The position numbers were made by a program, and so were the translations under genes. From the NCBI GenBank assembly GCA_964187785.1, contig OZ076409.1, positions 71,922,001-71,986,000 of the forward strand: a stretch of DNA of 64,000 nt. Reading direction: 5' to 3'. The DNA comes from Amphiscolops sp. MND2022. Taxonomy: Eukaryota. Position 1 is the stretch's first letter, and each line of letters opens with the position of its first letter. The notes under the pieces were generated by a model. The model did not search any database. It had not been told where the DNA came from and was given only the letters and a program-made list of their open reading frames with translations. Shown here piece after piece: positions 1-64,000 of the stretch.

Positions 1-1496
1 GGTTGGGTCCTGCCGGACGTCAAATAGTGTGAAACATCCAGTAGGAAACGGCGACATAAATCAGCGATTTTAAAATTTAACCGTTAGAATTCGGACTTGG
101 AGTGCATGCGGCCCCAAAATGCCCATACGAATCGAAGTTCCTGCTGACGTTAAGCGATAAAAACATTTTATAAAAAGTTATGGCCCATTTTACGTTCAAC
201 TATAAGGGTAAAATGAGGAAAATTTTTACAAAGTCGCTGATAACTCAAAATACATTAACTTTTGGACTTTGACTGTGAAACAAGCTTAGAACCTTCATTT
301 CGTGGCTGTGGCATTGCACTGAACACAAAAGATGTAAAGTTTTTACATTTTTCGAAAATTCGACATTTTTGATTTTTTTTTCACTACTATCAGTACACTA
401 TATGTCAAAAACACCTCTGAAAAAAATTATTATTTGCTTAAAATTGGAAACCTTGGTATCCATGGTTTCTGTCGGAACCTACTCGCTGCCAAACACCCAA
501 CAGTTTGCATCCAATGTGAATTTAAAATTTTTTTCGAGGTCATAAGGGTTTCACAAGGTTTTCATAACTTAGTATTAAACTACAAACTGGTCATTTTCAA
601 CATAATATCTTTGTCGAGGCATGTCGGATATAGTCCTATTGCTCACGAACGGTCCTACTGGCAACGTAATAACCATTTATAGAAATGTAAAGTTATAAAA
701 AAATTTTTCACCCGGTCTTCAGTCATTTTTCAGTCATTCGGAACTTAACTTAGAAAAATTTCGACCAAAATATCCATTTTTTGTCAGGTCGAAAAATCAA
801 ATTCAGATTTTTAAGCAAAATTATTAACTCTGACGTAACCCATGGGGCCCATGATACTCAAAACAACGATTGACACTGGTATCAATGGCTCCAATAACAT
901 ATGAGTCGCGATAAGAGGTTATTTTGAGCATTACGTCTCAATTGAGGTAAAGATCTCGCAAGCCAGCGATCACTGTGAAATGTGATTTCATCAAAAATTT
1001 ACTCTTTTTTGTCAATCACTATGTGCACAGAATGCGTAGGGTGCGTTTCAGCACTATAATGAGGTTATTGAAGGCATCGAGTTGCTCAAGGGGTGGTATG
1101 AGACATTTTTGTCCCATATACTACTGTATTTTCCAAAATTTTTAGCCCAATATCTTCAAATACAAACTTGACAAAATACTTTCAACTACTTTATTCAAAG
1201 GTTACAATATAGATGAACACTGTGGTTGATCAGAAACTTTCATCTCTTTCGTTTTCCGAAATATTTCCCTTCGCATGTGTAATTCGTAGCAGAAAAAAAA
1301 ATCGAAACTGAAAAATACGCAATTTTGCTAATATAGAATCGCAATGATTGTGCCTAAAAACTCTTTAAACACTTCTAACGCAACCTTACGCACCCAAAAT
1401 GATCGAATATGCTATTCACAATGGTGACATGTGCTCTTTCTACGATCCTGGCTGGACAAGGTTTGCATATTTTTCAAGTACCTGTCAGCTAAATCT

Positions 1497-1546
1497 TGTG
1501 ATAGCCTTTTCAGTTGGCCTTGTGTCAACTTGGGAAGGCTATCACA
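1497..1546. repeat. Internal long palindrome P1 (all A units; family B at 4156-4198 and 7524-7567)
   Basis: TGTGATAGCCTT..AGTTG..CAACT..AAGGCTATCACA. Confidence 0.85.
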
Positions 1547-1836
1547 TCAAAAAACCATCAATAAAAATAATTTTTGTTTATTGGATCTTACAGTCGAAAC
1601 TTTTTTTCGTGATTCTATACTACCGTTAGTATATTTCATCAGGTCACCTTACGATTGCATTCAGTCTTTGATAAAAACCTATGAACTCAAAGTCACATTT
1701 ATATATTTTTTGCCCAACAAAATCATCAAAAATATCTAAAATACATAAAATAGAGTCTTTAACTTTTTTACGTTTCAAGTTTCTGCCGTTATTATGCCAA
1801 TCAACGTCCTAGAGCCACATCCTGCCACATACTGTA

Positions 1837-1946
1837 CAACGCCACATAGTGTTGCGACGTGCACAGTCTGTGGGCATGCCGAGGCATGCCCTTCGACGAC
1901 GTATGCCGAATACCGCGGGCCTACGCCCGCGCTCCCCGGCTAGGTG
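1837..1946 (+). other. Conserved right-end module (representative of 25 copies): direct repeats, palindrome, two hairpins, GCTAGGTG
   Basis: CAACGCCACAT..CRACGYSCAY..GTCYGT RGGCATGCCRAGGCATGCCY TTCGACGACG-like module present before every junction in all four families. Confidence 0.9.
1872..1891. promoter_or_regulatory. p53-family response-element match GGGCATGCCG AGGCATGCCC (representative; one per unit, e.g. 4658-4677, 5939-5958, 7912-7931, 16637-16656, 40572-40591, 56056-56075, 62101-62120)
   Basis: 19/20 match to RRRCWWGYYY x2 with zero spacer and CATG cores; binding is not demonstrated. Confidence 0.5.
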
Positions 1947-4734
1947 GCGGGGGGCTGTCCCCAATAGAATATAGTGAGGTAGGGTAGGGTTCCCTACCGA
2001 ACATTCAGTACTGAAAGACTCTTGTAGTATGAAAATTTTTCGATGTTTTGAGACCGATTTCGGATTCCACCCGTCAGAAGTTTATGATTTTTTGGCCCCC
2101 ACCCAGATTTTGGGCACTGATCGCCCCCCACCAGGTTCCATACCCGTGGTTTCGTTGTGACGGGTACACGAGCGACCGTTAGGGGTCAATCAGGGGGTAA
2201 AATTTATAAAAGTGTGAATAACTTTTCCCCCCGTCGTTTTAGCAGGTCCGGTCACTAGTAAAGGTTTGTTGGGCATCATGCAGTGGGTAAGGGGGGCCAA
2301 ACAAAAATTTTCTATCTTGCACCGTTACGGACTTGGCCCCCCGCCCAAACCGCTATTTTACCGGAAATTGCACTTTTTGACCGGGAAGGAGTCGTCTGAG
2401 CGCGGAGTCATTTGGTAATGTTTTGTAGAGCATCTGGAGACGTGGTGGGGGACATGTAGTTTGCCGACCCCAGTTTACCCCTCGGACGGGAAATGACCGT
2501 TATGTGAGTTTCAAAAATGCCCCCCTCCAATTTTCCCCGCAATTTCCGGTGTGAAGGAGTCGGAATAGCGTGTCGAGTGCTATATATCAAAAGTAGCTTT
2601 AAACAAGGACCTATCAGAAACATGTGGTTTGGGACCCTTTGAACGGACCCGTTAGCCGGAAATAGGGTGACCGCCTCCTCTTTTTGGTGGTAAAACCGTA
2701 AAACGGGCATTAAAGTGTAATTATCTCGTGAACGCGTGGAGCAATCGTGTCCATCACTCCTACAAGGTTTCATACCCATGACATGGTGCCTTCAGGGGGG
2801 CAAACAGATCAGCGCTATCTATCACCGTTACGGACTTTGCCCCCCAGCCTAACCGCTATATTACCGGAAATTGCCCTTTTTGACCGGGAAGGAGTCGTCT
2901 GAGAGTGGAGTCGTTAAGTAATGTTTTGTAGAGCATCTAGAGACGTGTTGGGGGACATGTAGTTTGCCGACCCCGGTTTACCCCTCGGACGGGAAATTAC
3001 CGTTATGTGAGTTTTAAAATTGACCCCCTTCAACTTTCCCCGTTATTTCCGATGTGAAGGAGTGAGGGTAGCGCGTCGGGTGTCATATATCAAAAGTAGG
3101 TTAAGACAAGGACCAACCGGGAACATGTTGTTTGGGACCCTCTGGCCCAACCCGTTAGCCGTTATAAGGGTGATCGCCTCCTTTTTTTACTGCTAAAACC
3201 GGAAAACGGGCATTGAGGGGTAAATATCTCGTGAACGCGTGGAGCAATCGTGTCCATCACTACTACAAGGTTTCATACCCATGATACGGTGCCTTCAGGG
3301 GGGAAAACAGATTACCGCTATATATCACCGTTACGGACTTGGCCCCCCAGCCTAACCGCTATGTGACCGGAAATGTCATTTTTTGAGCCAAAAGGGTTGG
3401 TCCCAGCGTGGGAACGTCAGGTAACTTTATGTAGAACTCAATGAGACGAGTTGGGGGATATAGTTTTAGTCACCCCCCGTTGACCCGTTGGACCGGAAAC
3501 GACCGTTATGTAGTGAAAAATGTTATTTTTATACTTTTTGAAGGCCATTTAGGGCAGGAAGTATCGGTAATATGTCTTTGGACAGTATACAATGAAAGTT
3601 TTGGTGTGAAACGAGCAATCTGAAATAACCGTTATTATGATTCGGAAGTCACACTAACAGCGAAAATGACCGTTATGTAGTGAAAATTTTTTTCACAATT
3701 TTTTTTATTTTCGATAGGTCCTTCAAGCCAGGAAGTAGCTGTATTAGGTCTTTGGTCACTTTATGATGATTGTGGTGTTGTGAGATGACCGTACGAACTT
3801 GACCGTTATAATGCCCCTGAAGTTGCGGCGGCACGAGAAATTTCAGAAAGTTTGTCTTTTCTGTGTTTTGTTGGAATAAACATGTAATTTCATCAAACCA
3901 AAGTGCATTCAGGGTGTCAGAAAGCTTCAAGAAAAGAATTTGACAGGAAACATGAGATGAGAAATAGGAAAATGCCACGGAAATCCAACCCGTTGGGAAG
4001 TAAAGATAATAAATTGGTTTGGAAGTGCCAATCGACGTGTAATTGCGGATCATAGCTACGATATTGTCTCTTTTGTTTCTTTTTGAAGACTTTGAACATT
4101 TTCACTTTATCAGCTTGAAGTTTCGACTCCATTAACTCAATAACCGTTACAATATGATAGCCCTCAAGTTGACCTTGTGTCAACTTGAAAGGGCTATCCT
4201 TTCACAACTGCGCAGCGACAGTGTGATTGAGTGTTTTTGTTATTATCCATAGCCAATTTGAACTTCAACAAAAGTTTAACCATAGTTAAAAAATTTCATA
4301 TGATTCTTTTAAAAGGATAAGTAAGAAACAAATGTTTGACAAAAAACTTTCAACCTTTAATTTGTGGACTGAATATCAGGAAAACCATGTCTCCTAACGT
4401 TGTTGGATGAAATTCAACATGATTCTTTTAATAGGATAACAAAGTTTGACAACATATTTTTTTATATTCTTTCGTTGGTGCTCTACATTTTAGGAAAACG
4501 AATTTTCCAACAAATATTGTTGGCTGATGCCTGTTCATAGTGGCTTGAAAATTTCACCAACTGTAATGCTTTTTATCAAAGGTGAAACCGCTCCTTACCG
4601 TCGCATAATGTAATTCAAGCCGACGCCCACATGCCAACATCAACGCCCACCGTCCGTAGGCATGCCGAGGCATGCCTTTCGACGACGTATGCCAAATCAC
4701 GCCCCTGCGAGGTCACTAAAGCGGTAGCGGCTAG
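1944..4734 (+). mobile_element. Unit 2, family B (2791 bp, GC-richer, internal 503-bp repeats)
   Basis: Bounded by two GCTAGGTG junctions; body unrelated to A but homologous to unit 4; conserved end modules present. Confidence 0.7.
2290..3520 (+). repeat. ~503-bp tandem repeat, ~2.4 copies (family B)
   Basis: ACCGTTACGGACTT anchor at 2321, 2824, 3327. Confidence 0.85.
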
Positions 4735-6012
4735 GTGGTCGTTAGCATGGGATTTTCTTTATGAGCGTAGTCCACTTTTTTTAGGCCGGGGTAGGGTCCC
4801 GGGCCGTTACCAATTTCTTACGGAGGAAAAATGTGAAAATCTGCGAGTTTAAAAAATTGGCCCGTACGATTTGGCTGAAAATTGGCATACAGCATCGTCT
4901 TGGTAAACAAATGACTTTGTCCTAGTGACATTTTGCCCAGAAAATTCAAAAAGTTGGTCAAATTGAAAATTTTTTGACCGTCTAAGGCTAAAATTTGACT
5001 TTTTCGCTTTTTTTGGTCAATTTCCTCAGAACTGGTTGATTTTGGTGAAGTAAGTCATAAGAAGTTATAAGGTCTGCAAATAGCATTCAATTGGCTTGCA
5101 TAATCAGATTTTGTCAAAAGTGTTTAGTTTTTTCAAAATTTCACACTTTTTTTTCATTTCAGTGTTTTTTGATACAATTTATTGAATTTTTACTAAGTTC
5201 CACTAAATATTTTTAAAATGTTTTTAAAAAACCTTTTTTTGCACGTTTTTGATGTTTTTTGCTCTCCCATATAGGTTTTCGCATACGGGGAACCTGAATC
5301 TGACAACGAAATAATTTTATTCCGCAGTTCAACTTACGCCATTTTTAATAGTGAAAAATCACTCATTTTCAATCTAACGAGTGAAAATATCAGAATTTAA
5401 AAACCTAAAGTTGAGTTTAAGGCGACTTACAGGTAGAAACAAATGCTCAGAAACAAACTGATTTCTTGTATTAGCTAAAGAAAGCCTTTAAAATTCTTTT
5501 TACTTTCTTTAAATCAAAATTCGACACTTTTCATGAAATTTGTCAGTGGAAAAAATTTATCATTTTTTAAATTAAAAACTTGCTTTGTTGGTCATTTCCG
5601 TTAGTCATTAGTAGCTGTGTAATGCTCCAAAGCCTTTCAAGTTCTTTTGACCCTATTTGAAAATTTTCGATACTGCATAATCAATCCGAGAGAACGAAAC
5701 AGTTGTGTACATTCCATCTCCCTCTTGGGGGAGATGAGAATGTACTTCCTAAAGTCCAGGTACTACAGATCATATTTGGTTTTATGCGACGCCCTTTAAG
5801 CTAGTGCATATAAATACAAGTTGTTTGGCTGGATTTTGCTTCTGACTTGACGTATACTGTACGTTTGGTACTGACAATACCCATCATTTACATAACAAAC
5901 GTCAACGCCACATACCCTTACCAACGCCCATAGTCCGTAGGCATGCCGAGGCATGCCTTTCGACGACGCGCGCCAAACACAAGCGCGCCCGCACTTTTGC
6001 GGTAGCGGCTAG
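4735..6012 (+). mobile_element. Unit 3, family C (1278 bp)
   Basis: Near-identical to unit 8 and homologous to unit 24; bounded by junction 8-mers. Confidence 0.75.
5707..5745. repeat. Internal long palindrome P2 (all C units and complete D units, e.g. 15742-15780, 39683-39721)
   Basis: GTACATTCCATCTCCC..GGGAGATGAGAATGTAC. Confidence 0.85.
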
Positions 6013-7985
6013 GTGCGGGGGGGAAACCCCAACAAAATTTTTGGAGGATTCGGGTAGGGTCCTGAATCCGAGTTCAGTGCTGCCAGCTTTCGTTAAGAAA
6101 ATTTGGATAGGATTCGGGATCTCGTGATCTAACCATAGGATTTTAAAGTTGGAGCGGCCCCCACCAGATTTTCCGAAAATTAGCGCCCCCCACCGGGTTC
6201 CAGCGTGATTGAAATATTTTGACGGGGTACACGGGCGACCGTTAGGGGTCATTTTGGGGGTAAAATTTATATCCGGTCGCATAACTTTTTTCCTGTTGGT
6301 TTAAAACTTTGGGACCCTGCTAAAAGTTTCTTGACCTTGTTGCAGTGGCTCCGGAGGTCCAAACCAAATTTTTCTATCTTGAAGCTATCTCCAAGTACCC
6401 CCCCGCCCAAAACGTTATTTTTCCGGAAACGCAGGTTTTTGACCCGGAAGGAGTCGTCGGAGCGCGGGGTCGTTAGGTGATGTATTGGAAACGGCCTTGA
6501 GACGAAGTGGGGGACATGCAGTTTGCCAACCCCAGTTTACCCCCCGGACGGGAAATGACCGTTATATGAGCGGGAAAAATGCCCCCCTCCACGTTTTACC
6601 GCTATTTCCGGTGTGAAGGAGTGGGAGTAGCGCGTCGGGTGCCATATATCAAAAGTAGGTTTAAACAAGGACCTATCGGAAACATGTGGTTTGGGACCCC
6701 CTGGACCAACCCGTTAGCGGGAAATGGGGCTTCCGCCTCCTTTTTTTACGGTTAAAAACGGAAAATGGGCATTGAGGGGTAAATATCTCGTGAACGCGTG
6801 GAGCTACGGTGTCCTTCACTACTACAAGGTTTCATACCCATGATATGGTGCCTTCAGGGGGGCAAACAGATTTCCGCTATCTATCACCGTTACGGACTTG
6901 GCCCCCCAGCCTAACCGTTAAGTGACCGGAAATGTCATATTTTGAGCCCAAAGGGTCGGTCTCAGCCAGGGAACGTTAGGTAACTTATTGTAGTACTCAT
7001 TGAGACGAGTTGGGGGACATAGTTTCAGTCACCCCCCGTTACCCCTTAGGACCGGAAATGACCGTTATGTGAGTAAAATTGCCATTTTTGTCCTATTTGA
7101 AGGGCATTTAGATGCGGAAGGAGTGGTAATAGGTGCTTGGACACTGTATGATGTAAGGGAGGACGTTAGGCGAGCATTCGGACATAACCGTTATGTTGAC
7201 CCTAAAGTCCCCCTGGTACCGTAAACGACCGGAAATGGTCAAATTTTGTGTCTATTGGGTACAAATGTTGGGTATTTTGTAGATAAAAGTATCTATTAGA
7301 TGTTTCGACGGTCTGCAGTAGTGAACATAGTCATGAAACCTTGTGGGGGGTAACGGTATATAGCACCGGAAGTCCAAACCGTTGGTGACAGGATAGGTTT
7401 TTTGGTTTTAAAATGTCTTTCGGCGTACCTTTGTCGACTATTAAGGACTATTTTTAAAAATTAAAGATTTTCCATATAGTTTCAGAGACTCCGAAACCTC
7501 AACCAACATAACCGTTACCTCATGATAGCCTTTCAAGTTGGCCTGGTGTCAACTTGGAAGGGCTATCCTTCAAAAATCGTCAATCGAGTGTGTTTTTGGG
7601 TATGTTTGTATCATTTTAGAATCAATTAGAGCTTCAAGAAAAGTTTCCCAACGACAAAAACTAATTCGTGAAGATTCCGTTACTAGAATTATAGTTAGCA
7701 AATTGTTGAGAAAAATGTTTTTTTTCCAAATTAAATGTGTCCTAAATGCCAGGAAACCTATTTAACTAACAAATGGTATTGATTGGAATGTATGTAACAG
7801 ATTTATAAAAGTTCAAATTGATTATTAAGTTTCATTATGGAAGCTGAAACGTAATATTTTAGTTTAATTAACGTCAACGCCACATACTTTTTATCAACGC
7901 CCACCGTCTGTGGGCATGCCGAGGCATGCCCTTCGACGACGTATACCAAATACATACCTAACGACGCCCGTACATTCCGGGCTAG
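6013..7985 (+). mobile_element. Unit 4, family B variant (1973 bp)
   Basis: Diverged homolog of unit 2 with one fewer 503-bp repeat and a different distal region. Confidence 0.7.
6360..7080 (+). repeat. ~503-bp tandem repeat, ~1.4 copies (family B variant)
   Basis: Homologous to the unit 2 repeat; boundaries approximate. Confidence 0.7.
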
Positions 7986-9969
7986 GTGGGCGGGGGTAAT
8001 TCCCCAACAAAAATTACGGCCGGCGGGTTGGGTCCTGCCGGACGTCAAATAGCAAAGAATATCTAGTAGGAAACGGCGACACAGAATCGCGATTTTTAAA
8101 TCTAACCACAATTTTTTGGACTTGGAGTGCATGCGGCCCTGAAATGCCCATACGAATCGAAGTTCCTGCTGACGTTAAGCGATTGAAATAATATATAAAA
8201 AGTTATGGCCCATTTTTCACTCACAAAGAAGGGTAAAATGAGGAAATTTTCAACAAAGTCGCTGATAACTCAAAATGTGTTAATTTTTGGACATTGACTG
8301 TGAAACAAGCTTGGAACCTTCATTTCGTGGCTGTGGCATTGCACTGAACACAAAAGATGTAAAGTTTTTACATTTTTTGAAAATTTGACATTTTTGAAAT
8401 TTTTTTCACTACTATCAGTACCCCATATGTCAAAAACGCCTCAGAAAAAAATTTTTATTTGCTTTAAATTGGAAACCTTGGTTTCCATGGTTTCTGTCGG
8501 AACCTACTCGCAGCCAAACACTCAACAGTTTGCATCCAATGTGAAAATAAAATTTTTTTCGGGGTCATAAGCGTTTCACAAGGATTTCTCAACTTAGTAT
8601 TAATTTACAAAATGGTCATTTTGAACACAATATTTTCATCGAGGCTTGTCGGCTATAGTCTTAATGTTATAGAACGGTCCCACTGGCAACGTAGGAACCA
8701 TTTATAGTAATAGAAAGTATTTAAAAAATATTTTCACCCGGTCTTCAGTCATTTTTCAGTCATTCGGAACTTAACTTAGAAAAATTTCGACCAAAATACC
8801 CATTTTTTGTCAGGTCGAAAATTCAAAATCAGATTTTTAAGCAAAATTATTAACTCTGACGTAACCCATGGGGCCCATGATACTCAAAACAACGATTGAC
8901 ACTGGTATCAATGGCTCCAATAACATATGAGTCGCGATAAGACGTTATTTTGAGCAATACGTCTCAATTGAGGTAAAGATCTCGCAAGCCAGCGATCACT
9001 GTGAAATGTGATTTCATAAAAAATTTACTCATTTTTGTCAATCACTATGTGCACAGAATGCGTAGGGTGCGTTTTAGCACTATAATGAGGTTTTTGAAGG
9101 CATCGAGTTGCTCAAAGGATGGTATGAGACATTTTTGTCCCATATACTACTGTATTTTCCAAAATTTTTAGCCCAATATCTGGAAATACAAACTTGACAA
9201 AATACTTTCAACTACTTTATTCAAAGGTTACAATATAGATGAACACTGTGGTTGATCAGAAACTTTCATCTCTTTCGTTTTCCGAAATATTTCCCTTCGC
9301 ATGTGTTACATTTGTAGCAGAAAAAAAATCGAAACTGAAAAATACGCTATTTTGCTAATATGGAATCGCAATGATTGTGCCTAAAAACTTTTTAAATACT
9401 TCTAACGCAACTGTACAGACCCAAAATGATTGAAAATGCCATTCACAATGCTGACATGTGCTCTTTCTACGATCCTAACTGGACAAGTTTTGCATATTTT
9501 TCAAGTACCTGTTAACTGAATCTCGTGATAGCCTTTTAAGTTGGCCTTGTGTCAACTTGGGAAGGCTATCACATCAAAAAATTTTCAACAAAAATACCTT
9601 TTGTTTATTGGAAATGACAGTCGATATATAATTTCGTGATTCTATACTACCGTTAGTACCTTCCATTAAGTCACCTGACGATTGCATTCAGTCTTTGATA
9701 AATACCTATGAACTCGAAGTCATATTTATAATTTTTGTGCTAAAAATAAACATCAAAATTATCCAATTTATTTAAAATTGAGTCTTTACCGTTTTTGTTT
9801 TACTTTTTCTACTGTTATTTAGGCCCATCAACTTCCTACAGCCACGCTCTCTGTCATTAGTACAACGCCACATAGTGTTGCGACGTGCACAGTCTGTGGG
9901 CATGCCGAGGCATGCCCTTCGACGACGTATGCCGAATACCGCGGGCCTACGCCCGCGCTCCCCGGCTAG
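7986..9969 (+). mobile_element. Unit 5, family A (1984 bp), head h2, tail t1
   Basis: Colinear with other A units; bounded by junctions. Confidence 0.75.
8020..8041 (+). other. Conserved left-end hairpin with T(A/T/C)GGGT loop (representative; also 1978-1998, 4784-4805, 6046-6069)
   Basis: Stem sequence differs by family but stays paired; loop conserved. Confidence 0.75.
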
Positions 9970-11954
9970 GTGGGCGGGGGTAATTCCCCAACAAAAATTA
10001 CGGCCGGCGGGTTGGGTCCTGCCGGACGTCAAATAGCAAAGAATATCTAGTAGGAAACGGCGACACAGAATCGCGATTTTTAAATCTAACCACAATTTTT
10101 TGGACTTGGAGTGCATGCGGCCCTAAAATGCCCATACGAATCGAAGTTCCTGCTGACGTTAAGCGATTGAAATAATATATAAAAAGTTATGGCCCATTTT
10201 TCACTCACAAAGAAGTGTAAAATGAGGAAATTTTTAACAAAGTCGCTGATAACTCAAAATGTGTTAATTTTTGGACATTGACTGTGAAACAAGCTTGGAA
10301 CCTTCATTTCGTGGCTGTGGCATTGCACTGAACACAAAAGATGTAAAGTTTTTACATTTTTTGAAAATTCGAAATTTTTGAAATTTTTTTCACTACTATC
10401 AGTACCCCATATGTCAAAAACGCCTCAGAAAAAATTTTTTATTTGCTTTAAATTGGAAACCTTGGTATCCATGGTTTCTGTCGGATCCTACTCACAGTCA
10501 AACACCCAACAGTTTGCATCCAATGTGGAATTAAAAATTTTTTCGGGGTCATAAGCGTTTCACAAGGATTTCTCAACTTAGTTTCAATTTACAAATTGGT
10601 CACATTGAACACATTATTTTCATCGAAGCGCGTCAGATACCGCCCTAAAGCTCACGAATGGTCCTACTGGCAACGTAGCAACCATTTATAGTAATATAAA
10701 AGATTAAAAAAATTTTTTCACCCGGTCTTCAGTCATTTTTCAGTCATTCGGAGCTTAACTTAGAAAAATTTCGACCAAAATACCCATTTTTTGTCAGGTC
10801 GAAAAATCAAATTCAGATTTTTAAGCAAAATTATTAACTCTGACGTAACTCATGGGGCCCATGATACTCAAAACAACGATTGACACTGGTATCAATGGCT
10901 CCAATAACATATGAGTCGCGATCGGACGTTATTTTGAGCAATACGTCTCAATTGAGGTAAAGATCTCGCAAGCCAGCGATCACTGTCAAATGTGATTTCA
11001 TCAAAAATTTACTCATTTTTGTAAATCATTATGTGCACAGAATGCGTAGGGTGCTTTTCAGCACTATAATGAGGTTTTTGAATGCATCGAGTTGCTCAAG
11101 GGGTGGTACGAGACATTTTTGTCCCATATACTACTGTATTTTCCAAAATTTTTAGCCCAATATCTGGAAATACAAACTTGACAAAAAACTTTCAACTACT
11201 TTATTCAAAGGTTACAATATAGATGAACACTGTGGTTGATCAGAAACTTTCATCTCTTTCGTTTTCCGAAATATTTTCCTTAGCATGTGTTATATATGTA
11301 TCAGAAAAAAAATCGAAACTGAAAAATACGCTATTTTGGTAATATAGAATCGCAATGATTGTGCCTAAAAACTCTTTAAACACTTCTAACGCGACCTTAC
11401 GCACCCAAAATGATCGAAAATGCTATTCACAATGGTGACATGTGCTCTTTCAACGATCCTGGCTGGACAAGGTTTGCATATTTTTCAAGTACCTGTCAGC
11501 TGAATCTTGTGATAGCCTTTTAAGTTGGCCTTGTGTCAACTTGGGAAGGCTATCACATCAAACAACCATCAACAAAAATAATTTTTGTTTATTGGATATT
11601 ACAGTTGATACCTTATTTCGTGATTCTATACTACCGTTAGTATATTCCATGAGGTCACCTTACGATTGCATTCAGACTTTGATGAAAACCTATGAACTCA
11701 AAGTCACATTTATATATTTTTTGCCCAAAAAAATCATCAAAAACATCTATTATATATAAAATTGAGTCTTTAACTTTTTTACGTTGCAAGTTTCTGCCGT
11801 TATTAGGCCAATCAACGTCCTAGAGCCACATCCTGCCACATACTGTACAACGCCACATAGTGTTGCGACGTGCACAGTCTGTGGGCATGCCGAGGCATGC
11901 CCTTCGACGACGTATGCCGAATACCGCGGGCCTATGCCCGCGCTCCCCGGCTAG
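9970..11954 (+). mobile_element. Unit 6, family A (1985 bp), head h2, tail t1
   Basis: Very similar to unit 12. Confidence 0.75.
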
Positions 11955-12769
11955 GTGGGCGGGGGTAATTCCCCAACTAAAAAATCGGCCGGCGGGTAGG
12001 GTCCTGCCGGCCGTCCAAAATCAAAATTATACTAGTAGAAAACGGCCGGTCAAACGAGCTATTTTTTTATTTAACCGTTAGAATTTGGGTTTAGATTGCA
12101 TGCGGCCATGAAATGGCCATACGAATCGAAGTTCCTGCTGACGATTTGCGATTGAAACACTTTATAAAAAGTTATGGCCAATTTGTCATTCACCTAGAAG
12201 GGCAAAATGAGGAAAATTTTAACAAAGTCGCTGATAACTCAAAATGTAATAATTTTTGGACTTTGACAGTGAAACAAGCTTGGAACTGTCATTTCGTGGC
12301 TGTGGCATTGCACTGAACACAAAAGATGTAAAGTTTTCACATTTTTTGAAAATTCGACATTTTTGAATTTTTTTCACTACTATCAGTACACTATATGTCA
12401 AAAACGCCTCTGAAAAAAATTTTTATTTGCTTAAAATTAGAAACCTTGGTATCCATGGTTTCCGTCAGTACCTAATCGCTGCCAAACGCTCAACAGTTTG
12501 CATCCAATGTGAAAATATAATTTTTTTCGAGGTCATAGGTGTTTCACAAGGATTTCTCAACTTAGTATCTATTTACAAATTGGTCATTTTGAACACATTA
12601 TTTTCATCGAAGCGTGTCAGATACCACCCTAATGCTCACAAATGGGCCTACTGGCAACGTTGGAACCATTTTTAGTAATAGAAAGTATTAAAAAAATATT
12701 TTCACCCGGTCTTCAGTCATTTTTCAGACATTCGGTACTTAACTTAGAAAAATTTCGCATCAAAAACCC

Positions 12770-13950
12770 ATATTTGGTAGGGTCGAAAATTGAAATTCAG
12801 TTTTTTATGCAAAATGATTAACTCTGACGTAACCAGTGGAGCCCATGATACTCAAAAACACGATTGGGACTGGTATCAGTGGCTCCAATAACATATGAGC
12901 CGCGATAAGACGTTATTCAGAGCAAACGCTCTAAATCGAAGTAAACATCTCTGAAGCCTGGGATCACAGTGAAATGTGATATCACCAAAAGTTTACTCTT
13001 TTTTGTCAATCACTATGTACACAGAGTGCGTAGGGTGAGTTTCAGGACTATAATGAGGTTTTTGAAGTAATCGCGCTGCTCAAGGGGTGGTATGAGACTA
13101 TTCTTTCCCATATACTACTACATTTCCATAAATTTGCAGTCCATTGTCTTGGAAAGATAACTTCACAAAAACAATTTTTCTACTCTATTCAGTTATTAGA
13201 ATAAAGTTGAACACTGTGGTTGATCAGAAATGCTCAATTCTTTTGGTTTTTAAAAAAATTCCTTCGCATTCGTTACATTTGTGGAAGGAAGGTTATCAGT
13301 AGCTCCAAAAAAAACGAAATTTAGCACGAACAGACATGCAACGATGCAAAGCAAAAACGTTTTTACAACTTCCGACGTCATTATTTTACCCAAGAAGTTC
13401 GAAAATATCATTCGCAATGCTGTCATTCGCTATATATACGATCGCGGTCAATTTACAAACATTTAGATTTCATTGTTCTGCTTGAAAACCAATTTTTGTC
13501 AGGTCGAAATTTTAAATTTTGCCTGGGTAGCAATACCCTTCACGCTGAAGTAAACAGTGGGGCCCAAGTTACTCAAAAACAAGAAAGAGACTGCTACAAT
13601 ATGTCCTAATAACATATGGACCACGATAGTACGTTTTTCACACAAAAAACTCTCATCCGAAGTAAATATGTTGAAAGCTTTTAATCACCGTGAGAAGTGA
13701 TTTCATCAAAAAATAACTCTTTTTTGTCAATCACTGTTTACACAGAATTTGTAAAGTTAGTTTGAGTCATGAAATGAGGCTTTACCGTAATATGGGTTGC
13801 TCAAGGTGTTATATAAGACAAAAACTTCCTCTTTACTACTAGCTTCTTCAAATATTTCAACCCTTTGTCACAATAAGTTAATATTCAAAATCTCTTTGAA
13901 ATGTATCTTTATGTTGGGGTGAAGTCTAAGAACAATAACTATGATCGAAG
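12770..13950 (+). repeat. Old ~720-bp-period internal duplication in family D
   Basis: Block TTT(G/T)GT..GGTCGAAA .. GCCCA..TACTCAAAAAC .. ATCAC.GTGA.A.GTGAT .. GCTCAAGG.GT occurs from ~12773 and again from ~13493. Confidence 0.75.
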
Positions 13951-14159
13951 AATGATAGTACTGGTGTTTGAACCATGTCCGGATGAACAAATCACAAAAT
14001 CATCAAAAAATTGTTCCCTTTTTTGGTTATTTTGGCAGTACTAAAAATGTTAGCTGATAAATAATTTTTTCGATGGCACCATTGGATTCCTCTCAAAAAG
14101 TTGGTTATATGACCTGTGTAATAACCCCGTATCTTTTCAATTTAAATATATTTAAAAAG

Positions 14160-15530
14160 CCAACTATTTTGACCAAAATCCTAAAAATCATACCATTTCC
14201 TAAAAATTTTCAAATGCACCCCATTTGACGTATAAGATAAGCACAGAAAACTATCATATACCGATCAACTCTACTCCCATTGTAGATTATTATAATTTTG
14301 TTTAGAATGAATTTTGATGGATATTAAAAAAATTTTGAACCCTCCAAAAATGGGCCAAAATTACACGAAAAAATTGACCTTAAAATACCAAAATGTCAAA
14401 AAATCATCAAAACCACGGCTTCTTGGGGTTCTATTAACTCCGCGTGGTCCACAGAGTATGCTAAAACAGGATTTACCCGTTTTTGAGCAATATGTGAAAA
14501 AGCCGACATTTTTGGGAAAGAAAAACATACCATTTCCTAAAAAAATTCAAATGCACGTCATTTGCCGTATTAGAATAGCACAGAAAACTATCACATACCA
14601 ATCAACTCTACTTTCATTGCAGATGAACAGAATTTTGTTTAGAATAAATTTTACCGGATAATAAAAAAAGTTGAATCCTTCAAAAATGGGCCAAAATTAC
14701 ACGAAAAAATGGACATTAAAAATTTAAAATGTCAAAAAATCATCAAAACAACAGCTTCTTGGGCTTCTATCAACTCCACGAGGTCCACAGAGTATGCTAA
14801 AACAGGTTTTACCCGTTTTTGAGCAATATGTGAAAAAGCCGACATTTTTGGGAAAGAAAAACATACCATTTCCTAAAAAAATTCAAATGCACGCCATTTG
14901 CCGTATGAAAATAGCACAGAAAACTATCACATACCAATCAACTCTACTTTCATTGCAGATGAACAGAATTTTGTTTAGAATAAATTTTACCGGATAATAA
15001 AAAAATTTGATTCCTTCTAAAATGGGCCAAAATTACACGAAAAAATGGACCTTAAAATTTTAAAATGTCAAAAAATCATCAAAACCACGGCTTCTTGTGG
15101 TTCTATCAACTCCACGTGGTCCACAGAGTATGCTTAACCCGGTTTTACCCATCTTTGAGCAAAATGTGAAAATACCGACATTTTTGGAAAAGAAAAACAT
15201 GCCATTTTCTAATAAATTTCAAATGCACGCCATTTGCTGTATGAGAATAACACAGAAAGCTGTCACATACCGATCAACTCTACTTCCATTGTAGATTATC
15301 AGAAGTTTGTTTAGAATAAATTTTGATGGATAATAAAAAAAATTGAATCCATCAAAAATGGGCCAAAATTACACGAAAAAATTGACCTTAAAATATCAAA
15401 ATGTCAAAAAATCATCAAAACCACAGTTTCTTGGCGTTCTATCAACTCCATATGATACCAAACCAGGTACTGCCAATCGTTTGAGTTATAATAAAAAAAC
15501 GTCTTTTTTGGCAAGAATTCCATACCATAA
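14160..15530 (+). repeat. 336-bp tandem repeat, ~4 copies (D1)
   Basis: CATRCCATTT anchor at 14189, 14526, 14862, 15198. Confidence 0.9.
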
Positions 15531-16714
15531 ATAATAATCATGTTCCATATAAGAAGCGAATCATTTCAGATATATACCCTGTTCATTTTTTTAATATTAC
15601 CGATTATTAATTTAATAGATGTTTTGAATGTGAGCTTCCTAAAAGGTTCAGGTGTGATGATACGTAAATAGAACCTTAGTTTCATCGAAATCTCAATTGA
15701 ATATGTCCAATCTTAACCATCAGATAACAAGAAACACTTAAGTACATTCCATCTCCCCATCGGGGGAGATGAGAATGTACTTTCGAGAAGCCAAATACGT
15801 CCAACATTCAAACTTTTGTAACTTTGTATGTAACTCCTGAAACGAAGAAGGAATAAAATTGTTTCTGGTACATACATGAGTCTTTACTTCAGCTTCTATT
15901 TCTGCTGAACAAAACCATTCGACTCTTTTGCCGGAGTTAAGATCGATTGTATTACCCAGTGAACAAAGGCATGACTGAAAACGTTTACTAATTTGTTCAT
16001 AATTTTCCGGCCTTCCGAAATGATGAAACGTCCACATAACTAAGATAGCAAGTGAATGACTGCGAAATGCACCTTATTAGATGAGGTAAATAACGTGTAA
16101 AACTCTCCTTTATCCTAACATGAGGTTGAGTAATGATCATTTGAGAATAGTTTGATATGTGAATACAATAGTATAAAACCAGTACATTTTATATGAATAA
16201 CGCCGTGGAAAGCGTTCAGAAAGGACAGTAGGCTTGTTTGGAACATGTATGTGTGGTGTCCCTTGGTGGCGTTCGCTTAGTGTATATGTCGAGGGGTATT
16301 CGAGTTGTTATGATAGAATTTACACACAAGTGTTTTGCTTTTTGGTTTTTTTAAAATGTCGTTAAGTACCTGCATTCTATCCCCTTCTCAGAGATGACGT
16401 GAAGTTACGTTTGCTAAATAAATGTCATCGAAAGATCACACTCCCGACGAAATTAACTATCTTAACACGTGTTTAGAATTTTGAATAAACAACCGTATAA
16501 GATTTTTATATTTCATTGAGTTTGATGGAGTCTTTTGTTCTTCTCACTACTATTTCAACCAATACACATATCCGTTACCATATCACATGTCTTCATTAGT
16601 ACAACGCCACATAGCGTTCCGACGCCCACAGTCTGTGGGCATGCCGAGGCATGCCCTTCGACGACGTATGGCAAATGGAGCCATGCCCGCCGTCTTTACG
16701 GCGGTAGCGGCTAG

Positions 16715-17992
16715 GTGGTCGTTAGCATGGGATTTTCTTTATGAGCGTAGTCCACTTTTTTTAGGCCGGGGTAGGGTCCCGGGCCGTTACCAATTTCTTA
16801 CGGAGGAAAAATGTGAAAATCTGCGAGTTTAAAAAATTGGCCCGTACGATTTGGCTGAAAATTGGCATACAGCATCGTCTTGGTAAACAAATGACTTTGT
16901 CCTAGTGACATTTTGCCCAGAAAATTCAAAAAGTTGGTCAAATTGAAAATTTTTTGACCGTCTAAGGCTAAAATTTGACTTTTTCGCTTTTTTTGGTCAA
17001 TTTCCTCAGAACTGGTTGATTTTGGTGAAGTAAGTCATAAGAGGTTATAAGGTCTGCAAATAGCCATCAATTGGCTTGCATAATCAGATTTTGTCAAAAG
17101 TGTTTAGTTTTTTCAAAATTTCACACTTTTTTTTCATTTCAGTGTTTTTTGATACAATTTATTGAATTTTTACTAAGTTCCACTAAATATTTTTAAAATG
17201 TTTTTAAAAAACCTTTTTTTGCACGTTTTTGATGTTTTTTGCTCTCCCATATAGGTTTTCGCATACGGGGAACCTGAATCTGACAACGAAATAATTTTAT
17301 TCCGCAGTTCAACTTACGCCATTTTTAATAGTGAAAAATCACTCATTTTCAATCTAACGAGTGAAAATATCAGAATTTAAAAACCTAAAGTTGAGTTTAA
17401 GGCGACTTACAGGTAGAAACAAATGCTCAGAAACAAACTGATTTCTTGTATTAGCTAAAGAAAGCCTTTAAAATTCTTTTTACTTTCTTTAAATCAAAAT
17501 TCGACACTTTTCATGAAAGTTGTCAGTGGAAAAAATTTATCATTTTTTAAATTAAAAACTTGCTTTGTTGGTCATTTCCGTTAGTCATTAGTAGCTGTGT
17601 AATGCTCCAAAGCCTTTCAAGTTCTTTTGACCCTATTTGAAAATTTTTGATACTGCATAATCAATCCGAGAGAACGAAACAGTTGTGTACATTCCATCTC
17701 CCTCTTGGGGGAGATGAGAATGTACTTCCTAAAGTCTAGGTACTACAGATCATATTTGGTTTTATGCGACGCCCTCTATGCTAGTGCATATAAATACAAG
17801 TTGTTTGGCTGGATTTTGCTTCTGACTTGACGTATACTGTACGTTTGGTACTGACAATACCCATCATTTACATAACAAACGTCAACGCCACATACCCTTA
17901 CCAACGCCCATAGTCCGTAGGCATGCCGAGGCATGCCTTTCGACGACGCGCGCCAAACACAAGCGCGCCCGCACTTTTGCGGTAGCGGCTAG
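16715..17992 (+). mobile_element. Unit 8, family C (1278 bp)
   Basis: Near-identical to unit 3. Confidence 0.75.
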
Positions 17993-19984
17993 GTGGGCGG
18001 GGGTAATTCCCCAACAAAAAAATCGGCCGGCGGGTCGGGTCCTGCCGGCCGTCCAAAATCAAAATCCTCCTAGTAGAAAACGGCATGTCAAACGAGCTAT
18101 TTTTTTATTTAACCATACGAATTTCACCATTTTTTGCATGCGGCCCTGAAATGGCCATACGAGACGAAGTTCCTGCTGACGTTTTGCGATGTAAATGTTT
18201 TATATAAAGTTATGGCCGATTTGTCATTCACCTAGAAGGGTAAAATGAGGAAAATTTTAACAAAGTCGCTGATAACTCAAAATGTGTTAATTTTTGGACT
18301 TTGACTGTGAAACAAGCTTGGAACCTTCATTTCGTGGCTGTGGCATTGCATTGAACACAAAAGATGTAAGGTTTTTACATTTTTTGAAAATTCGACATTT
18401 TTGAAAATTTTTTCACTACTATCAGTACCCCATATGTCAAAAACACCTCAGAAGAAAAGTTTTATTTGCTTTAAATTGAAAACCTTGGTAGCCATGGTTT
18501 CTGTCGGAACATACTCGCTGCCAAACACCCAACAGTTTGCATCCAGTGTGAATTTAAAAATTTTTTCGAGGTCTTAGGTGTTTCACAAGGATTTCTCAAC
18601 TTAGTATCAAATTACAAATTGGTCATTTTAAACACATTATTTTCATCGAAGCGTGTCAGATACCGCCCTAATGCTCACGAACGGGCCTACTGGCAACGTT
18701 GGAACAATTTATCGTAATAGAAAGTTTTAAAAAAAATTTTTCGCCCGGTCTTCAGTCATTTTTCACACATTCGGAACTTAACTTAGAAAAATTTCAACCG
18801 AAAAACCCATTTTTTGTCAGGTCGAAAATTCAAAGTCAGCTTTTTAAGCAAAATTATCAACTCTGACGTAACCAGTGGGGCCCATGATACTCAAAACAAC
18901 GATTGGGGTTGGTACCAATGGCTCCAATAACATATGAGTCGCGATAAGACGTTATTTTGAGCAATATGTCTCAATTGAGTTAAAGATCTCGCCAACCAGT
19001 GATCACTGTGAAATGTAAATTCAATAAAAATTTACTCATTTTCGTCAATCACCATGTGCACAGAGTGCGTAGGGTGAGTTCCAGCACTATAATGAGGTTT
19101 TTGAAGGCATCGGGTTGCTCAAGGGGTGGTATGAGACATTTTTTTCCTATATACTACTGTATTTTCCAAAAGTTTTAGCCCATTATCTGGAAAAACTAAC
19201 TTGACAAAATACTTTCAACAACTTTTTTCAAAGGTTACAATGTAGATGAACCCAGTGGTTGATCAAAAATTTTCATCTCTTTCGGTTTCCGAAATAATTC
19301 CCTTCGAATGTGTTACATTTGTAGCAGGAAAAAAACCGAAACTAAAAAATACGCGATTTTGCTGAGATAGAATCGCAATGGTTGCCCCTAAAATCTCTTT
19401 AAATACTTCTAACGCGACCTTATGGACCCAAAAAGATTGAAAATGCCATTCACAATGCTGACATGTGCTCTTTCGACGATCCTGGCTAGACAAGTTTTGC
19501 ATATTTTTCAAGTACCTGTTAACTGAATTTTGTGATAGCCTTTTAAGTTGGCCTTGTGTCAACTTGGGAAGGCTATCACATCAAAAAACTTTCATCAAAA
19601 ATACTTTTTGTTTATACAATAATGTAGTCGATAGTTATTTTCGTGATTTTACACTACCGTTAGTACCTTCCGCCAGGTCAGCTGACGATTGCATGCTGTC
19701 TTTGATAAAAACGTATGAACACCAAGAAAATTTTGTTGTATTTTTGTTGAAGAAAAGTATTAATAAATAATAAAAATATAATTCTAACCTTAAACAACTA
19801 TAAATTTGCTTAACCGTTATTAGTCCTACCACCTATCATCAGCCTATGCCATGGCCCGGTGATTAGTAGTACAACGCCACATAAAGTAGCGACGCCCACA
19901 GTCTGTGGGCATGCCGAGGCATGCCCTTCGACGACGTATGGCAATTTTAGCGTAGCCCGCGGTCACTACCGCGGTAGCAGCTAG
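17993..19984 (+). mobile_element. Unit 9, family A (1992 bp), head h4, tail t6
   Basis: Near-identical to unit 14. Confidence 0.75.
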
Positions 19985-21971
19985 GTGGGCGGGGTAATTC
20001 CCCAACAAAAATTACGGCCGGCGGGTTGGGTCCTGCCGGACGTTCAAATAGCGCGAAGCATCTAGTAGAAAACAAGGAGTCCTGAAACAGCGATTTTAAA
20101 ATTGAACCGTTAGAATTTGGTTTTAGATTGCATGCGGCCCTAAAATCCCCATACGAATGGAAGTTCCTGCTGGCGTTAAGCGATTGAAATAATATATAAA
20201 AAGTTATGGCCCATTTTTGGGTCACCGAGAAGGTCAAAATGAAGAAAATTTTAACTAAGTTGCTGATAACTCAAAATGTGTTAATTTTTGGACTTTGACT
20301 GTGAAACAAGCTTGGAACCTTCATTTCGTGGCTGTGGCATTGCACTGAACACAAAACATGTAAAGTTTTCACATTTTTTGAAAATTCGACATTTTTGAAT
20401 TTTTTTTCACTACTATCAGTACACTATATGTCAAAAACACCTGTGAAAAATTTTTTCATTTGCTTAAATTTAGAAACCTCGGTATCCATGGTTTCCGTCA
20501 GTACCTACTCGCTGCCAAACACTCAACAGTTTGCATCCAATGTGAAAATAAATTTTTTTTCGAGGTCTTAGGTGTTTCACAAGGATTTCTCAACTTAGTA
20601 TCAATTTACAAATTGGTCATTTTGAACACATTATTTTCATCGAAGCGTGTCATATACCGCCCTAATGCTCACGAACGGGCCTACTGGCAACGATGGAACC
20701 ATTTATAGTAATAAAAAGTTTTAAAAAAATTTTTTCACTCCGTCTTCAGTCATTTTACACACTTTCGGAACTTAACTTAGAAAAATTTCAACCAAAAACC
20801 CATTTTTTGTCAAGTCGAAAATTCAAATTCAGCTTTTTAAGCAAAATAAATAAATCTGACATAACCAGTGGGGCCCATGAAACTCAAAACCACGATTGAG
20901 ACTGGTATCAATGGCTCCAATAACATATGAGTCGCGATAAGACGCTATTTTGAGCAAAACATCTCAATTGATGTAAAGATCTCGCAAGCCAGCGATCACT
21001 GTGAAATGTGATTTCATCAAAAATTTACTCTTTTTTGTCAATCACTATGTGCACAGAATGCGTAGGGTGCGTTTCAGCACTATAATGAGGTTTTTGAAGG
21101 CATCGAGTTGCTCAAGGGGTGGTATGAGACATTTTTGTCCCATATACTACTGTAGTTTCCAAAATTTTTACCCCAATATCTGAAAATACAAACTTGACAA
21201 AATACTTTCAACTACTTTATTCAAAGGTTACAATATAGATGAACACTGTGGTTGATAAGAAACTTTCATCTCTTTCGTTTTCGGAAATATTTCCGTTCGC
21301 ATGTGTTACATTCATAGCAGAAAAAAAATCGAAACTGAAAATACGCTATTTTGCTGATATAGAATCGCAATGATTGTGCCTAAAAACTCTTTGAACACTT
21401 CTAACGCAACCTTACGCACCCAAAATGATCGAAAATGCTATTCACAATGGTGACATGTGCTCTTTCTACGATCCTGGCTGGACAAGGTTTGCATATTTTT
21501 CAAGTACCTGTCAGCTAAATCTTGTGATAGCCTTTTCAGTTGGCCTTGTGTCAACTTGGGAAGGCTATCACATCAAAAAACCATCAACAAAAATAATTTT
21601 TAAATATTGGATCTTACATTCGATACTTTTTTTCGTGATTCTATACTACCGTTAGTATATTTCATCAGGTCACCTTACGATTGCATTCAGTCTTTGATAA
21701 AAACCTATGAACTCAAAGTCACATTTATATATTTTTTTTGCCAGAAAATAACATCAAAAATATCTAAAATATATAAAATAGAGTCTTTAACATTTTTACG
21801 TTTCAAGTTTTTGCCGTTATTAGGCCAATCAACGTCCTAGAGCCACATCCTGCCACATACTGTACAACGCCACATAGTGTTGCGACGTGCACAGTCTGTG
21901 GGCATGCCGAGGCATGCCCTTCGACGACGTATGCCGAATACCGCGGGCCTACGCCCGCGCTCCCCGGCTAG
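19985..21971 (+). mobile_element. Unit 10, family A (1987 bp), head h5, tail t1
   Basis: Near-identical to unit 21. Confidence 0.75.
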
Positions 21972-23960
21972 GTGGGCGGGGGTAATTCCCCAACAAAAAT
22001 TACGGCCGGCGGGTTGGGTCCTGCCGGACGTTCAAATAGCGCGAAGCATCTAGTAGAAAACAAGGAGTCCTGAAACAGCGATTTTAAAATTGAACCGTTA
22101 GAATTTGGTTTTAGATTGCATGCGGCCCTAAAATCCCCATACGAATGGAAGTTCCTGCTGGCGTTAAGCGATTGAAATAATATATAAAAAGTTATGGCCC
22201 ATTTTTGGGTCACCGAGAAGGTCATAATGAAGAAAATTTTAACTAAGTTGCTGATAACTCAAAATGTGTTAATTTTTGGACTTTGACTGTGAAACAAGCT
22301 TGGAACCTTCATTTCGTGGCTGTGGCATTGCACTGAACACAAAAGATGTAAAGTTTTCACATTTTTTGAAAATTCGACATTTTTGAATTTTTTTCACTAC
22401 TATCAGTACACTATATGTCAAAAACACCTCTGAAAAAATTTTTTAATTGCTTAAATTTAGAAACCTCGGTATCCATGGTTTCCGTCAGTACCTACTCGCT
22501 GCCAAACACTCAACAGTTTGCATCTAATATGAAAATAAAATTTTTTTCGAGGTCTTAGGTGTTTCACAAGGATTTCTCAACTTAGTATCAATTTACAAAT
22601 TGGTCATTTTGAACACATTATTTTCATCGAAGCGTGTCATATACCGCCCTAATGCTCACGAACGGGCCTACTGGCAACGTTGGAACCATTTATAGTAATA
22701 AAAAGTTTTAAAAAAATTTTTTCACCCCGTCTTCAGTCATTTTACACACTTTCGGAACTTAACTTAGAAAAATTTCGACCAAAATATCCATTTTTTGTCA
22801 GGTCGAAAAATAAAATTCAGATTTTTAAGCAAAATTAATAACTCTGACGTAACCCATGGGGCCCATGATACTCAAAACAACGATTGACACTGGTATCAAT
22901 GGCTCCAATAACATATGAGTCGCGATAAGACGTTATTTTGAGCATTACGTCTCAATTGAGGTAAAGATTTCGCAAGCCAGTGATCACTGTGAAATGTGAT
23001 TTCATCAAAAATTTACTCTTTTTTGTCAATCACTATGTGCACAGAATGCGTAGGGTGCGTTTCAGCACTATAATGAGGTTTTTGAAGGCATCGAGTTGCT
23101 CAAGGGGTGGTATGAGACATTTTTTTCCTATATACTACTGTAATTTCCAAAACTTTTAGCCCATTATCTGGAAATACAAACTTGACAAAAAACTTTCAAC
23201 TACTTTATTCAAAGGTTACAATATAGATGAAATCTGTGGTTGATCAGAAACTTTCATCTCTTTCGTTTTCCGAAATATTTCCCTTCGCATGTGTTACATT
23301 CGTTGCAGAAAAAAAAATCGAAACTGAAAAATACGCTATTTTGCTAATATAGAATCGCAATGATTGTGCCTAAAAACTCTTTAAACACTTCTAACGCAAC
23401 CTTACGCACCCAAAATGATCGAAAATGCTATTCACAATGGTGACATGTGCTCTTTCTACGATCCTGGCTGGACAAGGTTTGCATATTTTTCAAGTACCTG
23501 TCAGCTAAATCTTGTGATAGCCTTTTCAGTTGGCCTTGTGTCAACTTGGGAAGGCTATCACATCAAAAAACCATCAACAAAAATAATTTTTGTTTATTGG
23601 ATCTTACAGTCGATACTTTTTTTCGTGATTCTATACTACCGTTAGTAAATTTCATCAGGTCACCTTACGATTGCATTCAGTCTTTGATAAAAACCTATGA
23701 ACTCAAAGTCACATTTATATATTTTTTTGCCAAAAAATAACATCAAAAATATCTAAAATATATAAAATAGAGTCTTTAACATTTTTACGTTTCAAGTTTT
23801 TGCCGTTATTAGGCCCATCAACGTCCTAGAGCCACATCCTGCCACATACTGTACAACGCCACATAGTGTTGCGACGTGCACAGTCTGTGGGCATGCCGAG
23901 GCATGCCCTTCGACGACGTATGCCGAATACCGCGGGCCTACGCCCGCGCTCCCCGGCTAG
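21972..23960 (+). mobile_element. Unit 11, family A (1989 bp), head h5, tail t1
   Basis: Colinear A unit bounded by junctions. Confidence 0.75.
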
Positions 23961-25945
23961 GTGGGCGGGGGTAATTCCCCAACAAAAATTACGGCCGGCG
24001 GGTTGGGTCCTGCCGGACGTCAAATAGCAAAGAATATCTAGTAGGAAACGGCGACACAGAATCGCGATTTTTAAATCTAACCACAATTTTTTGGACTTGG
24101 AGTGCATGCGGCCCTGAAATGCCCATACGAATCGAAGTTCCTGCTGACATTAAGCGATTGAAATAATATATAAAAAGTTATGGCCCATTTTTCACTCACA
24201 AAGAAGGGTAAAATGAGGAAATTTTTAACAAAGTCGCTGATAACTCAAAATGTGTTAACTTTTGGACTTTGACTGTGAAACAAGCTCGGAACCTTCATTT
24301 CGTGGCTGTGGCATTGCACTGAACACAAAAGATGTAAAGTTTTTACATTTTTTGAAAATTCGAAATTTTTGAAATTTTTTTCACTACTATCAGTACCCCA
24401 TATGTCAAAAACGCCTCAGAAAAAAATTTTTATTTGCTTTAAATTGGAAACCTTGGTATCCATGGTTTCTGTCGGATCCTACTCGCAGTCAAACACTCAA
24501 CAGTTTGCATCCAATGTGAAAATAAAATTTTTTTCGGGGTCATAAGCGTTTCACAAGGATTTCTCAACTTAGTTTCAATTTACAAATTGGTCACATTGAA
24601 CACATTATTTTCATCGAAGCGCGTCAGATACCGCCCTAAAGCTCACGAACGGTCCTACTGGCAACGTAGCAACCATTTATAGTAATATAAAAGAATAAAA
24701 AAATTTTTTCACCCGGTCTTCAGTCATTTTTCAGTCATTCGGAACTTAACTTAGAAAAATTTCGACCAAAATACCCATTTTTTGTCAGGTCGAAAAATCA
24801 AATTCAGATTTTTAAGCAAAATTATTAACTCTGACGTAACTCATGGGGCCCATGATACTCAAAACAACGATTGACACTGGTATCAATGGCTCCAATAACA
24901 TATGAGTCGCGATCGGACGTTATTTTGAGCAATACGTCTCAATTGAGGTAAAGATCTCGCAAGCCAGCGATCACTGTCAAATGTGATTTCATCAAAAATT
25001 TACTCATTTTTGTCAATCATTATGTGCACAGAATGCGTAGGGTGCGTTTCAGCACTATAATGAGATTTTTGAATGCATCGAGTTGCTCAAGGTTTGGTAC
25101 GAGACATTTTTGTCCCATATACTACTGTATTTTCCAAAATTTTTAGCCCAATATCTGGAAATACAAACTTGACAAAATACTTTCAACTACTTTATTCAAA
25201 GGTTACAATATAGATGAACACTGTGGTTGATCAGAAACTTTCATCTCTTTCGTTTTCCTAAATATTTTCCTTCGCATGTGTTATATTTGTATCAGAAAAA
25301 AAATCGAAACTGAAAAATACGTTATTTTGGTAATATAGAATCGCAATGATTGTGCCTAAAAACTCTTTAAACACTTCTAACGCGACCTTACGCACCCAAA
25401 ATGATCGAAAATGCTATTCACAATGGTGACATGTGCTCTTTCAACGATCCTGGCTGGACAAGGTTTGCATATTTTTCAAGTACCTGTCAGCTGAATCTTG
25501 TGATAGCCTTTTAAGTTGGCCTTGTGTCAACTTGGGAAGGCTATCACATCAAACAACCATCAACAAAAATAATTTTTGTTTATTGGATATTACAGTTGAT
25601 ACCTAATTTCGTGATTCTATACTACCGTTAGTATATTCCATGAGGTCACCTTACGATTGCATTCAGACTTTGATGAAAACCTATGAACTCAAAGTCACAT
25701 TTATATATTTTTTGCCCAAAAAAATCATCAAAAACATCTAATATATATAAAATTGAGTCTTTAACTTTTTTACGTTTCAAGTTTCTGCCGTTATTAGGCC
25801 AATCAACTTCCTACAGCCACGCTCTCTGTCATACTGTACAACGCCACATAGTGTTGCGACGTGCACGGTCTGTGGGCATGCCGAGGCATGCCCTTCGACG
25901 ACGTATGCCGAATACCGCGGGCCTACGCCCGCGCTCGCCGGCTAG
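23961..25945 (+). mobile_element. Unit 12, family A (1985 bp), head h2, tail t1
   Basis: Colinear A unit bounded by junctions. Confidence 0.75.
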
Positions 25946-27936
25946 GTGGGCGGGGGTAATTCCCCAACAAAAATTACGGCCGGCGGGTCGGGTCCTGCCG
26001 GACGTTCAAATAGCGCGAAGCATCTAGTAGAAAACAAGGAGTCCTGAAACAGCGATTTTAAAATTGAACCGTTAGAATTTGGTTTTAGATTGCATGCGGC
26101 CCTAAAATCCCCATACGAATGGAAGTTCCTGCTGGCGTTAAGCGATTGAAATAATATATAAAAAGTTATGGCCCATTTTTGGGTCATCGAGAAGGGCAAA
26201 ATGAGGAAAATTTTAACTAAGTTGCTGATAACTCAAAATGTGTTAATTTTTGGACTTTGACTGTGAAACAAGCTCGGAACCTTTATTTCGTGGCTGTGGC
26301 ATTGCACTGAACACAAAAGATGTAAAGTTTTTACATTTTTTGAAAATTCGACATTTTTGAATTTTTTTTCACTAGTATCAGTACCCCAAATGTCAAAAAC
26401 GCCTCAGAAAATTTTTTTTATTTGCTTTAAATTGGAAACCTTGGTATCCATGGTTTCTGTCGGAACCTACTCGCAGCCAAACACCCAACAGTTTGCATCC
26501 AATGTGAAAATAAAAATTTTTTCTGGGTCATAAGCGTTTCACAAGGATTTCTCAACTTAGTATTAATTTACAAAATGGTCATTTTGAACACAAAATTTTC
26601 ATCGAGGCTTGTCGGCTATAGCCTTAATGTTCTAGAACGGTCCCACTGGCAACGTAGGAACCATTTATAGTAATAGAAAGTTTTAAAAAAATATTTTCAC
26701 CCGGTCTTCAGTCATTTTTCAGTCATTCGGAACTTAACTTAGAAAAATTTCGACCAAATACCCATTTTTTGTCAGGTCGAAAATTCAAATTCAGATTTTT
26801 GAGCAAAATTATTAACTCTGACGTAACCCATGGGGCCCATGATACTCAAAACAACGTTTGACAATGGTATCAATGGCTTCAATAACATATGAGTCGCGAT
26901 AAGACGTTATTTTGAGCAATACGTCTCAATTGAGGTAAACATCTCGCAAGCCAGGGATCACTGTGAAATGTGATTTCATCAAAAATTTACTCATTTTCGT
27001 CAATCACTATGTGCACAGAATGCGTAGGGTGCGTTTCAGCACTATAATGAGGTTTTTGAAGGCGTCGGGTTGTTCAAGGGGTGGTATGAGACAATTTTTT
27101 TCCATATACTACTGTATTTTCCAAAACTTTTTGCCAATTATCTGGAAAACTAACTTGACAAAATACTTTCAATTACTTTATTCAAAGGTTACAATATAGA
27201 TGAACACTGTGGTTGATCAGAAACTTTCATCTCTTTCGTTTTCCGAAAAAATTCCCTTCGAATGTGTTACATTTGTAGCAGGAAAAAAACCGAAACTAAA
27301 AAATACGCAATTTTGCTGAGATAGAATCGCAATGGTTACACCTAAAATCATTTTAAAAACTTCTAACGCGACCTTACGGACCCAAAAAGATTTAATATGT
27401 CATTCACAATGCTGACATGTGCTCTTTCTACGATCCTGATTGAACAATTTTCGCAAATTATTCAAGTACCTGTTAACTGAATCTCGTGATAGCCTTTTAA
27501 GTTGGCCTTGTGTCAACTTGGGAAGGCTATCACATCAAAAAATTTTCAACAAAAATACTTTTTGGTTTATTGGATATGACAGTCGATATATAATTTCGTG
27601 ATTCTATACTACCGTTAGTACCTTCCATTAAGTCACCTGACGATTGCATTCAGTCTTTGATAAATACCTATGAACTCGAAGTCATATTTATAAATTTTGT
27701 GCTAAAAATAAACATCAAAATTATCCAAATAATTTAAAATTGAGTCTTTACCGTTTTTGTTTTTCTTTTTCTACTGTTATTAGGCCCATCAACTTCCTAC
27801 AGCCACGCTCTCTGTCATTAGTACAACGCCACATAGTGTTGCGACGTCCACCGTCTGTGGGCATGCCGAGGCATGCCCTTCGACGACGTATGCCAAAAAT
27901 AGCGCCCTCCGCGGTCACTACCGCGGTAGCAGCTAG
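25946..27936 (+). mobile_element. Unit 13, family A (1991 bp), head h5, tail t7
   Basis: Ends CCGCGGT-CACT-ACCGCGG, tagcag, CTAG. Confidence 0.75.
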
Positions 27937-29929
27937 GTGGGCGGGGGTAATTCCCCAACAAAAAAATCGGCCGGCGGGTCGGGTCCTGCCGGCCGTCCAA
28001 AATCAAAATCCTCCTAGTAGAAAACGGCATGTCAAACGAGCTATTTTTTTATTTAACCATACGAATTTCACCATTTTTTGCATGCGGCCCTGAAATGGCC
28101 ATACGAGACGAAGTTCCTGCTGACGTTTTGCGATGTAAATGTTTTATAAAAAGTTATGGCCGATTTGTCATTCACCTAGAAGGGTAAAATGAGGAAAATT
28201 TTAACAAAGTCGCTGATAACTCAAAATGTGTTAATTTTTGGACTTTGACTGTGAAACAAGCTTGGAACATTCATTTCGTGGCTGTGGCATTGCATTGAAC
28301 ACAAAAGATGTAAGGTTTTTACATTTTTTGAAAATTCGACATTTTTGAAAATTTTTTCACTACTATCAGTACCCCATATGTCAAAAACACCTCAGAAAAA
28401 AATTTTTATTTGCTTTAAATTGAAAACCTTGGTAGCCATGGTTTCTGTCGGAACATACTCGCTGCCAAACACCCAACAGTTTGCATCCAGTGTGAATTTA
28501 AAAATTTTTTCGAGGTCTTAGGTGTTTCACAAGGATTTCTCAACTTAGTATCAAATTACAAATTGGTCATTTTGAACACATTATTTTCATCGAAGCGTGT
28601 CAGATACCGCCCTAATGCTCACGAACGGGCCTACTGGCAACGTTGGAACAATTTATCGTAATAGAAAGTTTTAAAAAAAATTTTTCGCCCGGTCTTCAGT
28701 CATTTTTCACACATTCGGAACTTAACTTAGAAAAATTTCAACCGAAAAACCCATTTTTTGTCAGGTCGAAAATTCAAAGTCAGCTTTTTAAGCAAAATTA
28801 TCAACTCTGACGTAACCAGTGGGGCCCATGATACTCAATACAACGATTGGGGTTGGTACCAATGGCTCCAATAACATATGAGTCGCGATAAGACGTTATT
28901 TTGAGCAATATGTCTCAATTGAGTTAAAGATCTCGCCAACCAGTGATCACTGTGAAATGTAAATTCATTAAAAATTTACTCATTTTCGTCAATCACCATG
29001 TGCACAGAGTGCGTAGGGTGAGTTCCAGCACTATAATGAGGTTTTTGAAGGCATCGGGTTGCTCAAGGGGTGGTATGAGACATTTTTTTCCTATATACTA
29101 CTGTATTTTCCAAAAGTTTTAGCCCATTATCTGGAAAAACTAACTTGACAAAATACTTTCAACAACTTTACTCAAAGGTTACAATGTAGATGAACCCAGT
29201 GGTTGATCAAAAATTTTCATCTCTTTCGGTTTCCGAAATAATTCCCTTCGAATGTGTTACATTTGTAGCAGGAAAAAAAACCGAAACTAAAAAATTCGCG
29301 ATTTTGCTGAGATAGAATCGCAATGGTTGCCCCTAAAATCTCTTTAAATACTTCTAACGCGACCTTATGGACCCAAAATGATTGAAAATGCCATTCACAA
29401 TGCTGACATGTGCTCTTTCGACGATCCTGGCTAGACAAGTTTTGCATATTTTTCAAGTACCTGTTAACTGAATTTTGTGATAGCCTTTTAAGTTGGCCTT
29501 GTGTCAACTTGGGAAGGCTATCACATCAAAAAACTTTCATCAAAAATACTTTTTGTTTATACAATAATGTAGTCGATAGTTATTTTCGTGATTTTACACT
29601 ACCGTTAGTACCTTCCGCCAGGTCAGCTGACGATTGCATGCTGTCTTTGATAAAAACGTATGAACACCAAGAAAATTTTGTTGTATTTTTGTTGAAGAAA
29701 AGTATTAATAAATAATAAAAATATAATTCTAACCTTAAACAACTATAAATTTGCTTAACCGTTATTAGTCCTACCACCTATCATCAGCCTATGCCATGGC
29801 CCGGTGATTAGTAGTACAACGCCACATAAAGTAGCGACGCCCACAGTCTGTGGGCATGCCGAGGCATGCCCTTCGACGACGTATGGCAATTTTAGCGTAG
29901 CCCGCGGTCACTACCGCGGTAGCAGCTAG
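27937..29929 (+). mobile_element. Unit 14, family A (1993 bp), head h4, tail t6
   Basis: Near-identical to unit 9. Confidence 0.75.
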
Positions 29930-31918
29930 GTGGGCGGGGGTAATTCCCCAACAAAAAAATCGGCCGGCGGGTCGGGTCCTGCCGGCCGTCCAAAATCAAA
30001 ATCCTCCTAGTAGAAAACGGCATGTCAAACGAGCTATTTTTTTATTTAACCATACGAATTTCACCATTTTTTGCATGCGGCCCTGAAATGGCCATACGAG
30101 ACGAAGTTCCTGCTGACGTTTTGCGATGTAAATGTTTTATAAAAAGTTATGGCCGATTTGTCATTCACCTAGAAGGGTAAAATGAGGAAAATTTTAACAA
30201 AGTCGCTGATAACTCAAAATGTGTTAATTTTTGGACTTTGACTGTGAAACAAGCTTGGAACCTTCATTTCATGGCTGGGGCATTGGACTGAACACAAAAG
30301 ATGTAAAGTTTTTACGTTTTTTGAAAATTCGACATTTTTGAAATTTTTTTCACTACTATCAGTACCCCATATGTCAAAAACACCTCAGAAAAAAATTTTT
30401 ATTTGCTTTAAATTGGAAACCTTGGTATCCATGGTTTCTGTCGGAACCTACTCGCAGCCAAACACCCAACAGTTTGCATCCAGTGTGAATTTAAAAATTT
30501 TTTCGAGGTCTTAGGTGTTTCACAAGGATTTCTCAACTTAGTATCAAATTACAAATTGGTCATTTTAAACACATTATTTTCATCGAAGCGTGTCAGATAC
30601 CGCCCTAATGCTCACGAACGGGCCTACTGGCAACGTTGGAACAATTTATCGTGATAGAAAGTTTTAAAAAAATTTTTTCACCCGGTCTTCAGTCATTTTT
30701 CACACATTCGGAACTTAACTTAGAAAAATTTCAACCGAAAAACCCATTTTTTGTCAGGTCGAAAATTCAAAGTCAGCTTTTTAAGCAAAATTATCAACTC
30801 TGACGTAAACAGTGGGGCCCATGATACTCAAAACAACGATTGGGGTTGGTACCAATGGCTCCAATAACATATGAGTCGCGATAAGACGTTATTTTGAGCA
30901 ATATGTCTCAATTGAGTTAAAGATCTCGCCAACCAGTGATCACTGTGAAATGTAAATTCATTAAAAATTTACTCATTTTCGTCTATCACCATGTGCACAG
31001 AGTGCGTAGGGTGAGTTCCAGCACTATAATGAGGTTTTTGAAGGCATCGGGTTGCTCAAGGGGTGGTATGAGACATTTTTTTCCTATATACTACTGTGTT
31101 TTCCAAAACTTTTAGCCCATTATCAGGAAAAAATAATTTGACAAAATACTTTCAACTACTTTATTCAAAGGTTACAATATAGATGAACACTGTGGTTGAT
31201 CAGAAACTTTCATCTCTTTCGTTTTCCGAAATAATTCCCTTCGAATGTGTTACATTTGTAGCCGGAAAAAAAACCGAAACTAAAAAATACGCGATTTTGC
31301 TGAGATAGAACCGGGATAATTGTGTCTAAATACTCTTTAAATACTTCTAACGCGACCTTACGGACCCAAAAGGATTAAAAATGCCACTCACAATGCTGAC
31401 ATGTGCTCTTTCGACGATCCTGGCTGGACAAGTTTTGCAAATTTTTCAAGTACCTGTTAACTGAATTTTGTGATAGCCTTTTAAGTTGGCCTTGTGTCAA
31501 CTTGGGAAGGCTATCACATCAAAAAACTTTCAACAAAAATACTTTTTGTTTATTGTATATTGCTGTCGATACCTTTTTTTGTGATTCTATACTACCGTTA
31601 GTATATTCCATCAGGTCACCAGACGATTGTATTCAGTATTTGATAAAAACTTATGAACTCGAAGTCTTTTTCATATGTTTTTTGTTCAAAAAAATTATCA
31701 AAAAAAATTATATTATAAACAATTGAGTCTTTAATTTTTTTATTTCCCAATTTTCCAGTGTTATTAGGCTCATCAACTTCCTACTGCCACATCCAGACAT
31801 TAGTACAACGCCACAAAGTGTTGCGACGTCCACCGTCTGTGGGCATGCCGAGGCATGCCCTTCGACGACGTATGCCAAAAATAGCGCCCTCCGCGGTCAC
31901 TACCGCGGTAGCAGCTAG
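29930..31918 (+). mobile_element. Unit 15, family A (1989 bp), head h4, tail t7
   Basis: Colinear A unit bounded by junctions. Confidence 0.75.
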
Positions 31919-33900
31919 GTGGGCGGGGGTAATTCCCCTTCAAAAAATTCGGCCGGCGGGTTGGGTCCTGCCGGACGTCAAATAGTGTGAAACATCCAGT
32001 AGGAAACGGCGACATAAATCAGCGATTTTAAAATTTAACCGTTAGAATTCGGACTTGGAGTGCATGCGGCCCCAAAATGCCCATACGAATCGAAGTTCCT
32101 GCTGACGTTAAGCGATAAAAACATTTTATAAAAAATTATGGCCCATTTTACGTTCACCTATAAGGGTAAAATGAGGAAAATTTTTACAAAGTCGCTGATA
32201 ACTCAAAATACATTATTTTTTGGACTTTGACTGTGAAACAAGCTTAGAACCTTCATTTCGTGGCTGTGGCATTGCACTAAACACAAAAGATGTAAAGTTT
32301 TTACATTTTTCGAAAATTCGACATTTTTGATTTTTTTTCACTACTATCAGTACACTATATGTCAAAAACACCTCTGAAAAAAATTATTATTTGCTTAAAA
32401 TTGGAAACCTTGGTATCCATGGTTTCTGTCGGAACCTACTCGCTGCCAAACACCCAACAGTTTGCATCCAATGTGAATTTAAAATTTTTTTCGAGGTCAT
32501 AAGGGTTTCACAAGGTTTTCATAACTTAGTTTTAAACTACAAACTGGTCATTTTCAACATATTATCTTTGTCGAGGCATGTCGGATATAGTCCTATTGCT
32601 CACGAACGGTCCTACTGGCAACGTAATAACCATTTATAGAATTGTAAAGTTATAAAAAAATTTTTTCACCCGGTCTTCAGTCATTTTTCAGTCATTCGGA
32701 ACTTAACTTAGAAAAATTTCGACCAAAATATCCATTTTTTGTCAGGTCGAAAAATCAAATTCAGATTTTTAAGCAAAATTATTAACTCTGACGTAACCCA
32801 TGGGGCCCATGATACTCAAAACAACGATTGACACTGGTATCAATGGCTCCAATAACATATGAGTCGCGATAAGACGTTATTTTGAGCATTACGTCTCAAT
32901 TGAGGTAAAGATCTCGCAAGCCAGCGATCACTGTGAAAAGTAATTTCATCAAAAATTTACTCTTTTTTGTCAATCACTATGTGCACAGAATGCGTAGGGT
33001 GCGTTTCAGCACCATAATGAGGTTTTTGAAGGCATCGAGTTGCTCAAGGGGTGGTATGAGACATTTTTGTCCCATATACTACTGTATTTTCCAAAATTTT
33101 TAGCCCAATATCTGGAAATACAAACTTGACAAAATACTTTCAACTAATTTATTCAAAGGTTACAATATAGATGAACACTGTGGTTGATCAGAAACTTTCA
33201 TCTCTTTCGTTTTCCGGAATATTTCCCTTCGCATGTGTTACATTCGTAGCAGAAAAAAAAATCGAAACTGAAAAATACGCAATTTTGCTAATATAGAATC
33301 GCAATAATTGTGCCTAAAAACTCTTTAAACACTTCTAACGCAACCTTACGCACCCAAAATGATCGAAAATGCTATTCACAATGGTGACATGTGCTCTTTC
33401 TACGATCCTGGCTGGACAAGGTTTGCATATTTTTCAAGTACCTGTCAGCTAAATCTTGTGATAGCCTTTTCAGTTGGCCTTGTGTCAACTTGGGAAGGCT
33501 ATCACATCAAAAAACCATCAACAAAAATAATTTTTGTTTATTGGATCTTACAGTCGATACTTTTTTTCGTGATTCTATACTACCGTTAGTATATTTCATC
33601 AGGTCACCTTACGATTGCATTCAGTCTTTGATAAAAACCTATGAACTCAAAGTCACATTTATATATTTTTTTGCAAAAAAAACATCAGAAATACCTAAAA
33701 TATATAAAATAGAGTCTTTAACATTTTTACATTTCAAGTTTCTGCCGTTATTAGGCCAATCAATGTCCTAGAGCCACATCCTGTCATACTGTACAACGCC
33801 ACATAGTGTTTCGACGTTCACAGTCTGTGGGCATGCCGAGGCATGCCCTTCGACGACGTATGCCGAATACCGCGGGCCTACGCCCGCGCTCCCCGGCTAG
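31919..33900 (+). mobile_element. Unit 16, family A (1982 bp), head h1, tail t1
   Basis: Near-identical to unit 1. Confidence 0.75.
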
Positions 33901-35884
33901 GTGGGCGGGGGTAATTCCCCAACAAAAATTACGGCCGGCGGGTTGGGTCCTGCCGGACGTCAAATAGCAAAGAATATCTAGTAGGAAACGGCGACACAGA
34001 ATCGCGATTTTTAAATCTAACCACAATTTTTTGGACTTGGAGTGCATGCGGCCCTGAAATGCTCATACGAATCGAAGTTCCTGCTGACGTTAAGCGATTG
34101 AAATAATATATAAAAAGTTATGGCCCATTTTCCACTCACATAGAAGGGTAAAATGAGGAAATTTTTAACAAAGTCGCTGATAACTCAAAATGTGTTAATT
34201 TTTGGACATTGACTGTGAAACAAGCTTGGAACCTTCATTTCGTGGCTGTGGCATTGCACTGAACACAAAAGATGTAAAGTTTTTACATTTTTTGAAAATT
34301 CGACATTTTTGAAATTTTTTTCACTAGTATCAGTACCCCAAATGTCAAAAACGCCTCAGAAATTTTTTTTATTTGCTTTAAATTGGAAACCTCGGTATCC
34401 ATGGTTTCCGTCAGTACCTACTCGCTGCAAAACGCTCAACAGTTTGCACCCAATGTGAAAATAAAATTTTTTTGGAGGTCTTAGGTGTTTCACAAGGATT
34501 TCTCAACTTAGTATCAATTTACAAATTGGTCATTTTGAACACATTATTTCCATCGAAGCTTGTCAGATACCGCCCTAATGCTCACGAACGGGCCTACTGG
34601 CAACGTAGGAACAATTTATCGTAATAGAAAGTTTAAAAAAAATTTTTTCACCCGGTCTTCAGTCATTTTTCACACATTCGGAACTTAACTTAGAAAAATT
34701 TCAACCGAAAAACCCATTTTTTGTCAGGTCGAAAATTCAAAGTCAGCTTTTTAAGCAAAATTATCAACTCTGACGTAACCAGTGGGGCCCATGATACTCA
34801 AAACAACGATTGGGGTTGGTACCAATGGCTCCAATAACATATGAGTCGCGATAAGACGTTATTTTGAGCAATATGTCTCAATTGAGGTAAAGATCTCGCA
34901 AGCCAGCGATCACTGTGAAATGTGATTTCATCAAAACTTTACTCATTTTTGTCAATCACTATGTGCACAGAATGCGTAGGGTGCGTTTCAGCACTATAAT
35001 GAGGTTTTTGAAGGTATGGAGTTGCTCAAGGGGTGGTATGAGACATTTTTGTCCCATATACTACTGTATTTTCCAAAATTTTTAGCCCAATATCTGGAAA
35101 TACAAACTTGACAAAATACTTTCAACTACTTTATTCAAAGGTTACAATATAGATGAACACTGTGGTTGATCAGAAACTTTCATCTCTTTCGTTTTCCGAA
35201 ATATTTCCCTTCGCATGTGTTACATTTGTAGCAGAAAAAAAAATCGAAACTGAAAAATACGCTTTTTTGCTAATATAGAATCGCAATGATTGTGTCTAAA
35301 AACTCTTTAAACACTTCTAACGCAACCTTACGCACCCAAAATGATCAAAACTGCTATTCACAATGGTGACATGTGCTCTTTCAACGATCCTGACTGAACA
35401 ATTTTCGCAAATTATTCAAGTACCTGTTAACTGAATCTCGTGATAGCCTTTTAAGTTGGCCTTGTGTCAACTTGGGAAGGCTATCACATCAAAAAATTTT
35501 CAACAAAAATACTTTTTGTTTATTGGATATGACAGTCGATATATAATTTCGTGATTCTATACTACCGTTAGTACCTTCCATTAAGTCACCTGACGATTGC
35601 ATTCAGTCTTTGATAAATACCTATGAACTCGAATTCATATTTATTAATTTTGTGCTAAAAATAAACATCAAAATTATCCAAATTATTCAAAATTGAGTCT
35701 TTACCGTTTTTGTTTTTCTTTTTCTACTGTTATTAGGCCCATCAACTTCCTACAGCCACGCTCTCTGTCATACTGTACAACGCCACATAGTGTTGCGACG
35801 TTCACGGTCTGTGGGCATGCCGAGGCATGCCCTTCGACGACGTATGCCGAATACCGCGGGCCTACGCCCGCGCTCCCCGGCTAG
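33901..35884 (+). mobile_element. Unit 17, family A (1984 bp), head h2, tail t1, mosaic body
   Basis: Colinear A unit bounded by junctions. Confidence 0.75.
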
Positions 35885-38800
35885 GTGGGCGGGGGTAATT
35901 CCCCAACTAAAAAATCGGCCGGCGGGTTGGGTCCTGCCGGCCGTCCAAAATCAAAAATATACTAGTAGAAAACGGCCGGTCAAACGAGCTATTTTTTTAT
36001 TTAACCGTTAGAATTTGGGTTTAGATTGCATGCGGCCATGAAATGGCCATACGAATCGAAGTTCCTGCTGACGTTTTGCGATTGAAACACTTTATAAAAA
36101 GTTATGGCCAATTTGTCAGTCACCTAGAAGGGCAAAATGAGGAAAATTTTAACAAAGTCGCTAATAACTCAAAATGTGTTATTTTTTGGACTTTGACTGT
36201 GAAACAAGCTTGGAACCTTCATTTCGTGGCTGTGGCATTGCACTGAACGCAAAAGATGTAAAGTTTTTACATTTTTTGAAAATTTGACATTTTTGAAATT
36301 TTTTTCACTACTATCAGTACCATATATGTCAAAAACACCTCAGAAAAAAAATTTTATTTGCTTTAACTTGGAAACCTTGGTATCCATGGTTTCTGTCGGA
36401 ACCTACTCGCAACCAAACAACCAACAGTTTGCATCCAATGTGAAAATAAAAAATTTTTCTGGGTCATAAGCGTTTCACAAGGATTTCTCAACTTAGTATT
36501 AATTTACAAAATGGTCATTTTGAACACAATATTTTCATCGAGGCTTGTCGGCTATAGCCTTAATGTTCTAGAACGGTCCCACTGGCAACGTAGGAACCAT
36601 TTATAGTAATAGAAAGTTTAAAAAATATATTTTCACCCTGTCTTCAGTCATTTTTCAGTCATTCGGAACTTAACTTAGAAAAATTTCGACCAAAATACCC
36701 ATTTTTTGACAGATCGAAAATTCAAATTCAACTTTTTAAGCAAAATTAGTAACTCTGACGTAACCAGTGGGGCTCATGATACTCAAAAACACGATTGGGA
36801 CTGGTACCAATGGCTCCAATATCATATGAGCCGCGATAAGACGTTATTTTGAGCAATACGTCTCAATTGAGGGAAACATCTCGCAAGCCTGGGATCACAG
36901 TTAAAAGTGATTTCGTCAAAAATTTACTCTTTTTCGTCAATCACTATGTACACAGAGTGCGTAGGGTGAGTTTCAGCACTATAATGCGGTTTTTGAAGGA
37001 ATCGGTCTGCTCAAGGTGTGGTATGAGACATTTTTTTTGCATGTAGTACTATATTTCTCAAAACTTTTAGCCCAATATCTCGAAAAGCTCACTTCGCAAA
37101 TTACTTTCAGTTACTCTATTCGAAGCTTAGAATATATATGAACACTGTGGTTGATCAGAAACTCTTGACTATTTTGTTTTTGGAAAAAAACTGCCTTGCA
37201 TGTGTTACATTAGTGGCAGGAAAAATACCAGTAGCTCCAAAAATCACAATTTTGGACGGACAGACCTGCAATGATGCAAAGCAAAAACGTTTCAACAACT
37301 TCTGGCGCCACTTTTTTTACCCAAGAGGTTCGAAATTACTGTTAACAATGCTGACATTCGCTATAAATAAGATCGAGGTCAATTTACTAACACTTAGGTT
37401 ATACATTTATATCTGAGAAACCATTCTTTGTCAGGTCGCAATTTTAAATTTAGTTTGGGAAGCAATACTTTTCACTCTGAAGCAAACCGTTGGGCCCAAA
37501 TTACTCAAAAACTACAAAAAGACTGTCACCATATGCCCTAATAGCATATGAGATTCGACCGTATGTTTTTAACACAAAAACTCTCATCCGAAGTAAACAT
37601 GTTGAAAGCCTTGAATCACCGTGAGAAATGATTTCATCAAAAAATATTCCTTTTTCGTCAATCTTTATCTACACAGAACACGTTGTGTCATTTTCAGCCG
37701 TGAAATGAGCTTCTACCGTAATATGGGTTGCTCAAGGTGTTGTATAAGACAAAAACTTCCTCTTTTCTACTATCTTCTTCAAATATTTCAACCCTTTGTC
37801 ACAAGAAGTTAATATTCAAAATCTCTTTGAAATGTTTCTTTAGGTTGGGGTGAAGTGTTAGAACAATAATTATGATCGAAGAATGATAGTATTGGTGTTT
37901 GGACCATGTCCGGATGAACAAATTGCAAAATCATGAAAAATTTCTTACCATTTTTGGTCAGTTTGTCAGTACTAAAAATGTTAGCTGAAAAAGAATTTTT
38001 TTGATGGCACCATTGGATTCCTCTCAAAAAGTTAGCTATATGAACTGTGTAATAACCCCGTATCTTTTCAATTTAAATAATTTTAAAAAGCAAACTTTTT
38101 TGACTAAAATCCTAAAAATCATACCATTTCCTAAAAAATTTCAAATGCCCCCCATTTGACGTATAAGAATAGCACAGAAAACTATCACATACCGATCGAC
38201 TCTACTTCCATTGTAGATTACCAGAATTTTGTTTAGAACAATTTTTGACGGATGCAAAAAAAATTTAAACCCTCCAAAAAAGGGCAAAAATTACACGAAA
38301 AAATTGACCTTAAAATTTTAAAATGTCGAAAAATCATCAAAACCACAACTTCTTGGGGTTCTATCAACTCCACGTGGTCCACAGAGTTTGTTAAAACAAG
38401 TTTTACCCGTATTTGAGCAATATGTGAAAAAGCCGACTTTTTTGGGAATGAAAAACATACCATTTCCTAAAAAATTTCAAACGCACCCCATTTGACGTAT
38501 AAGAATAGCACAGAAAACTATCACATACCGATCGACTCTACTTCCATTGTAGGTTACCAGAATCTTGTTTAGAACAATTGTTGACGGATGCAAAAAAAAA
38601 ATTAAACCCTCCAAAAATGGGCCAAAATTACACGAAAAAATTGACCTTAAATTTTTAAAATGTCAAAAAATCATCAAAACCACAGCTTCTTGGGGTTCTA
38701 TCAACTCCACGTGGTCCACAGAGTATGCTAAAACAGGTTTTACATGTTTCTGAGCTATATGTGAAAAAACCGACATTTTGGGGAAGAAAAACATACCATT

Positions 38801-40648
38801 TCTTAAAAAATTTCAAATGCACGCCATTTGCCGTATGAGAATAGCACAGAAAACTATCACATACCGATCAACTCTACTTCTATTGTAGATTATCAGATTT
38901 TTGTTTAGAACAAATTTTTATGGATATAAAAAATTTTTAAACCCTCCAAAAATGAGCCAAAATAACACGAAAAAATGGACCCTAAGTTTTTAAAATGTCA
39001 AAAAATTATCCAAACCACAGCTTCTTGGGGTTCTATCAGCTCCACGTGGTCCACAGAGTATGCTAAAACAGGTTTTGCCCGTTTTTGAGCAGTATATGAA
39101 AAAGCCGACATTTTTGGGGAAGAAAAACATACCATTTCCTAAATAATTTCAAATGCAGGCAATTTGCCGTATGAGAGTAGCACAGAAAACTATCACACAC
39201 CGATCAACTCTACTTCTTTTGTAGATTATCAGAATTATGTTTAGAGTAAAGTTTTATGGATATGAAAAATTTTTATACCCTCCAAAAATGGGCCAAAATG
39301 ACACGAAAAAATTGACCTCAAATTTTTAAAATGTCAAAAAATTATCCAAACCACAGCGTCTTGGCGTTCTATCAACTCCAAATGACCTTCAGAGTATACC
39401 AAACCACGTATTGCCAATCTTTTGAGCAATATTTAAAAACACCGACTATTTGGCAAGAACACCATAATATGTTCCATATAAGAAGTGAATCATTCCACAT
39501 ATATACCCGGTCTAATATTTCCAAATTAGCGATAACATTTATACATGATGGTTTTTGAAAGTGAGCTTCATAAGAGGTTGAGATGTAATAATACGTAAAT
39601 GGACCCTAAGTTTCATTGAAATCTCAATGGAATACGTCCAATCAACTTCAATCCTAACTATTATATAACAAAAAACACTTGAGTACATTCCATCTCCCCA
39701 TCGGGGGAGATGAGAATGTACTTTTCAAAAGCCAAAAACTTCGAATTTTAAATCTTTTGTAACATTGTATGTAACTGTTGAAACGATGAACGAATGAAAA
39801 TGCTTCTAGTACCTTCATCAATTTTTGCTTCAGCTCCTATTTCTGCAGAACAAAACCAAAAGACACACTTACAGCAGTTAAGTTCGATTGTATAACTCAG
39901 TGAGTAAAGGTATGACTGAGGAAGTTCACAAGTTGTTTCAAAAGTTTCCGGCCTTCCAAAATCATGAAACGTCCACACAACCAAGATAGCAAGTGAAAGA
40001 ATGCTGAATGCACCTTATTAGATGAGATAAATAATGTGTGGAACTTGCCATTATCTCAAGATGACGTTGATTTATGATCTTTTAAGGATAGTTCGATATG
40101 TGACCACAATAGTGGAAAACTTATTACTATTTGAAGAACACCGTGGAAAGCGTTCAGAAAGGACAGTATATTTGTTTCGAGCATGCATGCGTGTGTTCCT
40201 TTGGTGACGTTAGCTTAGTGTACATGACGGAGGTATTCGAGAGATTATGATAGAGTTTACTCACAAGTCTTTGTTTTTTTAAACTTTCTATGCCGTTGAG
40301 TACATTCGTAAGGTACATCCATCCCCTTCTCTGGGAATGTACGTTTGCCAAATGACTGTCATCCAAAATTCGTAATCCGGACGAGTTTAACTACATAAAC
40401 ATGTAATGAGCGTTTTCAATTCACAACCGAATAACATTTTTTTTCTCGAAAATGATGATGGTTTTGATTTTGATGTCTTCTACTTTTATCATCATGCAAA
40501 CGACCTTACCATGTCTCTCTTCTGTCGTCATTTGTACAACGCCACATAGCGTTCCGACGCCCACCGTCTGTGGGCATGCCGAGGCATGCCCTTCGACGAC
40601 GTATGCCAAATGAGCCATACCCGCACTCTGGAGTGCGGTAGCGGCTAG
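35885..40648 (+). mobile_element. Unit 18, family D2 (4764 bp), head h3, tail t8
   Basis: Same layout as D1 but clearly diverged; ends CCGCACTC-TG-GAGTGCGG, tagcgg, CTAG. Confidence 0.75.
38095..39460 (+). repeat. 336-bp tandem repeat, ~4 copies (D2)
   Basis: CATACCATTT anchor at 38120, 38456, 38792, 39128. Confidence 0.9.
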
Positions 40649-42634
40649 GTGGGCGGGGGTAATTCCCCAACAAAAATTACGGCCGGCGGGTTGGGTCCTG
40701 CCGGACGTCAAATAGTGTGAAACATCCAGTAGGAAACGGCGACATAAATCAGCGATTTTAAAATTTAACCGTTAGAATTCGGACTTGGAGTGCATGCGGC
40801 CCCAAAATGCCCATACGAATGGAAGTTCCTGCTGACGTTAAGCGATTAAAACACTTTATAAAAAGTTATGGCCCATTTTACGTTCACTTAGAGAGGTAAA
40901 ATGATGAAAAATTTTACAAAGTCGCTGATAACTCAAAATACATTAATTTTTGGTTTTTGACTGTGAAACAAGCTTAGAAACTTCATTTCGTGACTGTGAC
41001 ATTGCACTGAACACAAAAGATGTAGAGTTTTTACATTTTTCGAAAATTCGACATTTTTGATTTTTTTTCACTACTATCAGTACACTATATGTCAAAAACA
41101 CCTCTGAAAAAATTTTTTATTTGCTTTAAATTGGAAACCTTGGTATCCATGGTTTCTGTCGGAACCTACTAGCTGCCAAACACCCAACAGTTTGCATCCA
41201 ATGTGAAATTAAAATTTTTTTCGAGGTCTTAGGTGTTTCACAAGGATTTCTCAACTTAGTTTCAATTTACAAATTGGTCATATTGAACACATTATTTTCA
41301 TCGAAGCTTGTCAGATACCGCCCTAATGCTCACTAATGGGCCTACTGGCAACGTTGGAACCGTTTAAAGTAATAGAAAGTAATAAAAAAATTTTTTCACC
41401 CGTTCTCCAGTCATTTTTCAGACATTCGGAACTTATCTTAGAAAAATTTCGTCCCAAAAACCCATTTTTCGTCAGGTCGATAATTGAAATTCACCTTTTT
41501 ATGCAGAATTACTAACTCTGACGTAACCAGTGGGGTCCATGATACTCAAAAACACGATTGGGACCGGTACCAATGGCTCCAATATCATATGAGCCGCGAT
41601 AAGACGTTATTTTGAGCAATACGTCTCAATAGAGGTAAACATCTCGCAAGTCAGGGATCACTGTGAAATGTGATTTCATCAAAATTTTACTCATTTTCGT
41701 CAATCACTATGTGCACAGAGTGCGTTGGGTGAATTCCAGCACTATAATGAGGTTTTTGAAGGCATCGGGTTGCTCAAGGGGTGGTATGAGACATTTTTGT
41801 ACTATATACTAGTGTATTTTCTAAAACTTTTAGCCCATTATCTGGAAAAACTAACTTGACAAAATACTTTCAACTACTTTATTCAAAGGTTACAATATAG
41901 ATGAACACTGTGGTTGATCAGAAACTTTCATCTCTTTCGTTTTCCGAAATATTTCCCTTCGCATGTGTTACATTCGTAGCAGAAAAAAAATCGAAACTGT
42001 AAAATACGCAATTTTGCTAAGATAGAATCGCAATGATTGTGACTAAAAACTCTTTAAACACTTCTAACGCAACCTTACGCACCCAAAATGATCGAAAATG
42101 CTATTCACAATGGTGACATGTGCTCTTTCTACGATCCTGGCTGGACAAGGTTTGCATATTTTTCAAGTACCTGTCAGCTAAATCTTGTGATAGCCTTTTC
42201 AGTTGGCCTTGTGTCAACTTGGGAAGGCTATCACATCAAAAAACCATCAACAAAAATAATTTTTGTTTATTGGATCTTACAGTCGATACTTTTTTTCGTG
42301 ATTCTATACTACCGTTAGTATATTTCATCAGGTCACCTTACGATTGCATTCAGTCTTTGATAAAAACCTATGAACTCGAAGTCACATTTATATATTTTTT
42401 TGGCCAGAAAATAACATCAAAAATATCTAAAATATATAAAATAGAGTCTTTAACATTTTTACGTTTCAAGTTTTTGCCGTTATTAGGCCAATCAACGTCC
42501 TAGAGCCACATCCTGCCACATACTGTACAACGCCACATAGTGTTGCGACGTGCACAGTCTGTGGGCATGCCGAGGCATGCCCTTCGACGACGTATGCCGA
42601 ATACCGCGGGCCTACGCCCGCGCTCCCCGGCTAG
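40649..42634 (+). mobile_element. Unit 19, family A (1986 bp), head h1-like, tail t1
   Basis: Colinear A unit bounded by junctions. Confidence 0.75.
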
Positions 42635-45600
42635 GTGGGCGGGGGTAATTCCCCAACTAAAAAATCGGCCGGCGGGTAGGGTCCTGCCGGCCGTCCAAAA
42701 TCAAAAATATACTAGTAGAAAACGGCCGGTCAAACGAGCTATTTTTTTATTTAACCGTTAGAATTTGGGTTTAGATTGCATGCGGCCATGAAATGGCCAT
42801 ACGAATCGAAGTTCCTGCTGACGTTTTGCGATTGAAACACTTTATAAAAAGTTATGGCCAATTTGTCAGTCACCTAGAAGGGCAAAATGAGGAAAATTTT
42901 AACAAAGTCGCTGATAACTCAAAATGTGTTATTTTTTGGACTTTGACTGTGAAACAAGCTTGGAACCTTCATTTCGTGGCTGTGGCATTGCACTGAACGC
43001 AAAAGATGTAAAGTTTTTACATTTTTTGAAAATTTGACATTTTTGAAATTTTTTTCACTACTATCAGTACCATATATGTCAAAAACACCTCAGAAAAAAA
43101 ATTTTATTTGCTTTAACTTGGAAACCTTGGTATCCATGGTTTCTGTCGGAACCTACTCGCAACCAAACAACCAACAGTTTGCATCCAATGTGAAAATAAA
43201 AAATTTTTCTGGGTCATAAGCGTTTCACAAGGATTTCTCAACTTAGTATTACTTTACAAAATGGTCATTTTGAACACAATATTTTCATCGAGGCTTGTCG
43301 GCTATAGCCTTAATGTTCTAGAACGGTCCCACTGGCAACGTAGGAACCATTTATAGTAATAGAAAGTTTTTAAAAAATATTTTCACCCTGTTTTCAGTCA
43401 TTTTTCAGTCATTCGGAACTTAACTTAGAAAAATTTCGACCAAAATACCCATTTTTTGACAGATCGAAAATTCAAATTCAACTTTTTAAGCAAAATTATT
43501 AACTCTGACGTAACCAGTGGGGCTCATGATACTCAAAAACACGATTGGGACTGGTACCAATGGCTCCAATATCATATGAGCCGCGATAAGACGTTATTTT
43601 GAGCAATACGTCTCAATTGAGGGAAACATCTCGCAAGCCTGGGATCACAGTTAAAAGTGATTTCGTCAAAAATTTACTCTTTTTCGTCAATCACTATGTA
43701 CACAGAGTGCGTAGGGTGAGTTTCAGCACTATAATGCGGTTTTTGAAGGAATCGGTCTGCTCAAGGGGTGGTATGAGACATTTTTTTGCATGTAGTACTA
43801 TATTTCTCAAAACTTTTAGCCCATTATCTCGAAAAGCTCACTTCGCAAATTACTTTCAGTTACTCTATTCGAAGCTTAGAATATATATGAACACTGTGGT
43901 TGATCAGAAACTCTTGACTATTTTGTTTTTGGAAAAAAACTGCCTTGCATGTGTTACATTAGTGGCAGGAAAAATACCAGTAGCTCCAAAAATCACAATT
44001 TTGGACGGACAGACCTGCAATGATGCAAAGCAAAAACGTTTCAACAACTTCTGGCGCCACTTTTTTTACCCAAGAGGTTCGAAAACACCATTAACAATGC
44101 TGACATTCGCAATAAATAAGATCGAGGTCTATTTACTAACACTTAGAATTTAAATTTTTTTCTCGGAAACCCATTATTGTCAGGTCGCAAATTCAAATTT
44201 GGTTTTGGAAGCAATACTTTTCACTCTGAAGCAAACCGTTGGGCCCAAAATACTCAACAACAACAAAAAGACTATCACCATATGCTCTAATAACATATGA
44301 GATGCGACTGTATGTTTTTAACACAATAACTCTCATTCTGAAGTAAACATGTTGAAAGCCTTGAATCACCGTGAGACGTGATTTCATCAAAAAACATTTC
44401 TTTTTCGTCAATCTTTATCTACACAGAACACGTTGTGTCATTTTCAGCCGTGAAATGAGCTTCTACCGTAATATGGGTTGCTCAAGGTGTTGTATAAGAC
44501 AAAAACTTCCTCTTTTCTACTATCTTCTTCAAATATTTCAACCCTTTGTCACAAGAAGTTAATATTCAAAATCTCTTTGAAATGTTTCTTTAGGTTGGGG
44601 TGAAGTGTTAGAACAATAATTATGATCGAAGAATGATAGTATTGGTGTTTGGACCATGTCCGGATGAACAAATTGCAAAATCATGAAAAATTTCTTACCA
44701 TTTTTGGTCATTTTGTCAGTACTAAAAATGTTAGCTGAAAAAGAATTTTTTGATGGCACCATTCGATTCCTCTCAAAAAGTTAGCTATATGAACTGTGTA
44801 ATAACCCCGTATCTTTTCAATTTAAATAATTTTAAAAAGCAAACTTTTTTGACTAAAATCCTAAAAATCATACCATTTCCTAAAAAATTTCAAATGCCCC
44901 CCATTTGACGTATAAGAATAGCACAGAAAACTATCACATACCGATCGACTCTACTTCCATTGTAGATTACCAGAATTTTGTTTAGAACAATTTTTGACGG
45001 ATGCAAAAAAAAATTAAACCCTCCAAAAAAGGGCCAAAATTACACGAAAAAATTGACCTTAAAATTTTAAAATGTCGAAAAATCATCAAAACCACAGCTT
45101 CTTGGGGTTCTATCAACTCCACGTGGTCCACAGAGTATGTTAAAACAAGTTTTACCCGTATTTGAGCAATATGTGAAAAAGCCGACTTTTTTGGGAATGA
45201 AAAACATACCATTTCCTAAAAAATTTCAAACGCACCCCATTTGACGTATAAGAATAGCACAGAAAACTATCACATACCGATCGACTCTACTTCCATTGTA
45301 GGTTACCAGAATCTTGTTTAGAACAATTGTTGACGGATGCAAAAAAAATTAAACCCTCCAAAAATGGGCCAAAATTACACGAAAAAATTGACCTTAAATT
45401 TTTAAAATGTCAAAAAATCATCAAAACCACAGCTTCTTGGGGTTCTATCAATTCCACGTGGTCCACAGAGTATGCTAAAACAGGTTTTACCTGTTTCTGA
45501 GCTATATGTGAAAAAACCGACATTTTGGGGAAGAAAAACATACCATTTCCTAAAAAACTTCAAATGCACGCCATTTGCCGTATGAGAATAGCACAGAAAA

Positions 45601-47395
45601 CTATCACATACCGATCAACTCTACTTCTATTGTAGATTATCAGATTTTTGTTTAGAACAAATTTTTATGGATATAAAAAATTTTTAAACCCTCCAAAAAT
45701 GAGCCAAAATAACACCAAAAAATGGACCCTAAATTTTTAAAATGTCAAAAAATTATCCAAACCACAGCTTCTTGGGGTTCTATCAGCTCCACGTGGTCCA
45801 CAGAGTATGCTAAAACAGGTTTTGCCCGTTTTTGAGCAGTATATGAAAAAGCCGACATTTTTGGGGAAGAAAAACATACCATTTCCTAAATAATTTCAAA
45901 TGCAGGCAATTTGCCGTATGAGAGTAGCACAGAAAACTATCACACACCGATCAACTCTACTTCTTTTGTAGATTATCAGAATTATGTTTAGAGTAAAGTT
46001 TTATGGATATGAAAAATTTTTATACCCTCCAAAAATGGGCCAAAATGACACGAAAAAATTGACCTCAAACTTTTAAAATGTCAAAAAATTATCCAAACCA
46101 CAGCGTCTTGGCGTTCTATCAACTCCAAATGACCTTCAGAGTATACCAAACCAGGTATTGCCAATCTTTTGAGCAATATTTAAAAACACCGACTATTTGG
46201 CAAGAACACCATAATATGTTCCATATAAGAAGTGAATCATTCCACATATATACCCGGTCTAATATTTCCAAATTAGCGATAACATTTATACATGATGGTT
46301 TTTGAAAGTGAGCTTCATAAGAGGTTGAGATGTAATAATACGTAAATGGACCCTAAGTTTCATTGAAATCTCAATGGAATACGTCCAATCAACTTCAATC
46401 CTAACTATTATATAACAAAAAACACTTGAGTACATTCCATCTCCCCATCGGGGGAGATGAGAATGTACTTTTCAAAAGCCAAAAACTTCGAATTTTAAAT
46501 CTTTTGTAACATTGTATGTAACTGTTGAAACGATGAACGAATAAAAATGCTTCTAGTACCTTCATCAATTTTTGCTTCAGCTCCTATTTCTGCAGAACAA
46601 AACCAAAAGACACACTTACAGCAGTTAAATTCGATTGTATAACTCAGTGAATAAAGGTATGACTGAGGAAGTTCACAAGTTGTTTCAAAAGTTTCCGGCC
46701 TTCCAAAATCATGAAACGTCCACACAACCAAGATAGCAAGTGAAAGAATGCTGAATGCACCTTATTAGATGAGATAAATAATGTGTGGAACTTGCCATTA
46801 TCTCAAGATGACGTTGATTTATGATCTTTTAAGGATAGTTCGATATGTGACCACAATAGTGGAAAACTTATTACTATTTGAAGAACACCGTGGAAAGCGT
46901 TCAGAAAGGACAGTATATTTGTTTCGAGCATGCATGCGTGTGTTCCTTTGGTGACGTTAGCTTAGTGTACATGACGGAGGTATTCGAGAGATTATGATAG
47001 AGTTTACTCACAAGTCTTTGTTTTTTTAAACTTTCTATGCCGTTGAGTACATTCGTAAGGTACATCCATCCCCTTCTCTGGGAATGTACGTTTGCCAAAT
47101 GACTGTCATCCAAAATTCGTAATCCGGACGAGTTTAACTACATAAACATGTGATGAGCGTTTTCAATTCACAACCGAATAACATTTTTTTTCTCGAAAAT
47201 GATGATGGTTTTGATTTTGATGTCTTCTACTTTTATCATCATGCAAACGACCTTACCATGTCTCTCTTCTGTCGTCATTTGTACAACGCCACATAGCGTT
47301 CCGACGCCCACCGTCTGTGGGCATGCCGAGGCATGCCCTTCGACGACGTATGCCAAATGAGCCATACCCGCACTCTGGAGTGCGGTAGCGGCTAG
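42635..47395 (+). mobile_element. Unit 20, family D2 (4761 bp), head h3, tail t8
   Basis: Near-identical to unit 18. Confidence 0.75.
44845..46210 (+). repeat. 336-bp tandem repeat, ~4 copies (D2)
   Basis: Copy of the unit 18 repeat block; boundaries approximate. Confidence 0.85.
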
Positions 47396-49383
47396 GTGGG
47401 CGGGGGTAATTCCCCAACAAAAATTACGGCCGGCGGGTTGGGTCCTGCCGGACGTTCAAATAGCGCGAAGCATCTAGTAGAAAACAAGGAGTCCTGAAAC
47501 AGCGATTTTAAAATTGAACCGTTAGAATTTGGTTTTAGATTGCATGCGGCCCTAAAATCCCCATACGAATGGAAGTTCCTGCTGGCGTTAAGCGATTGAA
47601 ATAATATATAAAAAGTTATGGCCCATTTTTGGGTCACCGAGAAGGTCAAAATGAAGAAAATTTTAACTAAGTTGCTGATAACTCAAAATGTGTTAATTTT
47701 TGGACTTTGACTGTGAAACAAGCTTGGAACCTTCATTTCGTGGCTGTGGCATTGCACTGAACACAAAAGATGTAAAGTTTTCACATTTTTTGAAAATTCG
47801 ACATTTTTGAATTTTTTTTCACTACTATCAGTACACTATATGTCAAAAACACCTCTGAAAAATTTTTTTATTTGCTTAAATTTAGAAACCTCGGTATCCA
47901 TGGTTTCCGTCAGTACCTACTCGCTGCCAAACACTCAACAGTTTGCATCCAATGTGAAAATAAAATTTTTTTGGAGGTCTTAGGTGTTTCACAAGGATTT
48001 CTCAACTTAGTATCAATTTACAAATTGGTCATTTTGAACACATTATTTTCATCGAAGCGTGTCATATACCGCCCTAATGCTCTTGAACGGGCCTACTGGC
48101 AACGTTGGAACCATTTATAGTAATAAAAAGTTTTAAAAAAAATTTTCACCCCGTCTTCAGTCATTTTACACACTTTCGGAACTTAACTTAGAAAAATTTC
48201 AACCAAAAACCCATTTTTTGTCAAGTCGAAAATTCAAATTCAGCTTTTTAAGCAAAATAAATAAATCTGACATAACCAGTGGGGCCCATGAAACTCAAAA
48301 CCACGATTGAGACTGGTATCAATGGCTCCAATAACATATGAGTCGCGATAAGACGCTATTTTGAGCAAAACATCTCAATTGAGGTAAAGATCTCGCAAGC
48401 CAGCGATCACTGTGAAATGTGATTTCATCAAAAATTTACTCTTTTTTGTCAATCACTATGTGCACAGAATGCGTAGGGTGCGTTTCAGCACTATAATGAG
48501 GTTTTTGAAGGCATCGAGTTGCTCAAGGGGTGGTATGAGACATTTTTGTCCCATATACTACTGTAGTTTCCAAAATTTTTACCCCAATATCTGGAAATAC
48601 AAACTTGACAAAATACTTTCAACTACTTTATTCAAAGGTTACAATATAGATGAACACTGTGGTTGATAAGAAACTTTCATCTCTTTCGTTTTCGGAAATA
48701 TTTCCGTTCGCATGTGTTACATTCATAGCAGAAAAAAAATTCGAAACTGAAAAATACGCTATTTTGCTGATATAGAATCGCAATGATTGTGCCTAAAAAC
48801 TCTTTAAACACTTCTAACGCAACCTTACGCACCCAAAATGATCGAAAATGCTATTCACAATGGTGACATGTGCTCTTTCTACGATCCTGGCTGGACAAGG
48901 TTTGCATATTTTTCAAGTACCTGTCAGCTAAATCTTGTGATAGCCTTTTCAGTTGGCCTTGTGTCAACTTGGGAAGGCTATCACATCAAAAAACCATCAA
49001 CAAAAATATTTTTTGTTTATTGGATCTTACAGTCGATACTTTTTTTCGTGATTCTATACTACCGTTAGTATATTTCATCAGGTCACCTTACGATTGCATT
49101 CAGTCGTTGATAAAAACCTATGAACTCAAAGTCACATTTATATATTTTTTTGCCAGAAAATAACATCAAAAATATCTAAAATATATAAAATAGAGTCTTT
49201 AACATTTTTACGTTTCAAGTTTTTGTCGTTATTAGGCCAATCAACGTCCTAGAGCCACATCCTGCCACATACTGTACAACGCCACATAGTGTTGCGACGT
49301 GCACAGTCTGTGGGCATGCCGAGGCATGCCCTTCGACGACGTATGCCGAATACCGCGGGCCTACGCCCGCGCTCCCCGGCTAG
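47396..49383 (+). mobile_element. Unit 21, family A (1988 bp), head h5, tail t1
   Basis: Near-identical to unit 10. Confidence 0.75.
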
Positions 49384-51372
49384 GTGGGCGGGGGTAATTC
49401 CCCTTCAAAAAATTCGGCCGGCGGGTTGGGTCCTGCCGGACGTCAAATAGTGTGAAACATCCAGTAGGAAACGGCGACATAAATCAGCGATTTTAAAATT
49501 TAACCGTTAGAATTCGGACTTGGAGTGCATGCGGCCCCAAAATGCCCATACGAATCGAAGTTCCTGCTGACGTTAAGCGATAAAAACATTTTATAAAAAG
49601 TTATGGCCCATTTTACGTTCACCTATAAGGGTAAAATGAAGAAAATTTTTACAAAGTCGCTGATAACTCAAAATACATTAATTTTTGGACTTTGACTGTG
49701 AAACAAGCTTAGAACCTTCATTTCGTGGCTGTGGCATTGCACTGAACACAAAAGATGTAAAGTTTATACATTTTTCGAAAATTCGACATTTTTGATTTTT
49801 TTTTCACTACTATCAGTACACTATATGTCAAAAACACCTCTGAAAAAAATTATTATTTGCTTAAAATTGGAAACCTTGGTATCCATGGTTTCTGTCGGAA
49901 CCTACTCGCTGCCAAACACCCAACAGTTTGCATCCAATGTGAATTTAAAATTTTTTTCGAGGTCATAAGGGTTTCACAAGGTTTTCATAACTTAGTATTA
50001 AAGTACAAACTGGTCATTTTCAACATAATATCTTTGTCGAGGCATGTCGGATATAGTCCTATTGCTCACGAACGGTCCTACTGGCAACGTAATAACCATT
50101 TATAGAAATGTAAAGTTATAAAAAAAATTTTTCACCCGGTCTTCAGTCATTTTTCAGTCATTCGGAACTTAACTTAGAAAAATTTCGACCAAAATATCCA
50201 TTTTTTGTCAGGTCGAAAAATCAAATTCAGATTTTTAAGCAAAATTATTAACTCTGACGTAACCCATGGGGCCCATGATACTCAAAACAACGATTGACAC
50301 TGGTATCAATGGCTCCAATAACATATGAGTCGCGATAAGACGTTATTTTGAGCATTACGTCTCAATTGAGGTAAAGATCTCGCAAGCCAGCGATCACTGT
50401 GAAATGTGATTTCATCAAAAATTTACTCTTTTTTGTCAATCACTATGTGCACAGAATGCGTAGGGTGCGTTTCAGCACTATAATGAGGTTTTTGAAGGCA
50501 TCGAGTTGCTCAAGGGGTGGTATGAGACATTTTTGTCCCATATACTACTGTATTTTCCAAAATTTTTAGCCCAATATCTGGAAATACAAACTTGACAAAA
50601 TACTTTCAAATACTTTATTCAAAGGTTACAATATAGATGAACACTGTGGTTGATCAGAAACTTTCATCTCTTTCGTTTTCCGAAAAAATTCCCTTCGAAT
50701 GTGTTACATTTGTAGCAGGAAAAAACCGAAACTAAAAAATACGCGTTTTTGCTGAGATAGAATCGCAATGGTTACGCCTAAAATCTTTTTAAAAACTTCT
50801 AACGCGACCTTACGGACCCAAAAAGATTGAATATGTCATTCACAATGCTGACATGTGCTCTTTCTACAATCCTGACTGAACAATTTTCGCAAATTATTCA
50901 AGTACCTGTTAACTGAATCTCGTGATAGCCTTTTAAGTTGGCCTTGTGTCAACTTGGGAAGGCTATCACATCAAAAAATTTTCAACAAAAATACTTTTTG
51001 TTTATTGGATATGACAGTCGATATATAATTTCGTGATTCTATACTACCGTTAGTACCTTCCATTAAGTCACCTGACGATTGCATTCAGTCTTTGATAAAT
51101 ACCTATGAACTCGAAGTCATATTTATAAAATTTGTGCTAAAAATAAACATCAAAATTATCCAAATAATTTAAAATTGAGTCTTTGCCGTTTTTGTTTTTC
51201 TTTTTCTACTGTTATTAGGCCCATCAACTTCCTACAGCTACGCTCTCTGTCATTAGTACAACGCCACATAGTGTTGCGACGTCCACCGTCTGTGGGCATG
51301 CCGAGGCATGCCCTTCGACGACGTATGGCAAATATAGCGTTAGCCCGCGGTCACTACCGCGGTAGCAGCTAG
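49384..51372 (+). mobile_element. Unit 22, family A (1989 bp), head h1, tail t6-like
   Basis: 5' part like units 1/16, 3' part like unit 13. Confidence 0.75.
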
Positions 51373-54300
51373 GTGGGCGGGGGTAATTCCCCAACAAAAA
51401 AATCGGCCGGCGGGTCGGGTCCTGCCGGCCGTCCAAAATCAAAATCCTCCTAGTAGAAAACGGCATGTCAAACGAGCTATTTTTTTATTTAACCATACGA
51501 ATTTCACCATTTTTTGCATGCGGCCCTGAAATGGCCATACGAGACGAAGTTCCTGCTGACGTTTTGCGATGTAAATGTTTTATAAAAAGTTATGGCCGAT
51601 TTGTCATTCACCTAGAAGGGTAAAATGAGGAAAATTTTAACAAAGTCGCTGATAACTCAAAATGTGTTAATTTTTGGACTTTGACAGTGAAACAAGCTTG
51701 GAACTGTCATTTCGTGGCTGTGGCATTGCACTGAACACAAAAGATGTAAAGTTTTCACATTTTTTGATAATTCGACATTTTTGATTTTTTTTTCACTACT
51801 ATCAGTACACTATATGTCAAAAACGCCTCTGAAAAAAATTTTTATTTGCTTAAAATTAGAAACCTTGGTATCCATGGTTTCCGTCAGTACCTACTCGCTG
51901 CCAAACGCTCAACAGTTTGCATCCAATGTGAAAATATAATTTTTTTCGAGGTCATAGGTGTTTCACAAGGATTTCTCAACTTAGTATCTATTTACAAATT
52001 GGTCATTTTGAACCCATTATTTTCATCGAAGCGTGTCAGATACTACCCTAATGCTCACGAATGGGCCTACTGGCAACGTTGGAACCATTTTTAGTAATAG
52101 AAAGTATTAAAAAAATATTTTCACCCGGTCTTCAGTCATTTTTCAGACATTCGGTACTTAACTTAGAAAAATTTCGCATCAAAAACCCATATTTGGTAGG
52201 GTCGAAATTTGAAATTCAGTTTTTTATGCAAAATTATTAACTCTGACGTAACCAATGGAGCCCATGATACTCAAAAACACGATTGGGACTGGTATCAGTG
52301 GCTCCAATAACATATGAGCCGCGATAAGACGTTATTCAGAGCAAACGCTCTAAATCGAAGTAAACATCTCTGAAGCCTGGGATCACAGTGAAATGTGATA
52401 TCACCAAAAGTTTACTCTTTTTTGTCAATCACTATGTACACAGAGTGCGTAGGGTGAGTTTCAGGACTATAATGAGGTTTTTGAAGTAATCGCGCTGCTC
52501 AAGGGGTGGTATGAGACTATTTTTTCCCATATACTACTACATTTCCATAAATTTGCAGTCCATTGTCTTGGAAAGATAACTTCACAAAAACAATTTTTCT
52601 ACTCTATTCAGTTATTAGAATAAAGTTGAACACTGTGGGTGATCAGAAATGCTCAATTCTTTTGGTTTTTAAAAAAAGTCCTTCGCATTCGTTACATTTG
52701 TGGAAGGAAGGTTATCAGTAGCTCCAAAAAAAACGAAATTTAGCACGAACAGACATGCAACGATGCAAAGCAAAAACGTTTTTACAACTTCCGACGTCAT
52801 TATTTTACCCAAGAAGTTCGAAAATATCATTCGCAATGCTGTCATTCGCTATATATACGATCGCGGTCAATTTACAAACATTTAGATTTCATTGTTCTGC
52901 TTGAAAACCAATTTTTGTCAGGTCGAAATTTTAAATTTTACCTGGGGAGCAATACCCTTCACGCTGAAGTAAACAGTGGGGCCCAAGTTACTCAAAAACA
53001 AGAAAGAGACTGCTACAATATGTCCTAATAACATATGGACCACGATAGTACGTTTTTCACACAAAAAACTCTCATCCGAAGTAAATATGTTGAAAGCTTT
53101 TAATCACCGTGAGAAGTGATTTCATCAAAAAATAACTCTTTTTTGTCAATCACTATTTACACAGAATTTGTAAAGTTAGTTTGAGTCATGAAATGAGGCT
53201 TTACCGTAATATGGGTTGCTCAAGGTGTTATATAAGACAAAAACTTCCTCTTTTCTACTAGCTTCTTCAAATATTTCAACCCTTTGTCACAATAAGTTAA
53301 TATTCAAAATCTCTTTGAAATGTATCTTTATGTTGGGGTGAAGTCTAAGAACAATAACTATGATCGAAGAATGCTAGTACTGGTGTTTGAACCATGTCCG
53401 GATGAACAAATCACAAAATCATCAAAAAATTGTTCCCTTTTTTGGTTATTTTGGCAGTACTAAAAATGTTAGCCGATAAATAATTTTTTCGATGGCACCA
53501 TTGGATTCCTCTCAAAAAGTTGGTTATATGACCTGTGTAATAACCCCGTATCTTTTCAATTTAAATATATTTAAAAAGCCAACTATTTTGACCAAAATCC
53601 TAAAAATCATACCATTTCCTAAAAATTTTCAAATGCACCCCATTTGACGTATAAGATAAGCACAGAAAACTATCATATACCGATCAACTCTACTCCTATT
53701 GTAGATTATTAGAATTTTGTTTAGAATGAATTTTGATGAATAATAAAAAAATTTTGAACCCTCCAAAAATGGGCCAAAATTACACGAAAAAATTGACCTT
53801 AAAATACCAAAATGTCAAAAAATCATCAAAACCCAGGCTTCTTGGGGTTCTATCAACTCCGCGTGGTCCACAGAGTATGCTAAAACAGGTTTTACCCGTT
53901 TTTGAGCAATATGTGAAAAAGCCGACATTTTTGGGAAAGAAAAACATACCATTTCCTAAAAAAATTCAAATGCACGTCATTTGCCGTATTAGAATAGCAC
54001 AGAAAACTATCACATACCTATCAACTCTACTTTCATTGCAGATGAACAGAATTTTGTTTAGAATAAATTTTACCGGATAATAAAAAAATTTGAATCCTTC
54101 AAAAATGGGCCAAAAATGCACGAAAAAATGGACCTTAAAAATTTAAAATGTCAAAAAATCATCAAAACAACAGCTTCTTGGGGTTCTATCAACTCCACGA
54201 GGTCCACAGAGTATGCTAAAACAGGTTTTACCCGTTTTTGAGCAATATGTGAAAAAGCCGACATTTTTGGGAAAGAAAAACATACCATTTCCTAAAAAAA

Positions 54301-56133
54301 TTCAAATGCACGCCATTTGCCGTATGAAAATAGCACAGAAAACTATCACATACCAATCAACTCTACTTTCATTGCAGATGAACAGAATTTTGTTTAGAAT
54401 AAACTTTACCGGATAATACAAAAATTTGATTCCTTCTAAAATGGGCCAAAATTACACGAAAAAATGGACCTTAAAATTTTAAAATGTCAAAAAATCATCA
54501 AAACCACGGCTTCTTGGGGTTCTATCAACTCCACGTGGTCCACAGAGTATGCTTAACCCGGTTTTACCCATCTTTGAGCAAAATGTGAAAATACCGACAT
54601 TTTTGGAAAAGAAAAACATGCCATTTTCTAATAAATTTCAAATGCACGCCATTTGCTGTATGAGAATAACACAGAAAGCTGTCACATACCGATCAACTCT
54701 ACTTCCATTGTAGATTATCAGAAGTTTGTTCAGAATAAATTTTGAAGGATAATAAAAAAATTTGAATCCATCAAAAATTGGCCAAAATTACACGAAAAAA
54801 TTGACCTTAAAATATCAAAATGTCAAAAAATCATCAAAACCACAATTTCTTGGCGTTCTATCAACTCCATATGATACCAAACCAAGTACTGCCAATCGTT
54901 TGAGTTATAATAAAAAAACGTCTTTTTTGGCAAGAATTCCATACCATAAATAATAATCATGTTCCATATAAGAAGCGAATCATTTCAGATATATACCCTG
55001 TTCATTTTTTTAATATTACCGATTATTAATTTATTAGATGTTTTGAATGTGAGCTTCCTAAAAGGTTCAGGTGTGATGATACGTAAATAGAACCTTAGTT
55101 TCATCGAAATCTCAATTGAATATGTCCAATCTTAACCATCAGATAACAAGAAACACTTAAGTACATTCCATCTCCCCATCGGGGGAGATGAGAATGTACT
55201 TTCGAGAAGCCAAATACGTCCAACATTCAAACTTTTGTAACTTTGTATGTAACTCCTGAAACGAAGAAGGAATAAAATTGTTTCTGGTACATACATGAGT
55301 CTTTACTTCAGCTTCTATTTCTGCTGAACAAAACCATTCGACTCTTTTGCCGGAGTTAAGATCGATTGTATTACCCAGTGAACAAAGGCATGACTGAAAA
55401 CGTTTACTACTTTGTTCATAATTTTCCGGCCTTCCGAAATGATGAAACGTCCACATAACTAAGATAGCAAGTGAATGACTGCGAAATGCACCTTATTAGA
55501 TGAGGTAAATAACGTGTAAAACTCTCCTTTATCCTAACATGAGGTTGAGTAATGATCATTTGAGAATAGTTTGATATGTGAATACAATAGTATAAAACAA
55601 GTACATTTTATATGAATAACGCCGTGGAAAGCGTTCAGAAAGGACAGTAGGCTTGTTTGGAACATGTATGTGTGGTGTCCCTTGGTGGCGTTCGCTTAGT
55701 GTATATGTCGAGGGGTATTCGAGTTGTTATGATAGAATTTACACACAAGTCTTTTGTTTTTTGGTTTTTTTAAAATGTCGTTAAGTACCTGCATTCTATC
55801 CCCTTCTCAGAGATGACGTGAAGTTACGTTTGCTAAATAAATGTCATCGAAAGATCACACTCCCGACGAAATTAACTATCTTAACACGTGTTTAGAATTT
55901 TAAATAAACAACCGTATAAGATTTTTATATTTCATTGAGTTTGATGAAGTCTTTTGTTCTTCTCACTACTATTTCAACCAATACACATATCCGTTACCAT
56001 ATCACATGTCTCCATTAGTACAACGCCACATAGCGTTCCGACGCCCACAGTCTGTGGGCATGCCAAGGCATGCCCTTCGACGACGTATGGCAAATGGAGC
56101 CATGCCCGCCGTCTTTACGGCGGTAGCGGCTAG
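51373..56133 (+). mobile_element. Unit 23, family D1 (4761 bp), head h4, tail t5
   Basis: Body near-identical to unit 7 but with a different head. Confidence 0.75.
53580..54950 (+). repeat. 336-bp tandem repeat, ~4 copies (D1)
   Basis: Copy of the unit 7 repeat block; boundaries approximate. Confidence 0.85.
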
Positions 56134-57412
56134 GTGGTCGTTAGCATGGGATTTTCTTTATGAGCGTAGTCCACTTTTTTTAGGCCGGGGTAGGGTCCCG
56201 GGCCGTTACCAATTTCTTACGGAGGAAAAATGTGAAAATCTGCGAGTTTAAAAAATTGGCCCGTACGATTTGGCTGAAAATTGGCATACAGCATCGTCTT
56301 GGGAAACAAATGACTTTGTCCTAGTGTCATTTTGCCCAGAAAATTCAAAAAGTTGGTCAAATTGAAAATTTTTTGACCGTCTAAGGCAAAAATTTGACAT
56401 TTTCGCTTTTTTTGGCCAATTTTCTTAGAATTGGTTGATTTTGGTGCAGTGAGTCATAAGAGGTTATAAGGTCTGCAAGTAGCCATCAATCGGCTTGCAT
56501 AATCAGATTTTGTCAAAAGTGTTTAGTTTTTTCAAAAATTCACACTTTTTTTTTATTTCAGTGTTTTTTGATAATTTTTATTGAATTTTTTCTAAGTTTC
56601 ACTAAATTTTTTAAAAATGTTTTAAAACACTTTTTTTGCACGTTTTTGATGTTTTTCGCTCTCCCATATAGATTTTCGCATACGGGGAAACTGAATCTGG
56701 CAACGAAATAACTTTATTCTGCAGTTCAACTTTCGCCATTTTTAATTGTTGAAAAATCACTCATTTTCAACCTAACGAGTGAAAATATCAGAATTTAAAA
56801 ACATAAAGTTGAGTTTAAGGAGACTTACAGGTGGAAACAAATGCTCAGAAACAAATAGATTTCTTGTATTAGCCAAAGAAAGTCTTTAAAAATTCTTTTT
56901 ACTTTCTTTAAATCAAATTTCAACTATTTTTAAGAAATTTGGCAGTGAAAAAAAATTATAATTTTTAAATTAAAAAAAACTTGCTTTGTTGGTCATTTCC
57001 GTTTGTCATTATTAGCTGTGTAATTCACCAACACGTTTCAAGTTATTTTGACCCAATTTGAAAATTTTTGATACTGCATAATCTATCCGAGAGAACGAAA
57101 CAGTTGTGTACATTCCATCTCCCTCCTGGGGGAGATGAGAATGTACTTGCCAAAGTCCAGGTACTACAGACCATATTTGTTTTATGCGACGCCGTCTATA
57201 CTAATGCACATGAATACAAATTGTTTGTCTGAATTTTACTTCTGACTTGACGTATGCTGTACGTTTGGTACTGACAATACCCATCATATACATAACAAGC
57301 GTCAACGCCACATACCCTTACCAACGCCCATAGTCCGTAGGCATGCCGAGGCATGCCTTTCGACGACGCGCGCCAAACACAAGCGCGCCCGCACTTTTGC
57401 GGTAGCAGCTAG
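56134..57412 (+). mobile_element. Unit 24, family C (1279 bp), diverged copy
   Basis: Colinear with units 3/8, with many substitutions in the middle and conserved ends. Confidence 0.75.
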
Positions 57413-60400
57413 GTGGGCGGGGGTAATTCCCCAACAAAAAAATCGGCCGGCGGGTCGGGTCCTGCAGGCCGTCCAAAATCAAAATCCTCCTAGTAGAAAA
57501 CGGCATGTCAAACGAGCTATTTTTTTATTTAACCATACGAATTTCACCATTTTTTGCATGCGGCCCTGAAATGGCCATACGAGACGAAGTTCCTGCTGAC
57601 GTTTTGCGATGTAAATGTTTTATATAAAGTTGTGGCCGATTTGTCACTTACCTAGAAGGGCAAAATGAGGAAAATTTTTACAAAGTCGCTGATAACTCAA
57701 AATGTGGTAATTTTTGGACTTTGACTGTGAAACAAGCTTGGAACCTTCATTTCGTGGCTGTGGCATTGCATTGAACACAAAAGATCTAAGGTTTTTACAT
57801 TTTTTGAAAATTCGACATTTTTGAAAATTTTTTCACTACTATCAGTACCCCATATGTCAAAAACACCTCAGAAAAAAATTTTTATTTGCTTTAAATTGAA
57901 AACCTTGGTAGCCATGGTTTCTGTCGGAACATACTCGCTGCCAAACACCCAACAGTTTGCATCCAGTGTGAATTTAAAAAATTTTTTCGAGGTCTTAGGT
58001 GTTTCACAAGGATTTCTCAACTTAGTATCAAATTACAAATTGGTCATTTTAAACACATTATTTTCATCGAAGCGTGTCAGATACCGCCCTAATGCTCACG
58101 AACGGGCCTACTGGCAACGTTGGAACAATTTATAGTAATATAAAAGGTTTAAAAAATTTTTTTCACCCGGTCTTCAGTCATTTTTCAGACATTCGGAACA
58201 TAACTTAGAAAATTTTCGACCCAAATACCCATTTTTTGTCAGGTCGAAAATTAAAATTCAGCTATTAAAGCAAAATTATTTACTCTGACGTAACCAGTGG
58301 GGCCCATGATACTCAAAAACACCATTGGCACTGGTACCAATGGCTCCAATAACATATGAGTCGCGATAAGACGTTATTTTGAGCAATACGTCTCAATTGA
58401 GGTAAAGATCTCTCAAGCCTGGGATCACAGTTAAAAGTGATTTCGTCACAAATTTACTCTTTTTCGTCAATCACTATGTACACAGAGTGCGTAGGGTGAG
58501 TTTCAGCACTATAATGCGGTTTTTGAAGGAATCGGTCTGCTCAAGGGGTGGTATGAGACATTTTTTTTGCATGTAGTACTATATTTCTCAAAACTTTTAG
58601 CCCAATATCTCGAAAAGCTCACTTCGCAAATTACTTTCAGTTACTCTATTCGAAGCTTAGAATATACATGAACACTGTGGTTGATCAGAAACTCTTGACT
58701 ATTTTGTTTTTGGAAAAAAACTGCCTTGCATGTGTTACATTAGTGGCAGGAAAAATACCAGTAGCTCCAAAAATCACAATTTTGGACGGACAGACCTGCA
58801 ATGATGCAAAGCAAAAACGTTTCAACAACTTCTGGCGCCACTTTTTTTACCCAAGAGGTTCGAAATTACTATTAACAATGCTGACATTCGCTATAAATAA
58901 GATCGAGGTCAATTTACTAACACTTAGGTTATACATTTATATCTGAGAAACCATTCTTTGTCAGGTCGCAATTTTAAATTTAGTTTGGGAAGCAATACTT
59001 TTCACTCTGAAGCAAACCGTTGGGCCCAAATTACTCAAAAACTACAAAAAGACTGTCACCATATGCCCTAATAGCATATGAGATTCGACCGTATGTTTTT
59101 AACACAAAAACTCTCATCCGAAGTAAACATGTTGAAAGCCTTGAATCACCGTGAGAAATGATTTCATCAAAAAATATTCCTTTTTCGTCAATCTTTATCT
59201 ACACAGAACACGTTGTGTCATTTTCAGCCGTGAAATGAGCTTCTACCGTAATATGGGTTGCTCAAGGTGTTGTATAAGACAAAAACTTCCTCTTTTCTAC
59301 TATCTTCTTCAAATATTTCAACCCTTTGTCACAAGAAGTTAATATTCAAAATCTCTTTGAAATGTTTCTTTAGGTTGGGGTGAAGTGTTAGAACAATAAT
59401 TATGATCGAAGAATGATAGTATTGGTGTTTGGACCATGTCCGGATGAACAAATTGCAATATCATGAAAAATTTCTTACCATTTTTGGTCATTTTGTCAGT
59501 ACTAAAAATGTTAGCTGAAAAAGAATTTTTTTGATGGCACCATTGGATTCCTCTCAAAAAGTTAGCTATATGAACTGTGTAATAACCCCGTATCTTTTCA
59601 ATTTAAATAATTTTAAATAGCAAACTTTTTTGACTAAAATCCTAAAAATCATACCATTTCCTAAAAAATTTCAAATGCCCCCCATTTGACGTATAAGAAT
59701 AGCACAGAAAACTATCACAAACCGATCGACTCTACTTCCATTGTAGATTACCAGAATTTTGTTTAGAACAATTTTTGACGGATGCAAAAAAAATTTAAAC
59801 CCTCCAAAAAAGGGCCAAAATTACACGAAAAAATTGACCTTAAAATTTTAAAATGTCGAAAAATCATCAAAACCACAGCTTCTTGGGGTTCTATCAACTC
59901 CACGTGGTCCACAGAGTATGTTAAAACAAGTTTTACCCGTATTTTAGCAATATGTGAAAAAGCCGACTTTTTTGGGAATGAAAAACATACCATTTCCTAA
60001 AAAATTTCAAACGCACCCCATTTGACGTATAAGAATAGCACAGAAAACTATCACATACCGATCGACTCTACTTCTATTGTAGGTTACCAGAATCTTGTTT
60101 AGAACAATTGTTGACGGATGCAAAAAAAAATTAAACCCTCCAAAAATGGGCCAAAATTACACGAAAAAATTGACCTTAAATTTTTAAAATGTCAAAAAAT
60201 CATCAAAACCACAGCTTCTTGGGGTTCTATCAACTCCACGTGGTCCACAGAGTATGCTAAAACAGGTTTTACATGTTTCTGAGCTATATGTGAAAAAACC
60301 GACATTTTGGGGAAGAAAAACATACCATTTCTTTAAAAATTTCAAATGCACGCCATTTGCCGTATGAGAATAGCACAGAAAACTATCACATACCGATCAA

Positions 60401-62177
60401 CTCTACTTCTATTGTAGATTATCAGATTTTTGTTTAGAACAAACTTTTATGGATATAAAAAATTTTTAAACCCTCCAAAAATGAGCCAAAATAACACGAA
60501 AAAATGGACCCTAAATTTTTAAAATGTCAAAAAATTATCCAAACCACAGCTTCTTGGGGTTCTATCAGCTCCACATGGTCCACAGAGTATGCTAAAACAG
60601 GTTTTGCCCGTTTTTGAGCAGTATATGAAAAAGCCGACATTTTTGGGGAAGAAAAACATACCATTTCCTAAATAATTTCAAATGCAGGCAATTTGCCGTA
60701 TGAGAGTAGCACAGAAAACTATCACACACCGATCAACTCTACTTCTTTTGTAGATTATCAGAATTATGTTTAGAGTAAAGTTTTATGGATATGAAAAATT
60801 TTTATACCCTCCAAAAATGGGCCAAAATGACACGAAAAAATTGACCTCAAATTTTTAAAATGTCAAAAAATTATCCAAACCACAGCGTCTTGGCGTTCTA
60901 TCAACTCCAAATGACCTTCAGAGTATACCAAACCAGGTATTGCCAATCTTTTGAGCAATATTTAAAAACACCGACTATTTGGCAAGAACACCATAATATG
61001 TTCCATATAAGAAGTGAATCATTCCACATATATACCCGGTCTAATATTTCCAAATTAGCGATAACATTTATACATGATGGTTTTTGAAAGTGAGCTTCAT
61101 AAGAGGTTGAGATGTAATAATACGTAAATGGACCCTAAGTTTCATTGAAATCTCAATGGAATACGTCCAATCAACTTCAATCCTAACTATTATATAACAA
61201 AAAACACTTGAGTACATTCCATCTCCCCATCGGGGGAGATGAGAATGTACTTTTCAAAAGCCAAAAACTTCGAATTTTAAATCTTTTGTAACATTGTATG
61301 TGACTGTTGAAACGATGAACGAATGAAAATGCTTCTAGTACCTTCATCAATTTTTGCTTCAGCTCCTATTTCTGCAGAACAAAACCAAAAGACACACTTA
61401 CAGCAGTTAAGTTCGATTGTATAACTCAGTGAGTAAAGGTATGACTGAGGAAGTTCACAAGTTGTTTCAAAAGTTTCCGGCCTTCCAAAATCATGAAACG
61501 TCCACACAACCAAGATAGCAAGTGAAAGAATGCTGAATGCACCTTATTAGATGAGATAAATAATGTGTGGAACTTGCCATTATCTCAAGATGACGTTGAT
61601 TTATGATCTTTTAAGGATAGTTCGATATGTGACCACAATAGTGGAAAACTTATTACTATTTGAAGAACACCGTGGAAAGCGTTCAGAAAGGACAGTATAT
61701 TTGTTTCGAGCATGCATGCGTGTGTTCCTTTGGTGACGTTAGCTTAGTGTACATGACGGAGGTATTCGAGAGATTATGATAGAGTTTACTCACAAGTCTT
61801 TGTTTTTTTAAACTTTCTATGCCGTTGAGTACATTCGTAAGGTACATCCATCCCCTTCTCTGGGAATGTACGTTTGCCAAATGACTGTCATCCAAAATTC
61901 GTAATCCGGACGAGTTTAACTACATAAACATGTGATGAGCGTTTTCAATTCACAACCGAATAACATTTTTTTTCTCGAAAATGATGATGGTTTTGATTTT
62001 GATGTCTTCTACTTTTATCATCATGCAAACGACCTTACCATGTCTCTCTTCTGTCGTCATTTGTACAACGCCACATAGCGTTCCGACGCCCACCGTCTGT
62101 GGGCATGCCGAGGCATGCCCTTCGACGACGTATGCCAAATGAGCCATACCCGCACTCTGGAGTGCGGTAGCGGCTAG
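57413..62177 (+). mobile_element. Unit 25, family D2 (4765 bp), head h4, tail t8
   Basis: First ~0.7 kb like A units 9/14; from ~58.4 kb like unit 18. Confidence 0.75.
59625..60990 (+). repeat. 336-bp tandem repeat, ~4 copies (D2)
   Basis: Copy of the unit 18 repeat block; boundaries approximate. Confidence 0.85.
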
Positions 62178-64000
62178 GTGGGCGGGGGTAATTCCCCAAC
62201 AAAAAAATCGGCCGGCGGGTCGGGTCCTGCCGGCCGTCCAAAATCAAAATCCTCCTAGTAGAAAACGGCATGTCAAACGAGCTATTTTTTTATTTAACCA
62301 TACGAATTTCACCATTTTTTGCATGCGGCCCTGAAATGGCCATACGAGACGAAGTTCCTGCTGACGTTTTGCGATGTAAATGTTTTATAAAAAGTTATGG
62401 CCGATTTGTCACTTACCTAGAAGGGCAAAATGAGGAAAATTTTTACAAAGTCGCTGATAACTCAAAATGTGTTAATTTTTGGACTTTGACTGTGAAACAA
62501 GCTTGGAACCTTCATTTCGTGGCTGGGGCATTGGACTGAACACAAAAGATGTAAAGTTTTTACGTTTTTTGAAAATTCGACATTTTTGAAATTTTTTTCA
62601 CTACTATCAGTACCCCATATGTCAAAAACACCTCAGAAAAAAATTTTTATTTGCTTTAAATGGGAAACCTTGGTATCCATGGTTTCCGTCAGTACCTACT
62701 CGCTGCCAAACGCTCAACAGTTTGCATCCAATGTGAAAATATAATTTTTTTCGAGGTCATAGGTGTTTCACAAGGATTTCTCAACTTAGTATCTATTTAC
62801 AAATTGGTCATTTTGAACACATTATTTTCATCGAAGCGTGTCAGATACCACCCTAATGCTCACGAATGGGCCTACTGGCAACGTTGGAACCATTTTTAGT
62901 AATAGAAAGTATTAAAAAAATATTTTCACCCGGTCTTCAGTCATTTTTCAGACATTCGGTACTTAACTTAGAAAAATTTCGCATCAAAAACCCATATTTG
63001 GTAGGGTCGAAATTTGAAATTCAGTTTTTTATGCAAAATTATTAACTCTGACGTAACCAGTGGAGCCCATGATACTCAAAAACACGATTGGGACTGGTAT
63101 CAGTGGCTCCAATAACATATGAGCCGCGATAAGACGTTATTCAGAGCAAACGCTCTAAATCGAAGTAAACATCTCTGAAGCCTGGGATCACAGTGAAATG
63201 TGATATCACCAAAAGTTTACTCTTTTTTGTCAATCACTATGTACACAGAGTGCGTAGGGTGAGTTTCAGGACTATAATGAGGTTTTTGAAGTAATCGCGC
63301 TGCTCAAGGGGTGGTATGAGACTATTTTTTCCCATATACTACTACATTTCCATAAATTTGCAGTCCATTGTCTTGGAAAGATAACTTCACAAAAACAATT
63401 TTTCTACTCTATTCAGTTATTAGAATAAAGTTGAACACTGTGGTTGATCAGAAATGCTCAATTCTTTTGGTTTTTTAAAAAATTCCTTCGCATTCGTTAC
63501 ATTTGTGGAAGGAAGGTTATCAGTAGCTCCAAAAAAAAACGAAATTTAGCACGAACAGACATGCAACGATGCAAAGCAAAAACGTTTTTACAACTTCCGA
63601 CGTCATTATTTTACCCAAGAAGATTGAAAATATCATTCGCAATGCTGTCATTCGCTATATATACGATCGCGGTCAATTTACAAACATTTAGATTTCATTG
63701 TTCTGCTTGAAAACCAATTTTTGTCAGGTCGAAATTTTAAATTTTGCCTGGGGAGCAATACCCTTCACGCTGAAGTAAACAGTGGGGCCCAAGTTACTCA
63801 AAAACAAGAAAGAGACTGCTACAATATGTCCTAATAACATATGGACCACGATAGTACGCTTTTCACACAAAAAACTCTCATCCGAAGTAAATATGTTGAA
63901 AGCTTTTAATCACCGTGAGAAGTGATTTCATCAAAAAATAACTCTTTTTTGTCAATCACTATTTACACAGAATTTGTAAAGTTAGTTTGAGTCATGAATT
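62178..64000 (+). mobile_element. Unit 26, family D1, head h4, truncated by window end
   Basis: Matches units 7/23 through the start of the internal duplication. Confidence 0.7.

Follow-up and report, generated by a model that had tools for sequence, protein, structure and literature searches.

The 26 units that fill the window, i.e., the whole 64-kb stretch of DNA analyzed in this work, are probably non-autonomous members of a divergent Helitron-like group. They would be moved in trans by a RepHel protein encoded in the same trains of units and would home to the junctions between resident units. The best reading of our data is that this group inserts single units, and does so preferentially at resident junctions. 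Within rolling-circle transposition, how Helitrons choose their targets and how they integrate are the steps understood least.

Unit trains and unit ends

Cut at GCTAGGTG, the window falls into 26 abutting units of one orientation, with no host DNA between them. The 8-mer is present in 25 copies on the forward strand and in none on the reverse strand of the whole window, the chance expectation computed from base composition being 0.37 per strand. The layout put forward in the original prediction, with 26 same-orientation units and 25 junctions, is hence confirmed, and the same tail palindrome precedes all 25 junctions. Instead of the four families proposed, however, length and sequence define five (A–E), which belong to three lineages. 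Unit 4 (family E) had to be split from the ~1.98-kb family A, as it shows ~54% similarity to the other ~1.98-kb units and 79–82% to the 2.79-kb unit B. The first ~1.49 kb are common to A and D.

1–1943, forward strand: unit 1, family A, head clipped by the window edge
1944–4734, forward strand: unit 2, family B, 2,791 bp, ~503-bp internal duplication
4735–6012, forward strand: unit 3, family C, 1,278 bp
6013–7985, forward strand: unit 4, family E, 1,973 bp, kin of B and not of A
7986–9969 and 9970–11954, forward strand: units 5 and 6, family A
11955–16714, forward strand: unit 7, family D, 4,760 bp, first 1.49 kb A-like
16715–17992, forward strand: unit 8, family C
17993–35884, forward strand: units 9–17, nine family A units, 85–99% alike, mosaic, starting at 17993, 19985, 21972, 23961, 25946, 27937, 29930, 31919 and 33901
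35885–40648, forward strand: unit 18, family D
40649–42634, forward strand: unit 19, family A
42635–47395, forward strand: unit 20, family D
47396–49383 and 49384–51372, forward strand: units 21 and 22, family A
51373–56133, forward strand: unit 23, family D
56134–57412, forward strand: unit 24, family C
57413–62177, forward strand: unit 25, family D
62178–64000, forward strand: unit 26, A/D-type head, clipped by the window edge
14184–15450, 38115–39451, 44864–46198, 53603–54869 and 59645–60995, no strand: 336-bp minisatellite inside D units

Positions 20001–64000 are made up of the same families as positions 1–20000. Within the latter, the longest ORF has at most 142 aa (listing of ORFs of at least 80 aa), and an Rfam scan gave a single chance-level match and nothing meaningful, which led us to reject a ribozyme, a retrozyme or another known RNA.

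The train containing the window runs for ~6 Mb along contig C1, and further trains are found elsewhere; the tail motif was counted 4,919 times. About 34 families on many contigs obey one junction rule. Dozens of families, together with several RepHel subfamilies (33–42% identical), are interleaved as whole units over megabases, and units within a family differ by 1–15%. The trains also contain family-rich domains, and short trains of three units occur within host DNA (L132, L143). For one tail class, 1,416 of 1,474 tails (~96%) adjoin GTG(G/C). A/D heads are preceded by CTAG or CTGG in 805 of 810 cases, and five of the 810 lack the preceding G.

At the conserved junction, CTAG^GTG is found in the window and CT(A/G)G^GTG more widely. 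The fixed 8-mer of the original prediction thus stands at 25 of 25 window junctions, but its first G varies in the wider set. In a set of 111 complete units, taken from the window and from other loci analyzed, the last five bases are GCTAG (73), TCTAG (19), CCTAG (7), xCTGG (10) or xCTTG (2) and the first four GTGG (81) or GTGC (30), counts that list the variants and are no proof of the rule, as the units were cut at a pattern requiring CTNG-GTG. The element polarity, 5'-GTG...CT(A/G)G-3', is that of the RepHel gene. Both ends are structured, as in the following example.

9870–9969, forward strand: tail, putative terminator, with a palindrome at 9899–9916, a hairpin at 9940–9957 and the terminal CTAG 12 nt further on
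9966–9972, forward strand: junction CTAG^GTG, presumed site of nicking and insertion at 9969/9970, alike at all 25 junctions
9970–10029, forward strand: head, putative origin, with GTG, a small hairpin and then a stem-loop

The head stem-loop encloses a conserved core, GGG(T/G)(A/T/C)GGG(T/C)CC, and its stem covaries at 5.5 of 8 pairs, compared with 4.46 ± 0.11 after shuffling (1,000 shuffles, 52 distinct heads). Asymmetric terminal inverted repeats were not found in the 111 units, where the longest inverted match between head and tail (5–9 nt) does not exceed that of random pairs.

Coding units in the same trains

Long units with the same ends and an ORF, which the original prediction had suggested looking for, are present in the same trains. 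These coding units of 12–14 kb contain an intact RepHel of ~2,377 aa and an OB-fold ORF (ORF2). RepHel combines a Y2 HUH Rep, a Pif1 helicase and a C-terminal GIY-YIG-like domain; in a profile search, Helitron_like_N and PIF1 both scored above cut-off in the 2,377-aa ORF. In 26 aligned proteins, His1131 and His1133 of the HUH motif are invariant and Tyr1302 and Tyr1306 invariant or nearly so, the tyrosines forming a YxxxY pair in the same protein as PIF1. The sole clear fold match of the Rep model is Helraiser (7LCC; Foldseek E 6.8e-7; Z 16.3, rmsd 3.7, 268 aligned residues), and the next match has a Z of 5.9. By sequence, RepHel matches Helraiser in the helicase only (E 2.4e-6), more weakly than it matches bacterial Pif1. 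Same-ended RepHel units in the same trains support the earlier view that the non-autonomous units are mobilized in trans, and the Helraiser-like Rep with its fused Pif1 bears out the HUH/rolling-circle option among the chemistries then considered.

RepHel matches number 113 in many subfamilies, mostly inside trains and on the strand of the train; 23 among 58 matches are full-length and stop-free. One intact RepHel lies at ~24.000–24.007 Mb of C1, on the minus strand. The coding units carry the head core and are joined to their neighbors at CTAG^GTG. At 8 of 10 further loci, a tail of the window type stands at the first junction found downstream of RepHel, a count in which the longer gaps (L153, L156, L158) may hide a junction between ORF and tail. 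The best-studied subfamily, P0001, has a tail class different from that of the window. No coding unit was found that would yield the A/D, B or E bodies by simple deletion; the likeness lies in the ends and in short blocks.

An OTU domain is present in 3 of 19 RepHel relatives. DUF6570 and AP endonuclease gave no match in P0001 (E up to 0.05) or in the 19 relatives (E up to 0.001), in a profile scan that could miss a very divergent copy. The best E value of the GIY-YIG-like domain against SLX1 is 0.027, so that kinship with SLX1 is a weak lead from sequence. With an E value of 1e-30 as the upper limit, relatives that combine RepHel with GIY-YIG comprise 308 representatives. Public ENA assemblies contain near-identical RepHel proteins, and an independent metagenome contig (L165) has the same head 1.4 kb upstream of RepHel. 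ORF2 was not found in six short metagenome loci, and the fold search on its model scarcely tested the C-terminal half. Viral contigs contained no RepHel relative. They gave eight single matches to the junction pattern with one head core each, which we take as chance.

Insertion sites and growth of the trains

The sites of solo and nested copies read CTNG^(G/A/T)T, with no target bases duplicated or lost, and the boundaries of these copies confirm the GTG start. The flanks of one solo (L117) match an empty site exactly. On C8, two whole units interrupt a 1,288-bp unit, one at CTTG^GT and the other at CTGG^GT, and in an intact sibling the interrupted sequence runs through without a gap; what had been considered terminator read-through at this junction is a double nested insertion. 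CTNG precedes 13 of 18 host-flanked heads and is missing from the other five. The solo flanks examined are not telomeric repeats. Many dispersed copies are truncated, and 26 of 40 free tails examined have no recognizable head within 6 kb; truncated insertion or decay must hence be common outside trains. The absence of nesting and truncation noted in the original prediction accordingly holds inside the window, but not elsewhere, where nested and 5'-truncated copies occur. We rejected a general rule of target duplication, since among the 40 free tails only the 5'-truncated L141 is a clear case (10–12 bp) and the pair L123/L126 a doubtful one.

The last four bases of the elements, CT(A/G)G, fit the CTNG insertion rule, and from this it follows that each element rebuilds its target, as had been proposed. 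HUH chemistry and Helraiser suggest that RepHel might bind the head stem-loop and nick at CTNG^GTG. Pif1 would unwind the strand, which the OB-fold protein may coat, until the tail hairpin and CTAG stop unwinding and the unit circle closes with the joint CTAG^GTG; we infer such circular intermediates by analogy. A chromosomal junction would share the sequence of the circle joint and represent a complete origin, and should thus be nicked at a much higher frequency than a CTNG^DT site on its own. The incoming unit would be joined to the freed CTAG-3'OH. Trains would lengthen by single units in one orientation, drawing on whichever families are active, while rare bare-site insertions would seed new trains. 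For the GIY-YIG-like domain, our guess is flap resolution or nicking of the other strand.

Unit order is in agreement with growth by single units. None of 84 adjacent pairs is at least 97% identical, and none of 30 neighbor comparisons of near-identical pairs reaches 97%, which leaves segmental duplication, concatemers and homologous circle integration unsupported and does not bear out an order arising from duplication of one compound repeat, the outcome set against the original prediction. Duplicated blocks were not detected. Adjacent family A units are not more similar than expected (permutation p 0.41), and 10 adjacent A pairs lack a reciprocal-recombinant signature. Nevertheless, 22 of 84 adjacent pairs are same-family neighbors, and together with the family-rich domains this calls for local hopping or waves of activity besides the model.

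Alternatively, mixed trains could be built off the chromosome by the same enzyme, through circle fusion at the joints or terminator read-through, and then be inserted as blocks. For Helitrons, the accessible parts of two reports document both bypass of the terminator and joints of the head-to-tail type (PMC4067079, PMC5876387), and the three-unit trains in host DNA would fit. We consider this unlikely, as read-through predicts repeated neighbor pairs (0/30) and concatemers predict identical neighbors (0/84). Circle fusion and junction homing are one and the same reaction and are indistinguishable here. It is also improbable that there is no more than a weak tetranucleotide preference, trains being the outcome of local hopping, disappearance of dispersed copies, and expansion through unequal exchange or gene conversion. 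Family A does recombine, as incompatible site pairs stand at 0.09 for sites less than 100 bp apart and increase to 0.31 beyond 1 kb, and both the family-rich domains and the many truncated dispersed copies agree with such a scenario. However, ~96% of tails adjoin a head even though the genome, by a rough estimate from window base composition, offers ~6 million CTNG^DT sites and only some thousands of junctions. Furthermore, none of 40 internal CTNG-DT sites on the forward strand of the window units is occupied, and duplicated blocks are lacking. The train bias could still be partly retention instead of targeting.

A compound satellite or an assembly artifact is very unlikely in view of the 1–15% divergence within families, the ~34 families under one rule on many contigs, the solo with its empty site, the near-identical RepHel proteins in ENA and the metagenome contig with the same head before RepHel. 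That the trains are built by a tyrosine recombinase of the Crypton/integron type, or by a DDE transposase making an 8-bp duplication (Zisupton/Dada-like), with Helitrons as passengers, is hardly credible: this reading has the appearance of a common junction in its favor, but same-ended long units encode RepHel, and the variable 8-mer is neither a recombinase core nor an 8-bp target duplication because it is absent beside solos, where one insertion can have different tetranucleotides on its left and right (e.g., CTTG before the GTG start and CTAG before AT at the other end).

The sharp CTNG^DT rule, strongly improved by a resident head, and the many intact, near-identical enzymes make Helitron target choice and integration directly testable without ancestral reconstruction. 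The trains display a route to megabase tandem DNA other than satellite amplification or concatemer formation. If homing is true, the system would be a candidate for use in serial, oriented and site-specific insertion. Tentatively, we may go further and regard the elements as an undescribed, widespread RepHel-GIY-YIG transposon class, in which the origin of a resident copy is the integration site and the enzyme acts as a cassette-stacking integrase. Each insertion would leave two usable junctions and hence a self-renewing landing pad common to many enzyme subfamilies. This would be a parasite-built safe haven on the megabase scale, and natural, directional and repeatable cassette stacking in eukaryotes with a cargo of 1–14 kb. 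A literature search, with Repbase and Dfam outside its scope, returned no prior description; the clade could already be among the unclassified HLEs of HELIANO (19 genomes) or in the Paramecium study data. Such trains are expected to escape tools that seek TC...CTRR or terminal inverted repeats.

Comparison with known systems

Plant centromeric Helitron arrays were reportedly described by Xiong et al. in 2016. Head-to-tail junctions and clustering of Helitrons are known from bat, silkworm, plant centromeres, Xenopus and Hydractinia, and the parts of these reports considered here ascribe the arrays to terminator bypass or concatemers, with like neighbors and 2–7 repeats in Xenopus, or describe them as degenerate repeats (PMC4067079, PMC5876387, PMC5148889, PMC12001565, PMC11934779). 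In contrast, dozens of families interleave here as whole units over megabases. The label "integron-like" of the original prediction holds as an analogy only, without a fixed attI, promoter or gene cargo; unlike in Crypton or integron systems, solos have no repeated core and the coding units examined encode RepHel.

Like Replitrons, as far as the accessible text describes them (PMC10288648), this group is an HUH transposon that inserts 3' of a motif resembling its own end; Replitrons, however, have a Y1 Rep, no helicase and 6-bp direct repeats, in contrast to YxxxY and PIF1 here. Compared by description, and from part of the report (PMC13085455), Paramecium Helitrons form a clade outside HLE1 and HLE2 that resembles this group in targeting a specific sequence, in keeping one orientation, and in having several right ends that are interchangeable and satellites inside the elements, but they target the host telomeric repeat and end in CCAA, whereas the preferred target here is the elements' own junction.

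With HLE1/Helraiser, the group shares the Y2 HUH Rep-Pif1 fusion, the Rep fold (Z 16.3), the lack of target duplication and a 3' hairpin ~12 nt upstream of a CTRR end, and with plant Helitrons a separate RPA-like OB-fold ORF. It differs from HLE1 in its 5' GTG instead of TC, its target CTNG^(G/A/T)T instead of A^T, a structured 5' stem-loop and the C-terminal GIY-YIG-like domain. HLE2 elements (Helitron2/Helentron, DINE-1/HINE, FoHeli) likewise have hairpins at both ends, an OTU domain and satellites within non-autonomous units; for one Sphagnum HLE2 family, the available text reports GIY-YIG as captured (PMC11417382). Unlike HLE2, the group has neither asymmetric terminal inverted repeats nor a T^T target, and DUF6570 or AP endonuclease was unmatched in the 20 proteins scanned.

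The bacterial IS91 family also combines a Y2 HUH enzyme with insertion next to a tetranucleotide, in fixed orientation and without duplication. According to the accessible part of one report, its target is CTTG, the flanking CTTG is essential and the terminal cleavage site is CTCG (PMC13181058). IS91 is described as having no helicase in the section of a second report used here (PMC5876387), whereas here PIF1 lies in the same ORF and Rep folds like Helraiser, and the portions of the IS91 literature covered mention no multi-family trains. The CTNG rule is nearly identical to that of IS91, and as at an IS91-like terminus, a tetranucleotide target lies beside the origin end and a like tetranucleotide at the terminus. 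The logic of the ends thus ties the eukaryotic RepHel to IS91.

Units, ends and target site

In the window, GCTAGGTG occurs 25 times on the plus strand and never on the minus strand (0.37 copies expected per strand), and cutting at these copies yields 26 abutting units, which bears out the single site and uniform orientation of the original prediction. Its four families had to be revised to five families in three lineages, whereas its claim of unrelated lineage bodies held: an all-against-all comparison aligned only a tail of ~100 bp and short palindromic blocks across lineages. An ORF scan of positions 1-20000 found no long ORF.

Unit families of the window
Family A: ~1.98 kb; lineage A/D
Family D: ~4.76 kb; first 1.49 kb A-like, with a 336-bp minisatellite inside
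Family B: 2.79 kb; 79-82% like E
Family E: unit 4 only, 1.97 kb; same lineage as B
Family C: 1.28 kb; a lineage of its own

The window occupies G000:C1:71,922,001-71,986,000 of a 1.07-Gb eukaryotic assembly. The proposed genome search with the tail, made in this assembly, returned 4,919 exact copies of a 28-bp tail motif and none of its reversed control. By listed positions, the train on contig C1 runs from about 70.46 Mb to at least 76.46 Mb, and further large trains lie on C2 (~102-103.9 Mb) and C3 (~2.4-3.7 Mb); the trains were sampled, and these extents assume continuity between sampled points. Many short trains and solo units exist besides. Near 102.6-102.7 Mb in the C2 train and 2.55-2.72 Mb in the C3 train the strand switches, with minus-strand units to the left and plus-strand units to the right, and at ~23.97-23.98 Mb of C1 two trains meet tail-to-tail. 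The 111 complete units below 7 kb from the window and fetched loci form 34 families at 75% full-length identity. At least four classes of tail exist, and units of every class share the head core.

The tail end GCGGTAGCRGCTAG (n=1,474) was followed by GTG(G/C), taken as a head, in 1,416 cases, by GTGA in 3, GT(A/C/T) in 20, A in 27 and T in 8, and never by G(A/C/G) or C; counts cover all cases, with positions listed for the first 100. Of the 35 cases with A or T next, 30 were examined, and 28 of these had T as second base. The A/D head 20-mer was preceded by CTAG (794), CTGG (11) or a non-G base (5), and all 11 CTGG cases come directly after tail-like sequence of another unit. Heads with apparent host DNA on their left (n=18) followed CTAG (6), CTTG (5), CTCG (2) or other sequence (5). 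Of the 55 listed free tails, 40 were examined upstream, and 14 of these had a recognizable head; the 18 host-flanked heads come from these and other loci. Comparing heads with tails of units revealed no terminal inverted repeat.

Individual insertions define the boundaries. The solo unit L117 lies inside a tRNA-like sequence, a second copy of which runs uninterrupted across both flanks, i.e., the empty site whose inspection had been suggested. On C8, one 1,288-bp unit is split by two whole units inserted at CTTG^GT and CTGG^GT, with 13 nt between them. On an intact sibling, its outer two pieces map to 1-1114 and 1127-1288, and the third is the 13-nt spacer. Some insertions have CTTG at their left side but CTAG or CTGG at their right. 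The right tetranucleotide hence belongs to the element, which rules out a 4-bp target duplication. Elements run GTG...CT(A/G)G, and their target is CTNG^(G/A/T)T.

CTNG|GTG lies 36-54 nt upstream of the head core in 122 of 124 cases, and the core stem covaries in a shuffle test, the significance of which is overstated as related heads are not independent. By eye, many head stems (L032, L041, L158, L159 and others) show opposed GA/GA steps, CGAG in both arms, from which tandem sheared G-A pairs might arise when the DNA is single-stranded.

Several loci add detail. The free tails L117 and L134 occupy neighboring CTAG sites of one tRNA-like sequence, possibly a SINE. At L141 (G000:C4:63901400-63907899), a 177-bp, 99%-identical 3' unit fragment sits at CTAG^GT with 10-12 bp of its downstream flank duplicated, which may point to a nick in the second strand and target-primed fill-in upon failed 5' joining; many other 5'-truncated free tails (47-650 bp) lack a duplication. 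At L030:2440-2517, 78 bp of unique sequence, beginning with GT and ending with CTTG, separate a tail CTAG from the following head; this spacer is host DNA enclosed by two closely placed insertions, or else what is left of a read-through. Host flanks contain hAT transposase (Pfam) and LTR-retroelement-like ORFs (L023:5380-7278, minus strand; L026; L012:2064-2846, minus strand), and solo L026 splits an LTR-retroelement-like element.

Coding partner and accessory ORFs

The long ORF-bearing units with shared ends that the original prediction had called for exist. Coding units of 12.3-13.7 kb form CTAG|GTG joints with their neighbors and have the same head core as other units. One of 13.7 kb in a train on C1 carries a 2,377-aa ORF, the RepHel, with Helitron_like_N (E 5e-10) and PIF1 (E 6e-11) domains and a GIY-YIG match just under the cut-off. 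In an alignment of 26 proteins, neither the HUH histidines nor the first catalytic tyrosine vary, and the second tyrosine is nearly invariant. The Rep-region model (pLDDT 77) matched the fold of Helraiser (7LCC) alone, and sequence likeness to Helraiser is confined to the helicase (E 2.4e-6).

With 46 of 772 candidates scored, the genome holds at least 58 RepHel matches, 23 of them full-length and stop-free. A second query, with 112 of 447 candidates scored, found at least 113 matches from several subfamilies, most of them within trains; identity among representatives of four subfamilies is 33-42%. The tail class of the 2,377-aa subfamily differs from the window's. At ten further loci, the first junction found downstream of RepHel had the window's tail in eight; of the other two loci, one carried a third class of tail and the other showed no junction. 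In L154, L155 and L157 the window-type tail lies 1.0-1.4 kb from the accessory ORF. The locus L161 (G000:C1:3593800-3603299) carries a longer subfamily (2,816-2,853 aa) followed by several more ORFs, its end lying beyond the stretch examined; one downstream ORF shows an OTU-like motif by eye.

Outside this genome, RepHel has 308 representative relatives at E up to 1e-30. Of 19 scanned, 14 gave a GIY-YIG match (13 at or above the cut-off), three OTU, and none DUF6570 or AP endonuclease. The metagenome contig L165 starts with the same head stem-loop; in a comparison with four proteins of this genome, its RepHel reached no more than 47% identity.

The accessory ORF (330-440 aa; model pLDDT 84) resembles in its N-terminal half the OB folds of MCM10, Teb1 and RPA, with a best Z of 9.1 and a Foldseek E of 7.5e-5; language-model leads were POT1/CTC1/MEIOB, with a low recognition score. 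Between RepHel and the OB-fold ORF of L039, L035, L044/L045 and L019 lies a third ORF, which is variable and 214-257 aa long. By its motif it resembles, by eye, an SGNH/GDSL hydrolase; Pfam gave no match for the one analyzed.

Unit order and proposed mechanism

Duplication of one compound repeat, named beforehand as what would overturn the prediction, does not explain the unit order. Among the 111 units, none of 84 adjacent pairs and none of 30 neighbor comparisons reached 97%, and 22 of the 84 pairs were of the same family. In the window, none of ten near-identical pairs (96.5% or more) had near-identical neighbors, and adjacent A units were as alike as other A pairs (89.8 vs 89.5%). Family A recombines, and homologous integration of circles should give reciprocal chimeras; their absence from 10 adjacent A pairs counts against it. 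Unlike neighbors and missing chimeras together point to single arrivals, and the best reading of the sequences is that units joined trains one at a time, at the junction.

The scheme that follows starts from observed features, i.e., the ends, the target rule, the coding partner, the unit-wise order and the train bias. In analogy to Helraiser, the head stem-loop would direct a nick at CTNG^GTG, the strand would be unwound from there with termination at the tail, and unit circles may form as intermediates. Helraiser circles have precise end joints and are cleaved at the joint (PMC5876387, PMC4778049). Junctions in a train have the sequence of a circle joint and are therefore complete origins; once nicked, a junction would free a CTAG-3'OH as acceptor for an enzyme-bound unit. 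By rough arithmetic from the window's base composition, bare CTNG^DT sites number millions vs thousands of junctions, so that 96% occupancy means an enrichment of order 10^4, more than the loss of dispersed copies would easily produce by itself. We consider homing to chromosomal junctions probable, and a Helitron-like assignment nearly certain.

Comparison with known systems

As defined in PMC11417382 and PMC4067079, canonical Helitrons (HLE1) have 5'-TC ends and A^T insertion, and Helitron2/Helentron (HLE2) inverted repeats, T^T insertion and DUF6570. Our elements depart from both and are filed under neither, a separation by described features rather than by a tree. Tandem Helitrons are known as bypass or concatemer products or as short arrays (PMC4067079, PMC5876387, PMC5148889, PMC12001565, PMC11934779), and HELIANO left elements unclassified in 19 genomes. 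In the literature searched, with subscription papers thinly covered and Repbase, Dfam and supplements outside its scope, we found no description of Helitrons that have GTG...CTAG ends, insert at CTNG or form megabase trains of many families. As an earlier case of a third clade with targeted insertion, the Paramecium Helitrons (PMC13085455) come closest. IS91 inserts beside CTTG, a flanking sequence that it requires, and has the terminus CTCG (PMC13181058); the target here is likewise a tetranucleotide, CTNG in place of CTTG. In its working, the system thus resembles a Helitron with IS91-style ends.

What the first reader, a model, noticed from the sequence alone, without database searches (positions are those of the whole stretch)
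1944..8041. Left ends of all families share a hairpin with fixed T(A/T/C)GGGT loop, co-varying stem and strand-specific G-T pair
Seen: B GGTAGGG-TAGGGTT-CCCTACC (1978-1998); C GGCCGGGG-TAGGGT-CCCGGGCC (4784-4805); B variant GGATTCGGG-TAGGGT-CCTGAATCC (6046-6069); A/D CCGGCGGG-T(T/A/C)GGGT-CCTGCCGG (8020-8041). The loop sits at +42/43 from CTAG in A, B and D and at +58 in C. A, B and D also have a GGGG..CCCC mini-hairpin within ~25 nt of the junction. The same G-T wobble in A/D and the B variant pairs only on the + strand. Inference: the + strand is read as folded ssDNA or RNA, so the junction is flanked by structured recognition sites on both sides, as in HUH-type or attC-type ssDNA recombination.
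Basis: partly seen in the sequence, partly recalled or inferred. Interest (0 to 1): 0.7.

Follow-up and report, generated by a model that had tools for sequence, protein, structure and literature searches.

The report
Start hairpin of self-stacking Helitron-like transposons
The hairpin marks the front end of about 40 families of an unusual rolling-circle jumping gene that sit nose-to-tail in arrays of up to several million bases in this genome; it is likely the single-stranded DNA signal that the element's enzyme reads, and it may be why new copies land on the joints between old ones.

Summary
The hairpins are real: 25 of 25 window junctions carry one, all on +. The loop is not fixed. Over 43 head clusters it reads (T/G)(A/T/C)GGG(N); only GGG-NN-GGG-N-CC is constant. 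The outer stem co-varies. The best strand evidence is a tandem G·A/A·G pair (22 of 41 clusters; mirror form 1), stronger than the G·T.

The window is part of a one-orientation array at about C1:70.45-76.49 Mb. At least 5,342 such heads exist genome-wide. The array holds 12-17 kb units with the same ends and intact Rep(HUH, Y2)-PIF1-GIY-YIG frames. Their proteins form a clade apart from my HLE1 and HLE2 reference sets.

Ends are GTG...CTRG. The target is CTNG^(G/A/T)T without duplication, an IS91-like rule that the element's own junction satisfies. 98% of one tail type abut another head, and near-identical copies are rarely neighbours, which fits unit-by-unit insertion.

The role of the hairpin (origin, target cue or both) is inferred, not shown. 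The HUH reading is supported; the attC reading is not. The scan noted a similar mixed array in another genome (e1-9365549). I found no paper on this clade in the searches named.

The parts
1..64000 (+). Whole window: part of a one-orientation array of Helitron-like units, 25 junctions, no coding unit inside the window
   Evidence: array extent
1940..1946 (+). Junction CTAG|GTG (3' end of an A unit / 5' end of a B unit); inferred nick and insertion site
1944..4734 (+). Non-autonomous unit, family B (2,791 bp, internal ~500-bp repeats)
   Evidence: solo copy L064 is 95.5% identical over the full length with flanks CTTG| and |AT
1951..1962 (+). Mini-hairpin GGGG-CTGT-CCCC of head B
1974..2002 (+). 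Main head hairpin of B: 7-bp stem 1978-1998, loop TAGGGTT, outer tandem G.A/A.G plus two further pairs
4156..4198 (.). Long internal palindrome about 580 bp before the end of B (also in B-variant and in some A units)
4658..4677 (.). Subterminal palindrome RGGCATGCCGAGGCATGCCY of the B tail
4735..6012 (+). Non-autonomous unit, family C (1,278 bp)
4784..4805 (+). Main head hairpin of C (loop at +58, one G.G mismatch, weakest of the four)
5939..5958 (.). Subterminal palindrome of the C tail
6013..7985 (+). Non-autonomous unit, B-variant (1,973 bp)
   Evidence: solo copy L078 is 91% identical
6019..6030 (+). Mini-hairpin of the B-variant head
6044..6071 (+). Main head hairpin of B-variant: stem 6046-6069 with G.T, abutting GA/GA; 22 core positions invariant in 16 distinct copies
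7524..7567 (.). Long internal palindrome of B-variant
7912..7931 (.). Subterminal palindrome of the B-variant tail
7986..9969 (+). Non-autonomous unit, family A (about 1,985 bp; commonest in the window)
7993..8005 (+). Mini-hairpin of the A/D head
8016..8045 (+). Main head hairpin of A/D: stem 8020-8041 with G.T, loop T(T/A/C)GGGT
11955..16714 (+). Non-autonomous unit, family D (4,760 bp; A-like first 1.5 kb, internal 336-bp repeats)

Best explanation
The hairpin lies at the 5' end of every unit in a nose-to-tail array of Helitron-like transposons whose coding members carry a Rep(HUH)-PIF1 helicase-GIY-YIG protein, and it is likely a + strand single-stranded DNA signal read by that protein. 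Shown: units run GTG...CTRG; coding and non-coding units share the junction and the head; host and nested insertions sit in CTNG^(G/A/T)T without duplication; the arrays mix about 40 head types in one orientation. Inferred, by analogy with Helraiser and IS91: the Rep nicks the + strand at CTNG^GTG, binds to the 5' G, peels the strand off, cuts again at the tail CTRG and joins the unit into a new CTNG^ site. The head, with two hairpins, would act like oriIS. The element's own junction CTRG^GT fits the target rule, so an insertion there would leave tail and head intact and add one more junction. The short target alone cannot explain the bias, so an extra cue is needed; the head hairpin just downstream of the target nick is the most likely cue (about 0.45). 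The GIY-YIG domain, weakly SLX1-like, may help to open or cut the target; it looks degenerate in some lineages, so it is probably not essential in cis.
For: Same junction and head on ten 12-17 kb coding units. Pfam Helitron_like_N + PIF1 on 5 of 5 own proteins; GIY-YIG over cut-off on 2, weak on 1. HUH and YxxKY/YxxSY motifs present. 31 of 31 matches within C1:70.45-76.49 Mb lie on +, 25 in frames of 2,200 aa or more. 4,694 CTAG and 648 CTBG heads; reversed-pattern controls 0 and 1. Base -3 is nearly always T: the non-T pattern gives 102 matches against a control of 53, and by my reading about 10 of the 100 listed are true heads. Of 49 flanks after a tail, 46 have T at +2 and none has C at +1. 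Paralogous empty sites confirm the ends (L327/L124, L324, L057, L077, L140, L145); no duplication where both ends were seen. 3,300 of 3,364 tails of one type are followed by GTGS, against about 1.3e5 estimated non-array CTRGGTG sites. Only 3 of 121 adjacent pairs are 97% or more alike; 74 of 154 units have such a twin, 4 adjacent, 57 in another sample; neighbours of twins are twins in 5 of 86 comparisons. Hairpin core more conserved than downstream DNA within families (0.98 vs 0.82; 1.00 vs 0.86; 0.86 vs 0.78). Tandem GA and outer-stem covariation.
Against: No biochemical or in vivo test. 2 of 37 tail-defined head clusters lack the GGG-NN-GGG loop yet occur at junctions. A tail of this system also sits at a GCTAG^GTC junction of a different tandem repeat that lacks the motif (L319). 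Three empty sites break the +1/+2 rule (L122, L129, L146). 39 of 121 adjacent pairs are of one family, so local amplification or hopping contributes. Selection against dispersed copies could inflate the 98%. The head clusters are related, so the counts are not independent events. The hairpin is also on the sense strand of the ORF. Only about 0.4 Mb of the roughly 6 Mb was read.
Confidence: 0.72

Rival explanations
1. Same elements, but the hairpin serves only as the donor origin. The arrays grow by short-motif targeting plus local hopping, chromatin preference, or purging of dispersed copies.
For: Family patches along the array and 39 of 121 same-family neighbours. Insertions into hairpin-less sites exist. 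Helraiser needs its left end for transposition (PMC4778049, passages).
Against: Insertions fall at the exact junction base: unit lengths are tight (77 of 154 near 1.3 kb, 39 near 2.0 kb), although each unit holds about 5 CTNG^DT sites per kb by the background rate. Twins lie mostly in distant samples. Helraiser showed no local hopping.
Confidence: 0.4
2. The arrays are rolling-circle concatemers or satellite-type expansions by unequal exchange, later diverged; the hairpin is merely inherited.
For: Tandem Helitron arrays are attributed to rolling-circle concatemers in plants (PMC11934779 discussion and PMC5876387 introduction, passages). Read-through of a tail could copy several units at once.
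Against: 127 tail-head combinations in 187 junctions; 3 of 121 neighbours near-identical; twins' neighbours match in 5 of 86. Four protein lineages about 30% identical share arrays and ends. The hairpin is more conserved than adjacent DNA.
Confidence: 0.1
3. The motif is an RNA structure at the 5' end of element transcripts, or a pair of double-stranded protein sites (CGAG direct repeats, G tracts), not a single-stranded DNA hairpin.
For: The + strand is the sense strand of the ORF. Tandem G.A pairs are common in RNA (recalled). GA on both arms reads as a direct repeat. The invariant part is sequence, not covarying pairs.
Against: Clusters without GA/GA carry Watson-Crick pairs at the same register. 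No Rfam match near the heads (one hit, E 0.89, elsewhere). The motif keeps a set distance from the DNA end (40-47 nt in 39 of 43 clusters) but not from the ORF.
Confidence: 0.15
4. Integron-like cassette array with attC-type folded sites and a tyrosine recombinase.
For: Mixed units in one orientation, a short shared core, strand-asymmetric hairpins.
Against: No PF00589 match in the array (4 in the genome, on C3 and C1368). An HUH-helicase is encoded in cis. Dispersed solo copies carry no duplicated core.
Confidence: 0.02

Closest known systems
Helitron1 / HLE1 (Helraiser; PMC4778049 and PMC5876387, passages; PDB 7lcc)
   Same: RepHel with HUH and Y2 motifs; CTRR-type 3' end; no target duplication; + strand and head-to-tail junction chemistry assumed from it.
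   Different: Starts GTG, not TC; target CTNG^(G/A/T)T, not A^T; structured 5' end; 3' hairpin inconstant; C-terminal GIY-YIG; P0001 matches Helraiser only in the helicase (E 1e-05); separate clade.
Helitron2 / Helentron / HLE2 (PMC3627910 and PMC4067079, passages; PMC11417382, sections 4, 22, 23 and passages)
   Same: 5' hairpin with compensatory changes; large ORF with a C-terminal nuclease; OTU in some relatives. One Sphagnum HLE2 family (HelenSM92) carries a captured GIY-YIG.
   Different: No asymmetric inverted repeats; no DUF6570, no AP endonuclease; not T^T; motif 2 lacks RG; separate clade. HelenSM92 has TIRs and TT sites; its protein was not compared.
IS91 family (bioRxiv 10.1101/2025.01.24.634351, passages)
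   Same: HUH transposase; tetranucleotide target (CTTG) next to the origin end; terIS cut site CTCG; two subterminal palindromes at oriIS91; no duplication; ori-ter circle junction.
   Different: Prokaryotic, no fused helicase (PMC10288648, passages); short transposase; no megabase arrays mentioned in the passages read.
Paramecium third Helitron clade (PMC13085455; abstract, sections 14 and 18 part 1)
   Same: Clade outside HLE1 and HLE2; strict orientation bias from sequence-specific insertion; non-autonomous derivatives.
   Different: Targets telomeric repeats, ends CCAA, 9-10 kb ORFs; 'GIY' does not occur in the text. Proteins not compared, so kinship is open.
Adjacent and self-inserted Helitrons (maize, PMC2267711; Fusarium, PMC5148889; passages)
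   Same: Dissimilar Helitrons joined precisely head to tail by consecutive insertion.
   Different: Isolated pairs or triplets there; here about 98% of one tail type, thousands of units and about 40 head types.

Membership tests
Helitron superfamily (RepHel) | Rep with HUH and two-tyrosine motif fused to a PIF1 helicase | tested here: met
Helitron superfamily (RepHel) | No target site duplication | tested here: met
   L324 and L327, both ends plus empty paralogues; only two loci
Helitron superfamily (RepHel) | Rolling-circle transposition via circles | not testable with these tools
   needs a bench assay
HLE1 / Helitron1 | 5'-TC start | tested here: not met
   heads start GTG, rarely GTA
HLE1 / Helitron1 | CTRR-3' end | tested here: met
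   CTAG 171, CTGG 13, CTTG 2, CTCG 1 of 187 junctions
HLE1 / Helitron1 | Hairpin about 11 nt before the 3' end | tested here: inconclusive
   present in window tails, absent or very weak in several other tail types among 33 folded
HLE1 / Helitron1 | Insertion between A and T | tested here: not met
   5' flank CTNG; 3' flank GT/AT/TT in 46 of 49
HLE1 / Helitron1 | Transposase in the HLE1 clade | tested here: not met
   separate split, SH-aLRT 100; references are 15 relatives of one own-genome family
HLE2 / Helitron2 / Helentron | Asymmetric terminal inverted repeats of 8-17 bp | tested here: not met
   longest inverted match of own ends mean 6.6, max 9; cross-unit 6.4; 33 units
HLE2 / Helitron2 / Helentron | 5' hairpin | tested here: met
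HLE2 / Helitron2 / Helentron | T^T (or TTTT^T/C) target | tested here: not met
HLE2 / Helitron2 / Helentron | DUF6570 marker; AP endonuclease in Helentrons | tested here: not met
   0 of 5 own proteins and 0 of 19 relatives; DUF6570 found in 6 of 6 other-type frames scanned from the same genome
HLE2 / Helitron2 / Helentron | Motif 2 (V/I)ExQxRG(S/L)(P/L)HxH and HLE2 clade | tested here: not met
   21 of 21 clade members lack QxRG, 27 of 27 HLE2-type references have it; separate split. Tree unrooted, stem long (1.6)
IS91/ISCR | Tetranucleotide target beside the origin end, no duplication | tested here: met
   CTNG; IS91 rule
IS91/ISCR | Prokaryotic transposase without helicase | tested here: not met
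   PIF1 fused; 1.07-Gb genome
Replitron | Y1 Rep without helicase; short terminal direct repeats | tested here: not met
   definition
Paramecium Helitron clade | Transposase in that clade | not tested
   sequences not obtained
Integron / attC array | Tyrosine recombinase linked to the array | tested here: not met
   (counts are lower bounds)

The most novel reading that the evidence does not exclude
A widespread, undescribed major clade of Helitron-like transposons (Rep-PIF1-GIY-YIG) uses an IS91-like CTNG target plus a shared single-stranded DNA hairpin code (GGG-NN-GGG loop, sheared G.A pairs) to home into the junctions of any family member, across protein lineages only 30% identical. It thereby builds its own multi-megabase safe-harbour arrays: a structure-guided, self-targeting DNA transposon in a eukaryote.
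Probability: 0.4. Interest if true: 0.88.

Novelty: new variant of a known kind. Interest (0 to 1): 0.72.

Why it matters
Helitrons are thought to have little target choice beyond a dinucleotide. Here thousands of copies of about 40 head types sit at one exact base of each other's junctions. If the hairpin is the cue, it is a portable landing pad for a helicase-containing ssDNA transposase, testable with short oligos and intact open frames. It would also show a route to megabase repeat blocks that needs neither concatemers nor unequal exchange. The protein clade is large (344 representatives at E <= 1e-30) and mostly unnamed, so tools that look for TC...CTRR or inverted repeats would miss its ends.

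Tried and rejected
Rfam, window 1-18,000 only: one chance-level hit. Tyrosine recombinase: none in the array. Asymmetric inverted or direct terminal repeats: no excess; a GTGGGCG / CGCCCAC match across one junction is not a within-unit rule. G-quadruplex: only two G tracts are invariant and the upstream GGG..CCC is in 16 of 41 clusters, so not general. RNAalifold on a plain alignment predicts only the three inner pairs; the outer stem needed a shifting register. A gap-tolerant arm alignment caught only 8 tandem GA and no purine/pyrimidine mismatch excess (AG 22 vs CT 14, p 0.24); the dedicated test gave 22. Rows dropped before counts: the L132-type repeat and one duplicate A variant (43 to 41 clusters); P0059 and P0083 from the first tree. 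Termini in other organisms: a loose pattern scan of metagenomes gave 120 stretches; 80 were checked, none related by tblastn or blastn. Protein-guided scans of viral and prokaryotic contigs found nothing. Expression: no RNA holder listed; one run of unknown kind holds short pieces only. Single-sequence fold of the GIY-YIG region was unusable (pLDDT 43.9); no fold search was run. The downstream 320-390 aa ORF has no Pfam match (2 copies scanned). Literature searches listed no paper on a Rep-PIF1-GIY-YIG clade with these ends. Most listings were seen as title and abstract start only. The library lacks most subscription journals and Repbase, and supplements were not opened (HELIANO Fig. S8 and its unclassified clusters could bear on novelty).
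Full report
OBSERVATION. The window is 24 complete and 2 partial units joined at GCTAG|GTG, all on +. The longest ORF is 184 aa. Each of the 25 junctions is followed by GGGT[ATC]GGGTT?CC; the minus strand has none. B, B-variant and A fold better than shuffles on + (z -2.75, -2.91, -3.63); C is weak (z -1.45) and has a G.G mismatch.

WIDER SAMPLE OF HEADS. G000 is 1.07 Gb and the window lies at C1:71,922,001. CTAG|GTGS plus the loop motif occurs 4,694 times and CTBG|GTGS 648 times, with reversed-pattern controls of 0 and 1. These are exact-match lower bounds. From fetched loci I clustered heads at 80% over 75 nt into 43 clusters and dropped two for later counts. The loop varies at its first, second and sixth base. 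The three inner pairs are invariant except C to T. The outer stem co-varies: own arms fold at -8.19 against -6.00 kcal/mol for swapped arms, and give 4.83 against 4.05 Watson-Crick pairs of 8 (permutation maximum 4.51). Within three families the core is more conserved than the next 100 nt. Taking junctions from tails alone (183 hits, with duplicates from overlapping loci), 35 of 37 clusters carry the motif; the other two fold a hairpin there with another loop.

STRAND. The + strand folds better in 37 of 43 clusters, but shuffles reproduce half of the gap. G.T outnumbers A.C 25 to 4, but ten clusters have G.T at one position whose G never varies. The stronger sign is a GA opposite GA flanked by two pairs: 22 of 41 clusters, mirror TC/TC 1, shuffles 0.9. 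Clusters without it have Watson-Crick pairs at that register. That tandem G.A pairs are stable in DNA and RNA is recalled. The clusters are related, so these are not independent events.

THE PARTNER. A Pfam search of the genome gave long open frames inside the same array. Ten fetched examples are 12-17 kb units with the same junction and head hairpin. Their proteins carry Helitron_like_N and PIF1; a C-terminal GIY-YIG passes the cut-off in 2 of 5, is weak in 1 and undetected in 2, and looks degenerate in those two. Four lineages are about 30% identical. In C1:70.45-76.49 Mb all 31 matches are on +, 25 in frames of at least 2,200 aa. Relatives are many: 344 at E <= 1e-30, with GIY-YIG in 14 of 19 scanned and DUF6570 in none. 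The best PDB matches of the nuclease are a UPF0213 protein and SLX1, both weak (E 0.02). In an unrooted Rep+helicase tree, 21 clade members, 15 HLE1-type and 27 HLE2-type proteins each form a split (SH-aLRT 100, 100, 98.1), the clade on a long stem. The references were labelled by domains and motifs, not by Repbase. Which lineage moves the window's families is not settled; their tail palindrome is shared with several coding units.

ENDS AND TARGET. Host-flanked heads follow CTTG, CTCG, CTAG or CTGG; exceptions at base -3 are about 10 (my reading). After tails, 46 of 49 flanks have T at +2 and none has C at +1; four of the 49 proved to be heads or rearrangements rather than host. Paralogous empty sites match for L327/L124, L324, L057, L077, L140 and L145 and deviate for L122, L129 and L146. 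No duplication is seen in the two loci with both ends. The boundary could shift by one G without changing the rule. The main array starts at C1:70,454,838 after CTAG and ends at 76,005,437 before TT; a second starts at 76,132,617 and has heads to 76,484,933. I sampled 10-kb stretches and did not read it all; one inverted fragment was seen (L311).

HOW THE ARRAY GROWS. 3,300 tails of one type are followed by GTGS, 29 by GTH and 35 by a non-G (G followed by A, C or G was not searched). A 170-kb non-array sample extrapolates to about 5.6 million CTNG^DT and 1.3e5 CTRGGTG sites, so the short motif does not explain the bias. In 154 complete units, 187 junctions show 127 tail-head combinations; 3 of 121 neighbours are 97% or more alike and 39 are of one family; 74 units have a twin, 4 adjacent; twins' neighbours match in 5 of 86. 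This fits single-unit insertion better than concatemers or unequal exchange, with some local effect.

MECHANISM. Shown: ends, target rule, shared head, coding partner, strand asymmetry, mixed order. Inferred from Helraiser, where only the plus strand is cut at the junction and the left end is essential, and from IS91, with its CTTG target, CTCG ter site and palindromes at oriIS: nick at CTNG^GTG, strand displacement, second cut at the tail, joining into a new CTNG^ site. My odds: Helitron-like ends 0.95; hairpin functional on + 0.85; read as ssDNA by the transposase 0.65; used for target choice 0.45.

COMPARISON AND NOVELTY. It works like a Helitron with an IS91-type target. It fails HLE1 (start, target, clade) and HLE2 (inverted repeats, DUF6570, motif 2, clade). 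5' hairpins with compensatory changes are known in Helitron2; one GIY-YIG-bearing HLE2 family and some unclassified clusters are in HELIANO; a third clade with telomere targeting is known in Paramecium; isolated head-to-tail pairs are known in maize and fungi; local Helitron-like expansions are known in cnidarians. Nine searches listed no description of this combination; coverage is partial. All papers were seen as passages or named sections, none in full, no supplements. An earlier scan note reports a similar mixed array in another genome; I could not check whether it is the same clade.

VERDICT. Real feature, partly mis-described; new variant of a known kind; interest 0.72.

Noticed in passing
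window 4658-4677, 5939-5958, 7912-7931; 128 of 154 sampled units: The tail palindrome RGGCATGCCGAGGCATGCCY has two states (A..T 15, G..C 113) and one mismatch in 20 to the p53-family consensus (consensus recalled). It is strand-symmetric, so it may be a double-stranded protein site.
   Followed up: partly
window 4156-4198, 7524-7567, 9527-9570: A 43-bp interrupted palindrome 440-580 bp before the end is shared by otherwise unrelated families A, B and B-variant (matched in 11 of 24 units).
   Followed up: no
L033:6025-7170, L035:5687-6691, L048/49, L038/39: Several coding units carry a second 280-390 aa ORF downstream of RepHel; no Pfam match in the two scanned.
   Followed up: partly
L170:8503-9738, L319:2862, L052, L063: A different ~1.2-kb tandem repeat joins at GCTAG|GTCTTT and has its own hairpin; one tail of this system abuts its head. 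It could be a sister lineage with another head code.
   Followed up: partly
L125, L122, L146, L327: Nested insertions at internal CTTG or CTGG sites, some within the first 100 nt of a head; L327 has a second insertion 13 nt after the first.
   Followed up: partly
G000 C2:102.0-103.9 Mb, C3:2.4-3.9 Mb, C1:23.96-24.02 Mb, C1:3.49-3.64 Mb, C1:37.9-38.2 Mb: Further arrays; three regions hold neighbouring blocks of opposite orientation.
   Followed up: no
L006:1563 type: A head starting GTGGAGGTT lacks the GGG-NN-GGG loop but folds a T/A-armed hairpin with G.T pairs that favours + (-9.4 vs -6.7 kcal/mol).
   Followed up: partly
L132, L135, L144 type: A dispersed repeat matches the head pattern after CTTG but always with the same upstream sequence; left out as probably unrelated.
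   Followed up: no
L168-L182: The genome also holds canonical HLE1-type and DUF6570-bearing HLE2-type frames, one with a JAB domain and one with OTU.
   Followed up: partly

What the first reader, a model, noticed from the sequence alone, without database searches (positions are those of the whole stretch)
1872..1891. Every unit carries a near-perfect p53/p63 response element ~50 bp from its right end
Seen: GGGCATGCCG AGGCATGCCC in A, D and unit 4; AGGCATGCCG AGGCATGCCT in C and unit 2 (4658, 5939); GGGCATGCCA AGGCATGCCC at 56056. It is among the most invariant stretches across unrelated families. Established: p53-family proteins bind RRRCWWGYYY x2, best with CATG cores and no spacer. These sites match 19/20, and the observed variants do not reduce the match. 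The paired G..C to A..T change also preserves the palindrome, so a hairpin or a dimeric transposase site is an equally valid reading. Inference: 25 sites in 64 kb could couple mobilisation or transcription to DNA damage or germline p63, or act as a p53 sink.
Basis: partly seen in the sequence, partly recalled or inferred. Interest (0 to 1): 0.72.

Follow-up and report, generated by a model that had tools for sequence, protein, structure and literature searches.

The report
p53-like site in shuffling repeat ends
A near-perfect p53-type DNA motif really does sit near one end of every complete unit in a long row of gene-less mobile-element-like repeats, but it is the core of a longer frozen palindrome that more likely serves the elements' own copying machinery, and a role for p53 remains an untested, interesting possibility.

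Summary
Observation confirmed. There are 25 sites at 19/20 to the p53 consensus, one per complete right end, 52-59 bp before the junction GCTAGGTG. The window is a head-to-tail array of 26 non-coding units from four families. Near-identical units have different neighbours, so whole units move as modules. A fifth family in a metagenome contig has the same ends.

The 20-mer is the centre of a 36-40 bp frozen dyad. Its flanks, which p53 does not need, are just as invariant. The one non-consensus base is never corrected (0 of 26). Other frozen palindromes without a p53 motif lie inside the units. I therefore read it as most likely an end-recognition site of a Helitron-like rolling-circle element that inserts at its own junction (0.5).

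The p53 geometry is still unlikely by chance, even given a palindrome (3e-4), and kappaB-like sites lie across the junction. A functional or dual p53 role stays open (0.3). No autonomous element, enzyme or host identity was found.

The parts
1872..1891 (+). p53-like 20-mer; a 9-2-9 dyad made of two GGCATGCC palindromes 10 bp apart. 24 more copies, starting at 4658, 5939, 7912, 9898, 11883, 16637, 17919, 19907, 21900, 23889, 25874, 27859, 29852, 31841, 33829, 35813, 40572, 42563, 47319, 49312, 51294, 56056, 57339, 62101
1866..1905 (+). Frozen right-end block (40 nt invariant in 14 A copies; about 36 nt nearly invariant across five families); outer GTC..GAC arms extend the dyad
1837..1864 (+). 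Two upstream ACGCC(C)AC-type short direct repeats (iteron-like, about 18-19 bp apart); the second is partly complementary to the left-end start GTGGGCG of A/D units
1914..1931 (+). Terminal hairpin of variable sequence, ending 10-12 nt before the 3' end in A, C and D ends (weak or shifted in B ends and L001)
1939..1946 (+). Junction core GCTAGGTG where families switch; CTAGGTG on the + strand occurs 25 times, once per junction
1951..1960 (+). kappaB-like decamer / GGGG..CCCC element in the left end (0-1 mismatch in all five left-end types)
   Evidence: consensus recalled
1978..1998 (+). Left-end stem-loop with conserved GGGTNGGGT and stems that differ in sequence but pair in all five left-end types
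1500..1543 (+). Internal bulged palindrome of the A/B type (no p53 motif); it overlaps the other 40-nt invariant run in A
5707..5745 (+). Internal bulged palindrome of the C/D/L001 type (also 15742-15780 in D; the longest invariant run in D, 43 nt)
1..1943 (+). Unit 1, family A (about 1.99 kb; 15 units; this one is cut by the window start)
1944..4734 (+). Unit 2, family B (unit 4, 6013-7985, is its relative); has internal repeats
4735..6012 (+). Unit 3, family C (1.28 kb; also 16715-17992 and 56134-57412)
11955..16714 (+). Unit 7, family D (4.76 kb; 6 units; shares its first 1.49 kb with A; carries a 336-bp tandem array of about 4 copies)
1..64000 (+). Whole array: 26 co-oriented units in the order ABCBAADCAAAAAAAAADADAADCDD

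Best explanation
The units are non-autonomous members of one mobile-element lineage, most likely a rolling-circle (HUH, Helitron-like) one. They are mobilised in trans by an enzyme not encoded in this window. Shown: whole units are modules bounded by GCTAGGTG, co-oriented, with no extra or duplicated bases at the junction, hairpins at both ends and no transposase. Inferred: a unit is peeled off as a single strand, closed into a circle at its right-left junction, and re-inserted at a resident junction because that is the enzyme's best substrate. This builds mixed arrays. The 20-mer is the centre of a 36-40 bp dyad that this machinery reads by sequence, together with neighbouring ACGCC/ATGCC repeats; that is why every family keeps it unchanged. 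A host p53-family protein may well bind it, but p53 binding is not the main reason it is conserved.
For: Modules: U3/U8 are 99.4% identical, U9/U14 99.4, U10/U21 98.8, U18/U20 98.7, U7/U23 98.3, U1/U16 98.1, yet their neighbours differ. The segment between dyad and CTAG tracks the upstream unit (Mantel r 0.40, p 0.0005) and not the downstream one (r 0.09, p 0.056). Hairpin 10-12 nt before the CTAG end in A, C and D matches the canonical Helitron 3' end (PMC5148889). Left-end stems pair in 5 of 5 types with different sequences. Head-to-tail insertion of unlike Helitrons is described (PMC2267711). Invariance beyond the p53 footprint: positions +21 to +30 invariant in 26 of 26 ends; position 10 is G 25 times, A once, never Y. 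Non-p53 palindromes are frozen just as hard. No transposase family in 61 frames.
Against: No autonomous element or enzyme was found. The left end is GTG, not TC, and L001 ends in CGAG rather than CTRR. Helitrons are not known (recalled) to need a frozen double-stranded dyad at the right end. A plain hairpin or dimer site does not need each arm to be a palindrome at 10-bp spacing, and the chance of a p53 match given the dyad is about 3e-4 before allowing for the many motifs one might have matched. Units are also internally mosaic, so homologous recombination contributes to the array.
Confidence: 0.5

Rival explanations
1. Functional p53/p63 element, alone or with a dual role. The element keeps a high-affinity host p53-family site at its right end. 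In a circle or tandem array this site comes to lie 52-59 bp upstream of the next left end, which carries a GC box and a kappaB-like site. Together they form a junction promoter, or a licensing site, that ties transcription or mobilisation to DNA damage or to the germline.
For: 19/20 match with CATG cores and no spacer in 26 of 26 ends. Probability about 3e-4 given a dyad. All observed variants are neutral for the consensus. The dyad is frozen (11 of 12 pairs never vary) while the neighbouring hairpins covary freely, so a protein reads it by sequence. kappaB-like decamers occur in 5 of 5 left-end types, including family C where the palindrome is lost (shuffle P of up to 1 mismatch 0.04-0.08 per end; post hoc and not independent). 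Precedent: EnSpm-N6_DR, LTR10/MER61. CpG o/e is 1.0 with no CpG decay (32/146 vs 124/596), so the site is not a deamination by-product.
Against: The host is unknown, and p53 homologues were found only in Holozoa (PMC6981761). Flanks are equally invariant; the single mismatch is never corrected; positions 1 and 20 change together in 5 of 5, probably one event. There is no gene downstream in the window.
Confidence: 0.3
2. Recombinase system (Crypton/DIRS-type tyrosine recombinase, or IS607-type serine recombinase). Units excise and integrate as double-stranded circles by crossover in the 8-bp core, and the dyad (13-6-13 architecture) is a recombinase-binding or resolution site.
For: Precise, oriented junctions with a shared 8-bp core. 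The 32-bp dyad can be read as 13-bp arms around a 6-bp asymmetric spacer, the tyrosine-recombinase site layout given in PMC3212892. The core contains GG, the IS607 crossover dinucleotide (PMC10711439).
Against: Families switch at the core, not at the dyad. The core has no conserved flanking inverted repeats. Covarying hairpins at both ends point to a single-stranded stage. Animal Cryptons were reported without terminal repeats.
Confidence: 0.13
3. Complex satellite. The array is maintained by unequal exchange and gene conversion, and the shared end block is a homogenised 'conserved box' with no present function.
For: Mosaic A units, and D sharing 1.49 kb with A; very large copy numbers on long contigs.
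Against: Compensatory stems in five left-end types, frozen internal palindromes with free loops and bulges, exact single-unit shuffling between unrelated families, and the same ends on an unrelated body in L001.
Confidence: 0.07

Closest known systems
Canonical Helitrons (HLE1), including head-to-tail insertions (Du et al. 2008, PMC2267711, passages)
   Same: 3' hairpin 10-12 nt before CTAG, no extra bases at junctions, internal tandem repeats, unlike elements joined head to tail
   Different: 5' end is GTG not TC; L001 ends in CGAG; arrays of at least 26 units rather than two; structured left end; frozen 40-bp dyad
Helitron2/Helentron/HINE (PMC5148889, PMC11417382, PMC7492417; passages)
   Same: Hairpins at both ends, short asymmetric inverted repeat (terminal left, subterminal right), central tandem repeats
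   Different: The inverted repeat is only about 7 bp and degenerate in the main A subtype (published 11-16 bp); no TT insertion site
Replitrons (Craig 2023, PMC10288648; passages and section 9 part 1 of 2)
   Same: Short terminal core, right-end hairpin, oriented insertion
   Different: Described from algae, plants and stramenopiles; no Rep found here; only one core per junction
EnSpm-N6_DR of zebrafish (PMC3485254, passages); human LTR10/MER61 (table in PMC3649676)
   Same: A non-autonomous or repetitive element carrying p53 response elements
   Different: Those sites are family-specific and dispersed near genes, about 93% identical; here the site is frozen across five unrelated families at a fixed distance from the junction, in a gene-free array
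Cryptons (PMC3212892, passages)
   Same: No TIRs, short core, proposed circular intermediate
   Different: No tyrosine recombinase found; hairpin-structured ends; arrays not described in the passages read

Membership tests
p53/p63 response element | Two RRRCWWGYYY decamers, spacer 0-13 | tested here: met
   19/20, spacer 0, in 26 of 26 ends; consensus as in PMC3485254
p53/p63 response element | Host encodes a p53-family protein | not testable with these tools
   No genome is held; organisms are coded
p53/p63 response element | Conservation confined to p53-contacted positions | tested here: not met
   Flanks invariant, mismatch never corrected
p53/p63 response element | Binding and p53-dependent transactivation | not testable with these tools
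   Needs experiment
Helitron HLE1 | 3' CTRR preceded by a hairpin 10-12 nt upstream | tested here: inconclusive
   CTAG in 25 of 25 window ends, CGAG in L001; hairpin canonical in A, C, D and weak or shifted in B and L001
Helitron HLE1 | 5' TC terminus, insertion between A and T | tested here: not met
   Left ends begin GTG in all junctions; no solo insertion seen
Helitron HLE1 | RepHel transposase in an autonomous partner | not testable with these tools
   None in the window; none in the scanned collections
Helitron HLE2/HINE | 11-18 bp asymmetric/sub-terminal inverted repeats | tested here: not met
   About 7 bp, degenerate in the main A subtype
Helitron HLE2/HINE | Hairpin at each end | tested here: met
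Helitron HLE2/HINE | TT insertion site | tested here: not met
   Junction is GCTAGGTG
Replitron | Short direct terminal repeats; Y1 Rep | tested here: inconclusive
   One shared core per junction could be a collapsed direct repeat; no Rep found
Crypton / YR element | 4-6 bp terminal direct repeats; inverted arms flanking the crossover; YR gene | tested here: inconclusive
   Core present, no arms at the crossover, dyad is not the switch point, no YR found
Known RNA families (ribozymes, tRNA, snRNA arrays) | Rfam match | tested here: not met
   0 at gathering threshold in 64 kb; one chance hit, E 0.9, in 18.2 kb

The most novel reading that the evidence does not exclude
An animal cassette-shuffling element family that is licensed by the host's damage sensor. 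p53/p63 bound at the right end, with a Rel/NF-kappaB site across the junction, switches on junction transcription or excision when units are circular or tandem. Megabase arrays of interchangeable modules would then rearrange after DNA damage and titrate p53. This would be a eukaryotic parallel to SOS-controlled integrons and prophages (parallel recalled).
Probability: 0.12. Interest if true: 0.9.

Novelty: new variant of a known kind. Interest (0 to 1): 0.5.

Why it matters
p53 sites in transposons are known. A site frozen across five unrelated families at a fixed distance from a site-specific junction did not appear in my 10 paper searches (open-access library only). If p53 is part of the life cycle, it would be a direct case of a mobile element using the guardian protein as its trigger, testable with one 110-bp junction fragment. 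Even without p53, the array defines an unclassified element type that stacks at its own junction. Its ends give a ready probe for finding the missing enzyme.

Tried and rejected
Host genome: none is held.

Searches for relatives or an autonomous element:
- Viral contigs gave 0, 0 and 0 hits. Two shorter patterns gave 1 and 7 hits that lack the dyad or the other palindrome arm and were rejected as chance.
- Genome contigs gave 0 twice.
- Metagenome contigs gave 1 locus.

Sequencing runs: three with small shares (0.05-0.07), no RNA holder listed. Not used as evidence.

Earlier scan notes: nothing by place or sequence.

Rfam: nothing. Hammerhead, HDV and hairpin ribozyme cores were looked for by eye from recalled motifs and not seen.

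RNA-guided (Fanzor/IS607) homing: rejected by reasoning, because in an array the donor and empty junctions carry the same core and would self-target.

Dyad as the crossover point: rejected. CpG-deamination origin: not supported. Telomere-repeat target: no tandem telomeric repeats in the window; left as a lead.

Influenza-PB2-like Pfam hit in unit 2: probably chance (see noticed in passing).

One search used a mis-registered structure and was replaced. A Pfam scan of whole units read through their stops was not completed, so only stop-free frames of 62 aa or more from 7 of 26 units (plus one frame of unit 20) and a few short read-through stretches were scanned. An earlier count said 16 A units; the count is 15.

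Full report
OBSERVATION. The p53 consensus RRRCWWGYYY x2 matches the window 28 times at up to two mismatches. The copies are related by descent, so I tested single ends: 0 of 4000 shuffles of a 120-nt A end, and of a C end, gave such a site. Each site ends 52-59 bp before the end of CTAG in the junction motif CTAGGTG, which occurs 25 times on the + strand, once after each site.

THE ARRAY. Cutting at the junction gives 26 co-oriented units: 15 A (about 1.99 kb), 2 B, 3 C (1.28 kb) and 6 D (4.76 kb); the first and last are cut by the window ends. Apart from the right end and short internal palindromes, the A/D, B and C bodies do not align; D shares 1.49 kb with A. There is no Rfam family. There is no transposase domain in 61 stop-free frames from 8 of 26 units. 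Near-identical units have different neighbours: U3 and U8 are 99.4% identical but are flanked by B/B and D/A; U1/U16, U9/U14, U10/U21, U7/U23 and U18/U20 behave similarly, though for U18/U20 the neighbours are only different A subtypes (87-88%). The stretch between the dyad and CTAG follows the upstream unit (Mantel r 0.40, p 0.0005) and not the downstream one (r 0.09, p 0.056), so the switch point is the core GCTAGGTG and not the p53-like dyad. A units are also internally mosaic.

RELATED SEQUENCES. The single metagenome scan returned one contig, L001. It holds a fifth body with the same right-end block joined to a new left end through GCGAGGTG, so that hit is also a junction. A spurious frame shared by A and D is in the protein collection as a 98-member cluster from ENA contigs of 0.3-1.55 Mb; one member was seen on 29 contigs (15 of 98 listed). 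These may include the window's own assembly, so they show size, not independent occurrence. A B-like frame lies on a 27.5-kb ENA contig. I could not fetch that DNA.

ANATOMY OF THE ENDS. The right end carries ACGCC/ATGCC repeats at about -111, -93, -74, -64 and -47, then the dyad, then a hairpin of variable sequence ending 10-12 nt before the 3' end in A, C and D (weak in unit 2 and L001, 3 nt from the end in unit 4), then CTAG. The left end is GTG, then a GGGG..CCCC or kappaB-like decamer, then a stem-loop with conserved GGGTNGGGT whose stem differs in sequence yet pairs in all five types. Each family also has an internal bulged palindrome 280-970 bp from the right end, of one of two unrelated sequences, with free loop and bulge. 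These are the other longest invariant runs: 40 nt in A and 43 nt in D. Covarying stems at both ends point to a single-stranded stage (inference).

IS IT A p53 SITE? For: each arm is itself a palindrome at 10-bp spacing, which a hairpin does not need. The dyad is frozen (11 of 12 pairs never vary in 11 junction types) while its neighbours covary, so a protein reads its sequence. kappaB-like sites lie 8-15 nt past the junction in 5 of 5 left-end types (consensus recalled, post hoc). The region shows no CpG decay. Transposons carrying functional p53 sites are known (PMC3485254, PMC3649676; passages).

Against: in 26 ends, positions +21 to +30 and five of the six positions before the site are invariant, although p53 does not need them. 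Position 10 is G 25 times and A once, never Y. Apart from position 10, only positions 1 and 20 vary, always together. Palindromes with no p53 motif are frozen equally hard. The half-sites also read as members of the ATGCC/ACGCC repeat series. The host is unknown, and p53 homologues were reported only in Holozoa (PMC6981761, passages). My estimate (inference): binding in vitro is likely if the host is an animal, but a functional role in the element's cycle is about 0.3.

MECHANISM. Best reading (0.5): non-autonomous rolling-circle elements, mobilised in trans, circularise at the right-left junction and insert at resident junctions; the 36-40 bp dyad is an end-recognition site. Shown: modules, exact junction, end structures, lack of coding capacity. 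Inferred: enzyme class, circles, the dyad's binder. Rivals: functional or dual p53 element forming a junction promoter in circles and tandems (0.3); recombinase system (0.13); passive satellite box (0.07).

COMPARISON. It works like a Helitron at the 3' end (hairpin plus CTAG; PMC5148889, PMC11417382, passages) and like the head-to-tail Helitron pairs of maize (PMC2267711, passages). It fails HLE1 membership on the 5' TC. It fails HLE2/HINE membership on inverted-repeat length and the TT site. Replitron (PMC10288648, passages and section 9 part 1 of 2) and Crypton (PMC3212892, passages) membership is inconclusive without the enzyme. I also saw passages of PMC10711439 and PMC13085455; all other papers were seen as search listings only. 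No supplements were read, and terminal sequences in them or in Repbase could already include this family. Ten searches showed no paper describing such a multi-family array with a shared p53-like end; subscription journals are largely missing from that library.

VERDICT. This is a new variant of a known kind. Interest 0.5, carried as much by the junction-targeted array as by the p53 motif.

Noticed in passing
window 3730-3930, minus strand (unit 2): A 142-aa stop-free frame hits Pfam Flu_PB2_6th (E 8e-6, 25.9 bits, cut-off 25). PDB matches are weak (E 0.4) and no viral protein is found among 1.84 billion representatives or by word search. About half of the stretch lies in a degenerate copy of a roughly 160-bp internal repeat of family B, whose paralogues give no PB2 hit, although by eye they keep some resemblance. 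Probably chance; a captured orthomyxovirus-like fragment is not excluded.
   Followed up: partly
window 1951-1960, 4749-4758, 6021-6030, 7994-8003; L001 just after the junction: kappaB-like decamers in all five left-end types; family C keeps the match without the palindrome. A/D left ends also begin with a GC-box-like GGGCGGGG (motifs recalled).
   Followed up: partly
window 1500-1543, 5707-5745, 15742-15780; L001 567-605: Two unrelated types of internal bulged palindrome with frozen stems and free loops, one per unit. They may be second-strand priming signals or protein sites; unexplained.
   Followed up: partly
window 7903-7909 with 7986-7992 (and equivalents): The subterminal CGCCCAC can pair with the next left end GTGGGCG, closing a multi-helix fold across the junction in several junction types; it is degenerate in the main A subtype.
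   Followed up: partly
junction core, e.g. window 1939-1946: TAGGT in the core and TAGGG in the left-end loop resemble telomeric repeats (recalled), so the ancestral target could be telomeric. No tandem telomeric repeats in the window.
   Followed up: partly
whole window: CpG o/e is 1.0 with no excess CpG transitions: the array seems to have stayed unmethylated.
   Followed up: no
window 14184-15450, 38115-39451, 44864-46198, 53603-54869, 59645-60995: 336-bp tandem repeat, about 4 copies, inside each complete D unit; B units have roughly 500-bp and 160-bp internal repeats. HINE-like central repeats.
   Followed up: no

Follow-up and report, generated by a model that had tools for sequence, protein, structure and literature searches.

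What kind of element ends, as Helitrons do, in a hairpin, a few nucleotides and CTAG, and is joined directly to a sequence that starts with GTG rather than TC? The question was raised by an initial annotation of one such end in the window, by which we mean the whole 64-kb stretch analysed (1..64000, plus strand). The window is a mosaic array of 26 units, 24 of them complete, arranged head to tail in one orientation. The units belong to five gene-less families of 1.3–4.8 kb which abut in mixed order (Table 1). The Helitron-like tail is a real, non-random feature; it is a variable component of a signal which is conserved, involves both ends and gives rise to mixed arrays. The elements occur almost only joined to each other, which goes beyond the interpretation given in that annotation.

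Table 1. Families, units, joints and end features of the array (window numbering).
Feature	Position	Strand	Remarks
Family A			15 units, ~2.0 kb
Family D			6 units, ~4.76 kb, one cut off; first 1.3–1.5 kb common with A
Family C			3 units, 1.28 kb
Family B1			1 unit, 2.79 kb
Family B2			1 unit, 1.97 kb
Unit B1	1944..4734	+	degenerate internal repeats of ~503 bp and ~167 bp
Unit C	4735..6012	+	
Unit B2	6013..7985	+	
Representative unit A	7986..9969	+	
Representative unit D	11955..16714	+	336-bp internal satellite at 14184-15450
336-bp satellite of D units	14184-15450, 38115-39451, 44864-46198, 53603-54869, 59645-60995		
First joint core	1939..1946	+	GCTAGGTG
Other joints, end of CTAG	4734, 6012, 7985, 9969, 11954, 16714, 17992, 19984, 21971, 23960, 25945, 27936, 29929, 31918, 33900, 35884, 40648, 42634, 47395, 49383, 51372, 56133, 57412, 62177	+	
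Two copies of CAACGCCAC/GACGCCCAC-like motif	1837..1864	+	tail
Double palindrome RGGCATGCC-GA-GGCATGCCY	1872..1891	+	folds as hairpin, outer pair G-C/A-T
Invariant motif TTCGACGAC	1892..1900	+	all 25 tails and L001
Short variable stem	1901..1913	+	GTAT/ATAC in t1; same start position in all tails
Terminal stem, tail type t1	1914..1931	+	7 bp
In-register terminal stem class, other tails	5989-6002, 16687-16704, 19957-19974, 27909-27926, 40621-40638		
Small G4/C4 hairpin	1951..1962	+	A, D, B1, B2, L001; absent in C
Left-end hairpin	1978..1998	+	conserved core GGGTNGGGTYC at 1982-1992; family-specific covarying stems
Internal bulged hairpin, type X	1500..1543	+	A, B1, B2; 17 copies; 397-536 nt before unit end
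Internal bulged hairpin, type Y	5707..5745	+	C, D, L001; 8 copies in window; 266-934 nt before end

The bodies of A/D, B and C cannot be aligned apart from short islands; the end motifs are conserved across the families. Every complete D unit contains about four copies of the 336-bp satellite, and the D unit additionally holds a 70% copy of part of the body shared by A and D. Adjacent A units are no more alike (89.6% identity, n = 10 pairs) than non-adjacent ones (89.5%, n = 95 pairs), so that a rolling-circle concatemer built from a single unit does not account for their order. Distant A units can be 99% identical, and blocks are duplicated (u8/u13 and u9/u20, both 99%). A units such as 17993-19984 and 27937-29929 are patchworks of one another in 200-base blocks. 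Gene conversion and block duplication have acted on the A units on top of the process that joined them.

The joint core GCTAGGTG (GCTAG|GTG) is invariant at all 25 joints in the window. Each joint is exact, with no extra bases, all lie on one strand and every end adjoins another end. When the core was combined with the downstream left-end loop motif, 25 matches were obtained in the window and none in 100 shuffles. The joints had been described beforehand as CTAG|GTG without the TC of canonical Helitrons, and this description holds at every one of them. Most CTAG sites in the window (57 of 82) and five of the 30 plus-strand GCTAG sites are not joints; the target therefore exceeds the tetranucleotide. 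Six cross-family joint types were found (A to B1, B1 to C, C to B2, B2 to A, D to C, and C to A/D). All six switches map within the eight-base core and none maps in the longer conserved block upstream, and at every family switch the variable last 45 nt of each tail stay with their own body. The window confines the cut to the eight bases common to all joints, five on the left and three on the right. As it has no host flank, the absence of an A/T target given in the initial annotation does not follow from it; Helitron1 elements insert between A and T. In L001, a relative from outside the window, the joint reads GGCGAG|GTG, i.e. the end is CGAG and not CTRR.

The right end combines several motifs. 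The very start of each unit is an inverted copy of the CAACGCCAC/GACGCCCAC-like tail motif; the match comprises only 3–7 exact bases and lies 84–124 nt from the end in the eight units tested. The outer pair of the double palindrome is G–C or A–T, never mixed, in 88 of 88 reads. With one mismatch, the palindrome agrees with the p53 site consensus in all 25 tails and in L001 (812-831), where 0.015 matches at one mismatch would be expected per shuffled 8 kb. Among the papers listed by a literature search on the p53 consensus and transposons, none contained that consensus. As a coding sequence the tail was rejected, as its changes are non-synonymous and the frames differ.

The terminal hairpin is the weakest signal of the end system. 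Stems of 7 bp are formed in tail types t1, D1, D2, t2, t3 and t4 (p = 0.008–0.045 against shuffles); the stem has 5 bp in C (p = 0.31) and in B2 (p = 0.09), where it stands directly against TAG, and only 3 bp in B1 (p = 0.94) and L001 (p = 0.90), in which the hairpin is absent. The apparent 8-bp stem of D2 would have a 2-nt loop and so folds as 7 bp. The initial annotation listed five terminal stems, each followed by 6–8 nt and CTAG, and all five were found at the positions it gave. Its further claim that the stem changes in sequence while remaining paired stands in part. The 3' arm of t1 corresponds to the CCCGC that forms the 5' arm in C, D1, D2 and t2–t4, which places t1 out of register rather than making it a case of covariation, and B1 lacks the stem. 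The in-register 18-nt stems show changes on both sides at two of their seven pairs, a value reached in 22 of 500 shuffles (four rows aligned, three of them distinct, with the shorter stem of C left out). The second stem proposed just upstream can be seen by eye in t1, C, B2, D1, D2 and L001 and is weak in B1 and t2–t4.

All heads in the window start with GTG. In five of the six head types the core of the left-end hairpin begins at +39 or +40; in C it begins at +55. Its loop, GGGTNGGGTYC, is carried by five different stems in the window and L001 taken together, and an A variant also occurs. Across eight aligned rows 89% of the stem cells are paired, with a covariation score of 0.577 as against 0.185 in shuffled alignments (reached in 0 of 500) and at most 0.306 in slid controls. 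The number of pairs changed on both sides (four) is not above shuffles (233 of 500), and the rows are related. Each of the 25 units ending in the window also has exactly one long bulged internal hairpin, X or Y. The two types are unrelated in sequence, are conserved where their flanks vary and have z scores of −6 to −9. The X/Y hairpin and the p53-like double palindrome are conserved candidate cis elements.

The units have no coding capacity. A Pfam scan of 73 frames (all those of at least 55 amino acids in one copy per family, except part of one duplicate A, plus six longer ones) revealed no RepHel protein, other transposase, recombinase or reverse transcriptase. An Rfam scan of positions 1-20000 gave no hits at the gathering threshold, and over 1700-8200 two chance hits at an E value of 2; no ribozyme of the self-cleaving kind carried by retrozymes and Penelope-like elements was detected. 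A stop-to-stop frame on the minus strand (3676-4101), which partly overlaps a degenerate internal repeat, matched the Pfam family Flu_PB2_6th with an E value of 8e-6 and solved structures with an E value of 0.4. This match is probably due to chance, the alternative being a tiny endogenous viral fragment.

Records from outside the window allowed further joints to be read. Spurious gene calls translate these repeats and the resulting protein reads cross joints, so that combinations of tail and head become readable at the protein level, with a loop pattern that was written after the reads had been seen. A tail-frame profile gave 90 matches. The core is crossed by 59 of them, while 27 end within the tail, two continue without the core and two are in another frame. 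A tail-only profile in the second frame gave 83 matches, 75 of which cross the core (66 with the loop translation, six without it and three too short). The other eight comprise two that stop, five that continue without the core, two of which resemble heads with an altered joint, and one that diverges early. By this profile, a left end follows 75–77 of the 81 right ends that could be read. The reciprocal result came from a search in which only the A head was scored: all 19 matches are preceded by a tail, with 14 distinct tail strings. One head type (five matches) shows no recognizable loop translation. In the combined set the core is crossed by 134 of 171 distinct protein reads. Heads fall into 44 strings and tails into 56, numbers that overcount the families because frames and alleles differ. 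The ends mix freely: 25 tail strings occur with two or more different heads, and 22 head strings with two or more different tails. The matches lie on contigs of 75 distinct lengths, 56 of which exceed 100 kb; most of them probably come from the same assembly as the window, and gene calling may favour GC-rich continuations. Dozens of such repeat families are likely to exist genome-wide. Two reads were dropped: P0153 (476 amino acids), at first grouped with a tail read, lacks any tail motif, is an unrelated protein resembling acyltransferases and was removed from the counts together with its contig, and P0191 is an unrelated repeat protein.

Records separate from the window were found at the nucleotide level. 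A pattern scan of metagenomes returned one match, L001, which is a tail|head joint. In sequencing-run searches one run matched, with no RNA run among the matches listed, and two contigs of sequencing run X1 begin 14 and five bases to the left of a joint. The pattern had no matches in viral contigs (five of five scans) or in prokaryote genomes (two of two scans). Together with the megabase contigs filled with satellites, this suggests that the host is a eukaryote.

Within the eight common bases the cut most likely lies between CTAG and GTG, as judged from four odd protein reads. In two of these, P0183 and P0195, foreign sequence follows directly on GCT-AG, and both are possible solo right ends, in which CTAG is followed by G/A in P0183 and by T/C, or a truncation, in P0195. 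P0081 has three extra bases at the joint, and in P0089 a head is joined to non-tail DNA without AG. All four fit this position and none of them proves it.

The exact joints, the shared end anatomy and the free mixing of ends call for an enzyme acting on both ends. In the leading explanation, which we hold to be about as probable as all others together, the gene-less units are mobilized in trans by an HUH (rolling-circle, Helitron-like) nuclease which targets the resident right-end|left-end joint. Such a nuclease fits best because a hairpin precedes CTAG, the joints lack duplications and a conserved loop is carried on a free stem at a fixed distance from the cut. We infer the enzymatic steps as follows. 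The enzyme would bind the left-end hairpin, nick the top strand some 40 nt upstream, between CTAG and GTG, and become linked to the 5' G. The strand would then be displaced as far as the first GCTAG beyond the right-end hairpins and closed into a circle, with a joint identical in sequence to the chromosomal one. As HUH enzymes cleave such joints reversibly, both the joint of the circle and a resident one could be nicked and their strands swapped, which would insert the circle between two resident units and leave two new joints; arrays would grow and be shuffled unit by unit in one orientation. Ordinary unequal exchange and gene conversion would subsequently duplicate blocks and make the A units mosaic.

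Precedents exist for the individual steps. In the experiments described in PMC5876387, Helraiser cleaves its own RTS–LTS junction on the top strand, precisely and reversibly. In its hairpin, Helraiser tolerates a swap of the stem and not a change in the loop, i.e. the loop outweighs the stem sequence (PMC4778049). The relaxase TrwC is described in PMC3264647 as integrating DNA into a resident copy of its own nick site. The initial annotation had likewise proposed a non-canonical rolling-circle element with a multi-hairpin end. This remains the leading reading, supported now mainly by the exact joints, the left-end hairpin (its loop, covarying stem and fixed distance) and the free mixing of ends. 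The 3' hairpin carries less of the weight, being patchy, weakly covarying and accompanied by a CGAG variant. Against an HUH nuclease stand the lack of any RepHel or other transposase trace in the 73 frames, the missing terminal hairpin in B1 and L001, the CGAG end of L001, and the invariant core spanning both sides of the joint, which a recombinase would also require. The same holds for the left-end stem's number of two-sided changes, which is at the level of shuffles, for the head type that has no recognizable loop translation, and for the indirect nature of the protein reads. In addition, the units start with G if the cut follows CTAG, whereas T is the first base of every Helitron-like element described (PMC3627910).

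Compared with known Helitron groups, the units agree with each in part. With HLE1 elements, including Helraiser and head-to-tail Helitron arrays, most tail types share an 18-nt hairpin followed by 6–8 nt and CTAG. A hairpin of the HLE1 kind, of 16–20 nt and 10–15 nt before the 3' end, is present in t1, D1, D2, t2, t3, t4 and C, abuts the end in B2 and is absent in B1 and L001. Exact end-to-end joints without duplication, internal satellites and gene-less derivatives are further points in common. If the cut follows CTAG, all 25 window joints show a CTRR end, with CGAG in L001. Unlike HLE1 elements, the units start with GTG (TC at 0 of 25 joints), have a structured left end, three further conserved right-end motifs, an internal hairpin and the CGAG variant, and are almost without solo copies; their arrays mix many families instead of repeating one. 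As in HLE2 elements (Helitron2/Helentron/DINE-1/FoHeli), hairpins lie at both ends, and the bases that open the unit recur in inverted form in the subterminal part of its right end. The HLE2 match, in contrast, has 8–15 bp and lies 20–60 nt from the end. HLE2 elements start with T and target T|T or TTTT|Y; the units have no T start and no TT at any joint, and they end in CTAG; a T start would need the cut CTAGG|TG, against which P0195 and P0081 weakly speak. Although the units behave like a rolling-circle element whose target regenerates itself, they belong neither to Helitron1 (no TC) nor to Helitron2 (inverted match, T start and TT).

A third clade, the telomeric Helitrons of Paramecium, is described in PMC13085455 as target-specific and oriented, ending in CCAA, with satellites and alternative RTSs. 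Like the units, they have a single orientation, a specific target, many RTSs with compensatory stems, satellite-filled gene-less copies and a tolerated non-CTRR end. Unlike the units, which abut directly, they retain telomeric repeats between their copies. Of the known systems they are nearest in behaviour. The window contains no tandem TTAGGG or TTAGG and no complements of these motifs.

Other systems share less. Replitron-1 inserts after RG and has direct repeats (PMC10288648). Replitrons resemble the units in being HUH elements with an end hairpin and oriented insertion right after RG (AG here); their definition, however, requires a Y1 Rep and short direct repeats at either end, and they are not described as mixed arrays. 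The core here occurs once per joint, and in P0089 the head adjoins non-tail DNA that lacks AG. IS91, IS200-IS605 and relaxase integration share single-strand cutting at a fixed distance from a hairpin and a target that is the element's own end or nick site; they are prokaryotic, and the units had no match in the prokaryote or viral collections. The comparison also drew on PMC11417382, PMC4067079, PMC5148889 and PMC13286980. Among the papers listed in a search of the open-access literature, none was found to describe elements starting with GTG or arrays in which many families mix freely, though a family catalogued in Repbase or Dfam may exist.

The invariant eight bases and the shuffling are explained equally well by a tyrosine recombinase, either of the Crypton type or one that, as in integrons or CTX, acts on single strands when folded. 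It would excise units as circles between two joints and integrate them into others by conservative exchange over the core. The logic would be that of a cassette array without genes which grows and is reshuffled at a single joint, and exact joints, one orientation, near-obligate arrays and free shuffling would all follow. The asymmetric core also fits the 6–8 bp spacer of Cryptons as given in PMC3212892. The inverted arms of 11–13 bp that should flank such a spacer are missing, the flanks differing by family and not being complementary, and animal Cryptons are reported without terminal repeats or such structures (PMC3212892). The succession of hairpin and CTAG would be left unexplained, no recombinase was found in the 73 frames scanned, and there is no conserved attC-like stem across the crossover. 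In attC sites the core pairs with an inverse core, and in several folds the GTG of the core can pair with CAC 85–105 nt upstream. This pairing does not covary, and five of 12 reads with the same tail end, as well as unit 23, carry a mismatching upstream variant. For want of covariation it was rejected as a long-range splint or attC pairing. Only 3–4 pairs are constant, and the inner pair is broken in unit 23 and in those five of 12 reads. On this evidence a tyrosine recombinase is an unlikely agent, though the main rival to an HUH nuclease.

Decayed non-autonomous Helitrons that turned into a complex satellite are a poorer fit, and we regard this origin as improbable. The early joints would have arisen by rolling-circle concatemers or chance double insertion and the later mixing by host recombination. 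Helitron-derived tandem arrays are known; in cnidarians and frogs they are presented as the product of a single family amplified locally (PMC11934779, PMC12001565). Dimers also arise through site preference (PMC5932611). The mosaic A units, with their duplicated blocks (u8/u13 and u9/u20), are what such a process would leave, and they point to later conversion. Homologous exchange would, however, be expected in the conserved block of 45–60 nt and would have swapped the variable last 45 nt with the downstream unit, whereas the tails keep their own bodies and the six cross-family joint types all fall in eight bases. Dozens of tail–head pairs exist, neighbours are not more alike, and the end motifs are conserved while the bodies are unalignable; the satellite origin is already strained.

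Concatenation through RNA, in which a template-jumping reverse transcriptase (Penelope-, retroplasmid- or telomeric-retroelement-like) adds structured transcripts end to end, seems very improbable. It also fits worse than either enzyme, as does pure satellite evolution. One orientation, mixed order and structured ends do resemble telomeric retroelement arrays, and some stems contain G–T pairs. Yet 5' truncations, poly(A) and untemplated bases are absent at 25 of 25 joints and in 75 of 83 reads, and no Rfam ribozyme or other RNA family was matched. Among the remaining candidates, a GT...AG intron or introner (no pyrimidine tract, a weak donor and a GAG end in L001), a group II intron, which starts with GUGYG (no Rfam domain V), and Transib/Chapaev-type CAC...GTG ends (no terminal inverted repeats) were dismissed.

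In most Helitron arrays known, a single element is repeated or the copies are inserted in host sequence. In the present arrays, many bodies that look unrelated combine freely at one joint, and this points to an enzyme whose target is strict and regenerates itself. Such an enzyme would be a naturally occurring landing-pad integrase, working in a eukaryote on cargo of kilobase size. It would also provide a direct route from transposon to complex satellite. Tentatively, and rather against our own expectation, the units might represent a distinct eukaryotic cassette-array system, with dozens of families without genes that regularly target nothing but the resident joint, an undescribed site-specific single-strand nuclease or recombinase, megabase mosaic arrays and a conserved p53-type site at every joint. 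Such arrays could possibly form a chromosome-end or centromere compartment. The structural rules (a GTG start, a loop at +40 and a CTAG or CGAG end) would be missed by current TC/CTRR and inverted-repeat detectors.

A few protein reads depart from the common pattern. In P0089 a B2-type left end is doubled (27 codons), with the second copy joined to the non-tail DNA, and this doubling resembles the multiple 5' termini of FoHeli. In P0183, P0195, P0207, P0259 and P0028 right ends run into foreign or internal sequence; two of the five have complete or nearly complete tails and are possible array ends, and three are cut short. An altered joint followed by a recognizable head is seen in P0262, P0081 and P0243, and P0262, from an 818-base contig, may be a more distant relative.
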